Shown here: positions 1 through 48,978 of the stretch, piece by piece | How the letters are laid out: each line of letters opens with the position of its first letter | How positions within the stretch are numbered: position 1 is the first letter of the stretch | Virus record (IMG/VR): IMGVR_UViG_3300032257_000021 | Location: 1 to 48,978 of that record | Length of the DNA: 48,978 nt | Strand: one strand, 5' to 3' | From: a virus | Taxonomy: Duplodnaviria > Caudoviricetes | The notes under the pieces: model-generated | The model's database searches: none | What the model saw: the letters and a program-made list of their open reading frames with translations, nothing else | Told to the model about the DNA's origin: nothing | Program-made: the position numbers and the translations under genes

Positions 1-127
1 ATGGAGGAGTTTATATGAATCAAAATCAGGAGAGCGAGGCATTTTCTCAAGGGAAGCTGCTAGAAATGTCGCTGAGAGAAACGGTAGAAGGGATGCGTCT
101 TTTGAATTTGGAACTAACCCGTGTTCC
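1..127. repeat. Terminal 127-nt direct repeat (assembly overlap of a circular contig)
   Basis: Identical to 48852-48978. It falls inside the RNR CDS, and 127 is a common assembler k-mer length. Confidence 0.95.
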
Positions 128-1090
128 GAAATCATCTTACGGAATGGTCAGTTCTGCAACCTTACAGAAGTTGTTGTCAGAAGTGAAGATACTTATGAAG
201 ACCTTAAGAGAAAAGTTAGACAGGCAACCATCCTAGGAACATTACAATCAACACTAACAGACTTCAAATATTTAAGGAAACATTGGACAACAAACACAGA
301 GGAAGAACGCTTGCTTGGTGTATCCCTTACGGGGATTATGGATCATCCTGTGCTGAGTGATGAAACAGCATTAGAAGAATATGATGTATCAACTTTTCAA
401 GACTCCGAAGGAAATTCACTTGGGTCTTTGGCAGATGTACTACAAGAACTAAAGGAGATAGCAATTGAAACAAATAAAGAATGGGCTGATAAACTTGGCA
501 TACCTCAGTCTACTGCCATTACTTGTGTCAAGCCTAGTGGCACTGTGTCTCAGCTTGTTGATAGTGCTAGCGGCATTCACCCTCGTTATAGCTCCTATTA
601 CATACGCACTGTACGTACTGACAAAAAAGACCCCCTCTACAAATTCTTAGGGGAACAGGGTGTACCTGTAGAAGATGCCATAGGTAAGGAAGACAGCACA
701 GCTATATTCTCTTTCCCTATGAAAGCTCCTGAAGGGAGCGTCATGAGGGACGATAGGAATGCTATTGAACAGCTAGAGCTATGGAAGATATATGCTGAGC
801 ATTGGTGTGAGCACAAGCCAAGCATAACAGTTTATGTCAAAGAAGATGAATGGCTTGCTGTAGGGGCTTGGGTGTATGAGAACTTTGACATATGCTCTGG
901 TGTATCTTTCCTTCCACATAGCAATCATAGCTATCAACAAGCTCCCTACCAAGAGATAAGTGAGGCTGATTATAACACTGCTATAAAGGCTATGCCTAGC
1001 ATAGCATGGGAAGACTTTGTAGAAGGGACAGACAATACAACAGGAAGTCAAGAGCTCGCCTGTAAGGGTGGAGCATGTGAGGTGGTGTGA
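2..1090 (+). CDS. nrdJ: Class II (adenosylcobalamin-dependent, monomeric RTPR-type) ribonucleotide reductase, 3' part
   Basis: Frame from nt 2 reads ...GTNPCSEIIL...FCNLTE, then TCVKPSGTVSQL and HKPSITV, ending in the redox tail ACKGGACEVV. It is continuous with 48019-48851 across the junction (about 640 aa in total). Confidence 0.93.
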   Translation, partial: WRSLYESKSGERGIFSREAARNVAERNGRRDASFEFGTNPCSEIILRNGQFCNLTEVVVRSEDTYEDLKRKVRQATILGTLQSTLTDFKYLRKHWTTNTEEERLLGVSLTGIMDHPVLSDETALEEYDVSTFQDSEGNSLGSLADVLQELKEIAIETNKEWADKLGIPQSTAITCVKPSGTVSQLVDSASGIHPRYSSYYIRTVRTDKKDPLYKFLGEQGVPVEDAIGKEDSTAIFSFPMKAPEGSVMRDDRNAIEQLELWKIYAEHWCEHKPSITVYVKEDEWLAVGAWVYENFDICSGVSFLPHSNHSYQQAPYQEISEADYNTAIKAMPSIAWEDFVEGTDNTTGSQELACKGGACEVV

Positions 1091-1242
1091 TGACTATTAA
1101 AGACTATTGGCAACAACCTATATTCAAAGAGATGAGACAGGCTAACAAAATAATGTGGAGAATACGAGCCTTTAGAAAGACAAGTAAGTATGAGCCCCAT
1201 CAAGGGGTGGCAGAATGTTATAGGAGGAGAAAAGATGGGTAA
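1090..1242 (+). CDS. Small hypothetical protein (50 aa, not in ORF track)
   Basis: TGATG overlap with the RNR stop; MTIKDYW...SKYEPHQGVAECYRRRKDG. Confidence 0.6.
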   Translation: MTIKDYWQQPIFKEMRQANKIMWRIRAFRKTSKYEPHQGVAECYRRRKDG

Positions 1243-1387
1243 TGTGACAGAAGCCTTTCGTATTAATAAACTAGAGAGTAGGATGGACAGGCTAGAGGAA
1301 GGGCTTGCCCTGTTGCTTAGAGCAACAGAAACTCTCAAAGAAATTACACAACGTTTAATTGCTAAGAGTAAACCAAAGGAGAGGTAA
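1235..1387 (+). CDS. Small coiled-coil hypothetical protein
   Basis: AGGAGG RBS before ATG 1235; heptad-like sequence. Confidence 0.6.
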   Translation: MGNVTEAFRINKLESRMDRLEEGLALLLRATETLKEITQRLIAKSKPKER

Positions 1388-1388
1388 T

Positions 1389-1586
1389 ATGCCCATATTT
1401 GATTATAGGTGCTTAGCTTGCTCACATGACTTTGAGAAGATAGTGGTGGGATCTGATCCTCCCCCTATTACTTGCCCAGAGTGTGAGAGTGAGAAGGTGG
1501 TGAAGGTGATGAGCCCCTTGAGAGCCAGTAGTATTAAAATAACAGGAGGTCAACGCTTCCTTAATAACGGGAAGACAGACTGTTGA
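1389..1586 (+). CDS. FmdB-family zinc-ribbon protein
   Basis: MPIFDYRCLACSHDFE...CPECES pattern (CxxC...CxxC); GAGG RBS. Confidence 0.8.
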   Translation: MPIFDYRCLACSHDFEKIVVGSDPPPITCPECESEKVVKVMSPLRASSIKITGGQRFLNNGKTDC

Positions 1587-1828
1587 AACATGATTTTCCC
1601 ATCCTCACTGTCTTATGGCTAGACCATTCAGGGAGTGAGACGAACCAGCCCTATTCCCTAGAGGACATAGTGGATATGTGTAAACCAACAGAGAGGGAGA
1701 CTACAGGATATTTAGTATTAGAAACAAAGCAATGTTTAGCTGTTGCCAATACAATAGAGGAGGATGGTACAGTGACAGAGATAGATTTTATTATTAAACG
1801 ATTGATTAAAAAGAGGAGTGATAAATGA
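1583..1828 (+). CDS. Hypothetical protein
   Basis: Coupled start/stop overlaps with both neighbours. Confidence 0.65.
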   Translation: MKHDFPILTVLWLDHSGSETNQPYSLEDIVDMCKPTERETTGYLVLETKQCLAVANTIEEDGTVTEIDFIIKRLIKKRSDK

Positions 1829-2001
1829 TACAGCAATGGGAACCACTATTTAAAGAAATGGATATTAAATATCTACCAGAACTGACAGCTTTAACAGAGC
1901 TGACAGAGAAAGTGGATATGATAATGGATCATCTAGGCTTGGAGCTAGTAGATGTTCCAGCCAAGAAAGAGCTCCAGAAGAAAGCCTCTACAAAGAAATA
2001 A
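1825..2001 (+). CDS. Small hypothetical protein (58 aa, not in ORF track)
   Basis: ATGA overlap and GAGGAG RBS; last gene before the convergent terminator. Confidence 0.6.
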   Translation: MIQQWEPLFKEMDIKYLPELTALTELTEKVDMIMDHLGLELVDVPAKKELQKKASTKK

Positions 2002-2020
2002 GACCCCTTCTGGGACTTAT

Positions 2021-2044
2021 AGGCCCCTTTCTGGGGCCTTTCTT
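2021..2044. terminator. Rho-independent terminator between the convergent arms
   Basis: AGGCCCC-TTTCT-GGGGCCT followed by TTCTT, at the strand switch point. Confidence 0.7.
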
Positions 2045-2297
2045 ATGTCCCTGTTTTATTATCGTAAGGGCAATTAGTACCAATTTCATTCCATGTAGTG
2101 TCACCCTCTTTCAAGAGAGGGATGACAGTTTTTAAATACTCGCTATAGCTCTTGTTCTTTAAGTCACTTCTTAGCATGGGAAGAAAGCTCTCCCCATCAG
2201 AAGCCACCATACTTTGAATAACACCACACTGAGCTACAACATACAAACTGGCAGCATTAGTCGTCATCCCAATCAACATTAGTGTTGTTAATAGCAT
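2043..2297 (-). CDS. Secreted/membrane hypothetical protein, possible lysis accessory
   Basis: Signal-peptide-like N-terminus MLLTTLMLIGMTTNAA; overlaps the holin 3' end. Confidence 0.5.
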   Translation of the reverse strand: MLLTTLMLIGMTTNAASLYVVAQCGVIQSMVASDGESFLPMLRSDLKNKSYSEYLKTVIPLLKEGDTTWNEIGTNCPYDNKTGT

Positions 2298-2649
2298 CCA
2301 CTTTCTTAGATTTATGAACATGTCTACTTACTCCCCAAGCTGGGAAAGCCCCATCAAACACTGCATGAAGCCCAGCATCTATAGAGATCCCCTTTAAATG
2401 ACAATACATACCAAACCCTGTCATAACAGCAGCACCTATAGGTCTTGAAAACATATTCAATGCTGCAAAAACTTTAACTGTAGCGTCTACCCAAGGCACT
2501 GTCTTAGACATAGTAAGCTTACTAGCAGCCTCTAGCTTAAGCTCCATCATCTTAAACTTAAGCTCTAAGGCTTTATCCTTATCAAGGACAAGCTTATCAA
2601 TGGTGTCGGCTGCCTTGTCAAACAGCCCTAAGAATGGTATCATACTCAT
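2257..2649 (-). CDS. Putative holin (3TM/GTA-holin-like)
   Basis: IDKLVLDKDKALELK N-terminus, W...RP motif and hydrophobic segments; near the endolysin. Confidence 0.6.
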   Translation of the reverse strand: MSMIPFLGLFDKAADTIDKLVLDKDKALELKFKMMELKLEAASKLTMSKTVPWVDATVKVFAALNMFSRPIGAAVMTGFGMYCHLKGISIDAGLHAVFDGAFPAWGVSRHVHKSKKVDAINNTNVDWDDD

Positions 2650-2683
2650 CCGAATATCCTTTTTAGTAGTCTACTGAGCCATG

Positions 2684-3013
2684 CTAGTAGACGATGGTAA
2701 AATTTGTAGGTGCGCTCAGTATCTTTGATACGTAGGTGACAGGAATCTCAACAGTCTTTTGTCCATCAATACCATTAAGGTCTTGAGCAGACAGGGCTAC
2801 AAACCAATCACCATTAGTTAGTCCTGATATACTACCAAACAAAGCTTCATCTGGTTCTGCATTAGGAACGAAGTGATTGATAGTGTATACACCACTGGTT
2901 TGTCCCATATGAATAGTATAGCCAGCTATCTCTGATTCTGTTACCCCACTGCCATCATCATATGTAGTGGGATCATCCCATGTTAGTTTACTGGTAGGTC
3001 TTGCTATTGCCAT
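2684..3013 (-). CDS. Fibronectin type III-like protein
   Basis: LTWDDP...IAGYTIH...ISGLTNGDWFVALSA FN3 pattern. Confidence 0.65.
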   Translation of the reverse strand: MAIARPTSKLTWDDPTTYDDGSGVTESEIAGYTIHMGQTSGVYTINHFVPNAEPDEALFGSISGLTNGDWFVALSAQDLNGIDGQKTVEIPVTYVSKILSAPTNFTIVY

Positions 3014-3014
3014 A

Positions 3015-3374
3015 TTAGTAACTCCAAAGTCTTGAACGTGTGTTGTCTATGTGTACGAATGTTTTATCTACGCCTATTCCTATCTCTGGATAGTGACGTA
3101 TAGCTTCCTCTAGAAGCCGTATTTGATTCTCTTCTGACATCCCCTCTAGTGAGATGTCAACAGCCCTTCCCTTAGTGTGAGCAGACCCAGCCACCCCTCC
3201 AACCTTCTCGTTATACTCTGAGCATCTAAAGCCTGAAGTGATAGTCATAGGTGTGTTGAGGATTTTCCTGATAGAGACAAGCCTACGCATGAATTCCTGA
3301 GACATATTCATTGTCTTACAACAAGGACATCTCAGTTCTTCTTTAGAGAAGTTTTCCCAATTTGATTCAGTCAT
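3015..3374 (-). CDS. Endolysin, peptidase M15 family
   Basis: NFSxxELxCPCC, ITSGFRC, SAHxxGxAVDI and FVHID motifs. Confidence 0.88.
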   Translation of the reverse strand: MTESNWENFSKEELRCPCCKTMNMSQEFMRRLVSIRKILNTPMTITSGFRCSEYNEKVGGVAGSAHTKGRAVDISLEGMSEENQIRLLEEAIRHYPEIGIGVDKTFVHIDNTRSRLWSY

Positions 3375-3375
3375 A

Positions 3376-5250
3376 TTAAGCTAACGTTGCCGTCCCTCCC
3401 ATAAACACCCAATTACCATTCATGAATTTCAGGTATGCAGAATCACCAACATCATCAAACGTCAATGTAGAACCATTGTATAAGTTGGTAGGTGTTAATG
3501 TTCCAGCACCACCATCGACAATCATGACAATGTGCTTTTCTTGAAGCTCTATGCCATCAGCAAGGGTAAGTGCATCAGCGCCAGTAGTCGTTATTAATGT
3601 ATTAGGGTATTTAATAGAGACTGCCCCAGCACCTGAGATACTTTCAGTGCTCTCATCTGTGAGATTAACGTTGTTCTTCCATGACCTGATATCAGGTGTT
3701 GTACTTTGTGTGAAGGACATTCCATCTAAGCTGCTGTCGCTACTATTACCCTCCGCAACCACCAATAATTCGGGTGAACCAGCACCATATCGGTACGAAT
3801 AAAGAAAGGAGGTGTTACCAGCTTGCAGCCAGTTGTCTTTCATCGTGATTGAGTTACCAGAAACAGCGGCAGATCGAGCGGCTATAAAATAATCCAAAGT
3901 ACCATACACCCTATTACCTGTTACTATGGGGTTTGCTATATTTACAGTGTTATCGGTAACAGAAATGTCTATCATATCAACCCCGTCAGTAGCGGGAGAA
4001 CCAAGCACTCTTAGCGTGTTACCAGTAATACTCATATACTTTGCTACTGGCGTAAGTCTATACGATGCACTTATACAGCTTGTTGCGGTATACCCATTAT
4101 GAATAATGTTTGCACCATGAACTGTGCCATTTGCATACTGTATATCTATCTCTATAATCCCATCATAAGCATCACGTAGAATATTAGGCCCAAAAATTTG
4201 ATTATTTGCTATTTGTGATTTAATAGCTCTGCCTTTATTATTCTCAAAGTAAGCACCGGGACATACTGTAAGTGTGAGATCAGTCTCGGTAACAGAAGCA
4301 CTCGCCTTCAAGCCATCCGCATCAGCTAGTGTAGTGTTCGAGTTTTTAACATTTAATATTCGTAAGTTTGGCCCAGCTACAGTATGCAATGGGGATTGTC
4401 CAGCAGTTGCAAACTCTGATACATTAATACCTGTAGTAACAGCACCAGAGGTGCTTGTTGAGTCAACTTCATCAACAAGGCAATCAAGAAGCACTTTACG
4501 AAATCCACCACGGATAAATATACCAGAGGCACTATAAGTATCTGGTGTGTTATTACGCGTATTAATAACAGACGTTTTGGCTGTTAATGTAATGTCTTTA
4601 CGTGTAGTTGAGGCGTTTTCTATTGATAATGTTCGAGCAGTTTTATTATCACCATCAAAAGTAATGCCATCAATAAATACATTACCTGTAGCCCCTGTGA
4701 ATACAATATGCGTTTGTCGATTAGAACCAGAAGCCTTTATTGTACCTTCGCCAAAAAGTCTAATACCGGAAGCTATAGCTTTACTTATAGCTGTACTACA
4801 TAAATATGTTCCGGCAGGAAGATAGCCTGCCTTGCCAGAGCTTATAACTTTATCAAGCCATAAACCTAAAGCTACTACATCATCCGTTGCTCCATCTCCT
4901 GTAGAACCAAAATCCTTAGCAGACAAACTCTCTTGTAATTTAGCATCAACATCAGACAGTACAGCACCAGTACCTTGCTGTGTAAATGGTACGTTGGTAG
5001 CATCTGGAACCGTTAATGTACTTCCTGCAACAACACTACTACCTGCTATTGTAAGAGCTTGTGTAGCTATATTATTTACATTATTTAAGTCATTACTATT
5101 CATGTCTATGTCAGCAGACATAGCATTAGGACTTGTCCCATCTAAGGAGAGAGTGTTCTCCATAGCTGCTTCTACCAAATCATTGTTAGCATTAACAGCA
5201 GTGTTGGAAGCAAAGCCTGTAAGTATTGAATTAAGCGTCAGTTTAGCCAT
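3376..5250 (-). CDS. Tailspike/tail fibre 3 (beta-helix, pectate-lyase-like)
   Basis: N-terminal anchor ENTLSLDGTSPNxM shared with two paralogs; KDFGSTGDGATDD and YLPAGTY motifs. Confidence 0.82.
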   Translation of the reverse strand: MAKLTLNSILTGFASNTAVNANNDLVEAAMENTLSLDGTSPNAMSADIDMNSNDLNNVNNIATQALTIAGSSVVAGSTLTVPDATNVPFTQQGTGAVLSDVDAKLQESLSAKDFGSTGDGATDDVVALGLWLDKVISSGKAGYLPAGTYLCSTAISKAIASGIRLFGEGTIKASGSNRQTHIVFTGATGNVFIDGITFDGDNKTARTLSIENASTTRKDITLTAKTSVINTRNNTPDTYSASGIFIRGGFRKVLLDCLVDEVDSTSTSGAVTTGINVSEFATAGQSPLHTVAGPNLRILNVKNSNTTLADADGLKASASVTETDLTLTVCPGAYFENNKGRAIKSQIANNQIFGPNILRDAYDGIIEIDIQYANGTVHGANIIHNGYTATSCISASYRLTPVAKYMSITGNTLRVLGSPATDGVDMIDISVTDNTVNIANPIVTGNRVYGTLDYFIAARSAAVSGNSITMKDNWLQAGNTSFLYSYRYGAGSPELLVVAEGNSSDSSLDGMSFTQSTTPDIRSWKNNVNLTDESTESISGAGAVSIKYPNTLITTTGADALTLADGIELQEKHIVMIVDGGAGTLTPTNLYNGSTLTFDDVGDSAYLKFMNGNWVFMGGTATLA

Positions 5251-5468
5251 TATTTATGATGCCTCAGTATGTGAGTGTTAATAGAGTCAGCATTATGTTG
5301 GATGTTAGAAGCATTAACAGTGACTCCTGTATTCAAAGCCCCTATAGACTTATTAATACTGTCAATATTATACCCCACCCAAGACATAACCATAAGAACT
5401 AAAGCTTGAATTATATTACCAACACTGATGAGTTTCTCTGCTGGCCTATCTCTAACATCTTGGGACAT
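5250..5468 (-). CDS. Small membrane protein
   Basis: One TM helix followed by a coiled-coil; coupled to neighbours. Confidence 0.6.
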   Translation of the reverse strand: MSQDVRDRPAEKLISVGNIIQALVLMVMSWVGYNIDSINKSIGALNTGVTVNASNIQHNADSINTHILRHHK

Positions 5469-5480
5469 TATTCTTCCTTA

Positions 5481-7064
5481 TTATATTGTATAGTAGTTGC
5501 CTCTCGCACCATACAAGGTGAGAGAGCCGTAGTTTGTACTCAAAACTTTAGAACTTGATCCATCAATGTCTATTCCAGTACCACCAGCAGCAATTGTTGC
5601 AGCATATTCTACTAGGTTTAATACATCAGCTGTAGCCTGTACACTATTCTCTGCATTTACTGTAGCCGCCTGTTCCGACAGCGTTAAATTGTCAGTAGTG
5701 GCAGAAATATTAGTACCAATTGATACTGTAGCACTGTTCTCTGTTAATGTGAGAGCGTCTGTAGAAGCATTAACGTTAGTTTCAGCATTAACCGTAGCCT
5801 GCTGCTCTGTTAATGTTAATGCATCGGTGGTAGCATTAATATTGGTATCAGCTGTTGTAGATACTGTAGCTGCATACGTTGTTATTGATAAACTGTCAGT
5901 AGTAGAATTAACATTTGTTTCTGCATTTATAGAAGCAGCTTGCTCAGATAGTGTTAAGCTATCTGTTGTAGCAGAAATATCTACACCCAAGGATACAGAA
6001 GCACTGTATTCTGTTAGTGTTAAACTATCTACACCTGCTGCTATACTTGTTTCAGCATTAACTGTAGCTGTATTTTCTGTAAGGGTTAGAGAATCTGTGG
6101 AGGCTGATATGTCAGTCCCACTAGCCTGTATTTCCCAACAGCCAATATCATAAGAACCTGATCGAGTCTGTCCTACAATGTCCGTTGTAGGCATACCTGA
6201 AGATTTACCACCATCCTCAGACGTGGCACTTGCTTTTAATCGTAGGTCAACTGCGTTTGGTGCGCCAACACTATCCTCAATTTCACTTGATGCTGTTGCA
6301 CTAAGATTTGAATTAGTAGCTGTAGCACCCTGCCAGCTTGATAAGTCGGTCGTGCAATAGTCAACGGTTGCACTATCGCCTGATGCTGCAAATTCCGTTG
6401 GTGCGCCTAAGAATAAACAGTTATCCCAAGTAGGAGCACCATAATAATCTTGACTAAATCTTGTTAATGTTCCGGTACTTAAAAGCGTACAGTTTCGATA
6501 CTGTATTCTATTGCCACGATGTAAGTATGTACCCGTCCCATCCGTAATGATTGCTGTATTAGTGACAACTGAATCACTACCACCAGTCTGGAAATTAAAT
6601 ATCGCTGCTGCTTTATTACTTTGAATAATACAATCATCAATAAACATAGGCGCAGTGCCGGGATAAGGATGATAAATAGCCTGTCGATTATTCTGACTTG
6701 AATTCTTCAGCTGTAAATTAGACAGCTTGAAATCTATATTGGCCTTTATATCAATTCCATACCCATACACATAAGAGTTGTGTATCGCTGCACCCTTAGC
6801 TGAATCATATCTTATCGGGTTTGTTGCGGCATCTGTATGATCTTTAAAACTTGCACCAGCTTCAGTCGTTAGCTCTAAATAATAAGTGCTGCTAGTGGTC
6901 ATGCCACTGACTGTTAGTGAGGTTGCGCCACTTACTACAAATTCTTCGTTCTCACATTCCCCTCTCCATGTCTGAGTCGTACTAACTAGGTTTGAGGGAC
7001 AAGCATCTTCCCACGCTTGAATCGTTGAATAATCACCTGTAGCGCCTATCGTCTTGGTAGTCAT
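5481..7064 (-). CDS. Putative fibre/virion protein with beta-helix and eight ~22-aa repeats
   Basis: DYSTIQAW N-terminus and DIGCWE motif; C-terminal repeats like NINATTDALTLTEQQATVNAET. Confidence 0.7.
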   Translation of the reverse strand: MTTKTIGATGDYSTIQAWEDACPSNLVSTTQTWRGECENEEFVVSGATSLTVSGMTTSSTYYLELTTEAGASFKDHTDAATNPIRYDSAKGAAIHNSYVYGYGIDIKANIDFKLSNLQLKNSSQNNRQAIYHPYPGTAPMFIDDCIIQSNKAAAIFNFQTGGSDSVVTNTAIITDGTGTYLHRGNRIQYRNCTLLSTGTLTRFSQDYYGAPTWDNCLFLGAPTEFAASGDSATVDYCTTDLSSWQGATATNSNLSATASSEIEDSVGAPNAVDLRLKASATSEDGGKSSGMPTTDIVGQTRSGSYDIGCWEIQASGTDISASTDSLTLTENTATVNAETSIAAGVDSLTLTEYSASVSLGVDISATTDSLTLSEQAASINAETNVNSTTDSLSITTYAATVSTTADTNINATTDALTLTEQQATVNAETNVNASTDALTLTENSATVSIGTNISATTDNLTLSEQAATVNAENSVQATADVLNLVEYAATIAAGGTGIDIDGSSSKVLSTNYGSLTLYGARGNYYTI

Positions 7065-7450
7065 AGCACTAAACTATTATCAATAGCTTTAACATAGACA
7101 AACTTTCTAACTTGTGAGGCATTGGCTGTTATTATGTAATTTATCGGCTGTGGCATACCTGCAAGAAAAGCGGATAGCTTTGCTTCATCCCATCCAACTG
7201 CGCGCCTTTTTAGATAGCGCGATACCCTAGCGTCTCCCGCTTGTGGAGACAAATAAGCTTCCGCTTCTGCCATTTCCATATTTCTAATGCGTACAATAAT
7301 CCAATCTGGGTTGTTATATTCTTCAGTAGACCAGCCCCAGTTTTCAGGCTTAACAACAATGACATCACCGAACTTTGTCAACTCAGCATCTTTAATTGGG
7401 TCAATGGGATTGGTCTTGCTCACCACCCTGACAAGTGCTTCAACAGTCAT
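7061..7450 (-). CDS. Hypothetical protein
   Basis: Coupled in the operon. Confidence 0.65.
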   Translation of the reverse strand: MTVEALVRVVSKTNPIDPIKDAELTKFGDVIVVKPENWGWSTEEYNNPDWIIVRIRNMEMAEAEAYLSPQAGDARVSRYLKRRAVGWDEAKLSAFLAGMPQPINYIITANASQVRKFVYVKAIDNSLVL

Positions 7451-7785
7451 TAGCGATAAGCCTCATCCCAGCCTGTGTAATGCTCTTGTACTTCTTTGGT
7501 GATAGGATTCCTATGTGCGTAAACACAATGATAAACGCTATCATCTTCAAGAGCTTCAAGCGTATGATTATGTGTAGCTAAAATCATGACAAAATTATAT
7601 TCGTCAGTCGCATGAATAGTACGGCTTTTAGTTTCACCATCTGGTGATGTGCGCGTAATCTTAAACGAGCCTTTGTTCACATAAGTAACATGATCGAAAT
7701 TATGCGTATGACCTTCTACGATCTCACCTTTTTCAAGCGGTTCTGGTACTTGTCGGATATAGATATTACCTAATACTACTTCCAT
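7450..7785 (-). CDS. Cupin-domain protein
   Basis: GHTHNFDHVTYVNKG cupin motif 1 and HNHTLEA motif 2; start revised to ATG at 7785. Confidence 0.7.
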   Translation of the reverse strand: MEVVLGNIYIRQVPEPLEKGEIVEGHTHNFDHVTYVNKGSFKITRTSPDGETKSRTIHATDEYNFVMILATHNHTLEALEDDSVYHCVYAHRNPITKEVQEHYTGWDEAYR

Positions 7786-7796
7786 ACATAGAGTCC

Positions 7797-8234
7797 TTAA
7801 GCTATTGTAAATAAACCAGAAGCATTCCATGTAACTGTTAAGTCACCAGCAGTCATATCTACAGGCCCACCTAAGTCTACGAATGCTAAAGCATCCTTAC
7901 CTGCATCAGTGAAATTGTATATAATAGCCCAATACGCATCTGTGTCGTTAGAAGCATTCTGTGCCCATGTAGGGTTTGTACTAGAGTCGAAAGTCATAGT
8001 ACCTGCCGCCTCTGTTACTAATGTGGACAGAGCACCTAAGCTCGTCCCGTTAGCTGTATAAGAGCCTGCTGCACCCACTTCTGTAAAATCTCCAAATACA
8101 GGCGTAGCTGTACCTGCTGTCGGGGTTGCTGTATTATCCATGATTGCACAATAGAAGACATCAGTAGAAGCCCAATCCCCTGCTATCATCTTTGCTTTAG
8201 CTTCATCAAAAACTACTAAATCACCTGTTGCCAT
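7797..8234 (-). CDS. Putative structural/tail-associated protein
   Basis: A/T/G-rich beta-type sequence typical of fibre modules. Confidence 0.6.
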   Translation of the reverse strand: MATGDLVVFDEAKAKMIAGDWASTDVFYCAIMDNTATPTAGTATPVFGDFTEVGAAGSYTANGTSLGALSTLVTEAAGTMTFDSSTNPTWAQNASNDTDAYWAIIYNFTDAGKDALAFVDLGGPVDMTAGDLTVTWNASGLFTIA

Positions 8235-8240
8235 TTGTTC

Positions 8241-8801
8241 TTACCTCGTTGTTACTGTTATGTTGTTTGAACTGGCAGAGCCAGATTCGTCATTAATTAC
8301 AATTATCATCTCTGGATCTATCTTATGAGGGAGATATATATTAACAGCTCCTGCATAATTAACACCAATTATGTTCATTCCATGTACTAAATTGCTCTTC
8401 CCTATTACATGCTCAGCTGATGTGACAGCTGTGTATGTAGCTGTAGCATGACCACCCCCTCCCATAATGACAGGAGATTCTCCTGTCTTTCCCTTCGTCT
8501 TACGAAGGAAGTCCTCATCAGCCTTCAGGAGAGCTGCTACATCCTTGGGGGAGGAGTCCTTTCCGGGCAGGCCCTCAGGCCCTCTCAGTCCGTCCTTACC
8601 GGGCTTTCCTTCTATGCCCTGTGCCCCATCCTTGCCGGGAGTACCCTGTGCTCCTACAGGCCCTTGTGGGCCCTGTAAGCCATCCTTTCCAGCAGGCCCT
8701 TGTGGGCCCTGCACACCATGCTCTCCTATAGGGCCTTGCTTCCCAATTAGAGAGGTGTTAGTCCTCACTTTAGTACGCTGCTTAAGTTTAACTACAGCCA
8801 T
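8241..8801 (-). CDS. Collagen-like (Gly-X-Y) fibre protein
   Basis: About 20 contiguous GXY triplets ([21 protein letters not shown]...). Confidence 0.85.
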
Positions 8802-10885
8802 TACTCAGCTTCCTGAGCTGCATTCCATAGTTGTAGAGCCCTATCAGCCTTTCCTTTAACACGAGGGTCTGACAAGAGAAGCTGTAATGCTTCTCCACCG
8901 TCCCCATAGACTTTCTGAAACATCTTCATTGTCTCTAAGGTGAGACTTTTAAATACAGGCTCACTACTTTCTGGTGTAGCTATTTTTTCTTCTTCTGTGA
9001 GGCCATTATTTTCTTCTTGGGGAGCTTGTTCTGCCTTCAAAGGCAGGATACCTGCAAACAGCCCCTCAGCTATACGCTGTCTACTGACAGCCTTCTCATT
9101 GTTAGCTGCTGCAACATTCTCCCAAGCATTCAATAGGTTTGTGACACGATTTCTATAGGTATTATTAAACTCTATCACTGTGCCCTCAAATCTTGCGACA
9201 GCTTCTCTAGGAAGCTTAGCGTCTGCCTTAAGGCTCAGTTGAATATTCCCCTGTTCATCTACAGAGATGTCAGCCATCTCGAATAAAGACAAATTATCAA
9301 TCCCTCTACCAGAAGTAGCCTGCCTTAATATTTGATTCTTGTCAATGAAAGCTCTCATATGAGGGAGAAGTTTTTCACTACCATAGGCATCTAACACTTT
9401 GGATGATGTCTGTAAAAACTCTTTATCAGCCTCCACTTTACTACCACTACTCCCAAACACCTTACTACCAAAGAAGTCAATTGCAGCTTCGTAGGTAAAC
9501 ATGTGGTACTCTGTGGGAGAATTTCTTAGCCCTTTCATAGCCTCTTCTGTTAAACTGATATTACCATTTACATCTTCACCAGTTTGTAGGGCCCCTCGGA
9601 GTTGCTTAAATACATCAGAATATATATTCTTCTGCTCTGCAACACCTTGCTGATCTCCATAGCTCTCTTGCATTTCACTTAAGGTGAAAGAAGCTTTCTT
9701 ATTATCAGGCTTCTTACTATTAATCTCAGTATTAAATTTCGTTACACTGTCATTTCTAGCTTTGTCTAAACCAAACTCAGCACCAATACTTGCTCCCACC
9801 TGTTGCCCAAGGGCTTGTGTAGTGAGTCCGGGAGCAGCTTGTCCTGCCCTCTTTAATATAGAAAGGGCAGCTGCTGTCTCGGGACGCTTCGCCATTAGTC
9901 TAATATACGCTTGGTCATCAAAGTTCTGAATTATTTGTGTATTAAGTTCATTCTTTGTCTTACCTAATAGCGTATCCCTAGTGATGGATACATAATTCTT
10001 AAGAGCAGTTACATACTCTCCTGTCTTTTCTTTAGAAACATTAGACAGGTTGTTCTGTAATACTATAGCATCAATACTACTCTGAGCATTAGCCTCTAAA
10101 CTATTTAAACTGTTTAGTATTTTTTCTCTTTCAGCGGCTGGGACATTAGCAATACTGCCATATGTCTTCATTACTTGACTTACTTGTTGATCTATAGGAG
10201 CTACCAGATTTCTATTCATAGCTACAGGAAGCAGCTGATTAGCTTTGTGGGTGTCTATAACACCAGCAGTTTTAATCTTGTCTAATATACGCTGTTCACC
10301 AACAGCCTTTTGATATTTAGCTTCGGCAAACAAATCTCTAGGGTCTACATAGAATTTACGCATATCAGCTTCTAAGGCTTTTTGCTGAGCAACAGCCAGA
10401 GCTTGTTCACTCTTCACTGTACTTTCAAGAGAAGATACAAAGGCACTAGCACTGCCAGCACTACTCTTCTTAAATATATTTCCTATCTCTGTTCGCAAAT
10501 GAGGATAGGCAGCAAGAGACTCTTTAACTTTAGCATTGACACGAGTGAGTGCTGAGGAGGCTGATAAGCCTGCATCCTTAGCTTTATCAATTCTTCGCAC
10601 TTCCTTAGCAATTCTATTCAAACTCTTCTCATCATTGAGATTAGCACCAGCTAGGAGCTGAGTTTTAGCATCGTCAAAGGCGGCATTCTCTACCTTATCA
10701 CTGTCATACTGACTCTTAATCTTATCTATATTACTTTCAATACCAGCAGTAACAGAGCCCTTATGTAGCTCAAATCCTATATCACCTGCTGTTGTAATAG
10801 TGTCTGCTAACGAAGTATCTACTCTAGGCCCAGAGGGGCCAGCTGTAAATCCTACATCCCCTACATCTTTACTAAACTCAGCCAT
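8801..10885 (-). CDS. Internal virion (ejection) protein
   Basis: 694 aa, helical; position after the nozzle module. Confidence 0.6.
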
Positions 10886-13800
10886 TATTGGCTCCTCTGT
10901 AATAAGTCATTAGCACCTGCAATGTCGTCATACAAGCTCTTAACAAAATCTTTAACTTTTTGTTTTTCTTCTGTTGGAATAGAAGGGTCATGATCTATAT
11001 TAATATAGAGCCCTTCTTTAGTTTGATCTGGGTTTTGGAGCATATGGTTTTTCATAAACATTGCTGTGAACTTCTCAAAATCTGTATGCCGTCTAAACTC
11101 TTCCTTAGCCATCATTGCAACTTGCATTCCATATGCAGGATTACCAGCAAATAAATTCCTAATTAGGTTGCCTTGTATCTGAGCAGCTTCTAATTCATTA
11201 GGATGCTCATACCAAATCTTATAGAATGTACGAGCAACATCTTTAGCGTCTTTCTTTATCTGCTTCCTGTCAGCAACACTCTGCTCTACTTTCTCCCAAT
11301 GGCGTGTCTCAGCTTGTGTAGGAACACCCACTAAAGCTTTAGCTAACAGCTCTGTAGCTGTAGCATCACTGATAGGCTTCCCTTGCTTAGTCACTGTCTG
11401 TAACTTACCTATACGGTTTTCTAAACCCTTAGACATATTGTATTGAGCAACTTTAGAGAACTGCCCGAAGTATCTACCCATCTCCTGAATACTCTTAAGC
11501 ACGAGTTCTACACTATCGTCATCAGGATTCTGGGCCCACATGTGACGAATAGACGTAGCGGCTGCGGCTATATTAGGGCCTAAGCTGCTAGAAGCACCCG
11601 CTAATATCTCCATAGCAGAGGAGTCGCCTGTTATGAAAGCACTAGCAAAGTCATGCATAAATCCAACTCTAGCTAACGGAGACATGTCCTTACTCCAAGC
11701 AAGCTTAGTAGTTCCTACATCACTACCACCAACTAAATCTAAAGATGTATTAAGCATAGTTTGGAACAAGCCCCCTTTAAGGGCTTGGTACAAAGGCTCA
11801 CTCAAATTAATACCAGAATCTTCTAGTGCACTGTCTACTAAGGCATCGAGCCCATATACACCAGCAGCTCCATACATAGTATACAAACCAAGAGCGTATC
11901 GTCCTCGAACACCATTGAGAGCTTTAGTACCACCTGCTGCTGTAGGCATAATGTTTAGTAGAGCTTTGTTCTGTATAGACCAGAACTGTGTCATAGCAGC
12001 GAAAGCCCCTCTCTGATAGTCCATCCTTCCAGATTTAGTCATATCAAAGCCATATACTTTACTGTCAGCTGCTATTCTATCTAGCACCCCTTGACTACTA
12101 TTCCAACGAATCTTTGGATTGTTCTGTGTGTGTAAGTGGCGAGCAAAGCTCCAGCTCACCATCTGATTGAATATTTCTCCAGCATCAAAACCTGCTGCTT
12201 TCATTACAGCGACAGGACTCTTCATGGCTGTAAGTACATTATCAGCTATATACCCACCTCTAGTTTTAGCAGCAGATCTACTTAAACCAAAGTTTAATTC
12301 ATTGATATATACATTACTGTCAATTGCGTAAGCCTTACCTGTCTTACGGAATTGATTGAACACTTCCATCCATTCTTTTTCTGAATAGCCAAAGCTTTTA
12401 GCTACAGGGAGAATCATAGCCATAGCTGCTTTATTCTCATGTCCCATCATTGTAGCAGAGAGAAGCGTAGCATCCCTAGCAGCCTTACTTAAAGCTAACG
12501 GACTAACTCCCACCATATGATACATGCTCTGCCCCTGAAGGAAGAGCTGCCTTCCCGGATTAAGAGCTAAGGACATTGTAAACATACTACCTGTCAACAT
12601 TCTTCCGGGAGATGTATTAGCCAAGCCTTTGAGGAACACTTCAGCAGAGGCTTCTGACATAAACTGTACACCAGCCTTAGCAATAGAAGCATCTATGTTT
12701 AACATAGTATTTTTCCATATTCTATCTATATTAGTTTCAATACCTCTGAAACCTTCTATATAATTATGGAAAGAATTAGCTCTTAATAAGTCTGGATTCT
12801 CTACAGCCTTGCCTGCTTTAGCAAGCTCATGTCCTATATACCTACCTTCGTTATCAAAGAACTGCGGCCATGTCTTTCTCAGTCTAGCAGAATTAACATC
12901 TAATAATTTGTTATGTGTCACAGAAGTAGAAATGGCGTTGCTTACACGCTCAATAGATTGGATAGGATCAGCTATTCTGCCTTTGCTCCCATCCATACGT
13001 TTAAGATGCTCGCCACGTTTATTGAACCAATACCCTACATTAGAATTCAATAGCTTGTTATGTTGAGCAAGCTGTTGTCCAGAAGAGGATATATTCCTAT
13101 CTTCTCTAAAGCTAAATCTTTTATTAGCTTCTGCTGCAAGTGAGGGTAGCAAATCAATTTTCTCAGCGTTGGACAGCCCTTGTAATTCGTCTTCTATATA
13201 AGAAGCTTTAGCTCTTTCCACCATAGCTTTAGCTTCCACTCTAGAGGAAGCTGTACCAAAGGTACGCTTATGATTGGAAACATCTTTCCCGTCTACACGA
13301 GCTGTTGTGAGCTCATCTATATAAAAAGGTTCTACATTAAGTTTATGTACATAGCCATCTCGTCTTTGTAATACATGAAGAGGCAATTCTGTTATAGCAT
13401 TTGCTTTAACAAATGCGTAATTAAACACACCCTTGCCATCATCAAACTTACTCAACACTTTAACTAATGACTCACCTCTGGTGTATCTGTGAGCAATCTC
13501 TTTCTCAGAGAGTGTTGTAGCAGTGCCCGTGAGAGGATCATATACTTCTTTAATATCATCAACAAGTTTTGTAGCAGCATCTCTATCTATAGGGATGCCA
13601 GCATTTTCAATAACAACGCCATCTCCTCTATCAATACGCAGCCCTTTGTTACCAGCTGCTATGAGGGTGTCCCTTACTTCTCTATTTTTCAAATCATATA
13701 CAACATCCCAGAAAGCTCTATTAGACAAATAGCCAATAGTCTCATCTTCTGAAAAGCCTAAATTTCTAAGCTGTTCTGGATTGTAGGCTATGCCAAGTTG

Positions 13801-15756
13801 ATCTCCTTCAGAGATAAGGTTGGTAACTTTCTGTTTACTAGCAAATGGAAGAGTCTGGTAAGGCTTAGTTAGCGAGAACAGGTCATGCTTAAACACAAAC
13901 TTCTTCTCATTTCCTACTATAAATCCACCATGAATGTCCATAGCATATTTAGATTCAGGAGATCTAAAGAAGCCTAGAAAGCCCCCTGATGGATCTATAT
14001 GAGCTGGATCTAAAGGCATCAAGTCATTATAAGGAAGAGCTTTCTCACCTTTCACTTGCAAGAAGAATTCTCCTCCTGCACCAGCTTTAATTTTCTCTGC
14101 AAATCGCTCAGACATCTTAGAAAGCTGAGCAGCCTCTGTAAGGAGCTGCTCTTTCTTAGCCCCCTTCTCTAGCTTAGCTTCTGCACGAAGCTTCACAATA
14201 TCCTTCTTAGCTATCTTAATCTCACGCTTGATAGCTGAGACATCTACACTCTTAGCAAAATGAGCACCATTAGCAAACTCTTCAAGTTCATCTGTAACAG
14301 TGTTTCTAACCATGACAGTGAAATCTGAAGATTTGAAGTTTCTATTATTCCCTTTGAGGAATAATTGCATAGCCTTTTGAGCCTCTACTCTAGAGAAGAA
14401 ACCTTGTGTATTATCTTTTCCTAATACAGCTTGGTACTCTATAAAGCCTGTCTCTCCTTTTCTACCCATTCTAAATTTATCAGGATGCCATACGAATACA
14501 CCTTCTGCACCATTAAGCGCAGTGGTCATTGTATTAATACGAGCCTCAAAGTCTTTGTCTGTATAGATGAAAGTATTTTCAGGAATCTGCATTATAGCTT
14601 CCTTACTCACTTGAATCCCTTCCATAGCCTCCTTAACTTTTGGAGGGACACCTGCAAAGGGAGCTCCATCAATAGGCTGAGGCATTGCATTCATAGCAGC
14701 CCCTTCAGGAGTTGTACCCATACTGGTAGCTACGTCAGCATTTTTAATACTCTCTGCATGTAAGATGCTACCAAGCTCTGGATCTGCTGCTGTTATATTA
14801 CCAAGAGCTCCGTGAGGCGTAGCTCTTTCAGCTACAGACTCTACACCATTGAAATATTTCCCTACTATCTTCCCTAAAGATTTAGCAGGCAGGACACCAA
14901 ACAATTCAACAGAACCTAATATATTATCTATGATGCGTGTAGCATCACTGTCTGGGCCACCGGGCTGTAGGTAATGCTTCAGAGATTCCAAAGCAAATGT
15001 CTTAGCCATATCGTTCTGCTGCCCTGTGGACAGATCAGAGATAACACCAGAGTTTCTAACAATACTTTCTACAACACGCTCAATTTCTTTCTCTTGCTGT
15101 TCTACAGGAGTATTCTTTATATGTGTTGCTAATGCTTGATAAGCATCACCAGCCATTACATAATAACGTTCATCTAAAATCTCTTTTGTAACAGAGCCTA
15201 GTGTAGCAGGAGTCTGTAGTGGTAGGAGTAAATCTGCAAAGTCCTTAGTAATATCCCAAGCAGCTGTAGGATTTTTAGATTCCTCTGTAGAGGCTAATGT
15301 ATTAAGTGTATCAATAAGACGAGTACGCTCTCCTATAGTTTTAAGTACACTAAAAGCACGCTCTTCATTGTCCTTACTAGGGGTGCGTAAAGCACTGCGT
15401 TGTGCTGTCTTTTCTAATGCGGTGAGCTTTACACTAGGATCTTCTTGTGTAAGATTTATATACCCATCTAAGATTTCTTGAGTAGTACCACCAGACTTTA
15501 CAGCTTCTCGCTTCATGTAGTCCATGTAGCTATCAGCATTGTCCTTAGCTATCTTTCCCTTTAAGTCTGCTATATCTATGTCAGCAGATTCAGAGTTAGC
15601 TGCTTCTTTGTAGCGTTCAAAGGTTTCTATAAGAGGCTTATCCTCAGCTAAAGCTGCATATACAGCAGTCCTATTAGCTTCAGCAGGTTCCACTCGTTGC
15701 TTTACAGGTATAGACAAATCATCTACAGGAGGTGATAATTGATTTAATTCTTCCAC
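10885..15756 (-). CDS. Large internal virion (ejection) protein
   Basis: 1623 aa with GTG start; podoviral core-protein position. Confidence 0.7.
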   Translation of the reverse strand: MEELNQLSPPVDDLSIPVKQRVEPAEANRTAVYAALAEDKPLIETFERYKEAANSESADIDIADLKGKIAKDNADSYMDYMKREAVKSGGTTQEILDGYINLTQEDPSVKLTALEKTAQRSALRTPSKDNEERAFSVLKTIGERTRLIDTLNTLASTEESKNPTAAWDITKDFADLLLPLQTPATLGSVTKEILDERYYVMAGDAYQALATHIKNTPVEQQEKEIERVVESIVRNSGVISDLSTGQQNDMAKTFALESLKHYLQPGGPDSDATRIIDNILGSVELFGVLPAKSLGKIVGKYFNGVESVAERATPHGALGNITAADPELGSILHAESIKNADVATSMGTTPEGAAMNAMPQPIDGAPFAGVPPKVKEAMEGIQVSKEAIMQIPENTFIYTDKDFEARINTMTTALNGAEGVFVWHPDKFRMGRKGETGFIEYQAVLGKDNTQGFFSRVEAQKAMQLFLKGNNRNFKSSDFTVMVRNTVTDELEEFANGAHFAKSVDVSAIKREIKIAKKDIVKLRAEAKLEKGAKKEQLLTEAAQLSKMSERFAEKIKAGAGGEFFLQVKGEKALPYNDLMPLDPAHIDPSGGFLGFFRSPESKYAMDIHGGFIVGNEKKFVFKHDLFSLTKPYQTLPFASKQKVTNLISEGDQLGIAYNPEQLRNLGFSEDETIGYLSNRAFWDVVYDLKNREVRDTLIAAGNKGLRIDRGDGVVIENAGIPIDRDAATKLVDDIKEVYDPLTGTATTLSEKEIAHRYTRGESLVKVLSKFDDGKGVFNYAFVKANAITELPLHVLQRRDGYVHKLNVEPFYIDELTTARVDGKDVSNHKRTFGTASSRVEAKAMVERAKASYIEDELQGLSNAEKIDLLPSLAAEANKRFSFREDRNISSSGQQLAQHNKLLNSNVGYWFNKRGEHLKRMDGSKGRIADPIQSIERVSNAISTSVTHNKLLDVNSARLRKTWPQFFDNEGRYIGHELAKAGKAVENPDLLRANSFHNYIEGFRGIETNIDRIWKNTMLNIDASIAKAGVQFMSEASAEVFLKGLANTSPGRMLTGSMFTMSLALNPGRQLFLQGQSMYHMVGVSPLALSKAARDATLLSATMMGHENKAAMAMILPVAKSFGYSEKEWMEVFNQFRKTGKAYAIDSNVYINELNFGLSRSAAKTRGGYIADNVLTAMKSPVAVMKAAGFDAGEIFNQMVSWSFARHLHTQNNPKIRWNSSQGVLDRIAADSKVYGFDMTKSGRMDYQRGAFAAMTQFWSIQNKALLNIMPTAAGGTKALNGVRGRYALGLYTMYGAAGVYGLDALVDSALEDSGINLSEPLYQALKGGLFQTMLNTSLDLVGGSDVGTTKLAWSKDMSPLARVGFMHDFASAFITGDSSAMEILAGASSSLGPNIAAAATSIRHMWAQNPDDDSVELVLKSIQEMGRYFGQFSKVAQYNMSKGLENRIGKLQTVTKQGKPISDATATELLAKALVGVPTQAETRHWEKVEQSVADRKQIKKDAKDVARTFYKIWYEHPNELEAAQIQGNLIRNLFAGNPAYGMQVAMMAKEEFRRHTDFEKFTAMFMKNHMLQNPDQTKEGLYINIDHDPSIPTEEKQKVKDFVKSLYDDIAGANDLLQRSQ

Positions 15757-16346
15757 TATTTAAAGATACTCTTATAATCTGCAAATTTACTTGCCACTTT
15801 ACCAGCAGCTCCAAAAGCTGCTTGGGAAGCTTGTGCACTAGCTACGTCACTCCCTGCTGAGAATATACTCTGTTGTATACTCTGGCTCTGGTCTAGGAAA
15901 CTTAAATTTCCTGCAAGCTGACTGCCAACACCAGCTGTGCCTCCAGATACAGCACTAGACCCTAAGCCTACTCCTGCTTGTTCACCACCAGCCACTATCT
16001 CTGCACGTTTAATACGTGCTGCTCGTATAGCCTGCCTACGCTGCCTCTGGTTCTTTAAGTCTGCCATACGCTGCTGCTGAGCAGTCTGTCTCTTGCTTGC
16101 TTTATCTACCTGAATCCCTTGGTAGATACTACCAACACCAGCCGCTATACCAACACCAGCCGCTATACCACCTAGAGTTAATCCACCTGAAACCGCACCC
16201 GCAGATGCAGCAGCCCCTCCAGCAAAAGCGGCAGCAGATGTTCCATACGTCACCCCGCCAGTTGTGCCTAGTGTTCCAAGGAAAGCAGTGACAGGCTCAC
16301 AATGTCCCATCCTACTCTGTGTCATTTTTTCTAATTTATTCAACAT
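15756..16346 (-). CDS. Small internal virion protein (T7 gp14-like position)
   Basis: Gly/Ala-rich hydrophobic N-terminus and Q/R-rich helix. Confidence 0.65.
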   Translation of the reverse strand: MLNKLEKMTQSRMGHCEPVTAFLGTLGTTGGVTYGTSAAAFAGGAAASAGAVSGGLTLGGIAAGVGIAAGVGSIYQGIQVDKASKRQTAQQQRMADLKNQRQRRQAIRAARIKRAEIVAGGEQAGVGLGSSAVSGGTAGVGSQLAGNLSFLDQSQSIQQSIFSAGSDVASAQASQAAFGAAGKVASKFADYKSIFK

Positions 16347-16645
16347 TTCAACAGTCTCCGAGTGTCCTGCTCTGTATCTATAATATATGTTTCTGTTGGC
16401 TCAAAGCCAAACATCTTAGCAAATTTAATAAGCTTCTCATCTTTAGCAGCTGCATATATTGTTTCATATCCCTTGTTCTTAAGTGCTGTTATGACACTCT
16501 CCCAAACAAGCTTCTGGTGTTTATAGCTGCTCTTAGTCCATTTATAAATATAACAATGTATAATGGGCATATTATCTGGAGTTAGCTCTAAGAACAACTC
16601 TCCAGTATCATCCTTATATATTGTAGGATGTAAAATCTTAGACAA
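16340..16645 (-). CDS. GNAT-like virion-assembly protein
   Basis: KFAKMFGFE C-terminal GNAT-like motif; position between nozzle and core genes; TTG start inferred. Confidence 0.5.
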   Translation of the reverse strand: MSKILHPTIYKDDTGELFLELTPDNMPIIHCYIYKWTKSSYKHQKLVWESVITALKNKGYETIYAAAKDEKLIKFAKMFGFEPTETYIIDTEQDTRRLLKC

Positions 16646-18941
16646 AAGGAGTGCCTGTATATGTAACAGACCATCCCAATATCTCACAGTCTTTTCCTGT
16701 TTCTGATGTTAGATATAAAGCGAGGGCTTTCCCTTTCCCTCTCACCTTATTTTTAGTAGTAATTACATCAAAGCCATAATCAAACGTATCTCCACTACCA
16801 GAGGGTATATAGTTACGATTGAATCTATAGGCTGGCAACTCACTAGACCACCTCCCACTATTGGTACTATCTGAAAAGTCCCATCTGCTCTGGTACTTAC
16901 AACCCGATGGGTTCTCTAACACCAAATCTCCATTACTGTCTGTAATGAAACCTGTTTCCGTCCTTGAAAAATGAAATGTAATATATGTTGCTTGCTTGTC
17001 TCGTTGACTGTCTTGAAGCAATTCATGTCCTGTTACTAAATAGCTAGTGTAGTCCACACCTGTACCATCTGCTCCAACCCAATCTGTGAAAGAGCTGTTA
17101 TTATATAAGCTATATATAATCTTAGAATTAGTAGAAGCTGCTAGAGGAACAACTGTTAAATACTTTGTAGCTGTTGAAGCTCCTGATGGTTGAGCTACAC
17201 CAATAGTAACATCAACTCCTCCTACAGTAACAGCTACACCACCAACAGTCACCACCCTAGATACATCTGCTGTTATTAGATTTGGGGTAGAAACATAACC
17301 AGCTACATAAGGGCTATTAGAGGCTAAACTGGAGATTGTGTTCTTATAAAAGGCTGTTAGCACTGTGTCAAAGACGAGCTCTGTATCATATTTATTTACA
17401 TAACTGCTTCCTGTATAGGTGCTATCTCCGTTGTAAAGCCAGCTCACCTTCTTACTCACGCTGTCATAATGCCCTGTGGCATATAAGCGTGAGCTACTAG
17501 ACAGTCCTTGATATAATGTCTGTACTGTTGTCTCTGTAATATTTGTTGGACTGAGCCTACCAGAAGCATTGTCTGTAGCTAATACATATATTCCACCATC
17601 ACTCCAATAGAATACATTTCCCTCAGCTGTTACAACACTGCTACTGCTAATACTACCAACATTAGTAATCTTACTCACTTGGAAAGCATCAGCTGTAAAA
17701 CCAGCGTCTGTATCTCCTCGCAATTCCCATACACCATTGTCAGCAAATATAACTAATGAGTCTCTTACAGGCTCTAGTCGATGTACCACACCTACTTCCG
17801 GTATGACAATTACGCCACCATCAGTGGCAACTAAGTCAGATATAATCTCAGATGTTGGGTCAGCTACTTGATAGCACTTCCCTACTTTAGCTTCGTCTTC
17901 AATTAGCTGACTGTAATAGACATAGCCATTAACAGATGGGCCACCATCTGCATCACTCCGTACTCCCGAATAGAAGGCTCTACCTGCATAGAAAGCTACA
18001 GCAGAGGGCCTACCCTTCTCTGTCTCTGTAGAAATGCCTGACAAACTGGCAGCTGTATCTCTATCTCTAGCAAAGGCATTTAATATATAGTGCCCTCTGG
18101 GGGCAGGAGTATTACCAAAATAGATTTCATCTAAATCTGCTTGATTAAAGACACCAGTACTATTCTTCCCTGCTGTCCAGACTTGAGCGTTGCTGGGATA
18201 AACAGCATTAGCGACAGTGTCTATAACAAGCTCCCAAGAAAGTGTTGCTGGGTTATATACAAAGTCTACTGTTGTAGAAGAGGAACTAAAATAGGTATCT
18301 ATATGAGCTTGTGACCACCCTTGATTATATAAATTATATTGATGGTCTAGACTTAATGTTGTAGGTCTGCCATCTGTATCCAAGCCAGCTTCAGGCAGCC
18401 CTAAGAAATCTCTTATTTCTATAGTGATTTGTGTGACAGATATAGTGTCATTATCTTTGTCATACGAGATGTAGAAAGGCTCTGTATCTTCTGATACAAC
18501 AAATAACAGTCCTCTACCAGAGGCTGTAAATATTGGCTTACTGCCAATGTTCTGGGCAGAGGCTGTTGCATAGGTTGAGAGGTCAACAGTGAAAGCTTTC
18601 ACATTACTTGACAGGTCAGCTTGCTGTCTGTCATAGAAATATAACGTGCTCCCTGTCTGTACGACAGAGAAGCTGTACAGTCCACTATTAGCAGCATTCT
18701 CCCAGACATGATTGGTGACAGCGAGATCACTAAATGTAGATGTAGCTATGTCTGCTGAAAGGCTTCCACCACTCTCATAGTCTATTCCTTGTCTCCGTCT
18801 ACGACTACCATTCCTATTGAGGATGAAATTCTCTTCTTCACTAGAAGCATTCTCTGGATAGGTTAGTTGGCTCGCTTCAGTAATTAAACCAGCAATAAAA
18901 TTGCTGTATTCTTTACTTACTGTTGGTCTTTGTCTTGGCAT
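16638..18941 (-). CDS. Tail nozzle / tail tubular protein B
   Basis: 767 aa, beta-propeller-like; NFIAGLITEAS N-terminus; synteny. Confidence 0.75.
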   Translation of the reverse strand: MPRQRPTVSKEYSNFIAGLITEASQLTYPENASSEEENFILNRNGSRRRRQGIDYESGGSLSADIATSTFSDLAVTNHVWENAANSGLYSFSVVQTGSTLYFYDRQQADLSSNVKAFTVDLSTYATASAQNIGSKPIFTASGRGLLFVVSEDTEPFYISYDKDNDTISVTQITIEIRDFLGLPEAGLDTDGRPTTLSLDHQYNLYNQGWSQAHIDTYFSSSSTTVDFVYNPATLSWELVIDTVANAVYPSNAQVWTAGKNSTGVFNQADLDEIYFGNTPAPRGHYILNAFARDRDTAASLSGISTETEKGRPSAVAFYAGRAFYSGVRSDADGGPSVNGYVYYSQLIEDEAKVGKCYQVADPTSEIISDLVATDGGVIVIPEVGVVHRLEPVRDSLVIFADNGVWELRGDTDAGFTADAFQVSKITNVGSISSSSVVTAEGNVFYWSDGGIYVLATDNASGRLSPTNITETTVQTLYQGLSSSSRLYATGHYDSVSKKVSWLYNGDSTYTGSSYVNKYDTELVFDTVLTAFYKNTISSLASNSPYVAGYVSTPNLITADVSRVVTVGGVAVTVGGVDVTIGVAQPSGASTATKYLTVVPLAASTNSKIIYSLYNNSSFTDWVGADGTGVDYTSYLVTGHELLQDSQRDKQATYITFHFSRTETGFITDSNGDLVLENPSGCKYQSRWDFSDSTNSGRWSSELPAYRFNRNYIPSGSGDTFDYGFDVITTKNKVRGKGKALALYLTSETGKDCEILGWSVTYTGTPFV

Positions 18942-19122
18942 CTACGTTCTTCTTTCCTAGATATTTTTCAATAGCTTGTGCTGCCGCAGCAGTAGAATTG
19001 TATAGCCCTTTAAGTTCTTTAGGTATCTGCCCACCAGATTTGAATTCTATTTCCCATAGAGCTGTATTATTTGCTATGCGTAGTCCAATCTCTTTACCGT
19101 TAGTTGTTTCCCATGTACTCAT
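18913..19122 (-). CDS. Hypothetical protein
   Basis: Coupled in the operon; GGQIPKELKGLY. Confidence 0.65.
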   Translation of the reverse strand: MSTWETTNGKEIGLRIANNTALWEIEFKSGGQIPKELKGLYNSTAAAAQAIEKYLGKKNVDAKTKTNSK

Positions 19123-19871
19123 GAATGCCGTCCGTAATCTGGTTTTTTAATACCACCATTCTGCTGCCATTTCTGACGAGCTAGGAAGGTGCGTTGTCTA
19201 CGAGCTTTCTGCTCTTCTTTAGGATTTGGTGCTTGCTTCAAACTAGTGAAGGCAGCACTCTTAGCTTCTGCTAATAGATAGGGGAACGCTTTAGCTGGAA
19301 GATCAGGAGTGAATGTATCAACAGAGCTCCATACAGCTTCTTTATAAGCTTCCACTTGTGTCTTGCTCTTCTGTAATGTTGTATCTACAGCACTGTCATA
19401 GCTGTCAAACACAATGTATTCATCATCAAAAGATGTATAATAGGTAGGAGCACTGTCTGTAATTACTAGTACAGGTGTTCCATTATAGTCTGTATATTCT
19501 GTTATGTTTGTAGCATCTTCATTTCTTTGCATAACAATATCAAGAAAGTCTTTAGGAGACAAGCATGTTACATCTTGATATATTGTAGCTGTGTTCCCTG
19601 TCTTAATCTTGTCATACTTCACCCAATCAATGTAAGAGACATTGGTTGGTATTTGCATCCACACAGGCTTTGTATTATCCCCTGATGCTTCTAGCTGTGT
19701 CATCATCTTGAGATGAGGCCACTTCCTACTATTAATTATTTCATTGTAGGATGTCTTCACTATCTCAGCTACTTGTAGAGCTTCGACAGTATCATTAATA
19801 CTGTTCACATTATCACTATCCATATCAGATAGAATGCTCTGTGTAATCTCTAGTAAGGTTAGCTTAGGCAT
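19119..19871 (-). CDS. Tail adaptor / tail tubular protein A
   Basis: MPKLTLLEITQSILSDMDSDNVNSI N-terminus; synteny. Confidence 0.75.
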   Translation of the reverse strand: MPKLTLLEITQSILSDMDSDNVNSINDTVEALQVAEIVKTSYNEIINSRKWPHLKMMTQLEASGDNTKPVWMQIPTNVSYIDWVKYDKIKTGNTATIYQDVTCLSPKDFLDIVMQRNEDATNITEYTDYNGTPVLVITDSAPTYYTSFDDEYIVFDSYDSAVDTTLQKSKTQVEAYKEAVWSSVDTFTPDLPAKAFPYLLAEAKSAAFTSLKQAPNPKEEQKARRQRTFLARQKWQQNGGIKKPDYGRHS

Positions 19872-20449
19872 TATTCGGGACTTCCTGTAATTCCTAGATA
19901 AGCATGTGCATAGTCTACAGTTACTGCTGCATCCGCCTGTGTAAAAATTTCAATATAATCATTAGTAGATAAAACAGCATCCCAATTAAGAGCGGCACTA
20001 CCCCAATTAGCTGTAGTAGTTGTACGTACAACTCTACTACCTTCTTGAGCTACCCCATTAATATAGATAACTAATTCTACATCTTTATTACTCCCTGATG
20101 CCTGCTTTACTGAGCAGTTAAAACTCATAAAACAATGCATATCAGGAGTTCCATTGTAAACCAATCGTGCATTAGGAGTTCCTGTTGCAGAAAATAGATT
20201 GGCATGTGTCACTGTGAATGTTGGATCTAGTACTGTGTCAGATGTGGTCACTGAGTGCTGATAAGCTGGAGTCACTGCATCATAAGTTACATACCCCCCT
20301 ATATGTGCAGACAGTTCTTTCCAGTCCCCACTACCTGCACCATCTGATAGATAGAGTTTATTAGTGTCAGAGGCTCCCCCTGTTAAGGAAGATAGTCCCA
20401 TAGGTTCGTGATTATCGGCATCAGCCGTTATATTTTCATGTTCTGGCAT
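19871..20449 (-). CDS. Putative virion structural protein
   Basis: Beta-rich C-terminal domain; lies between head and tail genes. Confidence 0.55.
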   Translation of the reverse strand: MPEHENITADADNHEPMGLSSLTGGASDTNKLYLSDGAGSGDWKELSAHIGGYVTYDAVTPAYQHSVTTSDTVLDPTFTVTHANLFSATGTPNARLVYNGTPDMHCFMSFNCSVKQASGSNKDVELVIYINGVAQEGSRVVRTTTTANWGSAALNWDAVLSTNDYIEIFTQADAAVTVDYAHAYLGITGSPE

Positions 20450-20465
20450 TCTATATTCCCGAATT

Positions 20466-20488
20466 AAGAATAGGGGCCGTTAAGCCCC
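20466..20488 (-). terminator. Rho-independent terminator after head genes
   Basis: GGGGC-TTAACG-GCCCC-TATTCTT on the minus strand. Confidence 0.6.
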
Positions 20489-20495
20489 ATATCCG

Positions 20496-20732
20496 TTAAG
20501 CATCTGCTATAAGACCATGAGCAGCTAATACTTGTAAGATTGCATTAATCTTAGCAGCAAGAGAAGCAACATCATCCTTCTGACCAGCTGTTGTATCATC
20601 CAACGTATCTGTAGCAGTACCTGTAGTACTATCTGTAAGCTCTGCAATTGTAGCAGCTTGTGTTCCTATAATTGGTTTGCCATTCTTATCAGCTAATTGG
20701 CTGATAGCTTTGGCAGGATTTGATAAAGCCAT
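20496..20732 (-). CDS. Small head fibre/decoration-like protein
   Basis: LAAKINAILQVLAAHGLIA C-terminus; AAGGAG RBS. Confidence 0.55.
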   Translation of the reverse strand: MALSNPAKAISQLADKNGKPIIGTQAATIAELTDSTTGTATDTLDDTTAGQKDDVASLAAKINAILQVLAAHGLIADA

Positions 20733-20744
20733 TATATTCTCCTT

Positions 20745-20770
20745 AAAGGGAAGGGACTCCTAAGAGTCCC
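20745..20770 (-). terminator. Hairpin / weak terminator
   Basis: GGGACTC-TTAG-GAGTCCC-TTCCCTTT on the minus strand. Confidence 0.5.
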
Positions 20771-20777
20771 AACACAC

Positions 20778-21266
20778 TTACGCTATGTATTCAAGAACTA
20801 ATTCAGCTTCACCAGCTGTAAAAGAACCAGTAGCAGCTACAACTAAGTAACCATCTACACTTAAGCGTTGACCACATAATACACCTGAGTTAGTGCCTGC
20901 ATGTAGAGAAGCTGTTAACGCTGTACCTACAGAAGCGTCAATATCAGCTAATACTAGGGCATCGAATAAACCATCAGCATCAATAGCTGTTGATCCATCA
21001 TTCTGCTCTAAACCAATATCATAACTCGTACCACTAGCAAAAGCTGTAGTAGTGTTGAAATAAGCATCAACAACCATAGCACCAGCTGGAACAAATGCTC
21101 GCAGAGCATCAGTACCACCACCGGGTAGGTCATCATAACTAAACTTATATGTAATTTGTTTTACTTTACCGTGAGTGTGTACTTGACCACCATTAGTCTC
21201 GTTAGTTGAACGAGTTTCATAGTGAGTTTGTACTCCACCTCGGCCTGCGCTTGTTTCAAGTCCCAT
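20778..21266 (-). CDS. Putative capsid decoration/minor capsid protein
   Basis: Directly after the MCP with a strong AGGAG RBS; beta-rich. Confidence 0.6.
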   Translation of the reverse strand: MGLETSAGRGGVQTHYETRSTNETNGGQVHTHGKVKQITYKFSYDDLPGGGTDALRAFVPAGAMVVDAYFNTTTAFASGTSYDIGLEQNDGSTAIDADGLFDALVLADIDASVGTALTASLHAGTNSGVLCGQRLSVDGYLVVAATGSFTAGEAELVLEYIA

Positions 21267-21277
21267 TATATATCTCC

Positions 21278-22231
21278 TTAATAACTTGAGTTAGAAGTAC
21301 CGAGGATAGCCAAGGTATCTAAACGTTGTGCACCAATACCGTAACGACCAGTTGTTTGGAACTTGTCTTCACGAGCTTCTGGGTCACGCCAGCCTTCAAC
21401 AGAAGGACGTTTGCGCCATGCAGTCATCATTGGACGAGCATTGTCGTCAGCAATATTCATGAACACATTTGCTACACCACCGCTAGAAGCAATAGTAGTA
21501 GTACCGTCACCCATTGTTACTGGTTTGTTTAACAGATTTGATGTATAAATATCCCAACCAAAGATGTTACGAATGAACTTATGATTCTGTTCAAAACCTG
21601 TGGTTACAATACCCTCAAACATAGGGTTGTTTGATACATTAACTAAGTTGGTCATGCCATTTAATGTGGCTTCAACAACAGGGTCAACGATAGCAATACG
21701 ACCAGCTTGAGAAACATTAGCTTTATCAAATGCTAGTTTCATGTCAATGAAATGTGACAACGCAATAACATTGTTAGTTTCAGCAGACACAAGACGATGA
21801 GCAAAGCTATTGACGTTGTTAGCAGCAGCATTAGTTTGAGCATCATTACAAGCTTTCAAGAAAGCTGTTTCATGTGACTCGCCTATTGCTCGTGCAGCTT
21901 CCATACCACGCATAGCCATCAACTGTTCTAGTTGTGCACTATCTTGACGTAGTTCGTCATTAACAGCCCATGCATCACCTTCATAGGTGGAGATGGACAG
22001 ATTAACAGTACCAGTGTCGATAGCATTAAACGTCATTGGTACGCCTTCAGTTACATCCTGAATTGTGGCACTACCAACTGATTTGATATTTAAAGTTGTA
22101 CCAGAACCGAAATCTGATACGTCCCTACTCATGCCTACAGGCAAGAGCACATCTGGAAGATTTTCCAGAATAAAGTTTGAATACTGTTGCGCTTCTATAA
22201 ACGCAGTAGTATTAGATGTATTTTGAACCAT
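21278..22231 (-). CDS. Major capsid protein
   Basis: 317 aa; NTTAFIEAQQYSNFIL N-terminus resembles SIO1-like capsids; follows the scaffold; biased codon usage. Confidence 0.85.
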   Translation of the reverse strand: MVQNTSNTTAFIEAQQYSNFILENLPDVLLPVGMSRDVSDFGSGTTLNIKSVGSATIQDVTEGVPMTFNAIDTGTVNLSISTYEGDAWAVNDELRQDSAQLEQLMAMRGMEAARAIGESHETAFLKACNDAQTNAAANNVNSFAHRLVSAETNNVIALSHFIDMKLAFDKANVSQAGRIAIVDPVVEATLNGMTNLVNVSNNPMFEGIVTTGFEQNHKFIRNIFGWDIYTSNLLNKPVTMGDGTTTIASSGGVANVFMNIADDNARPMMTAWRKRPSVEGWRDPEAREDKFQTTGRYGIGAQRLDTLAILGTSNSSY

Positions 22232-22251
22232 TGTTTATCTCCAATAATGAT

Positions 22252-22944
22252 TTATGTTTTGGGGGCAGCAGCTCTAAAAGCCTTCACCATATCTTTTGAA
22301 GAAGCTCCTAGAGGAACTTTAGCTGATACGGGATCTGCTTCTCTTTGCTGCAAGCTTTCTGTATTGACTGAACCTGTCGATGTTGCTACAGTTGGTGCTG
22401 GTGTTCCATTCCCTAATAGCTGTAATACAGCATCAGGAGACTGAGAAGCTAACGTATTAAGAGCTGAGACGGACATACCCACCTTACCACTTAATGTATT
22501 ATAAACCTCTTCTGCCTTATCACCATACTGCTCCTTCATGGCTGTCACCACTCGTTGCTGGTTGGCGTTTGCAACACTAGCCTGCTCTTTAGCAGACAAC
22601 TTCTGTTCAATCAGTTGATCTAAAACATTAGGATCAAGCTTAGGAGTTTGCGCTTGCTCTGCTGGCTTGCCTTGTTTTAGTTCTTGAAGCATTTCTTCAA
22701 CACTCTGCTTACTTTCCAACTCTGTTCGGTATGTTTTGTTTTCCGACTCTAAAGTAGAAATATGCTCTTGTTTAGCATTAAAGCTCTTAACAAAATCAGC
22801 ATGTGTAGCGAATTGCCTTCCTTCCCCTACATATTCACTTAACGGGTCTGTTACTGTGGACGTAGTAGTTTCAGTAGTAGTCTCAGCTGTCACTTCGACT
22901 TTTGGAGTTTCCTCCGAGTTAAATATAGTATCTTGGTCAGACAT
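22252..22944 (-). CDS. Capsid scaffolding protein
   Basis: Acidic, coiled-coil; immediately upstream of the MCP. Confidence 0.75.
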   Translation of the reverse strand: MSDQDTIFNSEETPKVEVTAETTTETTTSTVTDPLSEYVGEGRQFATHADFVKSFNAKQEHISTLESENKTYRTELESKQSVEEMLQELKQGKPAEQAQTPKLDPNVLDQLIEQKLSAKEQASVANANQQRVVTAMKEQYGDKAEEVYNTLSGKVGMSVSALNTLASQSPDAVLQLLGNGTPAPTVATSTGSVNTESLQQREADPVSAKVPLGASSKDMVKAFRAAAPKT

Positions 22945-22954
22945 AATGTATTCC

Positions 22955-23206
22955 TTAATCTTTTGGTAATAGGTCTATCACCATTCGTAGTTTTTTCTGC
23001 TCTCCTAGCTTAGCTGCTTGGAACTCAGACCATGCTGGAAGAGAGTAGTTATCTTCCTTTGCAGCTTCCTTAAGGGAAGCTTGCAAGTCTTCTTCTAACA
23101 TCTTCTTCAGTCTATTTAAGACATCACGAGATGCTACAATTCTTTTCTTAAATTCTGTCTTGTCCTTTGGAGGAAGGCCATTTGTCCATTGAGAGGACAG
23201 CCTCAT
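22955..23206 (-). CDS. Hypothetical protein
   Basis: Helical 83-aa protein between portal and scaffold. Confidence 0.65.
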   Translation of the reverse strand: MRLSSQWTNGLPPKDKTEFKKRIVASRDVLNRLKKMLEEDLQASLKEAAKEDNYSLPAWSEFQAAKLGEQKKLRMVIDLLPKD

Positions 23207-23406
23207 TTCTTTTTCCTAGTTCGTATTTCTTTACGCTTCTTCTCTGCTTGTGCTCTAGACAGATGATTCTGAGAAGGGCCGGGATGTTTCTTTCCTGTCT
23301 TATGGACAGGAGGAGATCCTTTCTTCTTAGGCTTTGGTTTGGCTGTAGCCTTCTTAACAGCTACCCTAGACTTGTTCTTTAATTTATCCATTATACCTTT
23401 AGGCAT
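23203..23406 (-). CDS. Small Lys-rich basic protein
   Basis: Very basic composition; AGGAG RBS. Confidence 0.55.
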   Translation of the reverse strand: MPKGIMDKLKNKSRVAVKKATAKPKPKKKGSPPVHKTGKKHPGPSQNHLSRAQAEKKRKEIRTRKKK

Positions 23407-23417
23407 AAGAATTTCTC

Positions 23418-23762
23418 CTAAACTTTAGTGTGAGAGATGACAGCATTGGCGGCACTAGCTCCCTTCTGATTAACTCTCAAATCTACAAATGTCCCTTTAA
23501 TTTCTAGGCAGACATTTACAGCAGCTTCTACTACATGAGTGGCAGAAGCTGTAGCTACAAGACTACGCCCTGCGACAGCAGGTATCCAGTTTGTGCCATC
23601 AATACTTACATCCACATCCACTGTTGCTAGAGTAGATTCTATATAATGAATATTGTAGTCCGTTAGCTTTCGTACATTAGTAGAAGCTAGATAGATTACA
23701 TCATTATCGTTTGTACCTTGGGTTCCTGTGGTGAATACATAATCACCTGATCGCTTTGCCAT
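23418..23762 (-). CDS. Hypothetical (possibly structural) protein
   Basis: Beta-rich; coupled in the operon. Confidence 0.6.
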   Translation of the reverse strand: MAKRSGDYVFTTGTQGTNDNDVIYLASTNVRKLTDYNIHYIESTLATVDVDVSIDGTNWIPAVAGRSLVATASATHVVEAAVNVCLEIKGTFVDLRVNQKGASAANAVISHTKV

Positions 23763-24010
23763 TATTTCTTCCTCTTAGCTGTCTTTGTTCGTTTAAAACT
23801 TCTGTTCTTACTTGGGCTTTGTTTTCCTATCACTTTGCCTTTAGCTTTTGGCTTAGCGTGTGCTATGTCTTTCCCATCACCATTTCCATATGTACCAGCC
23901 TTATGATTGGCTGCATTGTTACGAGCTCGCTGCTTCTTAGCAGCTGGCTTGGAGTGGTAGTTGGCATACTCTTTCTTATAATTACGTTTAGCTTTCTTCT
24001 TAGCTGGCAT
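23762..24010 (-). CDS. Basic HNH-like small protein
   Basis: RNYKKEY...RA...GDGKDIAH...SKNRS pattern. Confidence 0.55.
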   Translation of the reverse strand: MPAKKKAKRNYKKEYANYHSKPAAKKQRARNNAANHKAGTYGNGDGKDIAHAKPKAKGKVIGKQSPSKNRSFKRTKTAKRKK

Positions 24011-25797
24011 TAGAATTCCTCTGTAGGTAGCTCTTCAGCCCCTTCTTCCTCTACAGGGGTGGCTGCTTCCACTTCTAAGTCCTCTGAGGCTTGTTGTACA
24101 AGTCTCTGACTCTCTGCTTGTTCCATAATAGCGACATTATCTGATACAAGATCAAACTTCTTCATACCAGAGATTTCCTCAAATAGAAGGGCTGCAAGCT
24201 TCTTACCAGAGACATGATTCATTAGTCCCGGAACAGCTGCTGCTATCTGTATACCACCTGATAGGTTTTGTATCAGCTGAGCTGTAGCAGCGAAATGTCT
24301 CGCCCCTATAGGGCGTAGCTTACCTTCTGCTGTTATGTCTTCTTTTGTTATGTCTAGGAATTCAGCAACGCCTAAGTCATCATCCATAACACGTATCAAA
24401 TCCTTACCAGACAGATTACGTCTGCCACTCTCTAGATACATATTAAGAGCAGGTTCCACCATATTAATTTCAAAATTAACTATCTTATCCTGAAAAATCC
24501 TACCTGCTGCGTTCTCAAGAGTTTGTACCTCGTATGCTGTTTTCTCACCCGGTGTACGTATCCCCATTGCTTGCTTCGGAGCCCCAGCGAATTCTTCCAT
24601 CTTCTGCTCAAGTATCGCAATCTGGGTATCTGCTTGTAATGCTGTGCTATCCACTGCCAAGACATCAACTTCTCCATCATCTCCAAGGTATATTTCAGCT
24701 AAAGGGCCCCATTCAAACTCTTCTACATTACCCCGAATTTTTAGGGGTGGGTGAGCAATCAAATCAAATAGGTCAGCTTTGATATTCTCAAGATGATCTA
24801 TTCTATATTGCATACCAACTAGATTATCTAGCGGCCCCATAGCATATAGATTGTCTGGGCGTAGTCTCCAACCAACATGAAACTTATTACTCTTACCAAC
24901 CCAATAAGGAGCTGTCTCTTGTCGTAATACATGTGTCCTGTCTACAATAGTGATGATTTGGTTACGTAGCAACTCACCACTACCCGGATCATGTATATCA
25001 CCTTCAAGCTCTAAGAGCTCTACATAATTGGAGCTATAATACTCTTGTAAGCTACCAAAGCCATCAATTACATACCCTTCTTGCTTATCTAGGTCTGATG
25101 TATCAAAGGCAGGGACATTCTTTCGTATGTCCTGTATTTTCTCTATTGTATCCTTTAGATAGCCAAGCTCTGGCTTGTCTTCAGCATCTTGCTTAAGTTC
25201 ACCAATAGTTTTTAAATATCGTGTTATTTTAGGACTATCTTTAAAACTGATAGCAGTTGGATTGAATACAATGTCTAAAGGGCTAATTCTATACAGCCTT
25301 GGCCCTACATATACATCTGTCACTTCTCCTGTAATAGGATCTGTAACAGTTTCATTTACAAACTTAACTTCACCGAATGCATTACCATAGTCTATATAAT
25401 CATACAATAGACGAGAGACAGTGTTACGAAAATCTGACAGTCTCACTTTATTAGAGACATATCCTTCAATAGCTGCTCGCTTTTCTGCTACTTCGGCTTC
25501 TTCTGAATACCCTTCCCATTTAATCCAATTGTCATTAGGAAAGAGAGCTGCCATGTAATTAGCATGTAAATTGTCTCTTATTTGACATAGCTTAGGCAAT
25601 GTCGTTGTATTCGTCCAAGGCAGCGTGCTATTACTTGTCTTACTTGTATCTGTAGCAAATATATAGTTACGGAGCTCTTTCTTCTCATCATGCCACTTCT
25701 TTCTGTCTCCATGCTTCTGAATCCAGTCGTGGGCAATTATATCCGCCAGATTATCCTTATCTAAATAGTATTCAAACTCACTTACACTACCCGGCAT
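24010..25797 (-). CDS. Portal protein
   Basis: 595 aa following TerL; RISPLDIVFNP and GIRTPGEKTAYEV motifs. Confidence 0.85.
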   Translation of the reverse strand: MPGSVSEFEYYLDKDNLADIIAHDWIQKHGDRKKWHDEKKELRNYIFATDTSKTSNSTLPWTNTTTLPKLCQIRDNLHANYMAALFPNDNWIKWEGYSEEAEVAEKRAAIEGYVSNKVRLSDFRNTVSRLLYDYIDYGNAFGEVKFVNETVTDPITGEVTDVYVGPRLYRISPLDIVFNPTAISFKDSPKITRYLKTIGELKQDAEDKPELGYLKDTIEKIQDIRKNVPAFDTSDLDKQEGYVIDGFGSLQEYYSSNYVELLELEGDIHDPGSGELLRNQIITIVDRTHVLRQETAPYWVGKSNKFHVGWRLRPDNLYAMGPLDNLVGMQYRIDHLENIKADLFDLIAHPPLKIRGNVEEFEWGPLAEIYLGDDGEVDVLAVDSTALQADTQIAILEQKMEEFAGAPKQAMGIRTPGEKTAYEVQTLENAAGRIFQDKIVNFEINMVEPALNMYLESGRRNLSGKDLIRVMDDDLGVAEFLDITKEDITAEGKLRPIGARHFAATAQLIQNLSGGIQIAAAVPGLMNHVSGKKLAALLFEEISGMKKFDLVSDNVAIMEQAESQRLVQQASEDLEVEAATPVEEEGAEELPTEEF

Positions 25798-27341
25798 TAT
25801 CTCAAGCCTCCAAATCTGCTATGTGTCAATACCTTCGCTTTTGTTCTATTTCTCATAGCATGTCTCGCTGGTGGTAGGGCTATATCAATGGCAGATGCTA
25901 ATGCATCCATACAATCGTCATGTGGAGGGTGAGCTACAATAAGCTCCTCTTCCAGTATTTGACAATTGCCACCTCGATAGTGCCATATAGCTAAATTGTC
26001 ATATCTAGGCTCAAGGATGGCAGACATACGTTCCTGCTTTGTTCCCTGACCTCGTGTAGGTCTAAATTCATCAATACTCAGTTGCATTCCATGCTTACGA
26101 ATATGATTGTGCTTTAAGTCTTTTACAATAACATCCTGTCCAACATTCACCTCAGCTCTTAGCTTTCTAAAGCCCCATTTAACATGGAGATGGAGAATGT
26201 GTTCAAAATAAGCACTGATTCTATCTGTCTTAAATCTGTCAATATCTAATACGTATATATTGCTATCAGGATCTATACCAATAACAACTATGGCTGTATA
26301 ATCCGCTTTCTGATTTAAACTGAAAGCAAAGTCAATAGATGCAAAGACATTTAACGGCTTGTCTTTATAATACCATGTTCCTTCAAACTGATCTAAGTAT
26401 TTCTTATCGTAATACTGGAACAGGTTGGTAGCAATACGCTGCCCTTCAGGATCATTGGGGTCGTTATAGTATTGAGCGTAAAACTGGGTGCGATCTAAGT
26501 ATTTAGCTCTCTTCTTAGCGAGAATACCAATATCAAATCCAAACCACTTACCATCTGTACGCCTCTGTCTAGGCCAAAGGAACTGGCCTGTGCCATCTCC
26601 ATTGTCCTCCACCTTCCTCTCGAATATCTCGTAGATAGGTAGTGACCCCGTTAGTTCTCCTTCGTCAGAATATATATCCTCTTCCATTTCCATTAGGTCT
26701 TGGTAGAGGTCTTTAGGATGGTAGCGTGTTCCCACTACCCACTCCTGACTTTCTGCCTTCTCAATGGAAGCCAGAAGGGAATATTGCTCTCTTACTCTTT
26801 GTCGGCCTTCAGCCGTATAAGCATTTTCTTTAACAACGACATCATCCAAGACAGCAAGATCAAAATGAAGCCCGGTAATAGAAGTCGTAAGCCCTGCGGA
26901 AAAGATTGTTGGATCTCGTACACCCTCTTCTTTGCGTTTAGGATGATCGACAGAGATTTCTGTAGTAGTCCACCTTTCACGTTTTCCTTCCTCTTTATTA
27001 ACCATGTCAGGCCAATACTTCTGGTATTTGGCTGATGTTAGTATGTTCTTTATAAAATACAGCTGCTTCTCTGCGAGATTCGCTGTAGAGCTTATGTACA
27101 ACACTGTTGTGTCTGGATGGGTAGTTATCCACCATGCTACACGATATGCCACCATACTACTCTTACAATGATCTCGTGGGAGCAATACTAATTGGTGGTC
27201 TTCAGCTCCATCCCTTGTCCAGAAGTCTATAAGCTCTTCATGTATAGAGCCCAGCACTCTGTGTGGGGCTACAAGCTTTATAAATGCAGAGAGGTCTGCT
27301 TCTGCTGCTTCTCTAATTTCATCGTGGGTTACTTTAGACAT
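25797..27341 (-). CDS. terL: Terminase large subunit
   Basis: LLPRDHCKS Walker A variant, LAVLDD Walker B, SIDFAF and HDDCMDALA nuclease motifs. Confidence 0.92.
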   Translation of the reverse strand: MSKVTHDEIREAAEADLSAFIKLVAPHRVLGSIHEELIDFWTRDGAEDHQLVLLPRDHCKSSMVAYRVAWWITTHPDTTVLYISSTANLAEKQLYFIKNILTSAKYQKYWPDMVNKEEGKRERWTTTEISVDHPKRKEEGVRDPTIFSAGLTTSITGLHFDLAVLDDVVVKENAYTAEGRQRVREQYSLLASIEKAESQEWVVGTRYHPKDLYQDLMEMEEDIYSDEGELTGSLPIYEIFERKVEDNGDGTGQFLWPRQRRTDGKWFGFDIGILAKKRAKYLDRTQFYAQYYNDPNDPEGQRIATNLFQYYDKKYLDQFEGTWYYKDKPLNVFASIDFAFSLNQKADYTAIVVIGIDPDSNIYVLDIDRFKTDRISAYFEHILHLHVKWGFRKLRAEVNVGQDVIVKDLKHNHIRKHGMQLSIDEFRPTRGQGTKQERMSAILEPRYDNLAIWHYRGGNCQILEEELIVAHPPHDDCMDALASAIDIALPPARHAMRNRTKAKVLTHSRFGGLR

Positions 27342-29417
27342 CTACCACTGTGCCGCATAGACAGGAACAAATCCTAAACTAGCTCCATCTTTATCAAATA
27401 TTTCTACAGCGTTAGCTGTAGCACCAGAAGGCGTATTTGTATTTGCAGCTGCGTTAGGAGCTTGAATTAACTCAGGTGTTTTCACATAAGGTCTAGCACC
27501 ATATTGAGTGTGCCTACCATTAATTAGGTATACACCATCCACATGTATCGACCCATCTACTGTATCCGCAGGATAATAACCAAACTCTACATTGAACTTG
27601 GTCATAGATGTAGTTAGATTTACATGATGAATTAATGTAAACCATTTTCCATCGTCACCAAATACAGGCTGGTCATTCGTTGCCTCATCTGTAGTCTGAT
27701 TATAGGAGATTAAGTAGTTCTCACCTGTTGTGGACGTACCTAAGTCTGACTCTATTCTACATCGAATGGGTGCTGCGTTTGAGCTATAAGGTCTACATAC
27801 CACTGCCACTGTCACATACTCAAAGTTTTTTGATAGCGTCTGTAGTACAGATCCTGATAATGGCATGTAACTAGCCACATCCTGTCCAAACCCATATAAG
27901 TTATTTGCAACAGGATTAGTAACTTCTATCCTTACTGCATTATTATATGTGAGTGTATTAGAGCTCCCTGTCCGTTGGAGAATACCTAATGTAGCTGTAG
28001 CCTCATCTTTCCTAGCAACCCAACTATGTGCGAAACTAGCTGCATCACTTATATTACTACTACCACCTGTCCAGAGTGCAAAATTACTATTTACAAGTAA
28101 ACTCTCTTGCGTTTGTGGGCCACCTATACTACCTGCCTCTAAATGGTTAGCAAATGTTGATACACCTAAACTAGTTCCAGCTTCACTACCTACTTGCCTA
28201 CTTCCATCACTGTCTATAACCTGTACCATGTTAGGTACATTTTCAAGATCACGGAAGTTTATAGAATGATTCTCAGTAACAAACATAACAGGGTTTGTTG
28301 TTGTACCTGAGCCTTCAAAGTACGTGTTTCCTACTGTATTCCATTTATAGTCCATATAGACACCCCATTCTGAAGGGGTAGTACCACTTGGATCATAGCC
28401 AGCTAGGAATCCTTGTACACCTAGAATATCTATATTATTAGAAGAGGAGTCCTTAAATGTAATACCTTGGACACAGTTCCAAGATCTGATCGTTCCAATA
28501 TTACTTACACGCATACCATCGTTAGAGTTTCCAGAAGTATAAAAACCCCTGAACATATAAAACCCAACTAAGTTATCTAAATGGAGATAGTAAAGACCTT
28601 GAGTAGCAGTATCACTAAGCCTCAGATCTATTCCAGATATATTCTCTGTCACTAAATTTGCAATAGTGTCAGAGGTTCCTCTGCAATAGACATTCTTTAT
28701 TGTCTTCTCATTAACACCATGCTCACAAAAGACCCCTCTAGCATTATTAGGTGCTGAGGTCATATCAATCATGAAGTTGGCAAAAGTTGTTCTATCAGTA
28801 AGCTCAGTGGATGCTGTAGCTTGCCCTACTCTACACATACCTGTATCTGATAAGGTTGCATCATATATCAGTACAGGCCAAGGACTATCTTGACTTAATT
28901 CTGCTTCATCTGATGCCAGCTCCCCTATAATAGACACTCTAAAACAATCTAAAAGGGATGTTATTAAATACTTCCCATACGGGACAAAGATAGCTTTGTT
29001 AGAAGCTTTAGCCTCTATAATAGCATTTTGGAATGCTGTGGTATCATCAGTAGTTCCATCACCCACAGCTCCAAAGTCTACCACTACATTAATATATTCT
29101 TTCAGCTTTTCTGCTACATTAGCTAGCGTGGCTCCTGTACCAGTTTGGGTGAAAGGGACATTAGTGGCATCAGGTACTGAAAGCGTAGATCCAGCTACAA
29201 TAGACGTACCAGCAATTGTTAAAGCCTGAGTGCCTACACTGTTGACATTCAGCAAGTCATTGCTGTCCATGTCAATATCAGCTGCCATTGTATTGGGACT
29301 CGTACCGTCCCTAGACAATGTATTCTCAAATGCTGTAGCAGCGTCTGTGAAGTTTTGATTTATCAGGTCGTTAGATAAATACCCACTACTAGCTGTTACT
29401 GGTGTATACTTAGCGAT
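27342..29417 (-). CDS. Tailspike 2 (beta-helix), non-canonical ATC start
   Basis: The frame extends 33 codons upstream of the ORF-track start to ATC-GCT-AAG-TAT-ACA-CCA, matching paralog MAKYTP; DFGAVGDGTTDDT motif. Confidence 0.8.
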   Translation of the reverse strand: MAKYTPVTASSGYLSNDLINQNFTDAATAFENTLSRDGTSPNTMAADIDMDSNDLLNVNSVGTQALTIAGTSIVAGSTLSVPDATNVPFTQTGTGATLANVAEKLKEYINVVVDFGAVGDGTTDDTTAFQNAIIEAKASNKAIFVPYGKYLITSLLDCFRVSIIGELASDEAELSQDSPWPVLIYDATLSDTGMCRVGQATASTELTDRTTFANFMIDMTSAPNNARGVFCEHGVNEKTIKNVYCRGTSDTIANLVTENISGIDLRLSDTATQGLYYLHLDNLVGFYMFRGFYTSGNSNDGMRVSNIGTIRSWNCVQGITFKDSSSNNIDILGVQGFLAGYDPSGTTPSEWGVYMDYKWNTVGNTYFEGSGTTTNPVMFVTENHSINFRDLENVPNMVQVIDSDGSRQVGSEAGTSLGVSTFANHLEAGSIGGPQTQESLLVNSNFALWTGGSSNISDAASFAHSWVARKDEATATLGILQRTGSSNTLTYNNAVRIEVTNPVANNLYGFGQDVASYMPLSGSVLQTLSKNFEYVTVAVVCRPYSSNAAPIRCRIESDLGTSTTGENYLISYNQTTDEATNDQPVFGDDGKWFTLIHHVNLTTSMTKFNVEFGYYPADTVDGSIHVDGVYLINGRHTQYGARPYVKTPELIQAPNAAANTNTPSGATANAVEIFDKDGASLGFVPVYAAQW

Positions 29418-29444
29418 TGTAATTACTCACTCTCATTTGTTATT

Positions 29445-31349
29445 TTATGCCCCATTATCTGACCTACTTACTTCTTGCCACGAAGCTCCTCTACGCATGA
29501 GCATTAAGCTATCTTCGGTATTATCTAATGTGAAATCTCCCGAAATATCTAGGTTGCCTGTACCGTCTTTCACTACGACAGATCGCGCACTATTGGCAGC
29601 CACCAATATAATGGTCGAGAAATCTTCTTTGCCACTGATTGTATCTAAATCATCGCTCGAAGCGTCCGACTCCGTATCAACAATAATAGTTTGAGAGCTA
29701 CCTGTTATATCTATAGCTCCGGTAGCAATAGTATATTCATACGCAAATAAACACTGACCAGTCCTATCTAGCCATAAGTTTGTCGTGATACCCTGTGATG
29801 TATATGCAGCATTTTCAACAACGCCTTGGGATAATGCGCCACCTGTTTCAGCGTTAATATTACTCAATACACAATTATTAGTTGTTGACGTAGTGGCAGC
29901 GTTTAACTGGATGCCAGTACGATAGTTCCCTGCTGCATAACTCCAGAAATTATCAACCTCAACATAAGCACAGCTCTCAATACCCATACCAGAGTAAGTT
30001 GTATTTGGTATTCCGTTCAATGATATATTGGTTAGCTTTGTATAATCACTCAACTCTAACCAAATCGGAGTATTGTTATTAGATGGTGTCGTGTAGTCTA
30101 ATGTCCCGTCAGCAATAAAATCATTAGCGGAACTGTGTGGAAAATATGTAAATCTTAATTGATGCCCTTTGCAGTCAATGGCTTTATTACCATTCACAGT
30201 ACAATACCCACCCTTATAGGTAGCACTCGTTCCTATAAATAAGAATACTGCTGCATCTGTAACTTCCGTTAGATTACATCCTTCAGCAACATTATAAGAA
30301 ACATTATGATAATAACCAGAAGTAGCTGAGGATTCTGCTTTAATATTATAAGGATTCTTTTCCCAAGATTTTACATAGTTACCAACAACATTACAGGATT
30401 CGCTGTAGCCATTAATATAAATAGCGTGTCTACCCTGACCTGCTGAGTTTGTATTATCAAATCTATTATATAAAATATTTTGATTGTTGCCACTGGATGT
30501 TATGCCATATCCATACCCAGTGTTTAGCCCTTCAATATTTGTAAACAAGCAATACCTAACATCTAACCCATCCGAATGGTTATTAGCGATACCGACATTC
30601 CATTGGTCAAACCAAACATTGCTTACCTTGCAGCGCGTGTCCTGAGTAGTGGGATAGCTCATGGCAAATGCAGTAGCACCTGAATTCGTATTAACCCCGA
30701 TAGCTCCGTTACTTGATGGCGAGGTTTCAGACGAAGTAGCTGCCCCAAGCATTTTTAATGACTTAATATTAACGTCTGTATGTGTAGTTAATACCGCTAT
30801 ACCAAACTGTAATGTATCATCGGTTGTTTTTAGGATTGTAGACCAGCCCGAACCTTCAATAGTTTGGTAAGAGCTTCCTGTTTTTAATGGTGAAGATATT
30901 AAGTATGTTCCTGTAGGAAGAAATATCCTATATGCCCCGCTGTCTATAGCAGCTTGAATGGCTGCTGTATCGTCTGTAACACCATCACCAACAGCACCAA
31001 AGTCCTTTACAGAGACAGCTTCCTGTAGTTTAGCTTCCACTGTGGTGGCAACAGACCCTGTACCACCTTGGTCATAATCTATCTCGGAGGCATCTGAAGC
31101 TGTAAGGGCTGTAGTGGTTACTATTGTACCACCAATCTTCAGTGTTGTAGCATTAACTATCCCACCATTAAGCAGATCATTACTATTTAAGTCAATGTCT
31201 GATCCCATTGAATTAGGCGTTGAGCCATCTAAGCTCAACGTATTATCAAAGGCAGCTTCTATTCTGTCACTATTCGTATTAATAGTGGCTTGAGCAGATG
31301 TTGTATTAGCTAGATTTGTGACATCATCTAGGGGCGTATATTTAGCCAT
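29445..31349 (-). CDS. Tailspike 1 (beta-helix, pectate-lyase-like)
   Basis: Shared anchor domain; VSVKDFGAVGDGVTDDTAAIQAAI and FLPTGTY motifs. Confidence 0.85.
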   Translation of the reverse strand: MAKYTPLDDVTNLANTTSAQATINTNSDRIEAAFDNTLSLDGSTPNSMGSDIDLNSNDLLNGGIVNATTLKIGGTIVTTTALTASDASEIDYDQGGTGSVATTVEAKLQEAVSVKDFGAVGDGVTDDTAAIQAAIDSGAYRIFLPTGTYLISSPLKTGSSYQTIEGSGWSTILKTTDDTLQFGIAVLTTHTDVNIKSLKMLGAATSSETSPSSNGAIGVNTNSGATAFAMSYPTTQDTRCKVSNVWFDQWNVGIANNHSDGLDVRYCLFTNIEGLNTGYGYGITSSGNNQNILYNRFDNTNSAGQGRHAIYINGYSESCNVVGNYVKSWEKNPYNIKAESSATSGYYHNVSYNVAEGCNLTEVTDAAVFLFIGTSATYKGGYCTVNGNKAIDCKGHQLRFTYFPHSSANDFIADGTLDYTTPSNNNTPIWLELSDYTKLTNISLNGIPNTTYSGMGIESCAYVEVDNFWSYAAGNYRTGIQLNAATTSTTNNCVLSNINAETGGALSQGVVENAAYTSQGITTNLWLDRTGQCLFAYEYTIATGAIDITGSSQTIIVDTESDASSDDLDTISGKEDFSTIILVAANSARSVVVKDGTGNLDISGDFTLDNTEDSLMLMRRGASWQEVSRSDNGA

Positions 31350-31861
31350 TAATGCAATCCAAGCCTTTGAGCGTCTTCGTCTGTATCACTGTGAATACCA
31401 GCCTCTATTTTCTTCCTATGCTCTACTTGGGCTTTAGTGGGTCTTCCTTTGCCTGTCTTCCATTGACCTCCAGCAACCCATTTAGCTGCCGCTGTTCCTT
31501 TAGAGCCTTCCTCTGCTGCCGTTTCAACAAGGCTTTTAATCGCCTTACTTCTGACTTTAACTTCAAGCTCATCTCTCCATTCGTCTATGTAAGCACGTAG
31601 CTGTGTATTCTCACAGATGCGTGTCCATTGCTTCCAGCTGCCAAAAGCAGCCATAGCAAATTCATATTCTCCGTCAATAGGAGCTGTAGACAGCTCTAAA
31701 TAAATCTGATGTAGAGAGGGACATTCTCCTTTGTCCTTCGGGGACAAAGAATAAATAGGAGAATAATTCTTATTCTTAAATTCCCAGAACAGCGAGGCTG
31801 TTCGATATCTGCCCTTACTGTCAAGGAAGGGCATAGACTGCTCTAAATCTGTTCTTAACAT
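31349..31861 (-). CDS. Putative terminase small subunit
   Basis: First gene of the late arm, 170 aa, helical; WRDELEVKVRSKAI. Confidence 0.6.
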   Translation of the reverse strand: MLRTDLEQSMPFLDSKGRYRTASLFWEFKNKNYSPIYSLSPKDKGECPSLHQIYLELSTAPIDGEYEFAMAAFGSWKQWTRICENTQLRAYIDEWRDELEVKVRSKAIKSLVETAAEEGSKGTAAAKWVAGGQWKTGKGRPTKAQVEHRKKIEAGIHSDTDEDAQRLGLH

Positions 31862-32133
31862 AGAAGTCCTTACTAGCTGCCATGCCTACCATTAAGGTAG
31901 GGCAGGGCGGGTGGGAAAACTTAAACAATTTAATTGCTGTCCTCAAGACAGCAGAGATGTTTATTATAATATATGTTTTCTCTTTGGGGAGAAAACATTC
32001 TAAAATAAAATAAGAATGTTTCTTATTTTAATATAGATGTATGTTTATTTATCTGTTCCTCCTCTTGGGGAGAGAGGAACAAAATAATATAATGTTTTAC
32101 GTTAGTAATAACATTATGTCATATTATATCTAT

Positions 32134-32162
32134 ATTATAACATATTTTTCTTCTTTTGTCAA
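32134..32162 (-). promoter_or_regulatory. Sigma70 promoter for the structural arm
   Basis: Minus strand TTGACA-17 bp-TATAAT with an extended -10 TG. Confidence 0.85.
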
Positions 32163-32205
32163 GCACTATCTTCTCTTTCATGTAAAAAATCTCTTAAATA
32201 TTCTG

Positions 32206-32218
32206 TAAGCTATTGATA
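32206..32218 (-). promoter_or_regulatory. IHF consensus site
   Basis: Minus strand TATCAATAGCTTA matches WATCAANNNNTTR. Confidence 0.45.
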
Positions 32219-32315
32219 GTCGAGGATCTATTAATTTCTGTGAGATAAATTTATGTTCTAATGCATATACAGAAGAGAGATTCAAACCCCCGCATACCCC
32301 CTTCTATATATATTC

Positions 32316-32365
32316 TAAATACGAATCATTCTCATCCGCATATCTAAATGAGAATCATTCTTGTT
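32316..32365. promoter_or_regulatory. Two Fur-box-like sites
   Basis: TAAATACGAATCATTCTCAT and TAAATGAGAATCATTCTTG versus the 7-1-7 box TGAKAATNATTMTCA. Confidence 0.6.
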
Positions 32366-32388
32366 TGGTGTAATAAAACATTCAATAC

Positions 32389-32408
32389 TTATCCACAGCT
32401 TATCCACA
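32389..32408 (+). promoter_or_regulatory. Two tandem perfect DnaA boxes
   Basis: TTATCCACA at 32389 and 32400; a 1-mismatch TTATCCGCA at 32448. Confidence 0.75.
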
Positions 32409-32490
32409 GGCAAACAGTCCGCATTATTATATTATAACATTGTTATATTATCCGCAATTTCAGTACATTAGAATGTATTAAACATCGTTG

Positions 32491-32533
32491 AACGTGTTGC
32501 TAAAATGCAACAACGTGTTGTTATAATACAACA
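32491..32533. repeat. Tandem 21-bp repeat of palindrome TGTTG-N8-CAACA
   Basis: AACGTGTTGCTAAAATGCAAC / AACGTGTTGTTATAATACAAC. Confidence 0.7.
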
Positions 32534-32540
32534 TCTATGT

Positions 32541-32556
32541 TGGCATGATATGTGCA
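32541..32556 (+). promoter_or_regulatory. Sigma54 -24/-12-like site
   Basis: TGGCATG-ATAT-GTGCA with GG-N10-GC spacing. Confidence 0.55.
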
Positions 32557-32672
32557 TATCTATTATCGTTCTCTTATATTCTCAATAGGCGGCCTGTAAG
32601 CCGCTCTGAGAGCTTGCATGTCTAGTCCTTGTCTTGGTATTAAAACAAATACTTCTACCTAAATTGAATTGT

Positions 32673-32688
32673 TGGCATGCTTTATGCA
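32673..32688 (+). promoter_or_regulatory. Sigma54 -24/-12-like site
   Basis: TGGCATG-CTTT-ATGCA with GG-N10-GC spacing. Confidence 0.55.
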
Positions 32689-32792
32689 TGCATGAAATGT
32701 GATAGTATGTAGCGGTACAGCTTGCTATATATAGTATAGACATGATAAGTATTATTTATGGCAGGTATAAAAACATTTAATGATAATATCCC

Positions 32793-32820
32793 TTGCATTT
32801 TAATTATAACGTGCTATATT
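32793..32820 (+). promoter_or_regulatory. Early sigma70 promoter overlapping a palindrome variant
   Basis: TTGCAT-16-TATATT with extended TG; close similarity to the promoter at 44564. Confidence 0.6.
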
Positions 32821-32849
32821 TAGTACAGACATTAACGAAGGGGTATGAC

Positions 32850-32969
32850 ATGAGTAAATACAAACATAGAATACAAGATATTATACTAGCCCGCGTTATG
32901 CGCGGGCAAGGCTGGGACAGGGGACGTTGTACCAATCCTCCTTATTTTGCAAGATATATGAATAAATAA
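32850..32969 (+). CDS. First early gene, 39-aa basic peptide (not in ORF track)
   Basis: AAGGGG RBS; MSKYKHRIQDIILARVMRGQGWDRGRC... Confidence 0.5.
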   Translation: MSKYKHRIQDIILARVMRGQGWDRGRCTNPPYFARYMNK

Positions 32970-32972
32970 CCC

Positions 32973-33002
32973 TTGACATTTGAATTTGTAACACGTTACA
33001 AT
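32973..33002 (+). promoter_or_regulatory. Early sigma70 promoter overlapping a palindrome
   Basis: TTGACA-18-TACAAT; TTGTAACACGTTACAA at 32986-33001. Confidence 0.7.
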
Positions 33003-33038
33003 AGACACACATTAATTAAACATTTGGAGTATTACATT

Positions 33039-33656
33039 ATGACTAAGCAAACAAACAACACAGTAAAAACAATTCGCCTTTCTTCTCCTTTATTACGTGT
33101 ATTGCGTGAAGGGGGCAAGGCGCAACAATCTATCCAGTCAACATACACTAACGCATTAGAACTATTGTTAGTTGATAAGGAAAATATAGAATATGATAGT
33201 AATGCCTTTACACAGGCTTTTGATGAGATTAAAACCAAGTACAGTATTGAAAACGGTCAGGATAGTAAAGGCAATACAAAGTATAAGACAAGTGAAGAGG
33301 GTAATGGGCTTGCGTCACAGCTACGAACAAATCTAAGACGGGCGGCTAAACAGGCAGAAGCGGAAACCAGTTTTACAGTTAAACATAGTCCCAAACGTGG
33401 CTCATATGTAGAGCCTGTTGACTGGAAAGAGCCAAAGAAAGAAAGCGAGCTTGTCAAAAAGATGAAGAAATTTGTGGAAACAAAAGATGAGAATCTCGGC
33501 AATGATATTGTAATAGCCGTGCAAATGGCTATACTTGAAAGACTAGAGCTTGAAGAAATGGCCGATGAATTAGATGAAGAGCACAAGGCAGTATGTGAGA
33601 GCATAGGCAAGGCAGAAAGCAACATGAAAGCCAAGCGAGCACAACAAGCAGCATAA
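33039..33656 (+). CDS. Early protein with possible N-terminal ribbon-helix-helix domain
   Basis: GGAG RBS before ATG 33039; KTIRLSSPLLRVLRE...S..ALE resembles the CopG pattern. Confidence 0.6.
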   Translation: MTKQTNNTVKTIRLSSPLLRVLREGGKAQQSIQSTYTNALELLLVDKENIEYDSNAFTQAFDEIKTKYSIENGQDSKGNTKYKTSEEGNGLASQLRTNLRRAAKQAEAETSFTVKHSPKRGSYVEPVDWKEPKKESELVKKMKKFVETKDENLGNDIVIAVQMAILERLELEEMADELDEEHKAVCESIGKAESNMKAKRAQQAA

Positions 33657-33712
33657 TGTAACATGTTATAATGCCCCTTTAATTAGGGGCAAGGGGATAA
33701 ACAGGTGATAGT

Positions 33713-34132
33713 ATGAAAAACTTAAACCAAGCTATTATTGACATAGCACCAAGGTATAATGTCTCAGACAATGCCCCGAATACGTGGGAAGATTTGCAAG
33801 CTGATTATAAAAAACATGGCATTATTACTGTCTTTGCTGGGGCATGTGAAAGGTCAATATACAATAATGTTGATGTAAACCATGCCTTTAGAGCATGGCA
33901 TGATAAGATACATTTAGAGCATGGCTTATCCTTCTCATATGAGGATGAACTAGAGGTAGCACGTATTCATTGTGCTGCACTACCTAAGTATGCCGATGTT
34001 CTATGGGCTGATGTTGCTGGGCAAGTATGGTATTATTATAAATACGGCAAGTATGTAAAAGACCAAGCGGCATTTGTTAATGCCTTTATAACGTGTTATA
34101 ATTACGGAGAATTACCAAGCTATGAAAATTAA
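33713..34132 (+). CDS. Hypothetical protein with NHAFRAWHDxxH putative metal-binding motif
   Basis: His/Asp helix motif followed by a downstream Glu. Confidence 0.65.
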   Translation: MKNLNQAIIDIAPRYNVSDNAPNTWEDLQADYKKHGIITVFAGACERSIYNNVDVNHAFRAWHDKIHLEHGLSFSYEDELEVARIHCAALPKYADVLWADVAGQVWYYYKYGKYVKDQAAFVNAFITCYNYGELPSYEN

Positions 34133-34322
34133 ACAAACAGATTATGAAAAGAGAATGACGGCAGAGCAATGGCTTGCCTTTATAACACAAGTGTATAAAT
34201 ATCCAAGCTGGCTATTTGATAACAAGCTAAGCATGGCTAGTATGATAGTATGTCGGAGCAAACAAGGGGATATGTACATAGTTAAGAAGGGTAATACATT
34301 TATATCGTTGGAGGAATCATGA
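34122..34322 (+). CDS. Hypothetical protein
   Basis: GGAG RBS; coupled. Confidence 0.55.
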   Translation: MKIKQTDYEKRMTAEQWLAFITQVYKYPSWLFDNKLSMASMIVCRSKQGDMYIVKKGNTFISLEES

Positions 34323-34486
34323 ATAAATTATATATATTAGTTGTTATCACATGGCTTATTGTGTTAAGCTCTTTAATATACAATGTATATGACGGTTATA
34401 ACACTGTTATAACAGAGAGACATAATAAATTAAATGACATAAATGTAAAAACAGAAGATGTTAGCCCTAAAAACCGCTATCAATAG
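34319..34486 (+). CDS. Small membrane protein (55 aa, not in ORF track)
   Basis: GGAGG RBS, ATGA overlap, N-terminal TM helix. Confidence 0.55.
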   Translation: MNKLYILVVITWLIVLSSLIYNVYDGYNTVITERHNKLNDINVKTEDVSPKNRYQ

Positions 34487-34496
34487 GAGAAGTAAC

Positions 34497-34781
34497 ATGG
34501 AAACAAAAGTCACATATGTAACGGCTATTGACGCTGTATGGAGTAGGGGTACAAAGTCTTATAGTATAATAGCGCGACTTGTACCAGTTAAACTTGATGA
34601 TGTTATGGTGAGTAATGCTGTATTTGACACTGCTCTGGAGGTACATGTTAACGATTTAGTAATGGTAACAAGAGAAGAAGGTGTTATTCCCAAAATAGTG
34701 AAGGTGGTGAAAAAACGACCTCCTTACCCTGAAATAGAGACAAGGGTAGCTCAGGCATTTCTAGAATTGAGGGAGAAGTAA
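34497..34781 (+). CDS. Stand-alone NAD-dependent DNA ligase OB-fold-like protein
   Basis: PVKLDDVMVSNA and NDLVMVTREEGVIPKIVKVV match LigA OB motifs; AGGAG RBS. Confidence 0.65.
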   Translation: METKVTYVTAIDAVWSRGTKSYSIIARLVPVKLDDVMVSNAVFDTALEVHVNDLVMVTREEGVIPKIVKVVKKRPPYPEIETRVAQAFLELREK

Positions 34782-34782
34782 C

Positions 34783-34965
34783 ATGAAAATTTATATATTA
34801 ACAATGAGGGGATATGGTCAGAAGCATATCGTTGGTGTTTATGATAGTAGGCAAGCAGCCGAGACAGTAAAGGACAGCGTAGAGCATAACGAAGAGGGTG
34901 TGTGGGGTAAGCACTACGGAGAGATAACAGAGCATGAACTGCAAACAGGGCAAGACAGTGAGTGA
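34783..34965 (+). CDS. Hypothetical protein
   Basis: MKIYIL...IVGVYDSRQAA; GGGAG RBS. Confidence 0.6.
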   Translation: MKIYILTMRGYGQKHIVGVYDSRQAAETVKDSVEHNEEGVWGKHYGEITEHELQTGQDSE

Positions 34966-35236
34966 GAAAGTATTTTTTCATTGTCGTTCTAGGGATATGT
35001 GGGACGTAATAGGGTGCATTACAGGTGTTAGAGCTTCATCTTATGATGAAAGGTATGCATGTCGTAACTTCGAGGCTAGCGGGTATGTTGGTTTTTCAGG
35101 GAGAGAGTGGAGCAGAAAGGGTGGGTATGAAGAGATTGATCTAGAGTGGGAGCAGAAAATTCTAGACAACATGACAAAAGAAGAGATAAAAAACTTTAAA
35201 GCTAAATTGAAAGGAGAATACCATGAGAAGCGATAG
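34958..35236 (+). CDS. Hypothetical protein
   Basis: GTG start inferred from overlap. Confidence 0.5.
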   Translation: MSEKVFFHCRSRDMWDVIGCITGVRASSYDERYACRNFEASGYVGFSGREWSRKGGYEEIDLEWEQKILDNMTKEEIKNFKAKLKGEYHEKR

Positions 35237-35594
35237 ACATTTTGAAGAGCAAGAAAAGCCTTTTGTTGTATTCAGTACAACTAGTGGTTATGTACCAAAA
35301 AGCTTTCCTTATGTGTGTAAGTCTGTATTGGGCTGTTTTGACAATGGGCAAGAAGACAGTTTTATAACATGTTATAATGGCTTTGAATGGCTAAGAGATT
35401 ATTTAGCCAGTGATGGTCAGCAGTATTATTTATATGTTGATAGCTTTAGGAATGCTTATTTATTACACATCAATGAAGAAGTGGGGAATAGTGAGCCTGT
35501 AGGCAAGTTTCAAAGGGCAACAGAGCAAGAGGCTAAGAGCATGTCAGCATGGACATATGATAGTAGTGGTGATGCGTATTGGGTGGTGAAATGA
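35223..35594 (+). CDS. Hypothetical protein
   Basis: AGGAG RBS. Confidence 0.65.
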   Translation: MRSDRHFEEQEKPFVVFSTTSGYVPKSFPYVCKSVLGCFDNGQEDSFITCYNGFEWLRDYLASDGQQYYLYVDSFRNAYLLHINEEVGNSEPVGKFQRATEQEAKSMSAWTYDSSGDAYWVVK

Positions 35595-35935
35595 GCAGGA
35601 TAATACAGCCTTTTGACATTGTGAGGGATTCATTATGCTACTATGTAGTATTGCCTAAAGTCGATACTGATACAGAGTTTGTACTGGTGAATTTGACTAG
35701 GCAGCGGGTAGGTAATTATACGTACACAGCCGAAAATGCGGCTGTGGCATTTTCAAAAGGTGTGGTGTGTAACATAGCAGATATATTATATTCTTTGCCG
35801 GAAAAGCTTGACAATCCTAATAATTTAGTGGATGATATACCAGACTACAAGGCAAGGTGTGCGCATGCATTGGCGATGGCACAGAAGACAGGGAGTAGAC
35901 AGCAAGTAATACGAATTTTGAAGGGGCAAACATGA
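35591..35935 (+). CDS. Hypothetical protein
   Basis: ATGA overlaps on both sides. Confidence 0.6.
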   Translation: MSRIIQPFDIVRDSLCYYVVLPKVDTDTEFVLVNLTRQRVGNYTYTAENAAVAFSKGVVCNIADILYSLPEKLDNPNNLVDDIPDYKARCAHALAMAQKTGSRQQVIRILKGQT

Positions 35936-37659
35936 ACATAAATATTAATGCAATACGTAAGCAAATGAGAGCATTAGCTTCTCATTCAGGACTGATAATT
36001 AAAGAGGAGGACAGAGAACAACCACGTACAGATGGGAGGACGTTATATATACCACGTTACAATCCCTCATGGTCTAAAGATCAGACGACATTATGGTGGT
36101 ATTATACAATTCATGAGATGGGGCATAATAGGCCAGAAACTAGGGATTGTTTTGATATACCAAAAAAATATAAAATATCAATGAGCAGTTTTATTGGTGG
36201 GTGTCTAAATTTGTTAGATGATAATAGACAAGAGCATAGCATGTTTGGAGAATATGCTTTCATCAATCAGACAATAGGCAAGGGGAGGAGAATATTCCTT
36301 GATAAGCAGCTTAAGGAAGGGTCTGCTAATATGGGGACAGGAGACGATCATAGACAGGCGATGGAAGCATTGTATGTGTGGGACACCCTGATTAGGGAAG
36401 AATGGCTTACAGAGCTTGTAGGAGCTTCTGGTGAGATGATGTCATACATGAGCAAGCAACAGCTTGATTGGATAGAGGCATTAAAGGCTGGTGATTATAA
36501 CACTGTTATAAATAAGCAAGGGCTTACAGCTGAAGAGGAATATATATTAACTAAGCGTATCATTGATGAAGTGTTTAAATTTGACAGTGAACAGGAGGAG
36601 CAAGATGGCCAAGACCAACAGAAAACCGAGGGGGGAGAGGAAGCTAACACTGGGGAATGTAGTGAGGAAGGTGAAAGAGGACAATCCCCAACTAACGGCA
36701 AAGGAGATGAAGATGGTGATGCTAGAGGCAAGGAAGCTGTTTCTCAATATGAAGACCTGATAATGCATTCTCATGGGGCTATCACTAGCTTTAGTCCTTT
36801 GGTGCTAGACTACACTAAGTATGAGGAGATGGAGGGATATGCCTCACAAGGCAGCAAGGTAATAGACTACGAGAAAGGAGAAGAGAATGGAGGAGAGTGT
36901 GTAAAATATACACAGTTGATAGAGGATGCTAGTGCAGGGAGGGGACTGCCCAATCGTGTAAGGAGACTGCTACAGATACGGAGTAAGGACAAGCGTACAT
37001 ATGGGCATAAGAGTGGGAAGATACATGGTAGTAGTTTATATCGTATTGGTATGAAGGAGGCAGTGGGATTTAATGAGCGCATATTTAAGCGTAAGGAATC
37101 AAACTTAAGTTTGGATGTGGCTGTATCTGTATTATGTGATTTCTCTGGTAGTATGGGAGGGAATAAGATGGTGTCAGCAGCTGCTTCATGTGTATTATTG
37201 TCTGGTGTATTGCAGACATTAGGGATTAAGCATGAGGTGTTGGGCTTTACAGCCAGTGGAAAGCCTATTAATTACATGTTTAAGAGTTTGGATAAGAGTG
37301 TTAGTAGGGAGAAGCTTATAGCTAGGCTTGCCAATGGGACTAATTACATGGGGAATAATGCCGATGGAGAGAGTATATTATGGGCATACAATCGCTTGAC
37401 ACAAGCACGAGCTAAGCGTAAAATACTCATTGTCTTATCTGATGGACAACCTGCCTATCACAATGGGACAGGCAGCATAACGACATTCACGAGAGATGTT
37501 ATTAATAGGGTGGAGAAGGAGAGACATGTGGAAATTGTAGGAATAGGGATTGATAGTCATGCTGTAGAGAAGTATTATGACAGCTACAGTGTGATTGATG
37601 ATAGCAGTATGTTAGAATCAGCCCTGTTTGATGTCATTAAAACTAAAATCATTATTTAG
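35932..37659 (+). CDS. CobT-like VWA-domain protein with N-terminal HExxH domain
   Basis: PRTDG, HEMGH, acidic linker, MIDAS DFSGSM, NADGESILWA and LIVLSDGQP. Confidence 0.85.
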   Translation: MNININAIRKQMRALASHSGLIIKEEDREQPRTDGRTLYIPRYNPSWSKDQTTLWWYYTIHEMGHNRPETRDCFDIPKKYKISMSSFIGGCLNLLDDNRQEHSMFGEYAFINQTIGKGRRIFLDKQLKEGSANMGTGDDHRQAMEALYVWDTLIREEWLTELVGASGEMMSYMSKQQLDWIEALKAGDYNTVINKQGLTAEEEYILTKRIIDEVFKFDSEQEEQDGQDQQKTEGGEEANTGECSEEGERGQSPTNGKGDEDGDARGKEAVSQYEDLIMHSHGAITSFSPLVLDYTKYEEMEGYASQGSKVIDYEKGEENGGECVKYTQLIEDASAGRGLPNRVRRLLQIRSKDKRTYGHKSGKIHGSSLYRIGMKEAVGFNERIFKRKESNLSLDVAVSVLCDFSGSMGGNKMVSAAASCVLLSGVLQTLGIKHEVLGFTASGKPINYMFKSLDKSVSREKLIARLANGTNYMGNNADGESILWAYNRLTQARAKRKILIVLSDGQPAYHNGTGSITTFTRDVINRVEKERHVEIVGIGIDSHAVEKYYDSYSVIDDSSMLESALFDVIKTKIII

Positions 37660-37669
37660 GAGAATTATT

Positions 37670-37825
37670 ATGAAGCGTACAACTATGGTTTATATACTAT
37701 TGTTTGTGTATGCTGTAAATTTAGGGCTGAATTTAGCAATAGACTTTACAGAAATTCGAGCTTGGGGAGGATGGTTATGTGCTATCTTAGGACAACTAAC
37801 CCTATTAGGCTATGTAGAAGACTAA
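37670..37825 (+). CDS. Small two-TM membrane protein
   Basis: AGGAG RBS; two hydrophobic segments. Confidence 0.55.
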   Translation: MKRTTMVYILLFVYAVNLGLNLAIDFTEIRAWGGWLCAILGQLTLLGYVED

Positions 37826-37861
37826 TTATAACACGTTATAACTAACCAAAAGGAAATAGAT

Positions 37862-38938
37862 ATGTCAAATCAATATGAAGATCTAGTAGCACAAGCATTT
37901 AACAATTTAGGTGGTGAAGTGCCAGAAAGGAAACCTAAGAAACAAGAGCCAACTAAGCCTGATTTCGAGGGAGAAGTCAGCACGTTAGAGGGAGATAGCA
38001 GCTTTAAGGCAGTGTTTGGGATTGATGCCCCTAGTGGTATGGAGCACGTAGGAGAGGTGTATAAGGATAGTGATTGGCCTGAATATCTACAAGCATTCAT
38101 CCCTGACAAAGCTAAGTTTGCCAATTACATGCCCTCCCCTCAAAAGCTTGAGGAATATTGGGTGGCCTATAACATGGGAGATAAGACATTTGCAACAGGG
38201 CCGACAGGCTCAGGTAAGAGTAGCTTCTTTGAATATTGGTGTGCTATGGTGAGACAGCCCTTCCTACGTTTCAATTGTCGTGAAGACATGGAGAGCAGCT
38301 CTATATTCGGACAAATGACAGCGAAGGATGGTAGTACACATTGGGAAGATGGGCTATTGACACAAGGATTTAGAGATGGGGCTATGTTGTTATTGGATGA
38401 AGTAAGTCTAATGCCAGCTGGTATTAGTATGGGACTGCAATGGGTGTTGGAAGATGGTGGTAAGCTCATGCTTACAGACAAGCCCGGAACACCAGCTGAG
38501 AAGCTCGTAGAGCCTGATGTACGTGGAAGAATATGTATGGCAGATAATACCCGTGGGTATGGGGACGATAGTGGTGCATACGCTGGTACAAACGTTATGA
38601 ATACTGCTACACTCAATCGTATTAACACGTTCATGCACTTCGACTATCTCGACAGGAATGCAGAGATAGAAATACTACTGGCAGCTTATGATGATTTAAC
38701 CCCACAATTAGCTAAAAAGATTGTTATGTTTGCTGAATTGGTGCGTAAAAATTACGATCAAGATGAGCTAGATCATACGTTCAGCCCTCGTGACCTGCTA
38801 GGCTTAACAAAGAAAGCCCTGTATTTTAAGAGCTTTGGTAAGGCTGTTAAGATGTCATGGCTAGAGAAATTCTCTGGCATGGAGCAGCAAGAGGCTATCA
38901 AAGGGCATTACAAGACAGTATTTAATGAAGACATGTAG
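37862..38938 (+). CDS. CobS/MoxR-like AAA+ ATPase
   Basis: GPTGSGKS, LLLDE, NTRGYGDDSGAYAGTNVMN and SPR sensor motifs. Confidence 0.88.
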   Translation: MSNQYEDLVAQAFNNLGGEVPERKPKKQEPTKPDFEGEVSTLEGDSSFKAVFGIDAPSGMEHVGEVYKDSDWPEYLQAFIPDKAKFANYMPSPQKLEEYWVAYNMGDKTFATGPTGSGKSSFFEYWCAMVRQPFLRFNCREDMESSSIFGQMTAKDGSTHWEDGLLTQGFRDGAMLLLDEVSLMPAGISMGLQWVLEDGGKLMLTDKPGTPAEKLVEPDVRGRICMADNTRGYGDDSGAYAGTNVMNTATLNRINTFMHFDYLDRNAEIEILLAAYDDLTPQLAKKIVMFAELVRKNYDQDELDHTFSPRDLLGLTKKALYFKSFGKAVKMSWLEKFSGMEQQEAIKGHYKTVFNEDM

Positions 38939-38946
38939 GAGTTGGT

Positions 38947-39186
38947 ATGATGGATATTAAAACTGGTGATATTTACATTGATAGTGCTGGGTTTATTTGT
39001 CTCCGTGGTGTTATGGATGATGGTGATGATATTTATAGAGATGTGATATGGAAGAATATAAATATTGAGGCTAACCTCAGAGACTGCTTAGCTAGGATTA
39101 TGACGAATGATAATGTTGACTTCCCTGTTAAACTCTTGGGTAATGTTAATGACATTATGCTTAAGCTATTGGAGGAAAACGAATGA
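38947..39186 (+). CDS. Hypothetical protein (paralog family)
   Basis: IKTGDIYIDSAGFIC...NVNDIM. Confidence 0.6.
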   Translation: MMDIKTGDIYIDSAGFICLRGVMDDGDDIYRDVIWKNINIEANLRDCLARIMTNDNVDFPVKLLGNVNDIMLKLLEENE

Positions 39187-39413
39187 CAATTGAATTAAAA
39201 CCCGGTGATGTGTATGTTGATAAGAGTGGGTGTATATGTATTCATCTCGTAGCAGATACGGAGGACAAGCCCCCTCACACTGCCTATTGGAAGAACGCTT
39301 GGAAAGCCTTGGTGTATTTAAAAGGGAATAATGATGAGACAGAGGCAGTGTTGCTTAATATAAACGAGCTTATGACCTCGTTGTTAGACAAATATAATAA
39401 GGAGAATAAATAA
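39183..39413 (+). CDS. Hypothetical protein (paralog family)
   Basis: LKPGDVYVDKSGCIC...NINELM. Confidence 0.6.
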   Translation: MTIELKPGDVYVDKSGCICIHLVADTEDKPPHTAYWKNAWKALVYLKGNNDETEAVLLNINELMTSLLDKYNKENK

Positions 39414-39589
39414 TGAGTAGATGTAAAGCTTGTGATAAAGCACTGGAAGTACATGAAAGCATGTGGGATGAGGAGAAACAAACACATGACGATATGTGCC
39501 ATAAATGCAGAGCTAAATGCTATATTGAAGAGGAAGACAATGGTGTTGATGATTTGCTAAACATGTATATTGATGATGAGGGATGTTGA
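39413..39589 (+). CDS. Small zinc-finger protein (58 aa, not in ORF track)
   Basis: MSRCKACD...DMCHKC, acidic tail, AAGGAG RBS. Confidence 0.65.
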   Translation: MSRCKACDKALEVHESMWDEEKQTHDDMCHKCRAKCYIEEEDNGVDDLLNMYIDDEGC

Positions 39590-39590
39590 C

Positions 39591-40427
39591 ATGACTATAA
39601 ATTTCAAGCCCTATATTGATATGATGGAGGAGCTTGAGGAAGAGGAGCAGGTACATCTAAACCATGAGGATTGTCCTGCCGGACATGACACAAAGAAACG
39701 TTTATATATTAAACGTACAGGAGATTATAATGGAAGACATAATTATATTGCTTATTGCCAACATTGTTCTAGCGGGGGTAGGTATGTCAGCCCTCTACTT
39801 GCACATAAGAAGCCTAGACAGGCAGTTGTGGCTACTACAGCAAATGGTAGGAGGAGGTTTGTACTACCAGCAGATTTTACTGGAGATGCTAGAAGCTGGC
39901 CAGCAGGGGCAAGGGTGTGGCTCTATAGATATGGAATCACAGACGCAGAAATCAAACACTACGGAATCGGATGGAGTGAGGAAAGGGGACGAGTAGTATT
40001 GCCTGTGTACAATGACGGAAAGCTTGCATTATATCAGACAAGACGTATCAGAAAGTATGATAGTAAGCCTAAGTATTTAACATACAGGAACGAGAGTAGG
40101 CTCTTTATAACACGTTATAATGTGGACACATGTGTTATAACAGAAGACTTTCTCTCAGCTATTAAATGTGGACGCTTGACAAATACAGCAGGGTGTGCAT
40201 TACTAGGGGCAAGCTTGCAAGACAAGCATATATTAACATTGTTGTCAAGCTTTAATAAATTTATTATATTTCTTGATGATGACAACAGCCAAGTGAGGAG
40301 AAGTCAATTGAAAATTAAGCACAAATTAGAATTATTTGCCAGTGTTAGACTTATATCTGGAGACACTCATCCGGGAGTTGACCCAAAAGAAATGTCTGAT
40401 GAAGACTTGGAGAAATTATTATGTTAA
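39591..40427 (+). CDS. DNA primase (Zn-binding + TOPRIM)
   Basis: HxxC...CQHC, PKY, VITEDFLSA and FLDDD motifs. Confidence 0.82.
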   Translation: MTINFKPYIDMMEELEEEEQVHLNHEDCPAGHDTKKRLYIKRTGDYNGRHNYIAYCQHCSSGGRYVSPLLAHKKPRQAVVATTANGRRRFVLPADFTGDARSWPAGARVWLYRYGITDAEIKHYGIGWSEERGRVVLPVYNDGKLALYQTRRIRKYDSKPKYLTYRNESRLFITRYNVDTCVITEDFLSAIKCGRLTNTAGCALLGASLQDKHILTLLSSFNKFIIFLDDDNSQVRRSQLKIKHKLELFASVRLISGDTHPGVDPKEMSDEDLEKLLC

Positions 40428-40663
40428 AATTATATAGAAACTCTGGTGGGTATTATATCATAGCTGACATAGACAGAAGAATTTCTCTTCATTTATATGA
40501 GCGTTGTAGTAGTGATATGCATAAGGGAATTTTTAATGAGGATTATGTGAAGGGGCTGGAGTTCGTAGAAGAGGATATTGATATAAACAGAGTGCTTAGC
40601 GCACTTGTTCCACAGCTGGATAAGTATTTTACTGTGGAGGGTGTATTTCCTCCTGAGAGTTGA
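40421..40663 (+). CDS. Hypothetical protein
   Basis: GGAG RBS; coupled. Confidence 0.55.
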   Translation: MLKLYRNSGGYYIIADIDRRISLHLYERCSSDMHKGIFNEDYVKGLEFVEEDIDINRVLSALVPQLDKYFTVEGVFPPES

Positions 40664-40688
40664 CATTTGAATAAAAGCATGATATAAT
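40660..40688 (+). promoter_or_regulatory. Sigma70 promoter upstream of the helicase
   Basis: TTGACA-17-TATAAT with extended TG. Confidence 0.85.
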
Positions 40689-40712
40689 ATTAATTAAGAT
40701 ATTAGATAATAA

Positions 40713-40800
40713 AGATATTTAATATACATATATTCTCTTAAAGAATATATGTTCTAGATATTTAATATACATTATTTTCTTTTAAGGAAAATAATGTTCT
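40713..40800. repeat. Two tandem ~44-bp AT-rich units, each with an 11-bp hairpin
   Basis: AGATATTTAATATACAT...TGTTCT occurs twice; the stems differ but stay paired. Confidence 0.75.
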
Positions 40801-40813
40801 AAAGGAGAATTTA

Positions 40814-42064
40814 ATGGAATTAGATATTATTCAATATTTGTCTAACAAAGACAATTATAATAATTATTATAAATACATAAAAGAACATACATTAACAAAA
40901 GAGGGCAATACTATTCTGTCAGACATAGGGCAGTGGTATATGGATGACAGCACAAGGGAGGATGTAGATTGGCCTAGCTTCACTACATGGTTTAAATGTA
41001 TAAAACATCCACAATACAAACAAGAGCAGCTTGAATTATATCAGAAGATATTTGACAGGTTAGACGAGCATGAAGAGGATGAGACATTAACAGAGCAGCT
41101 TATTGAGCATTTCATTGGGCTTGACTATTTCACTAAGATAGCAGACGTAGCTAACAGAGGAGCAGAGGGGGATGACAGTGCTACGTTAGAGGACGTAGGC
41201 GACCTTGTACGGGAGTATCACACGACAGCAGGGAAAATGGCAGAAGGGGACAACTACCTTGTTACAGACGATTTCACAGACCTTGTAGAGAGCACAACAA
41301 CAACAGGGCTGTCTTGGAGACTGCCAGACTTTAACAAAGCTTTAGGAAAGCTTAGGCATGGCAATCTTGTGATAGTGGCTAGCAGACCAGACAGTGGTAA
41401 GACAAGCCTCATGGCTAGTGAGCTGTCATTCATGGCAGAGCAGCTAGAAGAAGATCAGAATGTTGTTATATTAGCTAATGAAGAGCCGGGCAAGGCTCTT
41501 AAGAAACGTATTGTCTGTTCTGCTTTAGGCATAACAGCAGCAGATATGGATGCTGCCCCTCTGGTGGCAACAGACAGCTATATGAAATTGTATGGACGTA
41601 TGGATAAAATTAGGGTGTTTCATAACAGCTCAATGGACATTAATTTTGTAGAGAAAGTGTTGAAAGAGAATAATCCGGGTTTGATTATAATGGATCAATA
41701 TTGGAGGATACATGGATATGAGAAAGGCAGCGCTGGTGAAGTGGATAGACTTGGAAAGATGTTTAAACGTGCAAGGGAATTGGCAAGCCTATACGCTCCT
41801 GTTCTTGCTGTTCATCAATTAGATGGTGCAGCAGAAGGGATGAAATATCCGGGCATGAATCATTTGTACGGCACTAAAACTGTAGCACAAGGGGATGCTG
41901 ATGCAATTATATTATTAGGGCGTTGTTATGAACCGGGGTATGAGAAGAGTCGTTTCTTACATATACCAAAGAACAAGCTTGCAAGTGAGGATGAGAGTAT
42001 GAGGAATTTAAAGAGTGAAGTAGAATTTGAGCCAGAAATAGCACGCTTTAAGAGTATGTTATGA
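40814..42064 (+). CDS. DnaB-like replicative helicase
   Basis: SRPDSGKTS Walker A, ANEE, IIMDQ, HQL and KNK motifs. Confidence 0.88.
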   Translation: MELDIIQYLSNKDNYNNYYKYIKEHTLTKEGNTILSDIGQWYMDDSTREDVDWPSFTTWFKCIKHPQYKQEQLELYQKIFDRLDEHEEDETLTEQLIEHFIGLDYFTKIADVANRGAEGDDSATLEDVGDLVREYHTTAGKMAEGDNYLVTDDFTDLVESTTTTGLSWRLPDFNKALGKLRHGNLVIVASRPDSGKTSLMASELSFMAEQLEEDQNVVILANEEPGKALKKRIVCSALGITAADMDAAPLVATDSYMKLYGRMDKIRVFHNSSMDINFVEKVLKENNPGLIIMDQYWRIHGYEKGSAGEVDRLGKMFKRARELASLYAPVLAVHQLDGAAEGMKYPGMNHLYGTKTVAQGDADAIILLGRCYEPGYEKSRFLHIPKNKLASEDESMRNLKSEVEFEPEIARFKSML

Positions 42065-42069
42065 CCCTT

Positions 42070-42097
42070 GTAGGTTCAAGTCCTGCCGACCGCACCA
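42070..42097 (+). other. Isolated tRNA 3' fragment (T-arm, acceptor strand, CCA)
   Basis: GTAGG-TTCAAGT-CCTGC-CGACCGC-A-CCA; no 5' half upstream. Confidence 0.7.
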
Positions 42098-42119
42098 TTA
42101 TTAAAGAGGATATGTAGAT

Positions 42120-42380
42120 ATGAGTGAAGAATTGAAAGCGTGTCCCTTTTGTGGTGGCAATGATATACGTTTTTCATTAAAGACAAGAGGAGTAAGAGAA
42201 ATTAAATACCATGCCACGATGTATTGTAATGATTGTCATTGTTACGGGAAACGAACATTAACACAATCAATTCCATCCTCTAATTATTCTGGCCGAAGGG
42301 CTATTAAGAACGACAAGACAGTACAGGAACTAGCTATAGCTGCATGGAACACAAGAACCCTGCCTGAAGTGGAGGAATAA
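42120..42380 (+). CDS. Lar-family (restriction alleviation-like) zinc-finger protein
   Basis: ELKACPFCGG...CNDC...AIAAWNTR. Confidence 0.75.
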   Translation: MSEELKACPFCGGNDIRFSLKTRGVREIKYHATMYCNDCHCYGKRTLTQSIPSSNYSGRRAIKNDKTVQELAIAAWNTRTLPEVEE

Positions 42381-43579
42381 TGAATATAAACAATGTATTG
42401 ATATTAGACTTAGAAACAAGTATTAAAAACAGAGGGGAGGATGCAATAGGAAAGAACAAGGCAAGCCCGTTTGATAGGAATAATAATATTGTAGCAGCAG
42501 GCTGGAAATGGCACAATCAAAATATTATAACACGTTATAAAGGTATGACTAACGAAATGTTCGGTGGAATGGGAGGCCCTTTGGAATGCCTTGTAGGGCA
42601 TAACATTAAATTTGATTTGTTATATTTATTACAGAGGGATTTTCCACATGTAAGGGAATGGTTTAATGAGCCTCATACTATATGGGACACACAGCTTGCT
42701 GAATATCTATTATCAGGGCAGACAGCTCTATATCCTACATTAGACTATTGTGCCGAGAAGAGGGGAGGCACATTAAAAGACGATAGGATTAAGGAGTATT
42801 GGAATGAAGGGGTGGATACAGAGGACATTCCTAAAGAACAGCTATTGGAATATTTAAAGCATGACGTTAAGAATACAGAAATTGTATTCCATTCTCAATT
42901 GCTAGAGGCTCAACAGAGGGGAATGCTCCCTTTGATATATTCTCAGATGAAAGCCCTCAAAGCAACAATAGAAATGGAGAACAATGGACTTACATTCAAT
43001 AGACAGGGGGCATATGAAGAAGCACAAAAATTAGCAAGGATACAAGACAATAACATAACAGTAGCAAAAACCTTCATGGCAATACATATGCCCGGTATGA
43101 CTTTTGATGACATCAATCCCTTGTCAAACGACCAAGTTAGTGCTGTTTTATTTGGGGGTGGGTATAAGCTTAAGACAGACAAGGCTGTTATAGACGACTT
43201 GGGAGAGGCTATAGTATATAAGACAGGCAAGCGTAAGGGAGAAGTTAAGACAAAGAAAGCATTAGTAGAAATGGAAACAATGGGAATGCAAGCAGACACA
43301 AAATACACAACACCTGCTAGTAAGGCAGGATATTATTCTGTAGATGTTGGTGTCTTGAAGAAGCTCAAGGGGCAGTATGCTGGCACTATATCCACCTTCT
43401 GCAAAAAGCTACTAGAAATAAGACAACTGTCTAAGGATATTAACACATACTATATAGGATATGGGAAGCTTGTATGGCCTGATGGGAGAATACATGGCAA
43501 ATTAAATCATTGTAGTACAGCAACAGGAAGGCTCGCCTCCAGTGAGCCGAATTTACAGAATGTTAGTGGAGGAGATTGA
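42380..43579 (+). CDS. polA: DNA polymerase A, N-terminal part (3'-5' exonuclease + thumb)
   Basis: DLET, GHNIKFD, WDT and YLKHD exonuclease motifs; HGKLNHCSTATGRLASSEPNLQN. Confidence 0.9.
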   Translation: MNINNVLILDLETSIKNRGEDAIGKNKASPFDRNNNIVAAGWKWHNQNIITRYKGMTNEMFGGMGGPLECLVGHNIKFDLLYLLQRDFPHVREWFNEPHTIWDTQLAEYLLSGQTALYPTLDYCAEKRGGTLKDDRIKEYWNEGVDTEDIPKEQLLEYLKHDVKNTEIVFHSQLLEAQQRGMLPLIYSQMKALKATIEMENNGLTFNRQGAYEEAQKLARIQDNNITVAKTFMAIHMPGMTFDDINPLSNDQVSAVLFGGGYKLKTDKAVIDDLGEAIVYKTGKRKGEVKTKKALVEMETMGMQADTKYTTPASKAGYYSVDVGVLKKLKGQYAGTISTFCKKLLEIRQLSKDINTYYIGYGKLVWPDGRIHGKLNHCSTATGRLASSEPNLQNVSGGD

Positions 43580-43580
43580 T

Positions 43581-43730
43581 ATGACAACACATGACAATAA
43601 TGTATTAACATATGACAATATAATAGAAGCAGAATATGACCAATGGAAGCAACAGCTAGAGCTAGAGCAACAGGAGCAAGAAAACGAGCTCCTGTCTGAT
43701 TATACGGAGGAAGATGAATGTCCGACATAA
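43581..43730 (+). CDS. 49-aa acidic peptide between the polymerase halves
   Basis: GGAGGA RBS; D/E/Q-rich. Confidence 0.55.
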   Translation: MTTHDNNVLTYDNIIEAEYDQWKQQLELEQQEQENELLSDYTEEDECPT

Positions 43731-44560
43731 AGAAGTTCTTTACAAGCAGATGGGGAGAGGAGGGGTACATTGTAGAATGTGACTTCTCTCAGTTAGAAAT
43801 AGCTGTCCTTGCATATTTAACACAAGACCCACAGCTAATGGAAGACTTAAAAGAGGGGGTGGATGTACACAGTATTAATGCACAACATTTATTTGGGAAG
43901 AATTTTACAGACAAACAGAGGAAGATAGCTAAGAGCTTAAGCTTCCAGCTCCAGTATGGAGCAGGGGCTGCAAGCATGGCAGAGTCTAACGGTATTCCAC
44001 TAAAGAAAGCAAAGGAGTTTATATCACATTATTATTCACGCTATCACGAAGTGAAGGCATGGCAAGACATGATAGCAGACAATGTAAAGAGAAACAGAGC
44101 TCCCTCTCATAAGAGGACAGCAGGAGGACTACCAGCAGGCAAGAGTGTTATAGACAGCGAGACAGGGAGATGCTATTCCTTTCATGAATACGATGCTCCC
44201 TCTTTCATGAGAGAAAGGGGGGTAGACGCAAGCTTTTCCCCTACACAGATGAAGAACTACCCGGTGCAGGGCTTTGCTACAGGGGACATTGTACCTATGA
44301 TAGTAGGTGAGCTATTTGATGTCCTGAAAGCCTCTCCTGCGCTCTCTAAGCAAGCCCTATTGGTTAATACAGTGCATGACAGCATTGTACTAGATGTACG
44401 ACAGGAGGTGTTAGACGAGGCTATAGAAACAACACTAAAAGTAATGGAAAGTGCACCAAAATTATTGCGAAAATATTTTGGCATTACATTCAACATGCCT
44501 TTGCCAGCAACAGCGAGCTTTGGAAGAACATGGGGACACCAAGTGGATTATGTGAGATAA
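43718..44560 (+). CDS. polA: DNA polymerase A, C-terminal catalytic part
   Basis: Motif A DFSQLE, motif B RKIAKSLSFQLQYG (Phe762 type), NYPVQG, motif C VHDS. Confidence 0.92.
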   Translation: MSDIKKFFTSRWGEEGYIVECDFSQLEIAVLAYLTQDPQLMEDLKEGVDVHSINAQHLFGKNFTDKQRKIAKSLSFQLQYGAGAASMAESNGIPLKKAKEFISHYYSRYHEVKAWQDMIADNVKRNRAPSHKRTAGGLPAGKSVIDSETGRCYSFHEYDAPSFMRERGVDASFSPTQMKNYPVQGFATGDIVPMIVGELFDVLKASPALSKQALLVNTVHDSIVLDVRQEVLDEAIETTLKVMESAPKLLRKYFGITFNMPLPATASFGRTWGHQVDYVR

Positions 44561-44563
44561 TAG

Positions 44564-44592
44564 TTGCAATTTTAATTATAGCATGTTATAAT
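44564..44592 (+). promoter_or_regulatory. Sigma70 promoter overlapping a palindrome variant
   Basis: TTGCAA-17-TATAAT with extended TG; TTATAGCATGTTATAA at 44576. Confidence 0.75.
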
Positions 44593-44639
44593 ATAGGTAT
44601 GAAGAGTGAGAAATTAATTTAAACAGAGAGGAAGAGAAG

Positions 44640-45122
44640 ATGATTAAAGGTGTAGTGGAAGGTGTATCAAATAATTATGGTAAGTTTAGCGTACTGATTG
44701 GTGGCGTGTGGTATGGCACTAAGGCTGAGTATGCTACATTCCAAAAGCCAGAGAAGGGTGATGAAATTAGTTTTGATAATGGAGGAGACGGTAAGAAATA
44801 TTTACAGAAAGTAACCATTGTTAGCTCCGGGAATGCCCCTGCCGCTAACAATTCGTCCTCAGCAGTGGCTGGGAAGCCAGCAGCACGAGGTGGATATTCC
44901 CGTGGAAGCTTTCCAATTGAGCCTTTAGATGGACAGCGTAGTATTATACGACAGAATGCTGTTACGAATGCTAATAGCTTCCTTTATAATTTTGGTACAA
45001 GTAGTTCAATTCCTCCCACAGTAGAGGATTTAATAGACATTGCTAGACAAATAGAAGCTTATACAGCAGGAGACTTAGACAGAGAACGAGCTAAGGAATT
45101 AGCAGAAGCTGAGGAGGGATAG
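44640..45122 (+). CDS. Putative single-stranded DNA-binding protein
   Basis: OB-like N-terminus, flexible linker, QRSIIRQNA, acidic tail; between polymerase and exonuclease. Confidence 0.5.
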   Translation: MIKGVVEGVSNNYGKFSVLIGGVWYGTKAEYATFQKPEKGDEISFDNGGDGKKYLQKVTIVSSGNAPAANNSSSAVAGKPAARGGYSRGSFPIEPLDGQRSIIRQNAVTNANSFLYNFGTSSSIPPTVEDLIDIARQIEAYTAGDLDRERAKELAEAEEG

Positions 45123-45123
45123 T

Positions 45124-45360
45124 ATGCCAGACTTTACAGACGGTAGTGCAAGTGTGTATGATGTTCTCTACTATTATGATGATGAAGGTCAGGATTATGA
45201 GACATATGCTGATCAGTGTACCTATGAAGAAGCTAAAAAAGAGGCACAGGAGTTTGTAAAACGCAATCCCTCCTATACTGTCTGGGTTAGTGGGCCTCAT
45301 GTAGTGTACACAGCAACTATAGCAGAACCTAAAGTTAAAACACAGGTGATTGTAAGCTGA
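45124..45360 (+). CDS. Hypothetical protein
   Basis: GGAGG RBS. Confidence 0.55.
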   Translation: MPDFTDGSASVYDVLYYYDDEGQDYETYADQCTYEEAKKEAQEFVKRNPSYTVWVSGPHVVYTATIAEPKVKTQVIVS

Positions 45361-46085
45361 TGCTTGCCCTTATAGACATGGACATCCTTGTTTATAGCTG
45401 TGGCTTTGCCTCTGATGCGGAAGCTAAGAGGCAGGGCTTGGAGCATGAGCCTTTGAATTATTGTCTACAAATTGTCAATCAACTCATTGATAGAATTGTG
45501 TTGGAGACACAAGCAGATGACTACAAGGGATATTTAACAGGCAAGAATAATTACAGAGAAGAGCTTGCTGTTACGTTGCCTTACAAGGGCAACAGGGACA
45601 CAAGCCATAAGCCTTATTGGTACAAAGAAATTAAGAAATATTTAGTTTCACATCATAACGCAGAGATAATTGATGGGATGGAAGCAGATGATAAGCTAGG
45701 CATTGAATGTACTAAGGACAATACCAACACTGTCATTGCTACAATTGATAAAGACTTACGCATGATAGAGGGCTACCATTACAATTGGAGGAAAGGCAGC
45801 CATGTAGACCATGTAACAGAAGCAGAAGGCACTAAATTCTTCTACACACAGCTCTTGACAGGAGATATGACAGATAATATACAAGGCATTCGGGGCATAG
45901 GCCCCAAGAAAGCAGAGAAAATATTAGCTGGGTGTATAACAGAGCGAGAATTATATTGTGCTGTAGGTAATGCATATGCTGTAGCATACGATAGTCCAGA
46001 AGAGGTGATGAAAGAAATGGCTGACTTATTATGGATACAGAAAAGGGAGGGGGTGCTGTGGCAACCACCAATGAAGAGCGCATAA
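45360..46085 (+). CDS. 5'-3' exonuclease (T7 gp6-like)
   Basis: IDMD, YKGNR, EADD, DKDL and GDMTDNIQGIRGIGPKKA motifs. Confidence 0.9.
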   Translation: MLALIDMDILVYSCGFASDAEAKRQGLEHEPLNYCLQIVNQLIDRIVLETQADDYKGYLTGKNNYREELAVTLPYKGNRDTSHKPYWYKEIKKYLVSHHNAEIIDGMEADDKLGIECTKDNTNTVIATIDKDLRMIEGYHYNWRKGSHVDHVTEAEGTKFFYTQLLTGDMTDNIQGIRGIGPKKAEKILAGCITERELYCAVGNAYAVAYDSPEEVMKEMADLLWIQKREGVLWQPPMKSA

Positions 46086-46432
46086 TTATTACAGGGACAC
46101 AGACAGATAAAACTTACCATGAATTTAATTGCTCATATGAGTATAGAGTTTGGTGTAGATATGCAGCAAGTACGACAGACACTTTTAATCTGAAAGAGCT
46201 TATTGTTCATAAATCTGTAGCAAAAGAGCTATCTTCAAAATATATTGACGAGGAAGTTTGGGTGGAACTCTCCAGAGAGCTTGCTATAGGCATAAAGGAA
46301 GCACACCCTAACGCTGCGCTTATTCCCTGTCCTGATGTACTGGGAAACACTCCTCTTATAACTATACCACAAGAGGATGCTTTTGTAGTGGCAGGTCGTT
46401 ACGGTATGGGCGTTCTTAGGAGTCCTCCATAA
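46058..46432 (+). CDS. Hypothetical protein
   Basis: GTG start after GGAGG inferred. Confidence 0.5.
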   Translation: MATTNEERIIITGTQTDKTYHEFNCSYEYRVWCRYAASTTDTFNLKELIVHKSVAKELSSKYIDEEVWVELSRELAIGIKEAHPNAALIPCPDVLGNTPLITIPQEDAFVVAGRYGMGVLRSPP

Positions 46433-46812
46433 TGGGAAGAAAAACACCACCATTCACAAACTACCCACGATGGACAGAGGCTAGATTTTGGTCGTTCATA
46501 CGCTCTGCCTTACGCAGAGCTTGGATGAAATATCCTGTCAAATACACTGTCCTCTCTGCCAACAGGAAGAAATATACAGGGACAGACAAGAGAATTAAAT
46601 GGACATACACATGTGAGATATGTGAAGAAGAGAAGATGCAGAAGGAAATAGAGGTGGATCACATAGAGCCAGCAGGTAGCTTAAAATGCTATGAAGACTT
46701 GCCCGGATTTGTGGAACGTCTCTTTACATCAGAAGACAAACTACGTGTAATTTGTAAGCCTTGTCACTTAGAGGTGACGGCTGAAGAGAAAAGGAGAATC
46801 AGTGATGGATAA
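46432..46812 (+). CDS. HNH endonuclease
   Basis: FIRSALRR, CEIC, VDHIEP and CKPCH motifs. Confidence 0.8.
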   Translation: MGRKTPPFTNYPRWTEARFWSFIRSALRRAWMKYPVKYTVLSANRKKYTGTDKRIKWTYTCEICEEEKMQKEIEVDHIEPAGSLKCYEDLPGFVERLFTSEDKLRVICKPCHLEVTAEEKRRISDG

Positions 46813-47497
46813 TACAATAATTATTTCAGATACACATGCTCCCTACCAACACAGGGATACGCTGCCCTTTCTAGCTGCTATCAAGGAGGAGTATGACATT
46901 AAAATAGCCAAGCACTCAGGAGACTTGGCTGACAATCATACAGCTTCCTATCATGAGATAGAATACGGCACATTAAGTGCCGAGAAAGAATATCAACAGA
47001 CAATGCTGTTTGCTAAACAGCTTGAAGAGATATATCCCGACTTAACTATTGTGTTAGGTAACCACTGCAAGCTTACACATAGGAAAGCTAAGACAGCAGG
47101 TATACCAGAGGATCATCTCAAGAGCTATAACGATGTGTACGGAGTGAATTGGACATGGAAGGACAAAGACTATTTTAAAATAGACAAATTTAATAATTGT
47201 CTTTTAACACATGCACAGAGCAGCTCTACATTGCAGAATGCAAAGATACATTCACATTGTACCATTCAAGGGCATCATCATGGGACATTTGGTATAGAAT
47301 ATTTTGCTGATACAGAAGCATTACGATGGGCTATGACTGTAGGCTGTCTCGTAGACCCACATAGTCCTGCTTTTAATTATGCTAAAGGGAACACAAGCTC
47401 TCGCCCCATCTTAGGATGTGGCAGCATAATAGAAGACAGGCCAATATTAATTCCTATGCAGCTTAAGAAGAGTGGGAGATGGAACGGGGTGGTATGA
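46805..47497 (+). CDS. Calcineurin-like metallophosphoesterase
   Basis: SDTH, GDLAD, GNH, TH and GHHH motifs. Confidence 0.85.
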   Translation: MDNTIIISDTHAPYQHRDTLPFLAAIKEEYDIKIAKHSGDLADNHTASYHEIEYGTLSAEKEYQQTMLFAKQLEEIYPDLTIVLGNHCKLTHRKAKTAGIPEDHLKSYNDVYGVNWTWKDKDYFKIDKFNNCLLTHAQSSSTLQNAKIHSHCTIQGHHHGTFGIEYFADTEALRWAMTVGCLVDPHSPAFNYAKGNTSSRPILGCGSIIEDRPILIPMQLKKSGRWNGVV

Positions 47498-47498
47498 T

Positions 47499-47666
47499 AT
47501 GCACACATTAGATGAACTACTGGCAATTATCAAGGAGCGTATAGACCCTGATGAACTGATTGATATTCTAGGGCTAACGACAGATGATTTGGTACAAGAG
47601 TTGTTTGAGAAAATAGCAGACAACAGAGATAAAATAATTGAATACTTGGAGCTGGAGGATGAGTAG
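47499..47666 (+). CDS. Small acidic hypothetical protein
   Basis: DPDELIDILGLTTDDLV. Confidence 0.6.
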   Translation: MHTLDELLAIIKERIDPDELIDILGLTTDDLVQELFEKIADNRDKIIEYLELEDE

Positions 47667-47997
47667 TAATATAACACCCTACGAAATACAAAGCATTAAA
47701 GAGGGGCTTTATAGACAGCTGAAGACGAGGCTAAAAGAAGATGTTAGGGACGCTATATCACCTGATGCTACAACAAAGGCCCAGACTGCCACCGGAAGAA
47801 TAAAAAATATCAGGGGAATACACCCTTACATAAGCAGCTATACAGTGACACCAGCACCAAATATGCCATTTGCTTGGGCAGATGTTAGTGCGATTATAAC
47901 ACGTTATAATGTAGAAGACTTAGCTGACTTAGAGAAAAGACTAGATGCATTTGACAAATTGAAAGGGTTTTTAGGAGAATTGAATGAGCAGGATTGA
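47659..47997 (+). CDS. Hypothetical protein
   Basis: GGAG upstream of ATG; overlaps the previous gene. Confidence 0.55.
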   Translation: MSSNITPYEIQSIKEGLYRQLKTRLKEDVRDAISPDATTKAQTATGRIKNIRGIHPYISSYTVTPAPNMPFAWADVSAIITRYNVEDLADLEKRLDAFDKLKGFLGELNEQD

Positions 47998-48018
47998 TAC
48001 AATAGGACAGAAGGGAGA

Positions 48019-48978
48019 ATGGCATTGAACGATTATAGCAAATATATTCATACAAGTAGGTATGCTAGATATTTAGATGAGAAAGGTAGACGAGAGACGT
48101 GGGAGGAAACCGTTGCTAGATACTGTGACTACTTCTATGAGCAGATGGGTTCTACAAGAGGTGAGCTAGAGACTGCCATTACAAGCATGGAAGTGATGCC
48201 TTCTATGCGCTCCTTAATGACCGCAGGGAAGGCTCTAGATAGAGATAATATAGCAGGATATAATTGTAGCTATTTAGCTGTTGATAATGTACGGGCCTTT
48301 GATGAGGCCATGTACATATTAATGTGTGGAACTGGTGTTGGTTTCTCTGTTGAGAGACAGTATATTAGTAAGCTACCAGAAGTAGCAGAGGACTTTCATG
48401 ACACAGACACAACAATCGTTGTTGCAGATAGTAAAGTGGGCTGGGCTAAAGCCTACAAAGAGCTCTTACAGCTTCTGTTCGCTGGTCAAATCCCCTCATG
48501 GGATGTGTCTAAGGTTCGCCCAGCAGGTGCACGACTCAAGACATTTGGAGGAAGAGCATCAGGGCCAGACCCATTGGTAGACCTGTTTAGATTTAGTGTA
48601 GAAGTGATAAGAAATGCAGCAGGACGTAAGCTGACAAGCATTGAGTGTCACGATCTTATGTGTAAAGTGGCTGACATTGTAGTTGTTGGTGGTGTAAGAC
48701 GTTCAGCATTGATAAGTCTTTCCAATCTCACTGATGAACGAATGTCTAAAGCTAAGCATGGACAATGGTGGGAAGACAATGGACAGAGAGCATTGGCTAA
48801 TAATTCTGTATGCTATACAGAGAAGCCAGACATTGGTATTTTCATGAAAGAATGGAGGAGTTTATATGAATCAAAATCAGGAGAGCGAGGCATTTTCTCA
48901 AGGGAAGCTGCTAGAAATGTCGCTGAGAGAAACGGTAGAAGGGATGCGTCTTTTGAATTTGGAACTAACCCGTGTTCC
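48019..48978 (+). CDS. nrdJ: Class II ribonucleotide reductase, 5' part (missed by ORF track because it runs off the end)
   Basis: ATG 48019 MALNDYSKYIHTSRYAR...RETWEETV, MPSMR, YNC, GTGVGFS, GGVRRSA, RALANNS; continues at nt 2. Confidence 0.93.
   Translation, partial: MALNDYSKYIHTSRYARYLDEKGRRETWEETVARYCDYFYEQMGSTRGELETAITSMEVMPSMRSLMTAGKALDRDNIAGYNCSYLAVDNVRAFDEAMYILMCGTGVGFSVERQYISKLPEVAEDFHDTDTTIVVADSKVGWAKAYKELLQLLFAGQIPSWDVSKVRPAGARLKTFGGRASGPDPLVDLFRFSVEVIRNAAGRKLTSIECHDLMCKVADIVVVGGVRRSALISLSNLTDERMSKAKHGQWWEDNGQRALANNSVCYTEKPDIGIFMKEWRSLYESKSGERGIFSREAARNVAERNGRRDASFEFGTNPCS
48852..48978. repeat. Terminal 127-nt direct repeat copy
   Basis: Identical to 1-127. Confidence 0.95.

Follow-up and report, generated by a model that had tools for sequence, protein, structure and literature searches.

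Why would a phage place, in the gene-free stretch between its two gene arms, a row of putative binding sites for host proteins, most of them in pairs? This question is raised by the virus record IMGVR_UViG_3300032257_000021, which we analysed over its whole length of 48,978 nucleotides (hereafter the window, to which all coordinates refer). A sequence-only reading had listed sites for IHF, Fur, DnaA and sigma54 polymerase, together with two dyads, within about 500 bp of this stretch, and had proposed that they serve DNA entry, end protection or the sensing of host state rather than an ordinary promoter region. All of the sites it listed were recovered where it had placed them, and the stretch is indeed free of genes, with no ORF of at least 70 aa in +1..+500 as counted from the predicted genome end. 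We therefore asked where the genome ends, whether the sites exceed chance in the window and in its relatives, and which function fits them best.

Genome organization and the predicted left end

The first 127 bases of the window are repeated at its end, so the sequence represents a complete genome, circularly permuted and 48,851 bp long. On its gene layout and terminase, we classify the virus as a Zobellviridae-like podophage. As in members of that family, its genes form two opposed arms, one devoted to replication and the other to structure, and its large terminase is 64% identical to those of cobaviruses and 51-57% identical to those of ICP2, CW02 and PA11. The leftward arm, from 31861, encodes tail spikes, terminase, portal, capsid and tail proteins and a 1623-aa internal virion protein. 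The rightward arm, from ~32850, encodes CobT/CobS-like proteins, primase, helicase, a split DNA polymerase, nucleases and ribonucleotide reductase. Two genes of the leftward arm matter for what follows:

31349..31861, minus strand: first late gene, encoding a family-conserved 170-aa protein, probably the small terminase subunit given its position ahead of the large subunit in relatives
10885..15756, minus strand: 1623-aa internal virion (ejection-type) protein (phrog_12003, E 5e-34), context for a T7-like entry route

No close DNA relatives were present in the phage collection searched. None of the 67 ORFs scanned against PHROGs matched an RNA polymerase family, and searches with the first early protein yielded neither a relative among viral contigs nor a Pfam or PHROG family. 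The types of site described below suggest a gammaproteobacterial host.

Other features of the genome were also recorded. Three pectate-lyase-like tail spikes are encoded at 27342-31349 and 3376-5250, two of them inserted between both terminase genes. Early-arm products include a SAM lyase-like protein (35223-35594), a Lar-like protein (42120-42380) and a stand-alone ligase OB-fold domain (34458-34781). A run of hairpins at 31866-32130 separates the late promoter from the first late gene, and a 42-nt piece (32082-32123) is shared with a rarer sequence in the same sequencing run.

Cobavirus genome ends are described as lying between the arms, in a gene-free region, with direct terminal repeats whose G+C-rich 5' part is conserved (PMC6775973). 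The window shares the opposed arms and gene-free divergent region of these termini, as far as the available part of that description and the records of ICBM1, ICBM2, RIO-1, VpV262 and K4 portray them. We aligned the record ends of ICBM1, ICBM2, RIO-1, VpV262, K4 and O4 to derive a signature, and found in common an A/T-rich element ahead of the cut and paired C-tracts behind it. The window carries the corresponding feature:

32233..32302, plus strand: family terminus signature, with a 29-nt element, the predicted cut at 32261/32262 and then paired C-tracts at 32288-32302

Its 29-nt spacing is that of K4 and O4, and its first four bases are those of K4, O4 and RIO-1; the spacing in ICBM1 is off by 2 nt and VpV262 has the signature in part only. 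Because this signature matches the recorded ends of relatives, we place the left end at ~32262. The cut at 32262 is thus predicted by homology, which agrees with the earlier proposal that the terminus lies in the divergent region. The 29-nt element and the C-tracts together likely form the terminase recognition site. Klyazma (L008:711-792) is an exception, as its annotated 711-bp repeat begins 81 nt from the signature cut; its authors describe this end as ragged. The Klyazma repeat starts about where a short K4-type repeat would end, and annotation or packaging mode may differ. Contigs of one run that hold the window DNA read through the predicted end, and contigs cannot show ends. Terminal repeats in relatives measure 74-172 bp, and depending on the length of the window's own repeat its Fur-like and DnaA boxes could occur at both ends. 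Since the 29-nt signature is conserved across the family, it allows genome ends to be placed in uncultured members.

Putative host-factor sites in the window and its relatives

Relative to the predicted end, the sites of the strip span +55 to +426, and the best early sigma70 promoter follows at +712. The features of the region are as follows:

32134..32162, minus strand: late-arm sigma70-type promoter, 12/12 consensus with extended -10, in the right-end unique region
32206..32218, minus strand: IHF consensus match, about 50-55 bp outside the predicted left end, in right-end DNA, at chance level
32316..32336, no strand assigned: Fur-like box 1 (+55)
32345..32365, no strand assigned: Fur-like box 2 (+84)
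32389..32408, plus strand: two perfect DnaA boxes, head to tail, 2 bp apart (+128, +139)
32421..32480, no strand assigned: A+T-rich stretch with a one-mismatch DnaA box at 32448 (+187)
32495..32533, no strand assigned: two 18-bp dyads (TGTTG-N8-CAACA) 21 bp apart (+234, +255), each with a central -10-like hexamer
32541..32556, plus strand: sigma54 -24/-12 site 1 (+280)
32673..32688, plus strand: sigma54 -24/-12 site 2 (+412)
32845-32872, plus strand: early sigma70-type promoter, 10/12 (+584), ahead of the first early genes
32973-33002, plus strand: early sigma70-type promoter, 11/12 (+712), ahead of the first early genes

We compared 32200-32700 with 3000 dinucleotide shuffles of itself. Two Fur-like cores and two sigma54 patterns were each reached in 0/3000 shuffles, values that are optimistic for the window alone since both patterns were shaped on its own sites. 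One more sigma54 pattern occurs elsewhere in the genome; the better Fur-like box has 6 mismatches to the classical 19-bp Fur consensus, a level that 44 strand-matches genome-wide reach. The two perfect DnaA boxes were likewise never reproduced (0/3000), and none occurs elsewhere in 48,350 bases; three boxes at ≤1 mismatch appeared in 3/3000 shuffles and two dyads in 1/3000. The DnaA, Fur-like, dyad and sigma54 pairs thus exceed the shuffles, but the IHF match does not. The IHF match at 32206 was reached in 255/3000 shuffles, has 10 further exact matches elsewhere in the genome and falls outside the left end, and we do not count it as evidence. Consensus scans of 32262-32700 for CRP, FNR, LexA, ArgR and ArcA gave no convincing site; an ArgR-like match with two mismatches coincides in part with the first DnaA box.

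As an independent test, the same patterns were then scanned in two sets of relatives. Set 1 was built from 55 viral loci retrieved by the signature, minus 5 matches within genes and 6 duplicates, plus 7 cultured phages, giving 51 (MEP401 was also left out); 39 of its 44 viral loci match family proteins, with late genes ahead of the cut. Set 2 consisted of metagenome ends, 46 of 120 being kept after 56 duplicates (the window's own sequence included) and 18 ends without the second C-tract were dropped. For set 1 the scan covered +1..+600 (27,422 bases, window excluded) and, before the cut, -600..-30 (28,663 bases).

Inside the end, set 1 held 27 sigma54 sites in 10 phages, against a mean of 0.53 and a maximum of 3 in 100 shuffles, and off-by-one spacing controls gave 0 and 0. 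Fur-like sites numbered 20 in 5 phages (shuffle mean 0.33) and IHF sites 16 in 15 phages (2.4), with 8 matches to one IHF spacing control against these 16. Before the cut there were 0 sigma54, 1 Fur-like and 1 IHF sites. Set 2 behaved in the same way, with 11 sigma54 sites in 5 ends (shuffle mean 0.33), 14 Fur-like sites in 4 (0.20) and 12 IHF sites in 12 (1.28), next to 2 sigma54 and 3 IHF matches before the cut. After reduction for kinship, set 1 retained 7 lineages with sigma54 sites, 4 with Fur-like sites and about 11 with IHF sites; set 2 may hold further kin. Chance matching of the sigma54 sites was rejected on the basis of this clustering in relatives and of the shuffle tests. Meanwhile, DnaA boxes with one mismatch allowed were not enriched in either set (12 vs 9.9 in set 1, where 2 perfect boxes occur; 7 vs 6.0 in set 2), and the dyads only weakly, with 5 and 4 sites after the cut vs 3 and 3 before it. 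Pattern scans of the terminal regions of relatives, which the sequence-only reading had called for, therefore supported sigma54, Fur-like and IHF sites but not DnaA. DnaA boxes as a family trait were rejected for lack of enrichment in these 97 relatives; they are particular to the window and a few others.

The arrangement of the sites follows a common order. Fur-like sites are most frequent within 100 bp of the end, IHF matches at +100..+300 and sigma54 sites at +200..+300, the same order that we report for the window. The orientation of the sigma54 sites in set 1 is mixed (12 plus, 15 minus), and VpV262, L156, L172 and L187 carry head-to-head pairs, a layout beyond what productive promoters need. 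In VpV262 (L140:173-347), six sigma54 sites, among them two head-to-head pairs and all unannotated in its record, lie at +173..+332, past the 138-bp repeat, and K4 has one at +247, past its 74-nt repeat. As these sites lie beyond the terminal repeat, they are single-copy and confined to the left end.

When five site classes were scored in the 46 set-1 ends of at least 300 nt, 22 carried none, 19 carried one, 1 carried two and 4 carried three. The window carries four, the most of any end scored, and its +40..+600 region has no blastn match of at least 60 nt to that of any relative. Site classes interchange between phages, and their number and orientation vary too. Collectively, the scans identify the window as the richest case of a family-wide trait, a cluster of putative host sites tied to within a few bases of the predicted end and present also in the cultured phages VpV262 and K4.

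Some relatives carry further arrays. In L151 and L170, repeated RccR/HexR-type half-sites at +50..+190 stand ahead of four sigma54 sites, and a dyad starts 25 nt before the first of these, an offset as in the window with the opposite orientation. In L147, L161 and L191, a different and very A+T-rich array of short repeats (+30..+500) takes the same position, which suggests another host binder.

The Fur-like boxes and the dyads were also compared with bacterial genomes. Relatives mix the window's Fur-like variant with classical Fur boxes. The exact 19-mer of Fur-like box 2 had 15 matches in bacterial genomes, all of them intergenic (15/15) and 10 of them proteobacterial; among the proteobacterial copies, the gene that follows is a TonB receptor in 2 cases, a flavodoxin in 1 and a monooxygenase in 1. 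Three Photobacterium copies precede a peptidase gene. Dyad 1 had 69 exact matches, 31 of them proteobacterial by title, against 17 for a permuted control with 1 or 2 proteobacterial. Of 98 ORFs beside the dyad matches, 44, picked by taxon, were scanned. For both dyads together, 12 of 27 proteobacterial loci lie upstream of genes for porins, TonB receptors, OmpA-type proteins or related outer-membrane proteins, and 0/27 lie upstream of glucose-catabolism genes. Exact dyad copies ahead of outer-membrane genes indicate a host-type regulatory site. Such exact, intergenic dyads ahead of outer-membrane genes were seen, in diverse Proteobacteria, in L338, L348, L355, L357, L359, L384, L389, L397, L402, L412, L423 and L430 (around 901-918 in most).

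Among known operators, that of HexR was compared with the dyads. As compared by eye, dyad 2 agrees with the Shewanella zwf site at 17/18 positions but dyad 1 at 14/18, and the core spacing of the dyads is 6 vs 7-8 in the Pseudomonas consensus, in the available portions of PMC2911847 and PMC5489143. In addition, the genomic copies of the dyad precede outer-membrane genes and not Entner-Doudoroff genes. PhaR/AniA was ruled out as the owner by its different spacing, as given in the part of PMC12542648 at hand. A role of the dyad as a sigma54-activator site is unsupported for this host range, as the sigma54 pattern follows the dyad in 4/5 Clostridium copies and in 0/16 Proteobacteria. The dyad points to a proteobacterial regulator of outer-membrane genes that is not yet assigned.

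A possible docking strip and its alternatives

Our leading reading, which we advance tentatively and with confidence well short of even, is that the sites form a docking strip rather than a promoter, holding the entering end in place until host RNA polymerase takes charge. The left end would enter first, as in T7. Abundant host proteins, namely Fur, DnaA, a palindrome-binding regulator and sigma54 polymerase, are candidate binders of the paired sites, and once bound they would anchor the entering DNA in the cytoplasm. Host sigma70 polymerase would then load further in (+584, +712) and pull the remaining genome. In T7, about 850 bp are described as entering without transcription before host polymerase pulls (PMC8954989), and sigma54 holoenzyme is described as binding DNA in an inactive state (PMC4591121). 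The window phage has parts that correspond to those of T7, with its ejection-type protein, and no RNA polymerase match among the 67 ORFs. Binding would act mechanically, any tight binder being sufficient, and not through gene regulation. What is conserved is the place, namely the first 100-450 bp inside the left end and before the early promoters, and not the factor, number or orientation of sites, which suits any tight host binder. Meanwhile, the 22 of 46 ends without any class imply that the strip is dispensable or is served by factors that our patterns do not recognise. Extra anchors may also be unneeded, since in the available text on T7 its ejection protein is described as a probable ratchet for the leader (PMC8954989).

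The earlier suggestion that this is not an ordinary promoter region was supported. The mixed-orientation and head-to-head sigma54 layout of relatives is atypical of promoters. Ordinary divergent sigma70 promoters are also present in the region. We consider it unlikely, though worth serious attention, that bound regulators repress or tune the leader promoters, so that early transcription and transcription-driven entry follow the iron, carbon, nitrogen or replication state of the host. Fur, HexR-like regulators, DnaA and sigma54 all report on physiology, which counts for such sensing. Dyad 1 shares bases with a promoter-like site (32479-32506), and an extended -10 lies in the middle of dyad 2; this overlap with -10-like elements fits regulation and counts against a docking strip. 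The exact dyad copies are host regulatory sites ahead of outer-membrane genes, and both sigma54 sites of the window face the early genes. However, relatives carry the sites in both orientations and also as head-to-head pairs, at least 160 bp separate the last site from the best early promoters beyond it, and no lysogeny genes were matched among the 67 ORFs scanned. Bound sigma54 polymerase was also no roadblock in E. coli, in the portion of PMC4591121 available.

Quite unlikely, in our judgement, is a shield formed by host proteins bound in a row, which would slow end-loading nucleases at the leading end until the phage has made its anti-defence proteins. Dense sites starting about 45-55 bp from the cut would suit it, as would a left end exposed before early proteins are made and an early arm that encodes SAM lyase-like and Lar-like proteins. 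RecBCD, however, displaces bound proteins from DNA. The very end is left free, the right end is almost without such sites, and the E. coli Chi octamer is absent from +1..+600 in 51/51 relatives. General end protection, which the sequence-only reading had offered as one function, is weakened because sites are one-ended where ends are recorded.

A contribution to packaging appears distinctly improbable. The strip follows the terminal repeat in the concatemer, where bound host proteins could supply a pause or a bend, and in T7 a paused polymerase is described as recruiting terminase at the concatemer junction (PMC3276506). The sites of VpV262 and K4 just past the repeat and the peak of IHF matches at +100..+300 are compatible with this. 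Nevertheless, the sites stand at distances from the cut that differ by hundreds of bases and their factor is not constant, yet the terminus signature is fixed, and ahead of the window's cut there is only one weak rightward promoter (9/12).

We regard as very unlikely a replication origin in which the tandem DnaA boxes, beside the A+T-rich stretch, melt the duplex close to the left end and so admit the phage helicase and primase. The two perfect boxes 2 bp apart are followed by 60 A+T-rich bases, GC skew turns at the strip, and tandem perfect DnaA pairs are common in viral contigs, in an estimated 9400 or so stretches. Their spacing in viral contigs (L010-L129) is mostly 2-4 or 11-12 bp (2-4 in 82/120), with more boxes nearby in 22/51. 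However, the cluster of boxes with an unwinding element exists in the window only, DnaA boxes not being enriched across the 97 relatives, and gene direction and the genome end account for the switch in skew. The phage has a primase, a helicase and a polymerase of its own, and an origin leaves the Fur-like and sigma54 sites unexplained; at tandem-DnaA viral loci, Fur sites were nearby in 0/51 and sigma54 sites in 2/51.

Least probable of all, and in our view remote, is a decoy or chance account, with the sites soaking up host factors once the genome has replicated, or arising as a side effect of an A+T-rich promoter region or a phage-encoded regulator. In its favour, little non-coding space is available, which would steer any added element into the strip, and the window's IHF match is at chance level. 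Against it, shuffles that keep composition come nowhere near the observed counts, controls with wrong spacing are empty, and the side before the cut, although just as poor in genes, lacks the sites. Two copies per genome would also make a poor sponge, and the sites match host consensus and host genomes.

Comparison with known phage ends and sigma54 sites

Among known phage ends, our literature search for DnaA, Fur, sigma54 or IHF sites (titles and abstract starts, mostly outside subscription journals) returned only the DnaA boxes of T5. The available part of the cobavirus description makes no mention of host-factor sites inside the end or of the 29-nt element before the cut (PMC6775973). The sigma54 sites resemble the inactive sites described in the accessible part of PMC4591121, with correct -24/-12 spacing and binding without activation as a normal state. 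They differ from those in being clustered at a phage end and, in relatives, often head-to-head.

We know of no strip of host sites like that of the window in T7. The likeness to T7 lies elsewhere, in a podophage with ejection-type proteins and a gene-free leader that ends in host sigma70 promoters, as portrayed in the part of PMC8954989 available; the two differ in that the window phage has no match to a phage RNA polymerase among its 67 ORFs.

T5 offers another parallel. Its injection-stop region (Repeat Region 3) has paired DnaA boxes, and host DnaA has been proposed to hold the DNA there (Davison, 10.1101/866236). The window likewise has gene-free DNA, predicted to enter first, with paired DnaA boxes, through its one pair. 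A 54-nt piece over its Fur-like boxes also matches T5-like phages at 79-80%, and the core of Fur-like box 2 is present in the T5-like injection-stop region, adjoining the paired DnaA boxes. The differences are considerable. According to the available text on T5, its region sits ~9 kb into the genome, where a 10-kb terminal repeat has its inner edge, and its eight boxes, paired at 3-bp spacing, belong to two 131-bp inverted repeats. The strip of our podophage lies in the first 430 bp and has two perfect boxes, 2 bp apart. No inverted repeats of the 131-bp T5 type were present in 30500-34500, none of the 67 ORFs matched a PHROGs family for A1, A2 or dmp, genes that go with two-step injection in T5, whose region needs A1/A2, and the window adds sigma54 sites and dyads. 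In its working the strip would resemble Davison's tether idea, but it is not T5's element.

We postulate, as a possibility that we judge less likely than not, that lytic phages of many unrelated kinds share a cis-acting docking strip of interchangeable host sites (sigma54, Fur, IHF, DnaA and others) in their first-entering DNA, on which host proteins would serve as mechanical anchors or clamps during entry. This bears on the long-open questions of how phage DNA is held and drawn in past the membrane and of what the T5 injection-stop signal binds. If docking is true, that signal would be one special case of such a strip, and Zobellviridae, with their short recorded ends and cultured members, would be the simplest setting in which to study it.

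Follow-up and report, generated by a model that had tools for sequence, protein, structure and literature searches.

The early arm of an uncultured, Zobellviridae-like phage carries a dispersed array of a short palindrome, TTATAAC-N2/3-GTTATAA, which is truly a feature of that arm and not a product of chance. Its 14 copies, 8 perfect and 6 variant, all lie on the ~19-kb early arm (18,972 bp, vs 29,879 bp for the late, structural arm) of the window, by which we mean the whole stretch of 48,978 nucleotides analysed. Judging from the sequence, the palindromes very probably bind a protein, and repression is, with less assurance, probably the main effect of the array.

The ends of the contig overlap by 127 bp, making it circular, and a site at 970 therefore belongs to the continued early arm. 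The two convergent arms meet at GC-rich hairpins (2001..2047), likely a terminator by analogy to phage ICBM1. TerL, portal, capsid, and polymerase are related to those of the Zobellviridae. TerL is 56-64% identical to that of ICP2 and the Cobavirinae, with which the phage shares convergent arms, the lack of an RNA polymerase (none was found here), and the gene order CobT-CobS-primase-helicase-split polymerase. In contrast to the phage of the window, the Zobellviridae ICP2, KZY1, ICBM1, and VP41s3 have no such array (the record of VP41s3 misses most early genes). Genes of anti-restriction type (SAM lyase, Lar) share the early arm with the sites, and ICBM1 has a terminal repeat directly before its early genes. 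Rfam gave no match within the window, and a search for related loci with CobS as the query found none. Contigs from a single public run, perhaps the origin of this DNA, agree with its five longest listed pieces at every base, which does not count as independent support.

An array confined to the early arm

A sequence-only reading of the window had listed eight perfect copies, five of them TTATAACACGTTATAA or its reverse complement, along with six variants, and had noticed none in the structural arm. All of these copies were found, and 100 dinucleotide shuffles produced no perfect one. Early/late counts are 8/0, 11/0, and 15/0 at 0, 1, and 2 mismatches (binomial P for the arm bias 5e-4, 3e-5, and 7e-7) and 25/2 at 3 mismatches; the fifteenth match at 2 mismatches, at 32124, is only a half-site, within the leftward promoter. 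When the early genes were resampled with synonymous codons (2000 rounds), perfect intragenic sites numbered 0.54 on average and 4 at most, vs 7 in the actual sequence. The half-site TTATAAC is itself depleted in the late arm, with 1 copy vs 5.95 expected (P 0.027), the lowest late-arm ratio among 140 7-mers of the same composition.

The ladder starts with variants. The first site (32432..32448, with a spacer of 3 bases) lies directly 3' of two DnaA-box 9-mers. The second (32804..32819, spacer of 2 bases) lies on a weak promoter of extended -10 type (32793-32820) that precedes a 39-aa ORF, and overlaps its spacer and -10; the third (32986..33001), the symmetric variant TTGTAAC-AC-GTTACAA, covers those of the promoter of gp1, the first large early gene; and the fourth (33656..33671) overlaps the gp1 stop codon. 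Perfect sites follow at the 3' end of the gene at 33713-34132 (34086..34101, peptide FITCYN), in the gene at 34319-34486 (34396..34412, N3, GYNTVIT), in the SAM lyase gene at 35223-35594 (35362..35377, again FITCYN), in the CobT/VWA gene (36495..36511, N3, DYNTVIN), between a stop codon and the ribosome-binding site of CobS/MoxR (37826..37841), in the primase gene (40105..40120, FITRYN), and in the gene of the N-terminal DNA polymerase (42525..42540, IITRYK). Further on, a variant (44576..44591) covers the spacer and -10 of the promoter at 44564-44592, a perfect site (47894..47909, IITRYN) lies in an ORF of 119 aa (47638-47997), with the RNR gene starting 125 bp on, and past the contig junction the last variant (970..986, N3, YNTAI) lies within the RNR gene, towards its 3' end. 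The earlier view that most sites away from promoters sit inside unrelated genes and force short peptides on them mostly holds, except that 37826 is intergenic, that 33656 overlaps a stop codon, and that IITRYN belongs to the 119-aa ORF, the RNR peptide being YNTAI. The spacer has 2 bases in 10 sites and 3 in 4; the site is a perfect dyad, and the spacer occurs in both orientations with no preference.

The dense start and later thinning described before were borne out, both here and in four relatives: gaps grow with distance from the first promoter (Spearman 0.75-0.90 in 5/5 genomes tested), and, of the 36 genes here, the stretch of the first 13 has 9 of the 14 sites (P 0.03 vs gene density).

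Relatives and repeated origin of the sites

Early genes of 16 non-redundant virus clusters bear the identical dyad, whose eighth base is T, C, or G depending on the lineage. Arrays occur at 8 of 25 primase-related loci, two of them spelled as in the window and six respelled: TTGTAAC-N2/3, TTCTAA-N4, TAGTATC-N3, or, at three loci, TGTTC(T). Over whole genomes and allowing 1 mismatch, the early arm holds 12/15 sites in relative G006, 16/18 in G007, 11/11 in G008, and 11/11 in G009; in G014 a respelled dyad runs along the whole genome, most of which has sites at intervals of 1-3 kb. No aligned homolog carries the peptides of the window, as the sequence-only reading had proposed to check, and the primase, polymerase, and CobT of relatives have their intragenic sites at different residues, which implies that intragenic sites arose repeatedly. 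In CobT, AGDYNTVINK in the window compares with AGDYSTVLDE, the site having arisen by point changes with no duplicated flanks. In a helicase tree (four near-duplicates left out), array-bearing and array-less lineages are mixed, and with 24 rows and 12 of 20 inner branches open it cannot order the events. A blastn search of 50,697 named phage records with a tandem site, a weak test, gave no match, and no description of the array was found in a literature search that mostly covered papers accessible without subscription.

Putative operators and a candidate binder

Conservation of the dyad, with uncompensated mismatches at its outer positions, respelling by lineage, promoter overlap, and late-arm depletion all argue for the binding site of a dimeric protein that had first been proposed. 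Three copies had also been placed on -10 elements. This stands for the gp1 promoter (TTGACA-18-TACAAT, 32973-33002, 11/12) and for the promoter at 44564-44592 (TTGCAA-17-TATAAT, 10/12), less so for the one at 32793, which is weak (8/12, extended -10) and not among the promoter matches listed (60 of 78). A site also overlaps a promoter-like sequence at 34074-34102 (10/12, the site at 34086), so that three or four such sequences lie under sites; most sites here have no -35. In L206 the layout is the same as in the window, with the dyad over a promoter -10, and the first site of G007, L442, and L215 is found 5' of the -35, off the -10.

We consider it an even chance that the sites serve as operators, with a dimeric phage protein blocking the early promoters and hindering read-through. 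A phage-encoded predicted dimer would dock on the 14 palindromes and block the promoters that they overlap; downstream sites would slow RNA polymerase, and the earliest genes would be damped most. Two perfect promoters of sigma-70 type have no full site and would stay on: one towards the structural arm (32134..32162, minus strand), with a half-site only, and one 5' of the helicase (40660..40688, plus strand), with none. The latter is an unguarded early promoter and counts against the operator model; together with the 2-3 late-arm sites of two relatives, it makes the former claim of a silenced whole early arm too strong. Other points also sit badly with operators: the genome-wide dyads of G014, the first sites off the -10 in three relatives, the many late-arm half-sites of G006 (7), G007 (10), and G009 (13), the missing -35 at most sites, and the array of G007, whose first gene is not gp1-like.

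The positional candidate for the binder is gp1 (33039..33656, plus strand, 205 aa), whose chances in this role we put slightly below even. If gp1 is the binder, it would repress its own promoter at 32973, and spacers of 2 and 3 bases may both be accommodated by flexibility between the N-terminal domain and the C-terminal helices predicted for it. Searches of PHROG, Pfam, and NCBIfam matched no family to it. As regards a possible winged helix, its model (pLDDT 84) consists of three helices with one hairpin inserted and another at the C-terminus, and no fold match reached significance; the best Foldseek match is PadR (E 0.2-0.4), with several MarR-type rows amid unrelated ones, and the best VIA match (Z 4.9, rmsd 2.7, 62 aligned) is an unrelated protein. 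A ribbon-helix-helix fold for the N-terminus was dropped, as neither homologs nor the model support it. Relatives of gp1 are few (2 and 4 matches; 3 among representatives; 2 metagenome loci, one being the window's own contig), its profile matches in whole genomes are its own training rows, and atlas leads, scored 0.90 or below, are unnamed viral clusters and DUF3102, the latter found on fewer than half of the members.

Array-bearing contigs with a visible left end start with a gene of 130-216 aa that has sites on both sides, and the array-less ICP2 and L218 begin with a phrog_1448 gene. In L206, gp1 is 57% identical and the next gene differs, yet a site again comes after. The first genes of array-bearing phages form groups with no hhalign link to the gp1 family (probability 1.3% or less), and when 1929 ORFs were compared all against all, no small protein turned out to be shared by these phages. 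G007, with its 18 sites, has no profile match to gp1 elsewhere among the ORFs searched either. An identical dyad with unalignable first genes is odd for one conserved operator. The first gene of L222 and L223 was discarded as their binder by its pattern, having homologs in the array-less G013.

Alternative readings and known systems

The main rival of the operator reading is the organisation of DNA during entry: the first-made protein would bind the left end densely and the remainder sparsely as DNA enters, and would ratchet, organise, or shield it, with repression secondary. We regard it as unlikely, but as the best of the alternatives. The polar gradient in 5/5 genomes, the indifference of the sites to spacer orientation, the lack of promoters at most of them, the regular sites of G014, the anti-restriction-type genes of the same arm, and the terminal repeat of ICBM1 would all fit it; the exact -10 overlap at 32973, at 44564, and in L206 and the late-arm depletion of half-sites would not. 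Contigs did not serve to place the termini of the genome. A broader proposal, equally unlikely, is that in podoviruses without their own RNA polymerase the first-made protein loads a polar dyad ladder, dense at the entering end, that couples entry or protection to a graded early shut-off, each lineage having placed its own sites in core genes while the 14-bp site is kept in at least 16 distant virus clusters.

It is improbable that the sites bind a host regulator, borrowed to tune early genes, with respellings following the host group. Such a regulator could account for an identical dyad in 16 virus clusters whose first genes do not align, for G007, which lacks a gp1 candidate, and for the TGTTC-N4-GAACA of L222, L209, and L223, which matches the Verrucomicrobia LexA box; the lineage-specific eighth base argues the other way. 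A scan of one class for perfect matches only showed no host regulon: perfect sites occur in 14 of 401 sampled gammaproteobacterial genomes (at most 2 each) vs 45 for the reversed control. In 38 of the 64 parts of a species-genome collection, a scan with an 18-mer form met single or tandem matches scattered over unrelated taxa, with no dispersed array like that of the phage in the 120 loci checked. The CB-type operator of N15 is TTATA-N6-TATAA, and PsrA-type sites have a variable spacer; the literature searched offered nothing relevant to the N15 parallel.

Slightly less probable still is the earlier suggestion of back-to-back promoters, in which every palindrome would contain two divergent sigma-70 -10 elements, one for a sense and one for an antisense transcript. 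It suits this lineage, where the completing T is found in 9 of 14 sites per strand (18/28, P 2e-4), and L206 (6/6 positions), and fails elsewhere, with a T after the sense arm in only 7/116 sites of the other 16 sources. Among respelled arms, TACAA, TAGAA, and GATACT resemble -10 elements too, a likeness also expected from an operator evolving upon promoters. Bidirectional sigma-70 promoters resemble the sites in their symmetric DNA with -10-like hexamers on both strands, and the accessible part of their description gives favoured spacings of 18, 29, 23, 12, 10, and 7 bp (10.1101/2020.01.31.928960); here the calculated starts would be 31-32 bp apart, not a spacing reported there, and most lineages lack the sixth -10 base. 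No pair of complete -10 elements on opposite strands at a favoured distance was found.

A role as crossover sites that shuffle early gene cassettes is very unlikely, and at most a side use. L188, L196, and L199 repeat the site and downstream bases before different genes, and L206 swaps the gene between two sites; against this, the core-gene sites came from point changes, and no recombinase was found among the window genes and 63 scanned ORFs of relatives. The PeSL promoter-stem-loop cassettes of T4-type phages likewise recur at the borders of early genes, whose exchange they may help, but the window has no repeated promoter/stem-loop unit, and half its sites are intragenic. Finally, we reject an RNA hairpin for processing or pausing, even though 60 of 133 sites of relatives lie directly 5' of a ribosome-binding site, because 64 of the 65 non-consensus pairs in 119 sites are uncompensated, A-C (21) exceeds G-U (11) on the sense strand, and folding gives 0 kcal/mol (no fold) for N2 forms and -1.9 for the N3 form. 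The change at 32986 that had been read as selection on the dyad is indeed present and symmetric, but it is the sole compensated pair among the 65.

Two known systems come closest to the array, the first being the 17-bp dyads of Cluster O mycobacteriophages (TGTTCGG-N3-CCGAACA, 34 copies, genome-wide, with a fixed 3-bp spacer), whose function is unexplained and whose authors, in the accessible parts of their report, argued against initiation control, as most sites lack promoters (PMC4351075). As far as those parts go, both are dispersed dyads with 7-bp arms, inter- and intragenic, denser toward one end, with a predicted dimeric binder and no integrase. The window array differs in its 14 copies, sequence, host group, two spacer lengths, exclusion from the structural arm, placement on -10 elements, and a dyad common to distant podoviruses. 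The second system, the stoperators of temperate Cluster A mycobacteriophages, consists, in the portions of the literature available, of 13-bp, asymmetric, transcription-oriented sites of a monomeric HTH-plus-Stoperator repressor (PMC9283540, PMC6550527). Like the window sites, stoperators are many and lie over lytic genes, at the early promoter as well as beyond it, with spellings that vary by lineage and a proposed block of initiation and elongation. By comparison, the window sites are symmetric and have their spacers in both orientations, the binder is a candidate, and no such repressor, integrase, or partition gene was found among 70 window ORFs (vs PHROGs) or 63 ORFs of relatives (vs Pfam), some ORFs remaining unnamed.

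How podoviruses that encode neither an RNA polymerase nor a sigma factor time their genes is poorly known. In this array the site is defined, a protein is proposed for it, respelled variants occur in nature, and sister phages lacking it provide a comparison; the same question of binding bears on the unexplained repeats of Cluster O. The array also reveals that regulatory sites, if such they are, arise repeatedly inside essential phage genes.

A selected array in the early arm

The palindrome TTATAAC-N2/3-GTTATAA forms a real and selected array in the early arm of this phage. The contig is circular (its ends overlap by 127 bp), and its two arms converge. The early arm, on the plus strand, runs from about 32,400 through the contig junction up to 2001 and encodes small genes, SAM lyase, CobT, CobS, primase, helicase, Lar, a split family A polymerase, exonuclease, HNH, phosphoesterase, and RNR; the late, minus-strand arm encodes terminase, portal, capsid, and tail genes. 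The eight perfect copies picked out by the sequence-only reading all lie in the early arm (0 in 100 shuffles), where its six variants were also all recovered. Early and late matches numbered 8/0, 11/0, 15/0, and 25/2 at 0, 1, 2, and 3 mismatches, the fifteenth early match being a mere half-site inside the leftward promoter, which bears out the claimed absence from the structural arm through 2 mismatches. Codon resampling with the proteins kept, a null that concedes beforehand the peptides encoded by the motif, gave a mean of 0.54 perfect sites and a maximum of 4 in 2000 resamplings, against 7 observed. The half-site TTATAAC occurs once in late genes versus 5.95 expected (P 0.027; 300 shuffles), its observed/expected ratio being the lowest of 140 permutations; this depletion is not general among relatives, since genomes G006, G007, and G009 have 7, 10, and 13 late half-sites.

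Spacers measure 2 bases in ten sites and 3 in four. As proposed earlier, three copies overlie both spacer and -10 in promoter-like sequences, at 32793 (weak), 32973, and 44564, and site 34086 covers a fourth such sequence; two sites lie at gene junctions, one precedes every early gene, and eight are intragenic. Neither the leftward promoter at 32162 nor that of the helicase at 40660, both of them perfect, has a full site. The dense-then-sparse spacing was confirmed, with gaps that start at 180-670 bp and reach 2-3.3 kb (Spearman 0.88), and the first 13 of the 36 genes hold 9 of the 14 sites (P 0.03 relative to gene density).

Two tandem DnaA-box 9-mers at 32389-32408 (TTATCCACA) are the sole copies in the genome, directly precede the first site near the inferred genome end, and were not seen as a tandem pair in relatives. 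Downstream, the perfect promoter at 40660 is followed by a very AT-rich gap before the helicase, with a 15-bp direct repeat at 40713 and 40756; this region (40660-40810) is a possible replication origin.

Kinship and spread of the array

The polymerase has its closest named matches in ICP2-like phages (45%) and the terminase in Cobavirinae (64%), which places the phage by sequence as Zobellviridae-like. A scan of 70 ORFs turned up no RNA polymerase, sigma factor, integrase, or named repressor. Genome ends are not visible in the contigs examined; by analogy with phage ICBM1, whose terminal repeat directly precedes its early genes, they likely lie near 32,200-32,400. The SAM lyase (35223-35594) and Lar-like (42120-42380) genes likely have anti-restriction or anti-BREX functions. 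The polymerase (42380-44560) is divided at about the site of the HNH insertion in ICP2, a short ORF separating the halves as in phage VP41s3, and two tailspike-like genes (27342-31349) separate the small terminase gene from the large one.

Eight of 25 loci gathered with a primase alignment bear an array. The dyad is identical in L210 and L213 and respelled in the others, as TTGTAAC-N2/3-GTTACAA (L215), TTCTAA-N4-TTAGAA (L221), TAGTATC-N3-GATACTA (L231), or TGTTC-N4-GAACA (L209, L222, and L223), the last resembling the Verrucomicrobia LexA box. One locus (L224) has a single perfect site and 16, some of them fragments or near-duplicates, have none. The early arm holds 12/15 sites in G006, 16/18 in G007, 11/11 in G008, and, in G009, 11/11 at 1 mismatch and 12/14 at 2; in G014 respelled sites spread over the whole genome. 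Widening gaps recur in all four relative genomes tested (Spearman 0.75-0.90). The array is absent from ICP2, its twin G011, G013, KZY1, ICBM1, and the partial VP41s3 record, and the helicase tree intermingles bearers and non-bearers, with G007 beside array-less L218 and ICP2. Sequence comparison indicates that intragenic sites arose separately, through point changes in tolerant stretches, because they occupy different residues in relatives and in the window (227 versus 179 in primase, 251 and 469 versus 188 in CobT, 298-345 versus 49 in polymerase) and because the window's motif-encoded peptides are absent from 26 primase, 24 polymerase, 8 CobT, and 5 RNR aligned homologs. In phage G008, L215:15517-15595 gave a short tmRNA-model match (66 bits) that may be a tRNA-like piece.

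The array is widespread. Exact-motif scans of viral contigs, one covering 6/64 parts of the collection, found many; 53 of 184 loci from two scans had at least three sites and, with seven earlier loci, formed 16 clusters at 90% identity. Several bearers have a terminase merely 21-22% identical to the window's, and the distant loci inspected carry sites at the early-region start, around a first gene of 130-216 aa and before ribosome-binding sites. One first gene contains a site itself, encoding LITSYN (L434:1609-1624). An unrelated phage (L531:2109-4549) has four repeated promoter cassettes with TAGTATC-N3-GATACTA over the -10, preceding a family of alanine-rich paralogs, and one Saccharibacteria and two Methanobrevibacter contigs (L319, L320, L324) have 2-4 dyad copies, with about 60 bp separating two of these.

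Possible functions of the sites

The most likely reading, to which we give an even chance, is a putative phage dimer that represses early promoters and lowers read-through at later sites. Such a dimer would build up early in infection and occupy promoter sites, blocking initiation there, and it would let fewer transcripts pass the sites at gene junctions and inside genes; damping would be strongest on the first genes, with helicase and structural promoters remaining on. The operator part of the dimeric-protein proposal is thereby kept, but silencing of the whole arm is not, since the helicase promoter at 40660 has no site. The main rival, a ladder of sites serving genome entry or protection, accounts for the gradient as well as repression does, and we consider it rather unlikely. 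Binding by a host factor is improbable: no host regulon was seen among the 401 gammaproteobacterial genomes sampled, of which 14 have the perfect site, at most twice in each, versus 45 for a control, and a genome scan with the 18-mer form gave scattered matches. Slightly less probable still are divergent promoters at each site. The base completing TATAAT is T at 18 of 28 positions in the window, but after the sense arm at just 7 of 116 sites elsewhere, where C or G takes its place by lineage, and the back-to-back -10 elements once suggested would have computed starts 31-32 bp apart, outside the spacings reported as favoured (10.1101/2020.01.31.928960). Cassette shuffling at the sites is very improbable, and an RNA hairpin even more so: because the 65 non-consensus pairs in 119 sites are nearly all uncompensated (1 compensated, 11 G-U, 21 A-C, 32 other) and N2 forms do not fold, the pattern fits a protein site tolerant of outer mismatches, not a stem.

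A candidate binder and comparable systems

The first large early gene, gp1 (33039-33656, plus strand; 205 aa), is bracketed by sites, one over the promoter and another at the stop codon, a layout shared by L206, whose protein is 57% identical and whose next gene differs; three homologs were found. In its model, three helices plus two hairpins make up an N-terminal domain predicted with confidence (pLDDT 84); a linker rich in Lys and Glu follows, and then C-terminal helices that are less certain. Winged helices of the PadR and MarR types are among the top Foldseek rows, at E no better than 0.2 and amid unrelated rows, and VIA gave Z below 5, so neither search assigned gp1 a fold. First genes of other bearers resemble one another by eye; hhalign did not join their groups to the gp1 family, and G007, with 18 sites, has no gp1-like first gene. 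gp1 is thus a positional candidate for the putative dimeric binder. Array-less ICP2 and L218 have a phrog_1448 gene in first position instead. In G007, the place of gp1 is occupied by a non-coding region between first promoter and first gene (L239:9500-9690) that folds well (z -3.0), with a long hairpin including a site, and has no Rfam match.

No account of this array was found in the literature searched. In Cluster O mycobacteriophages, which lack an integrase, over 30 copies of a 7-3-7 dyad are biased toward one genome end, a third of them intragenic, and their function is unexplained (PMC4351075); the dyad of the G014 loci (L209, L222, L223) resembles their arm TGTTCGG. Cluster A stoperators, many repressor sites blocking initiation and elongation, are described in PMC9283540 and PMC6550527 as asymmetric and in temperate phages, unlike the symmetric dyads here. 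The array is not a member of the stoperator system; it is a new variant of the Cluster O kind, already known though unexplained. Stoperators nevertheless provide the working model, and by analogy the array may act likewise.
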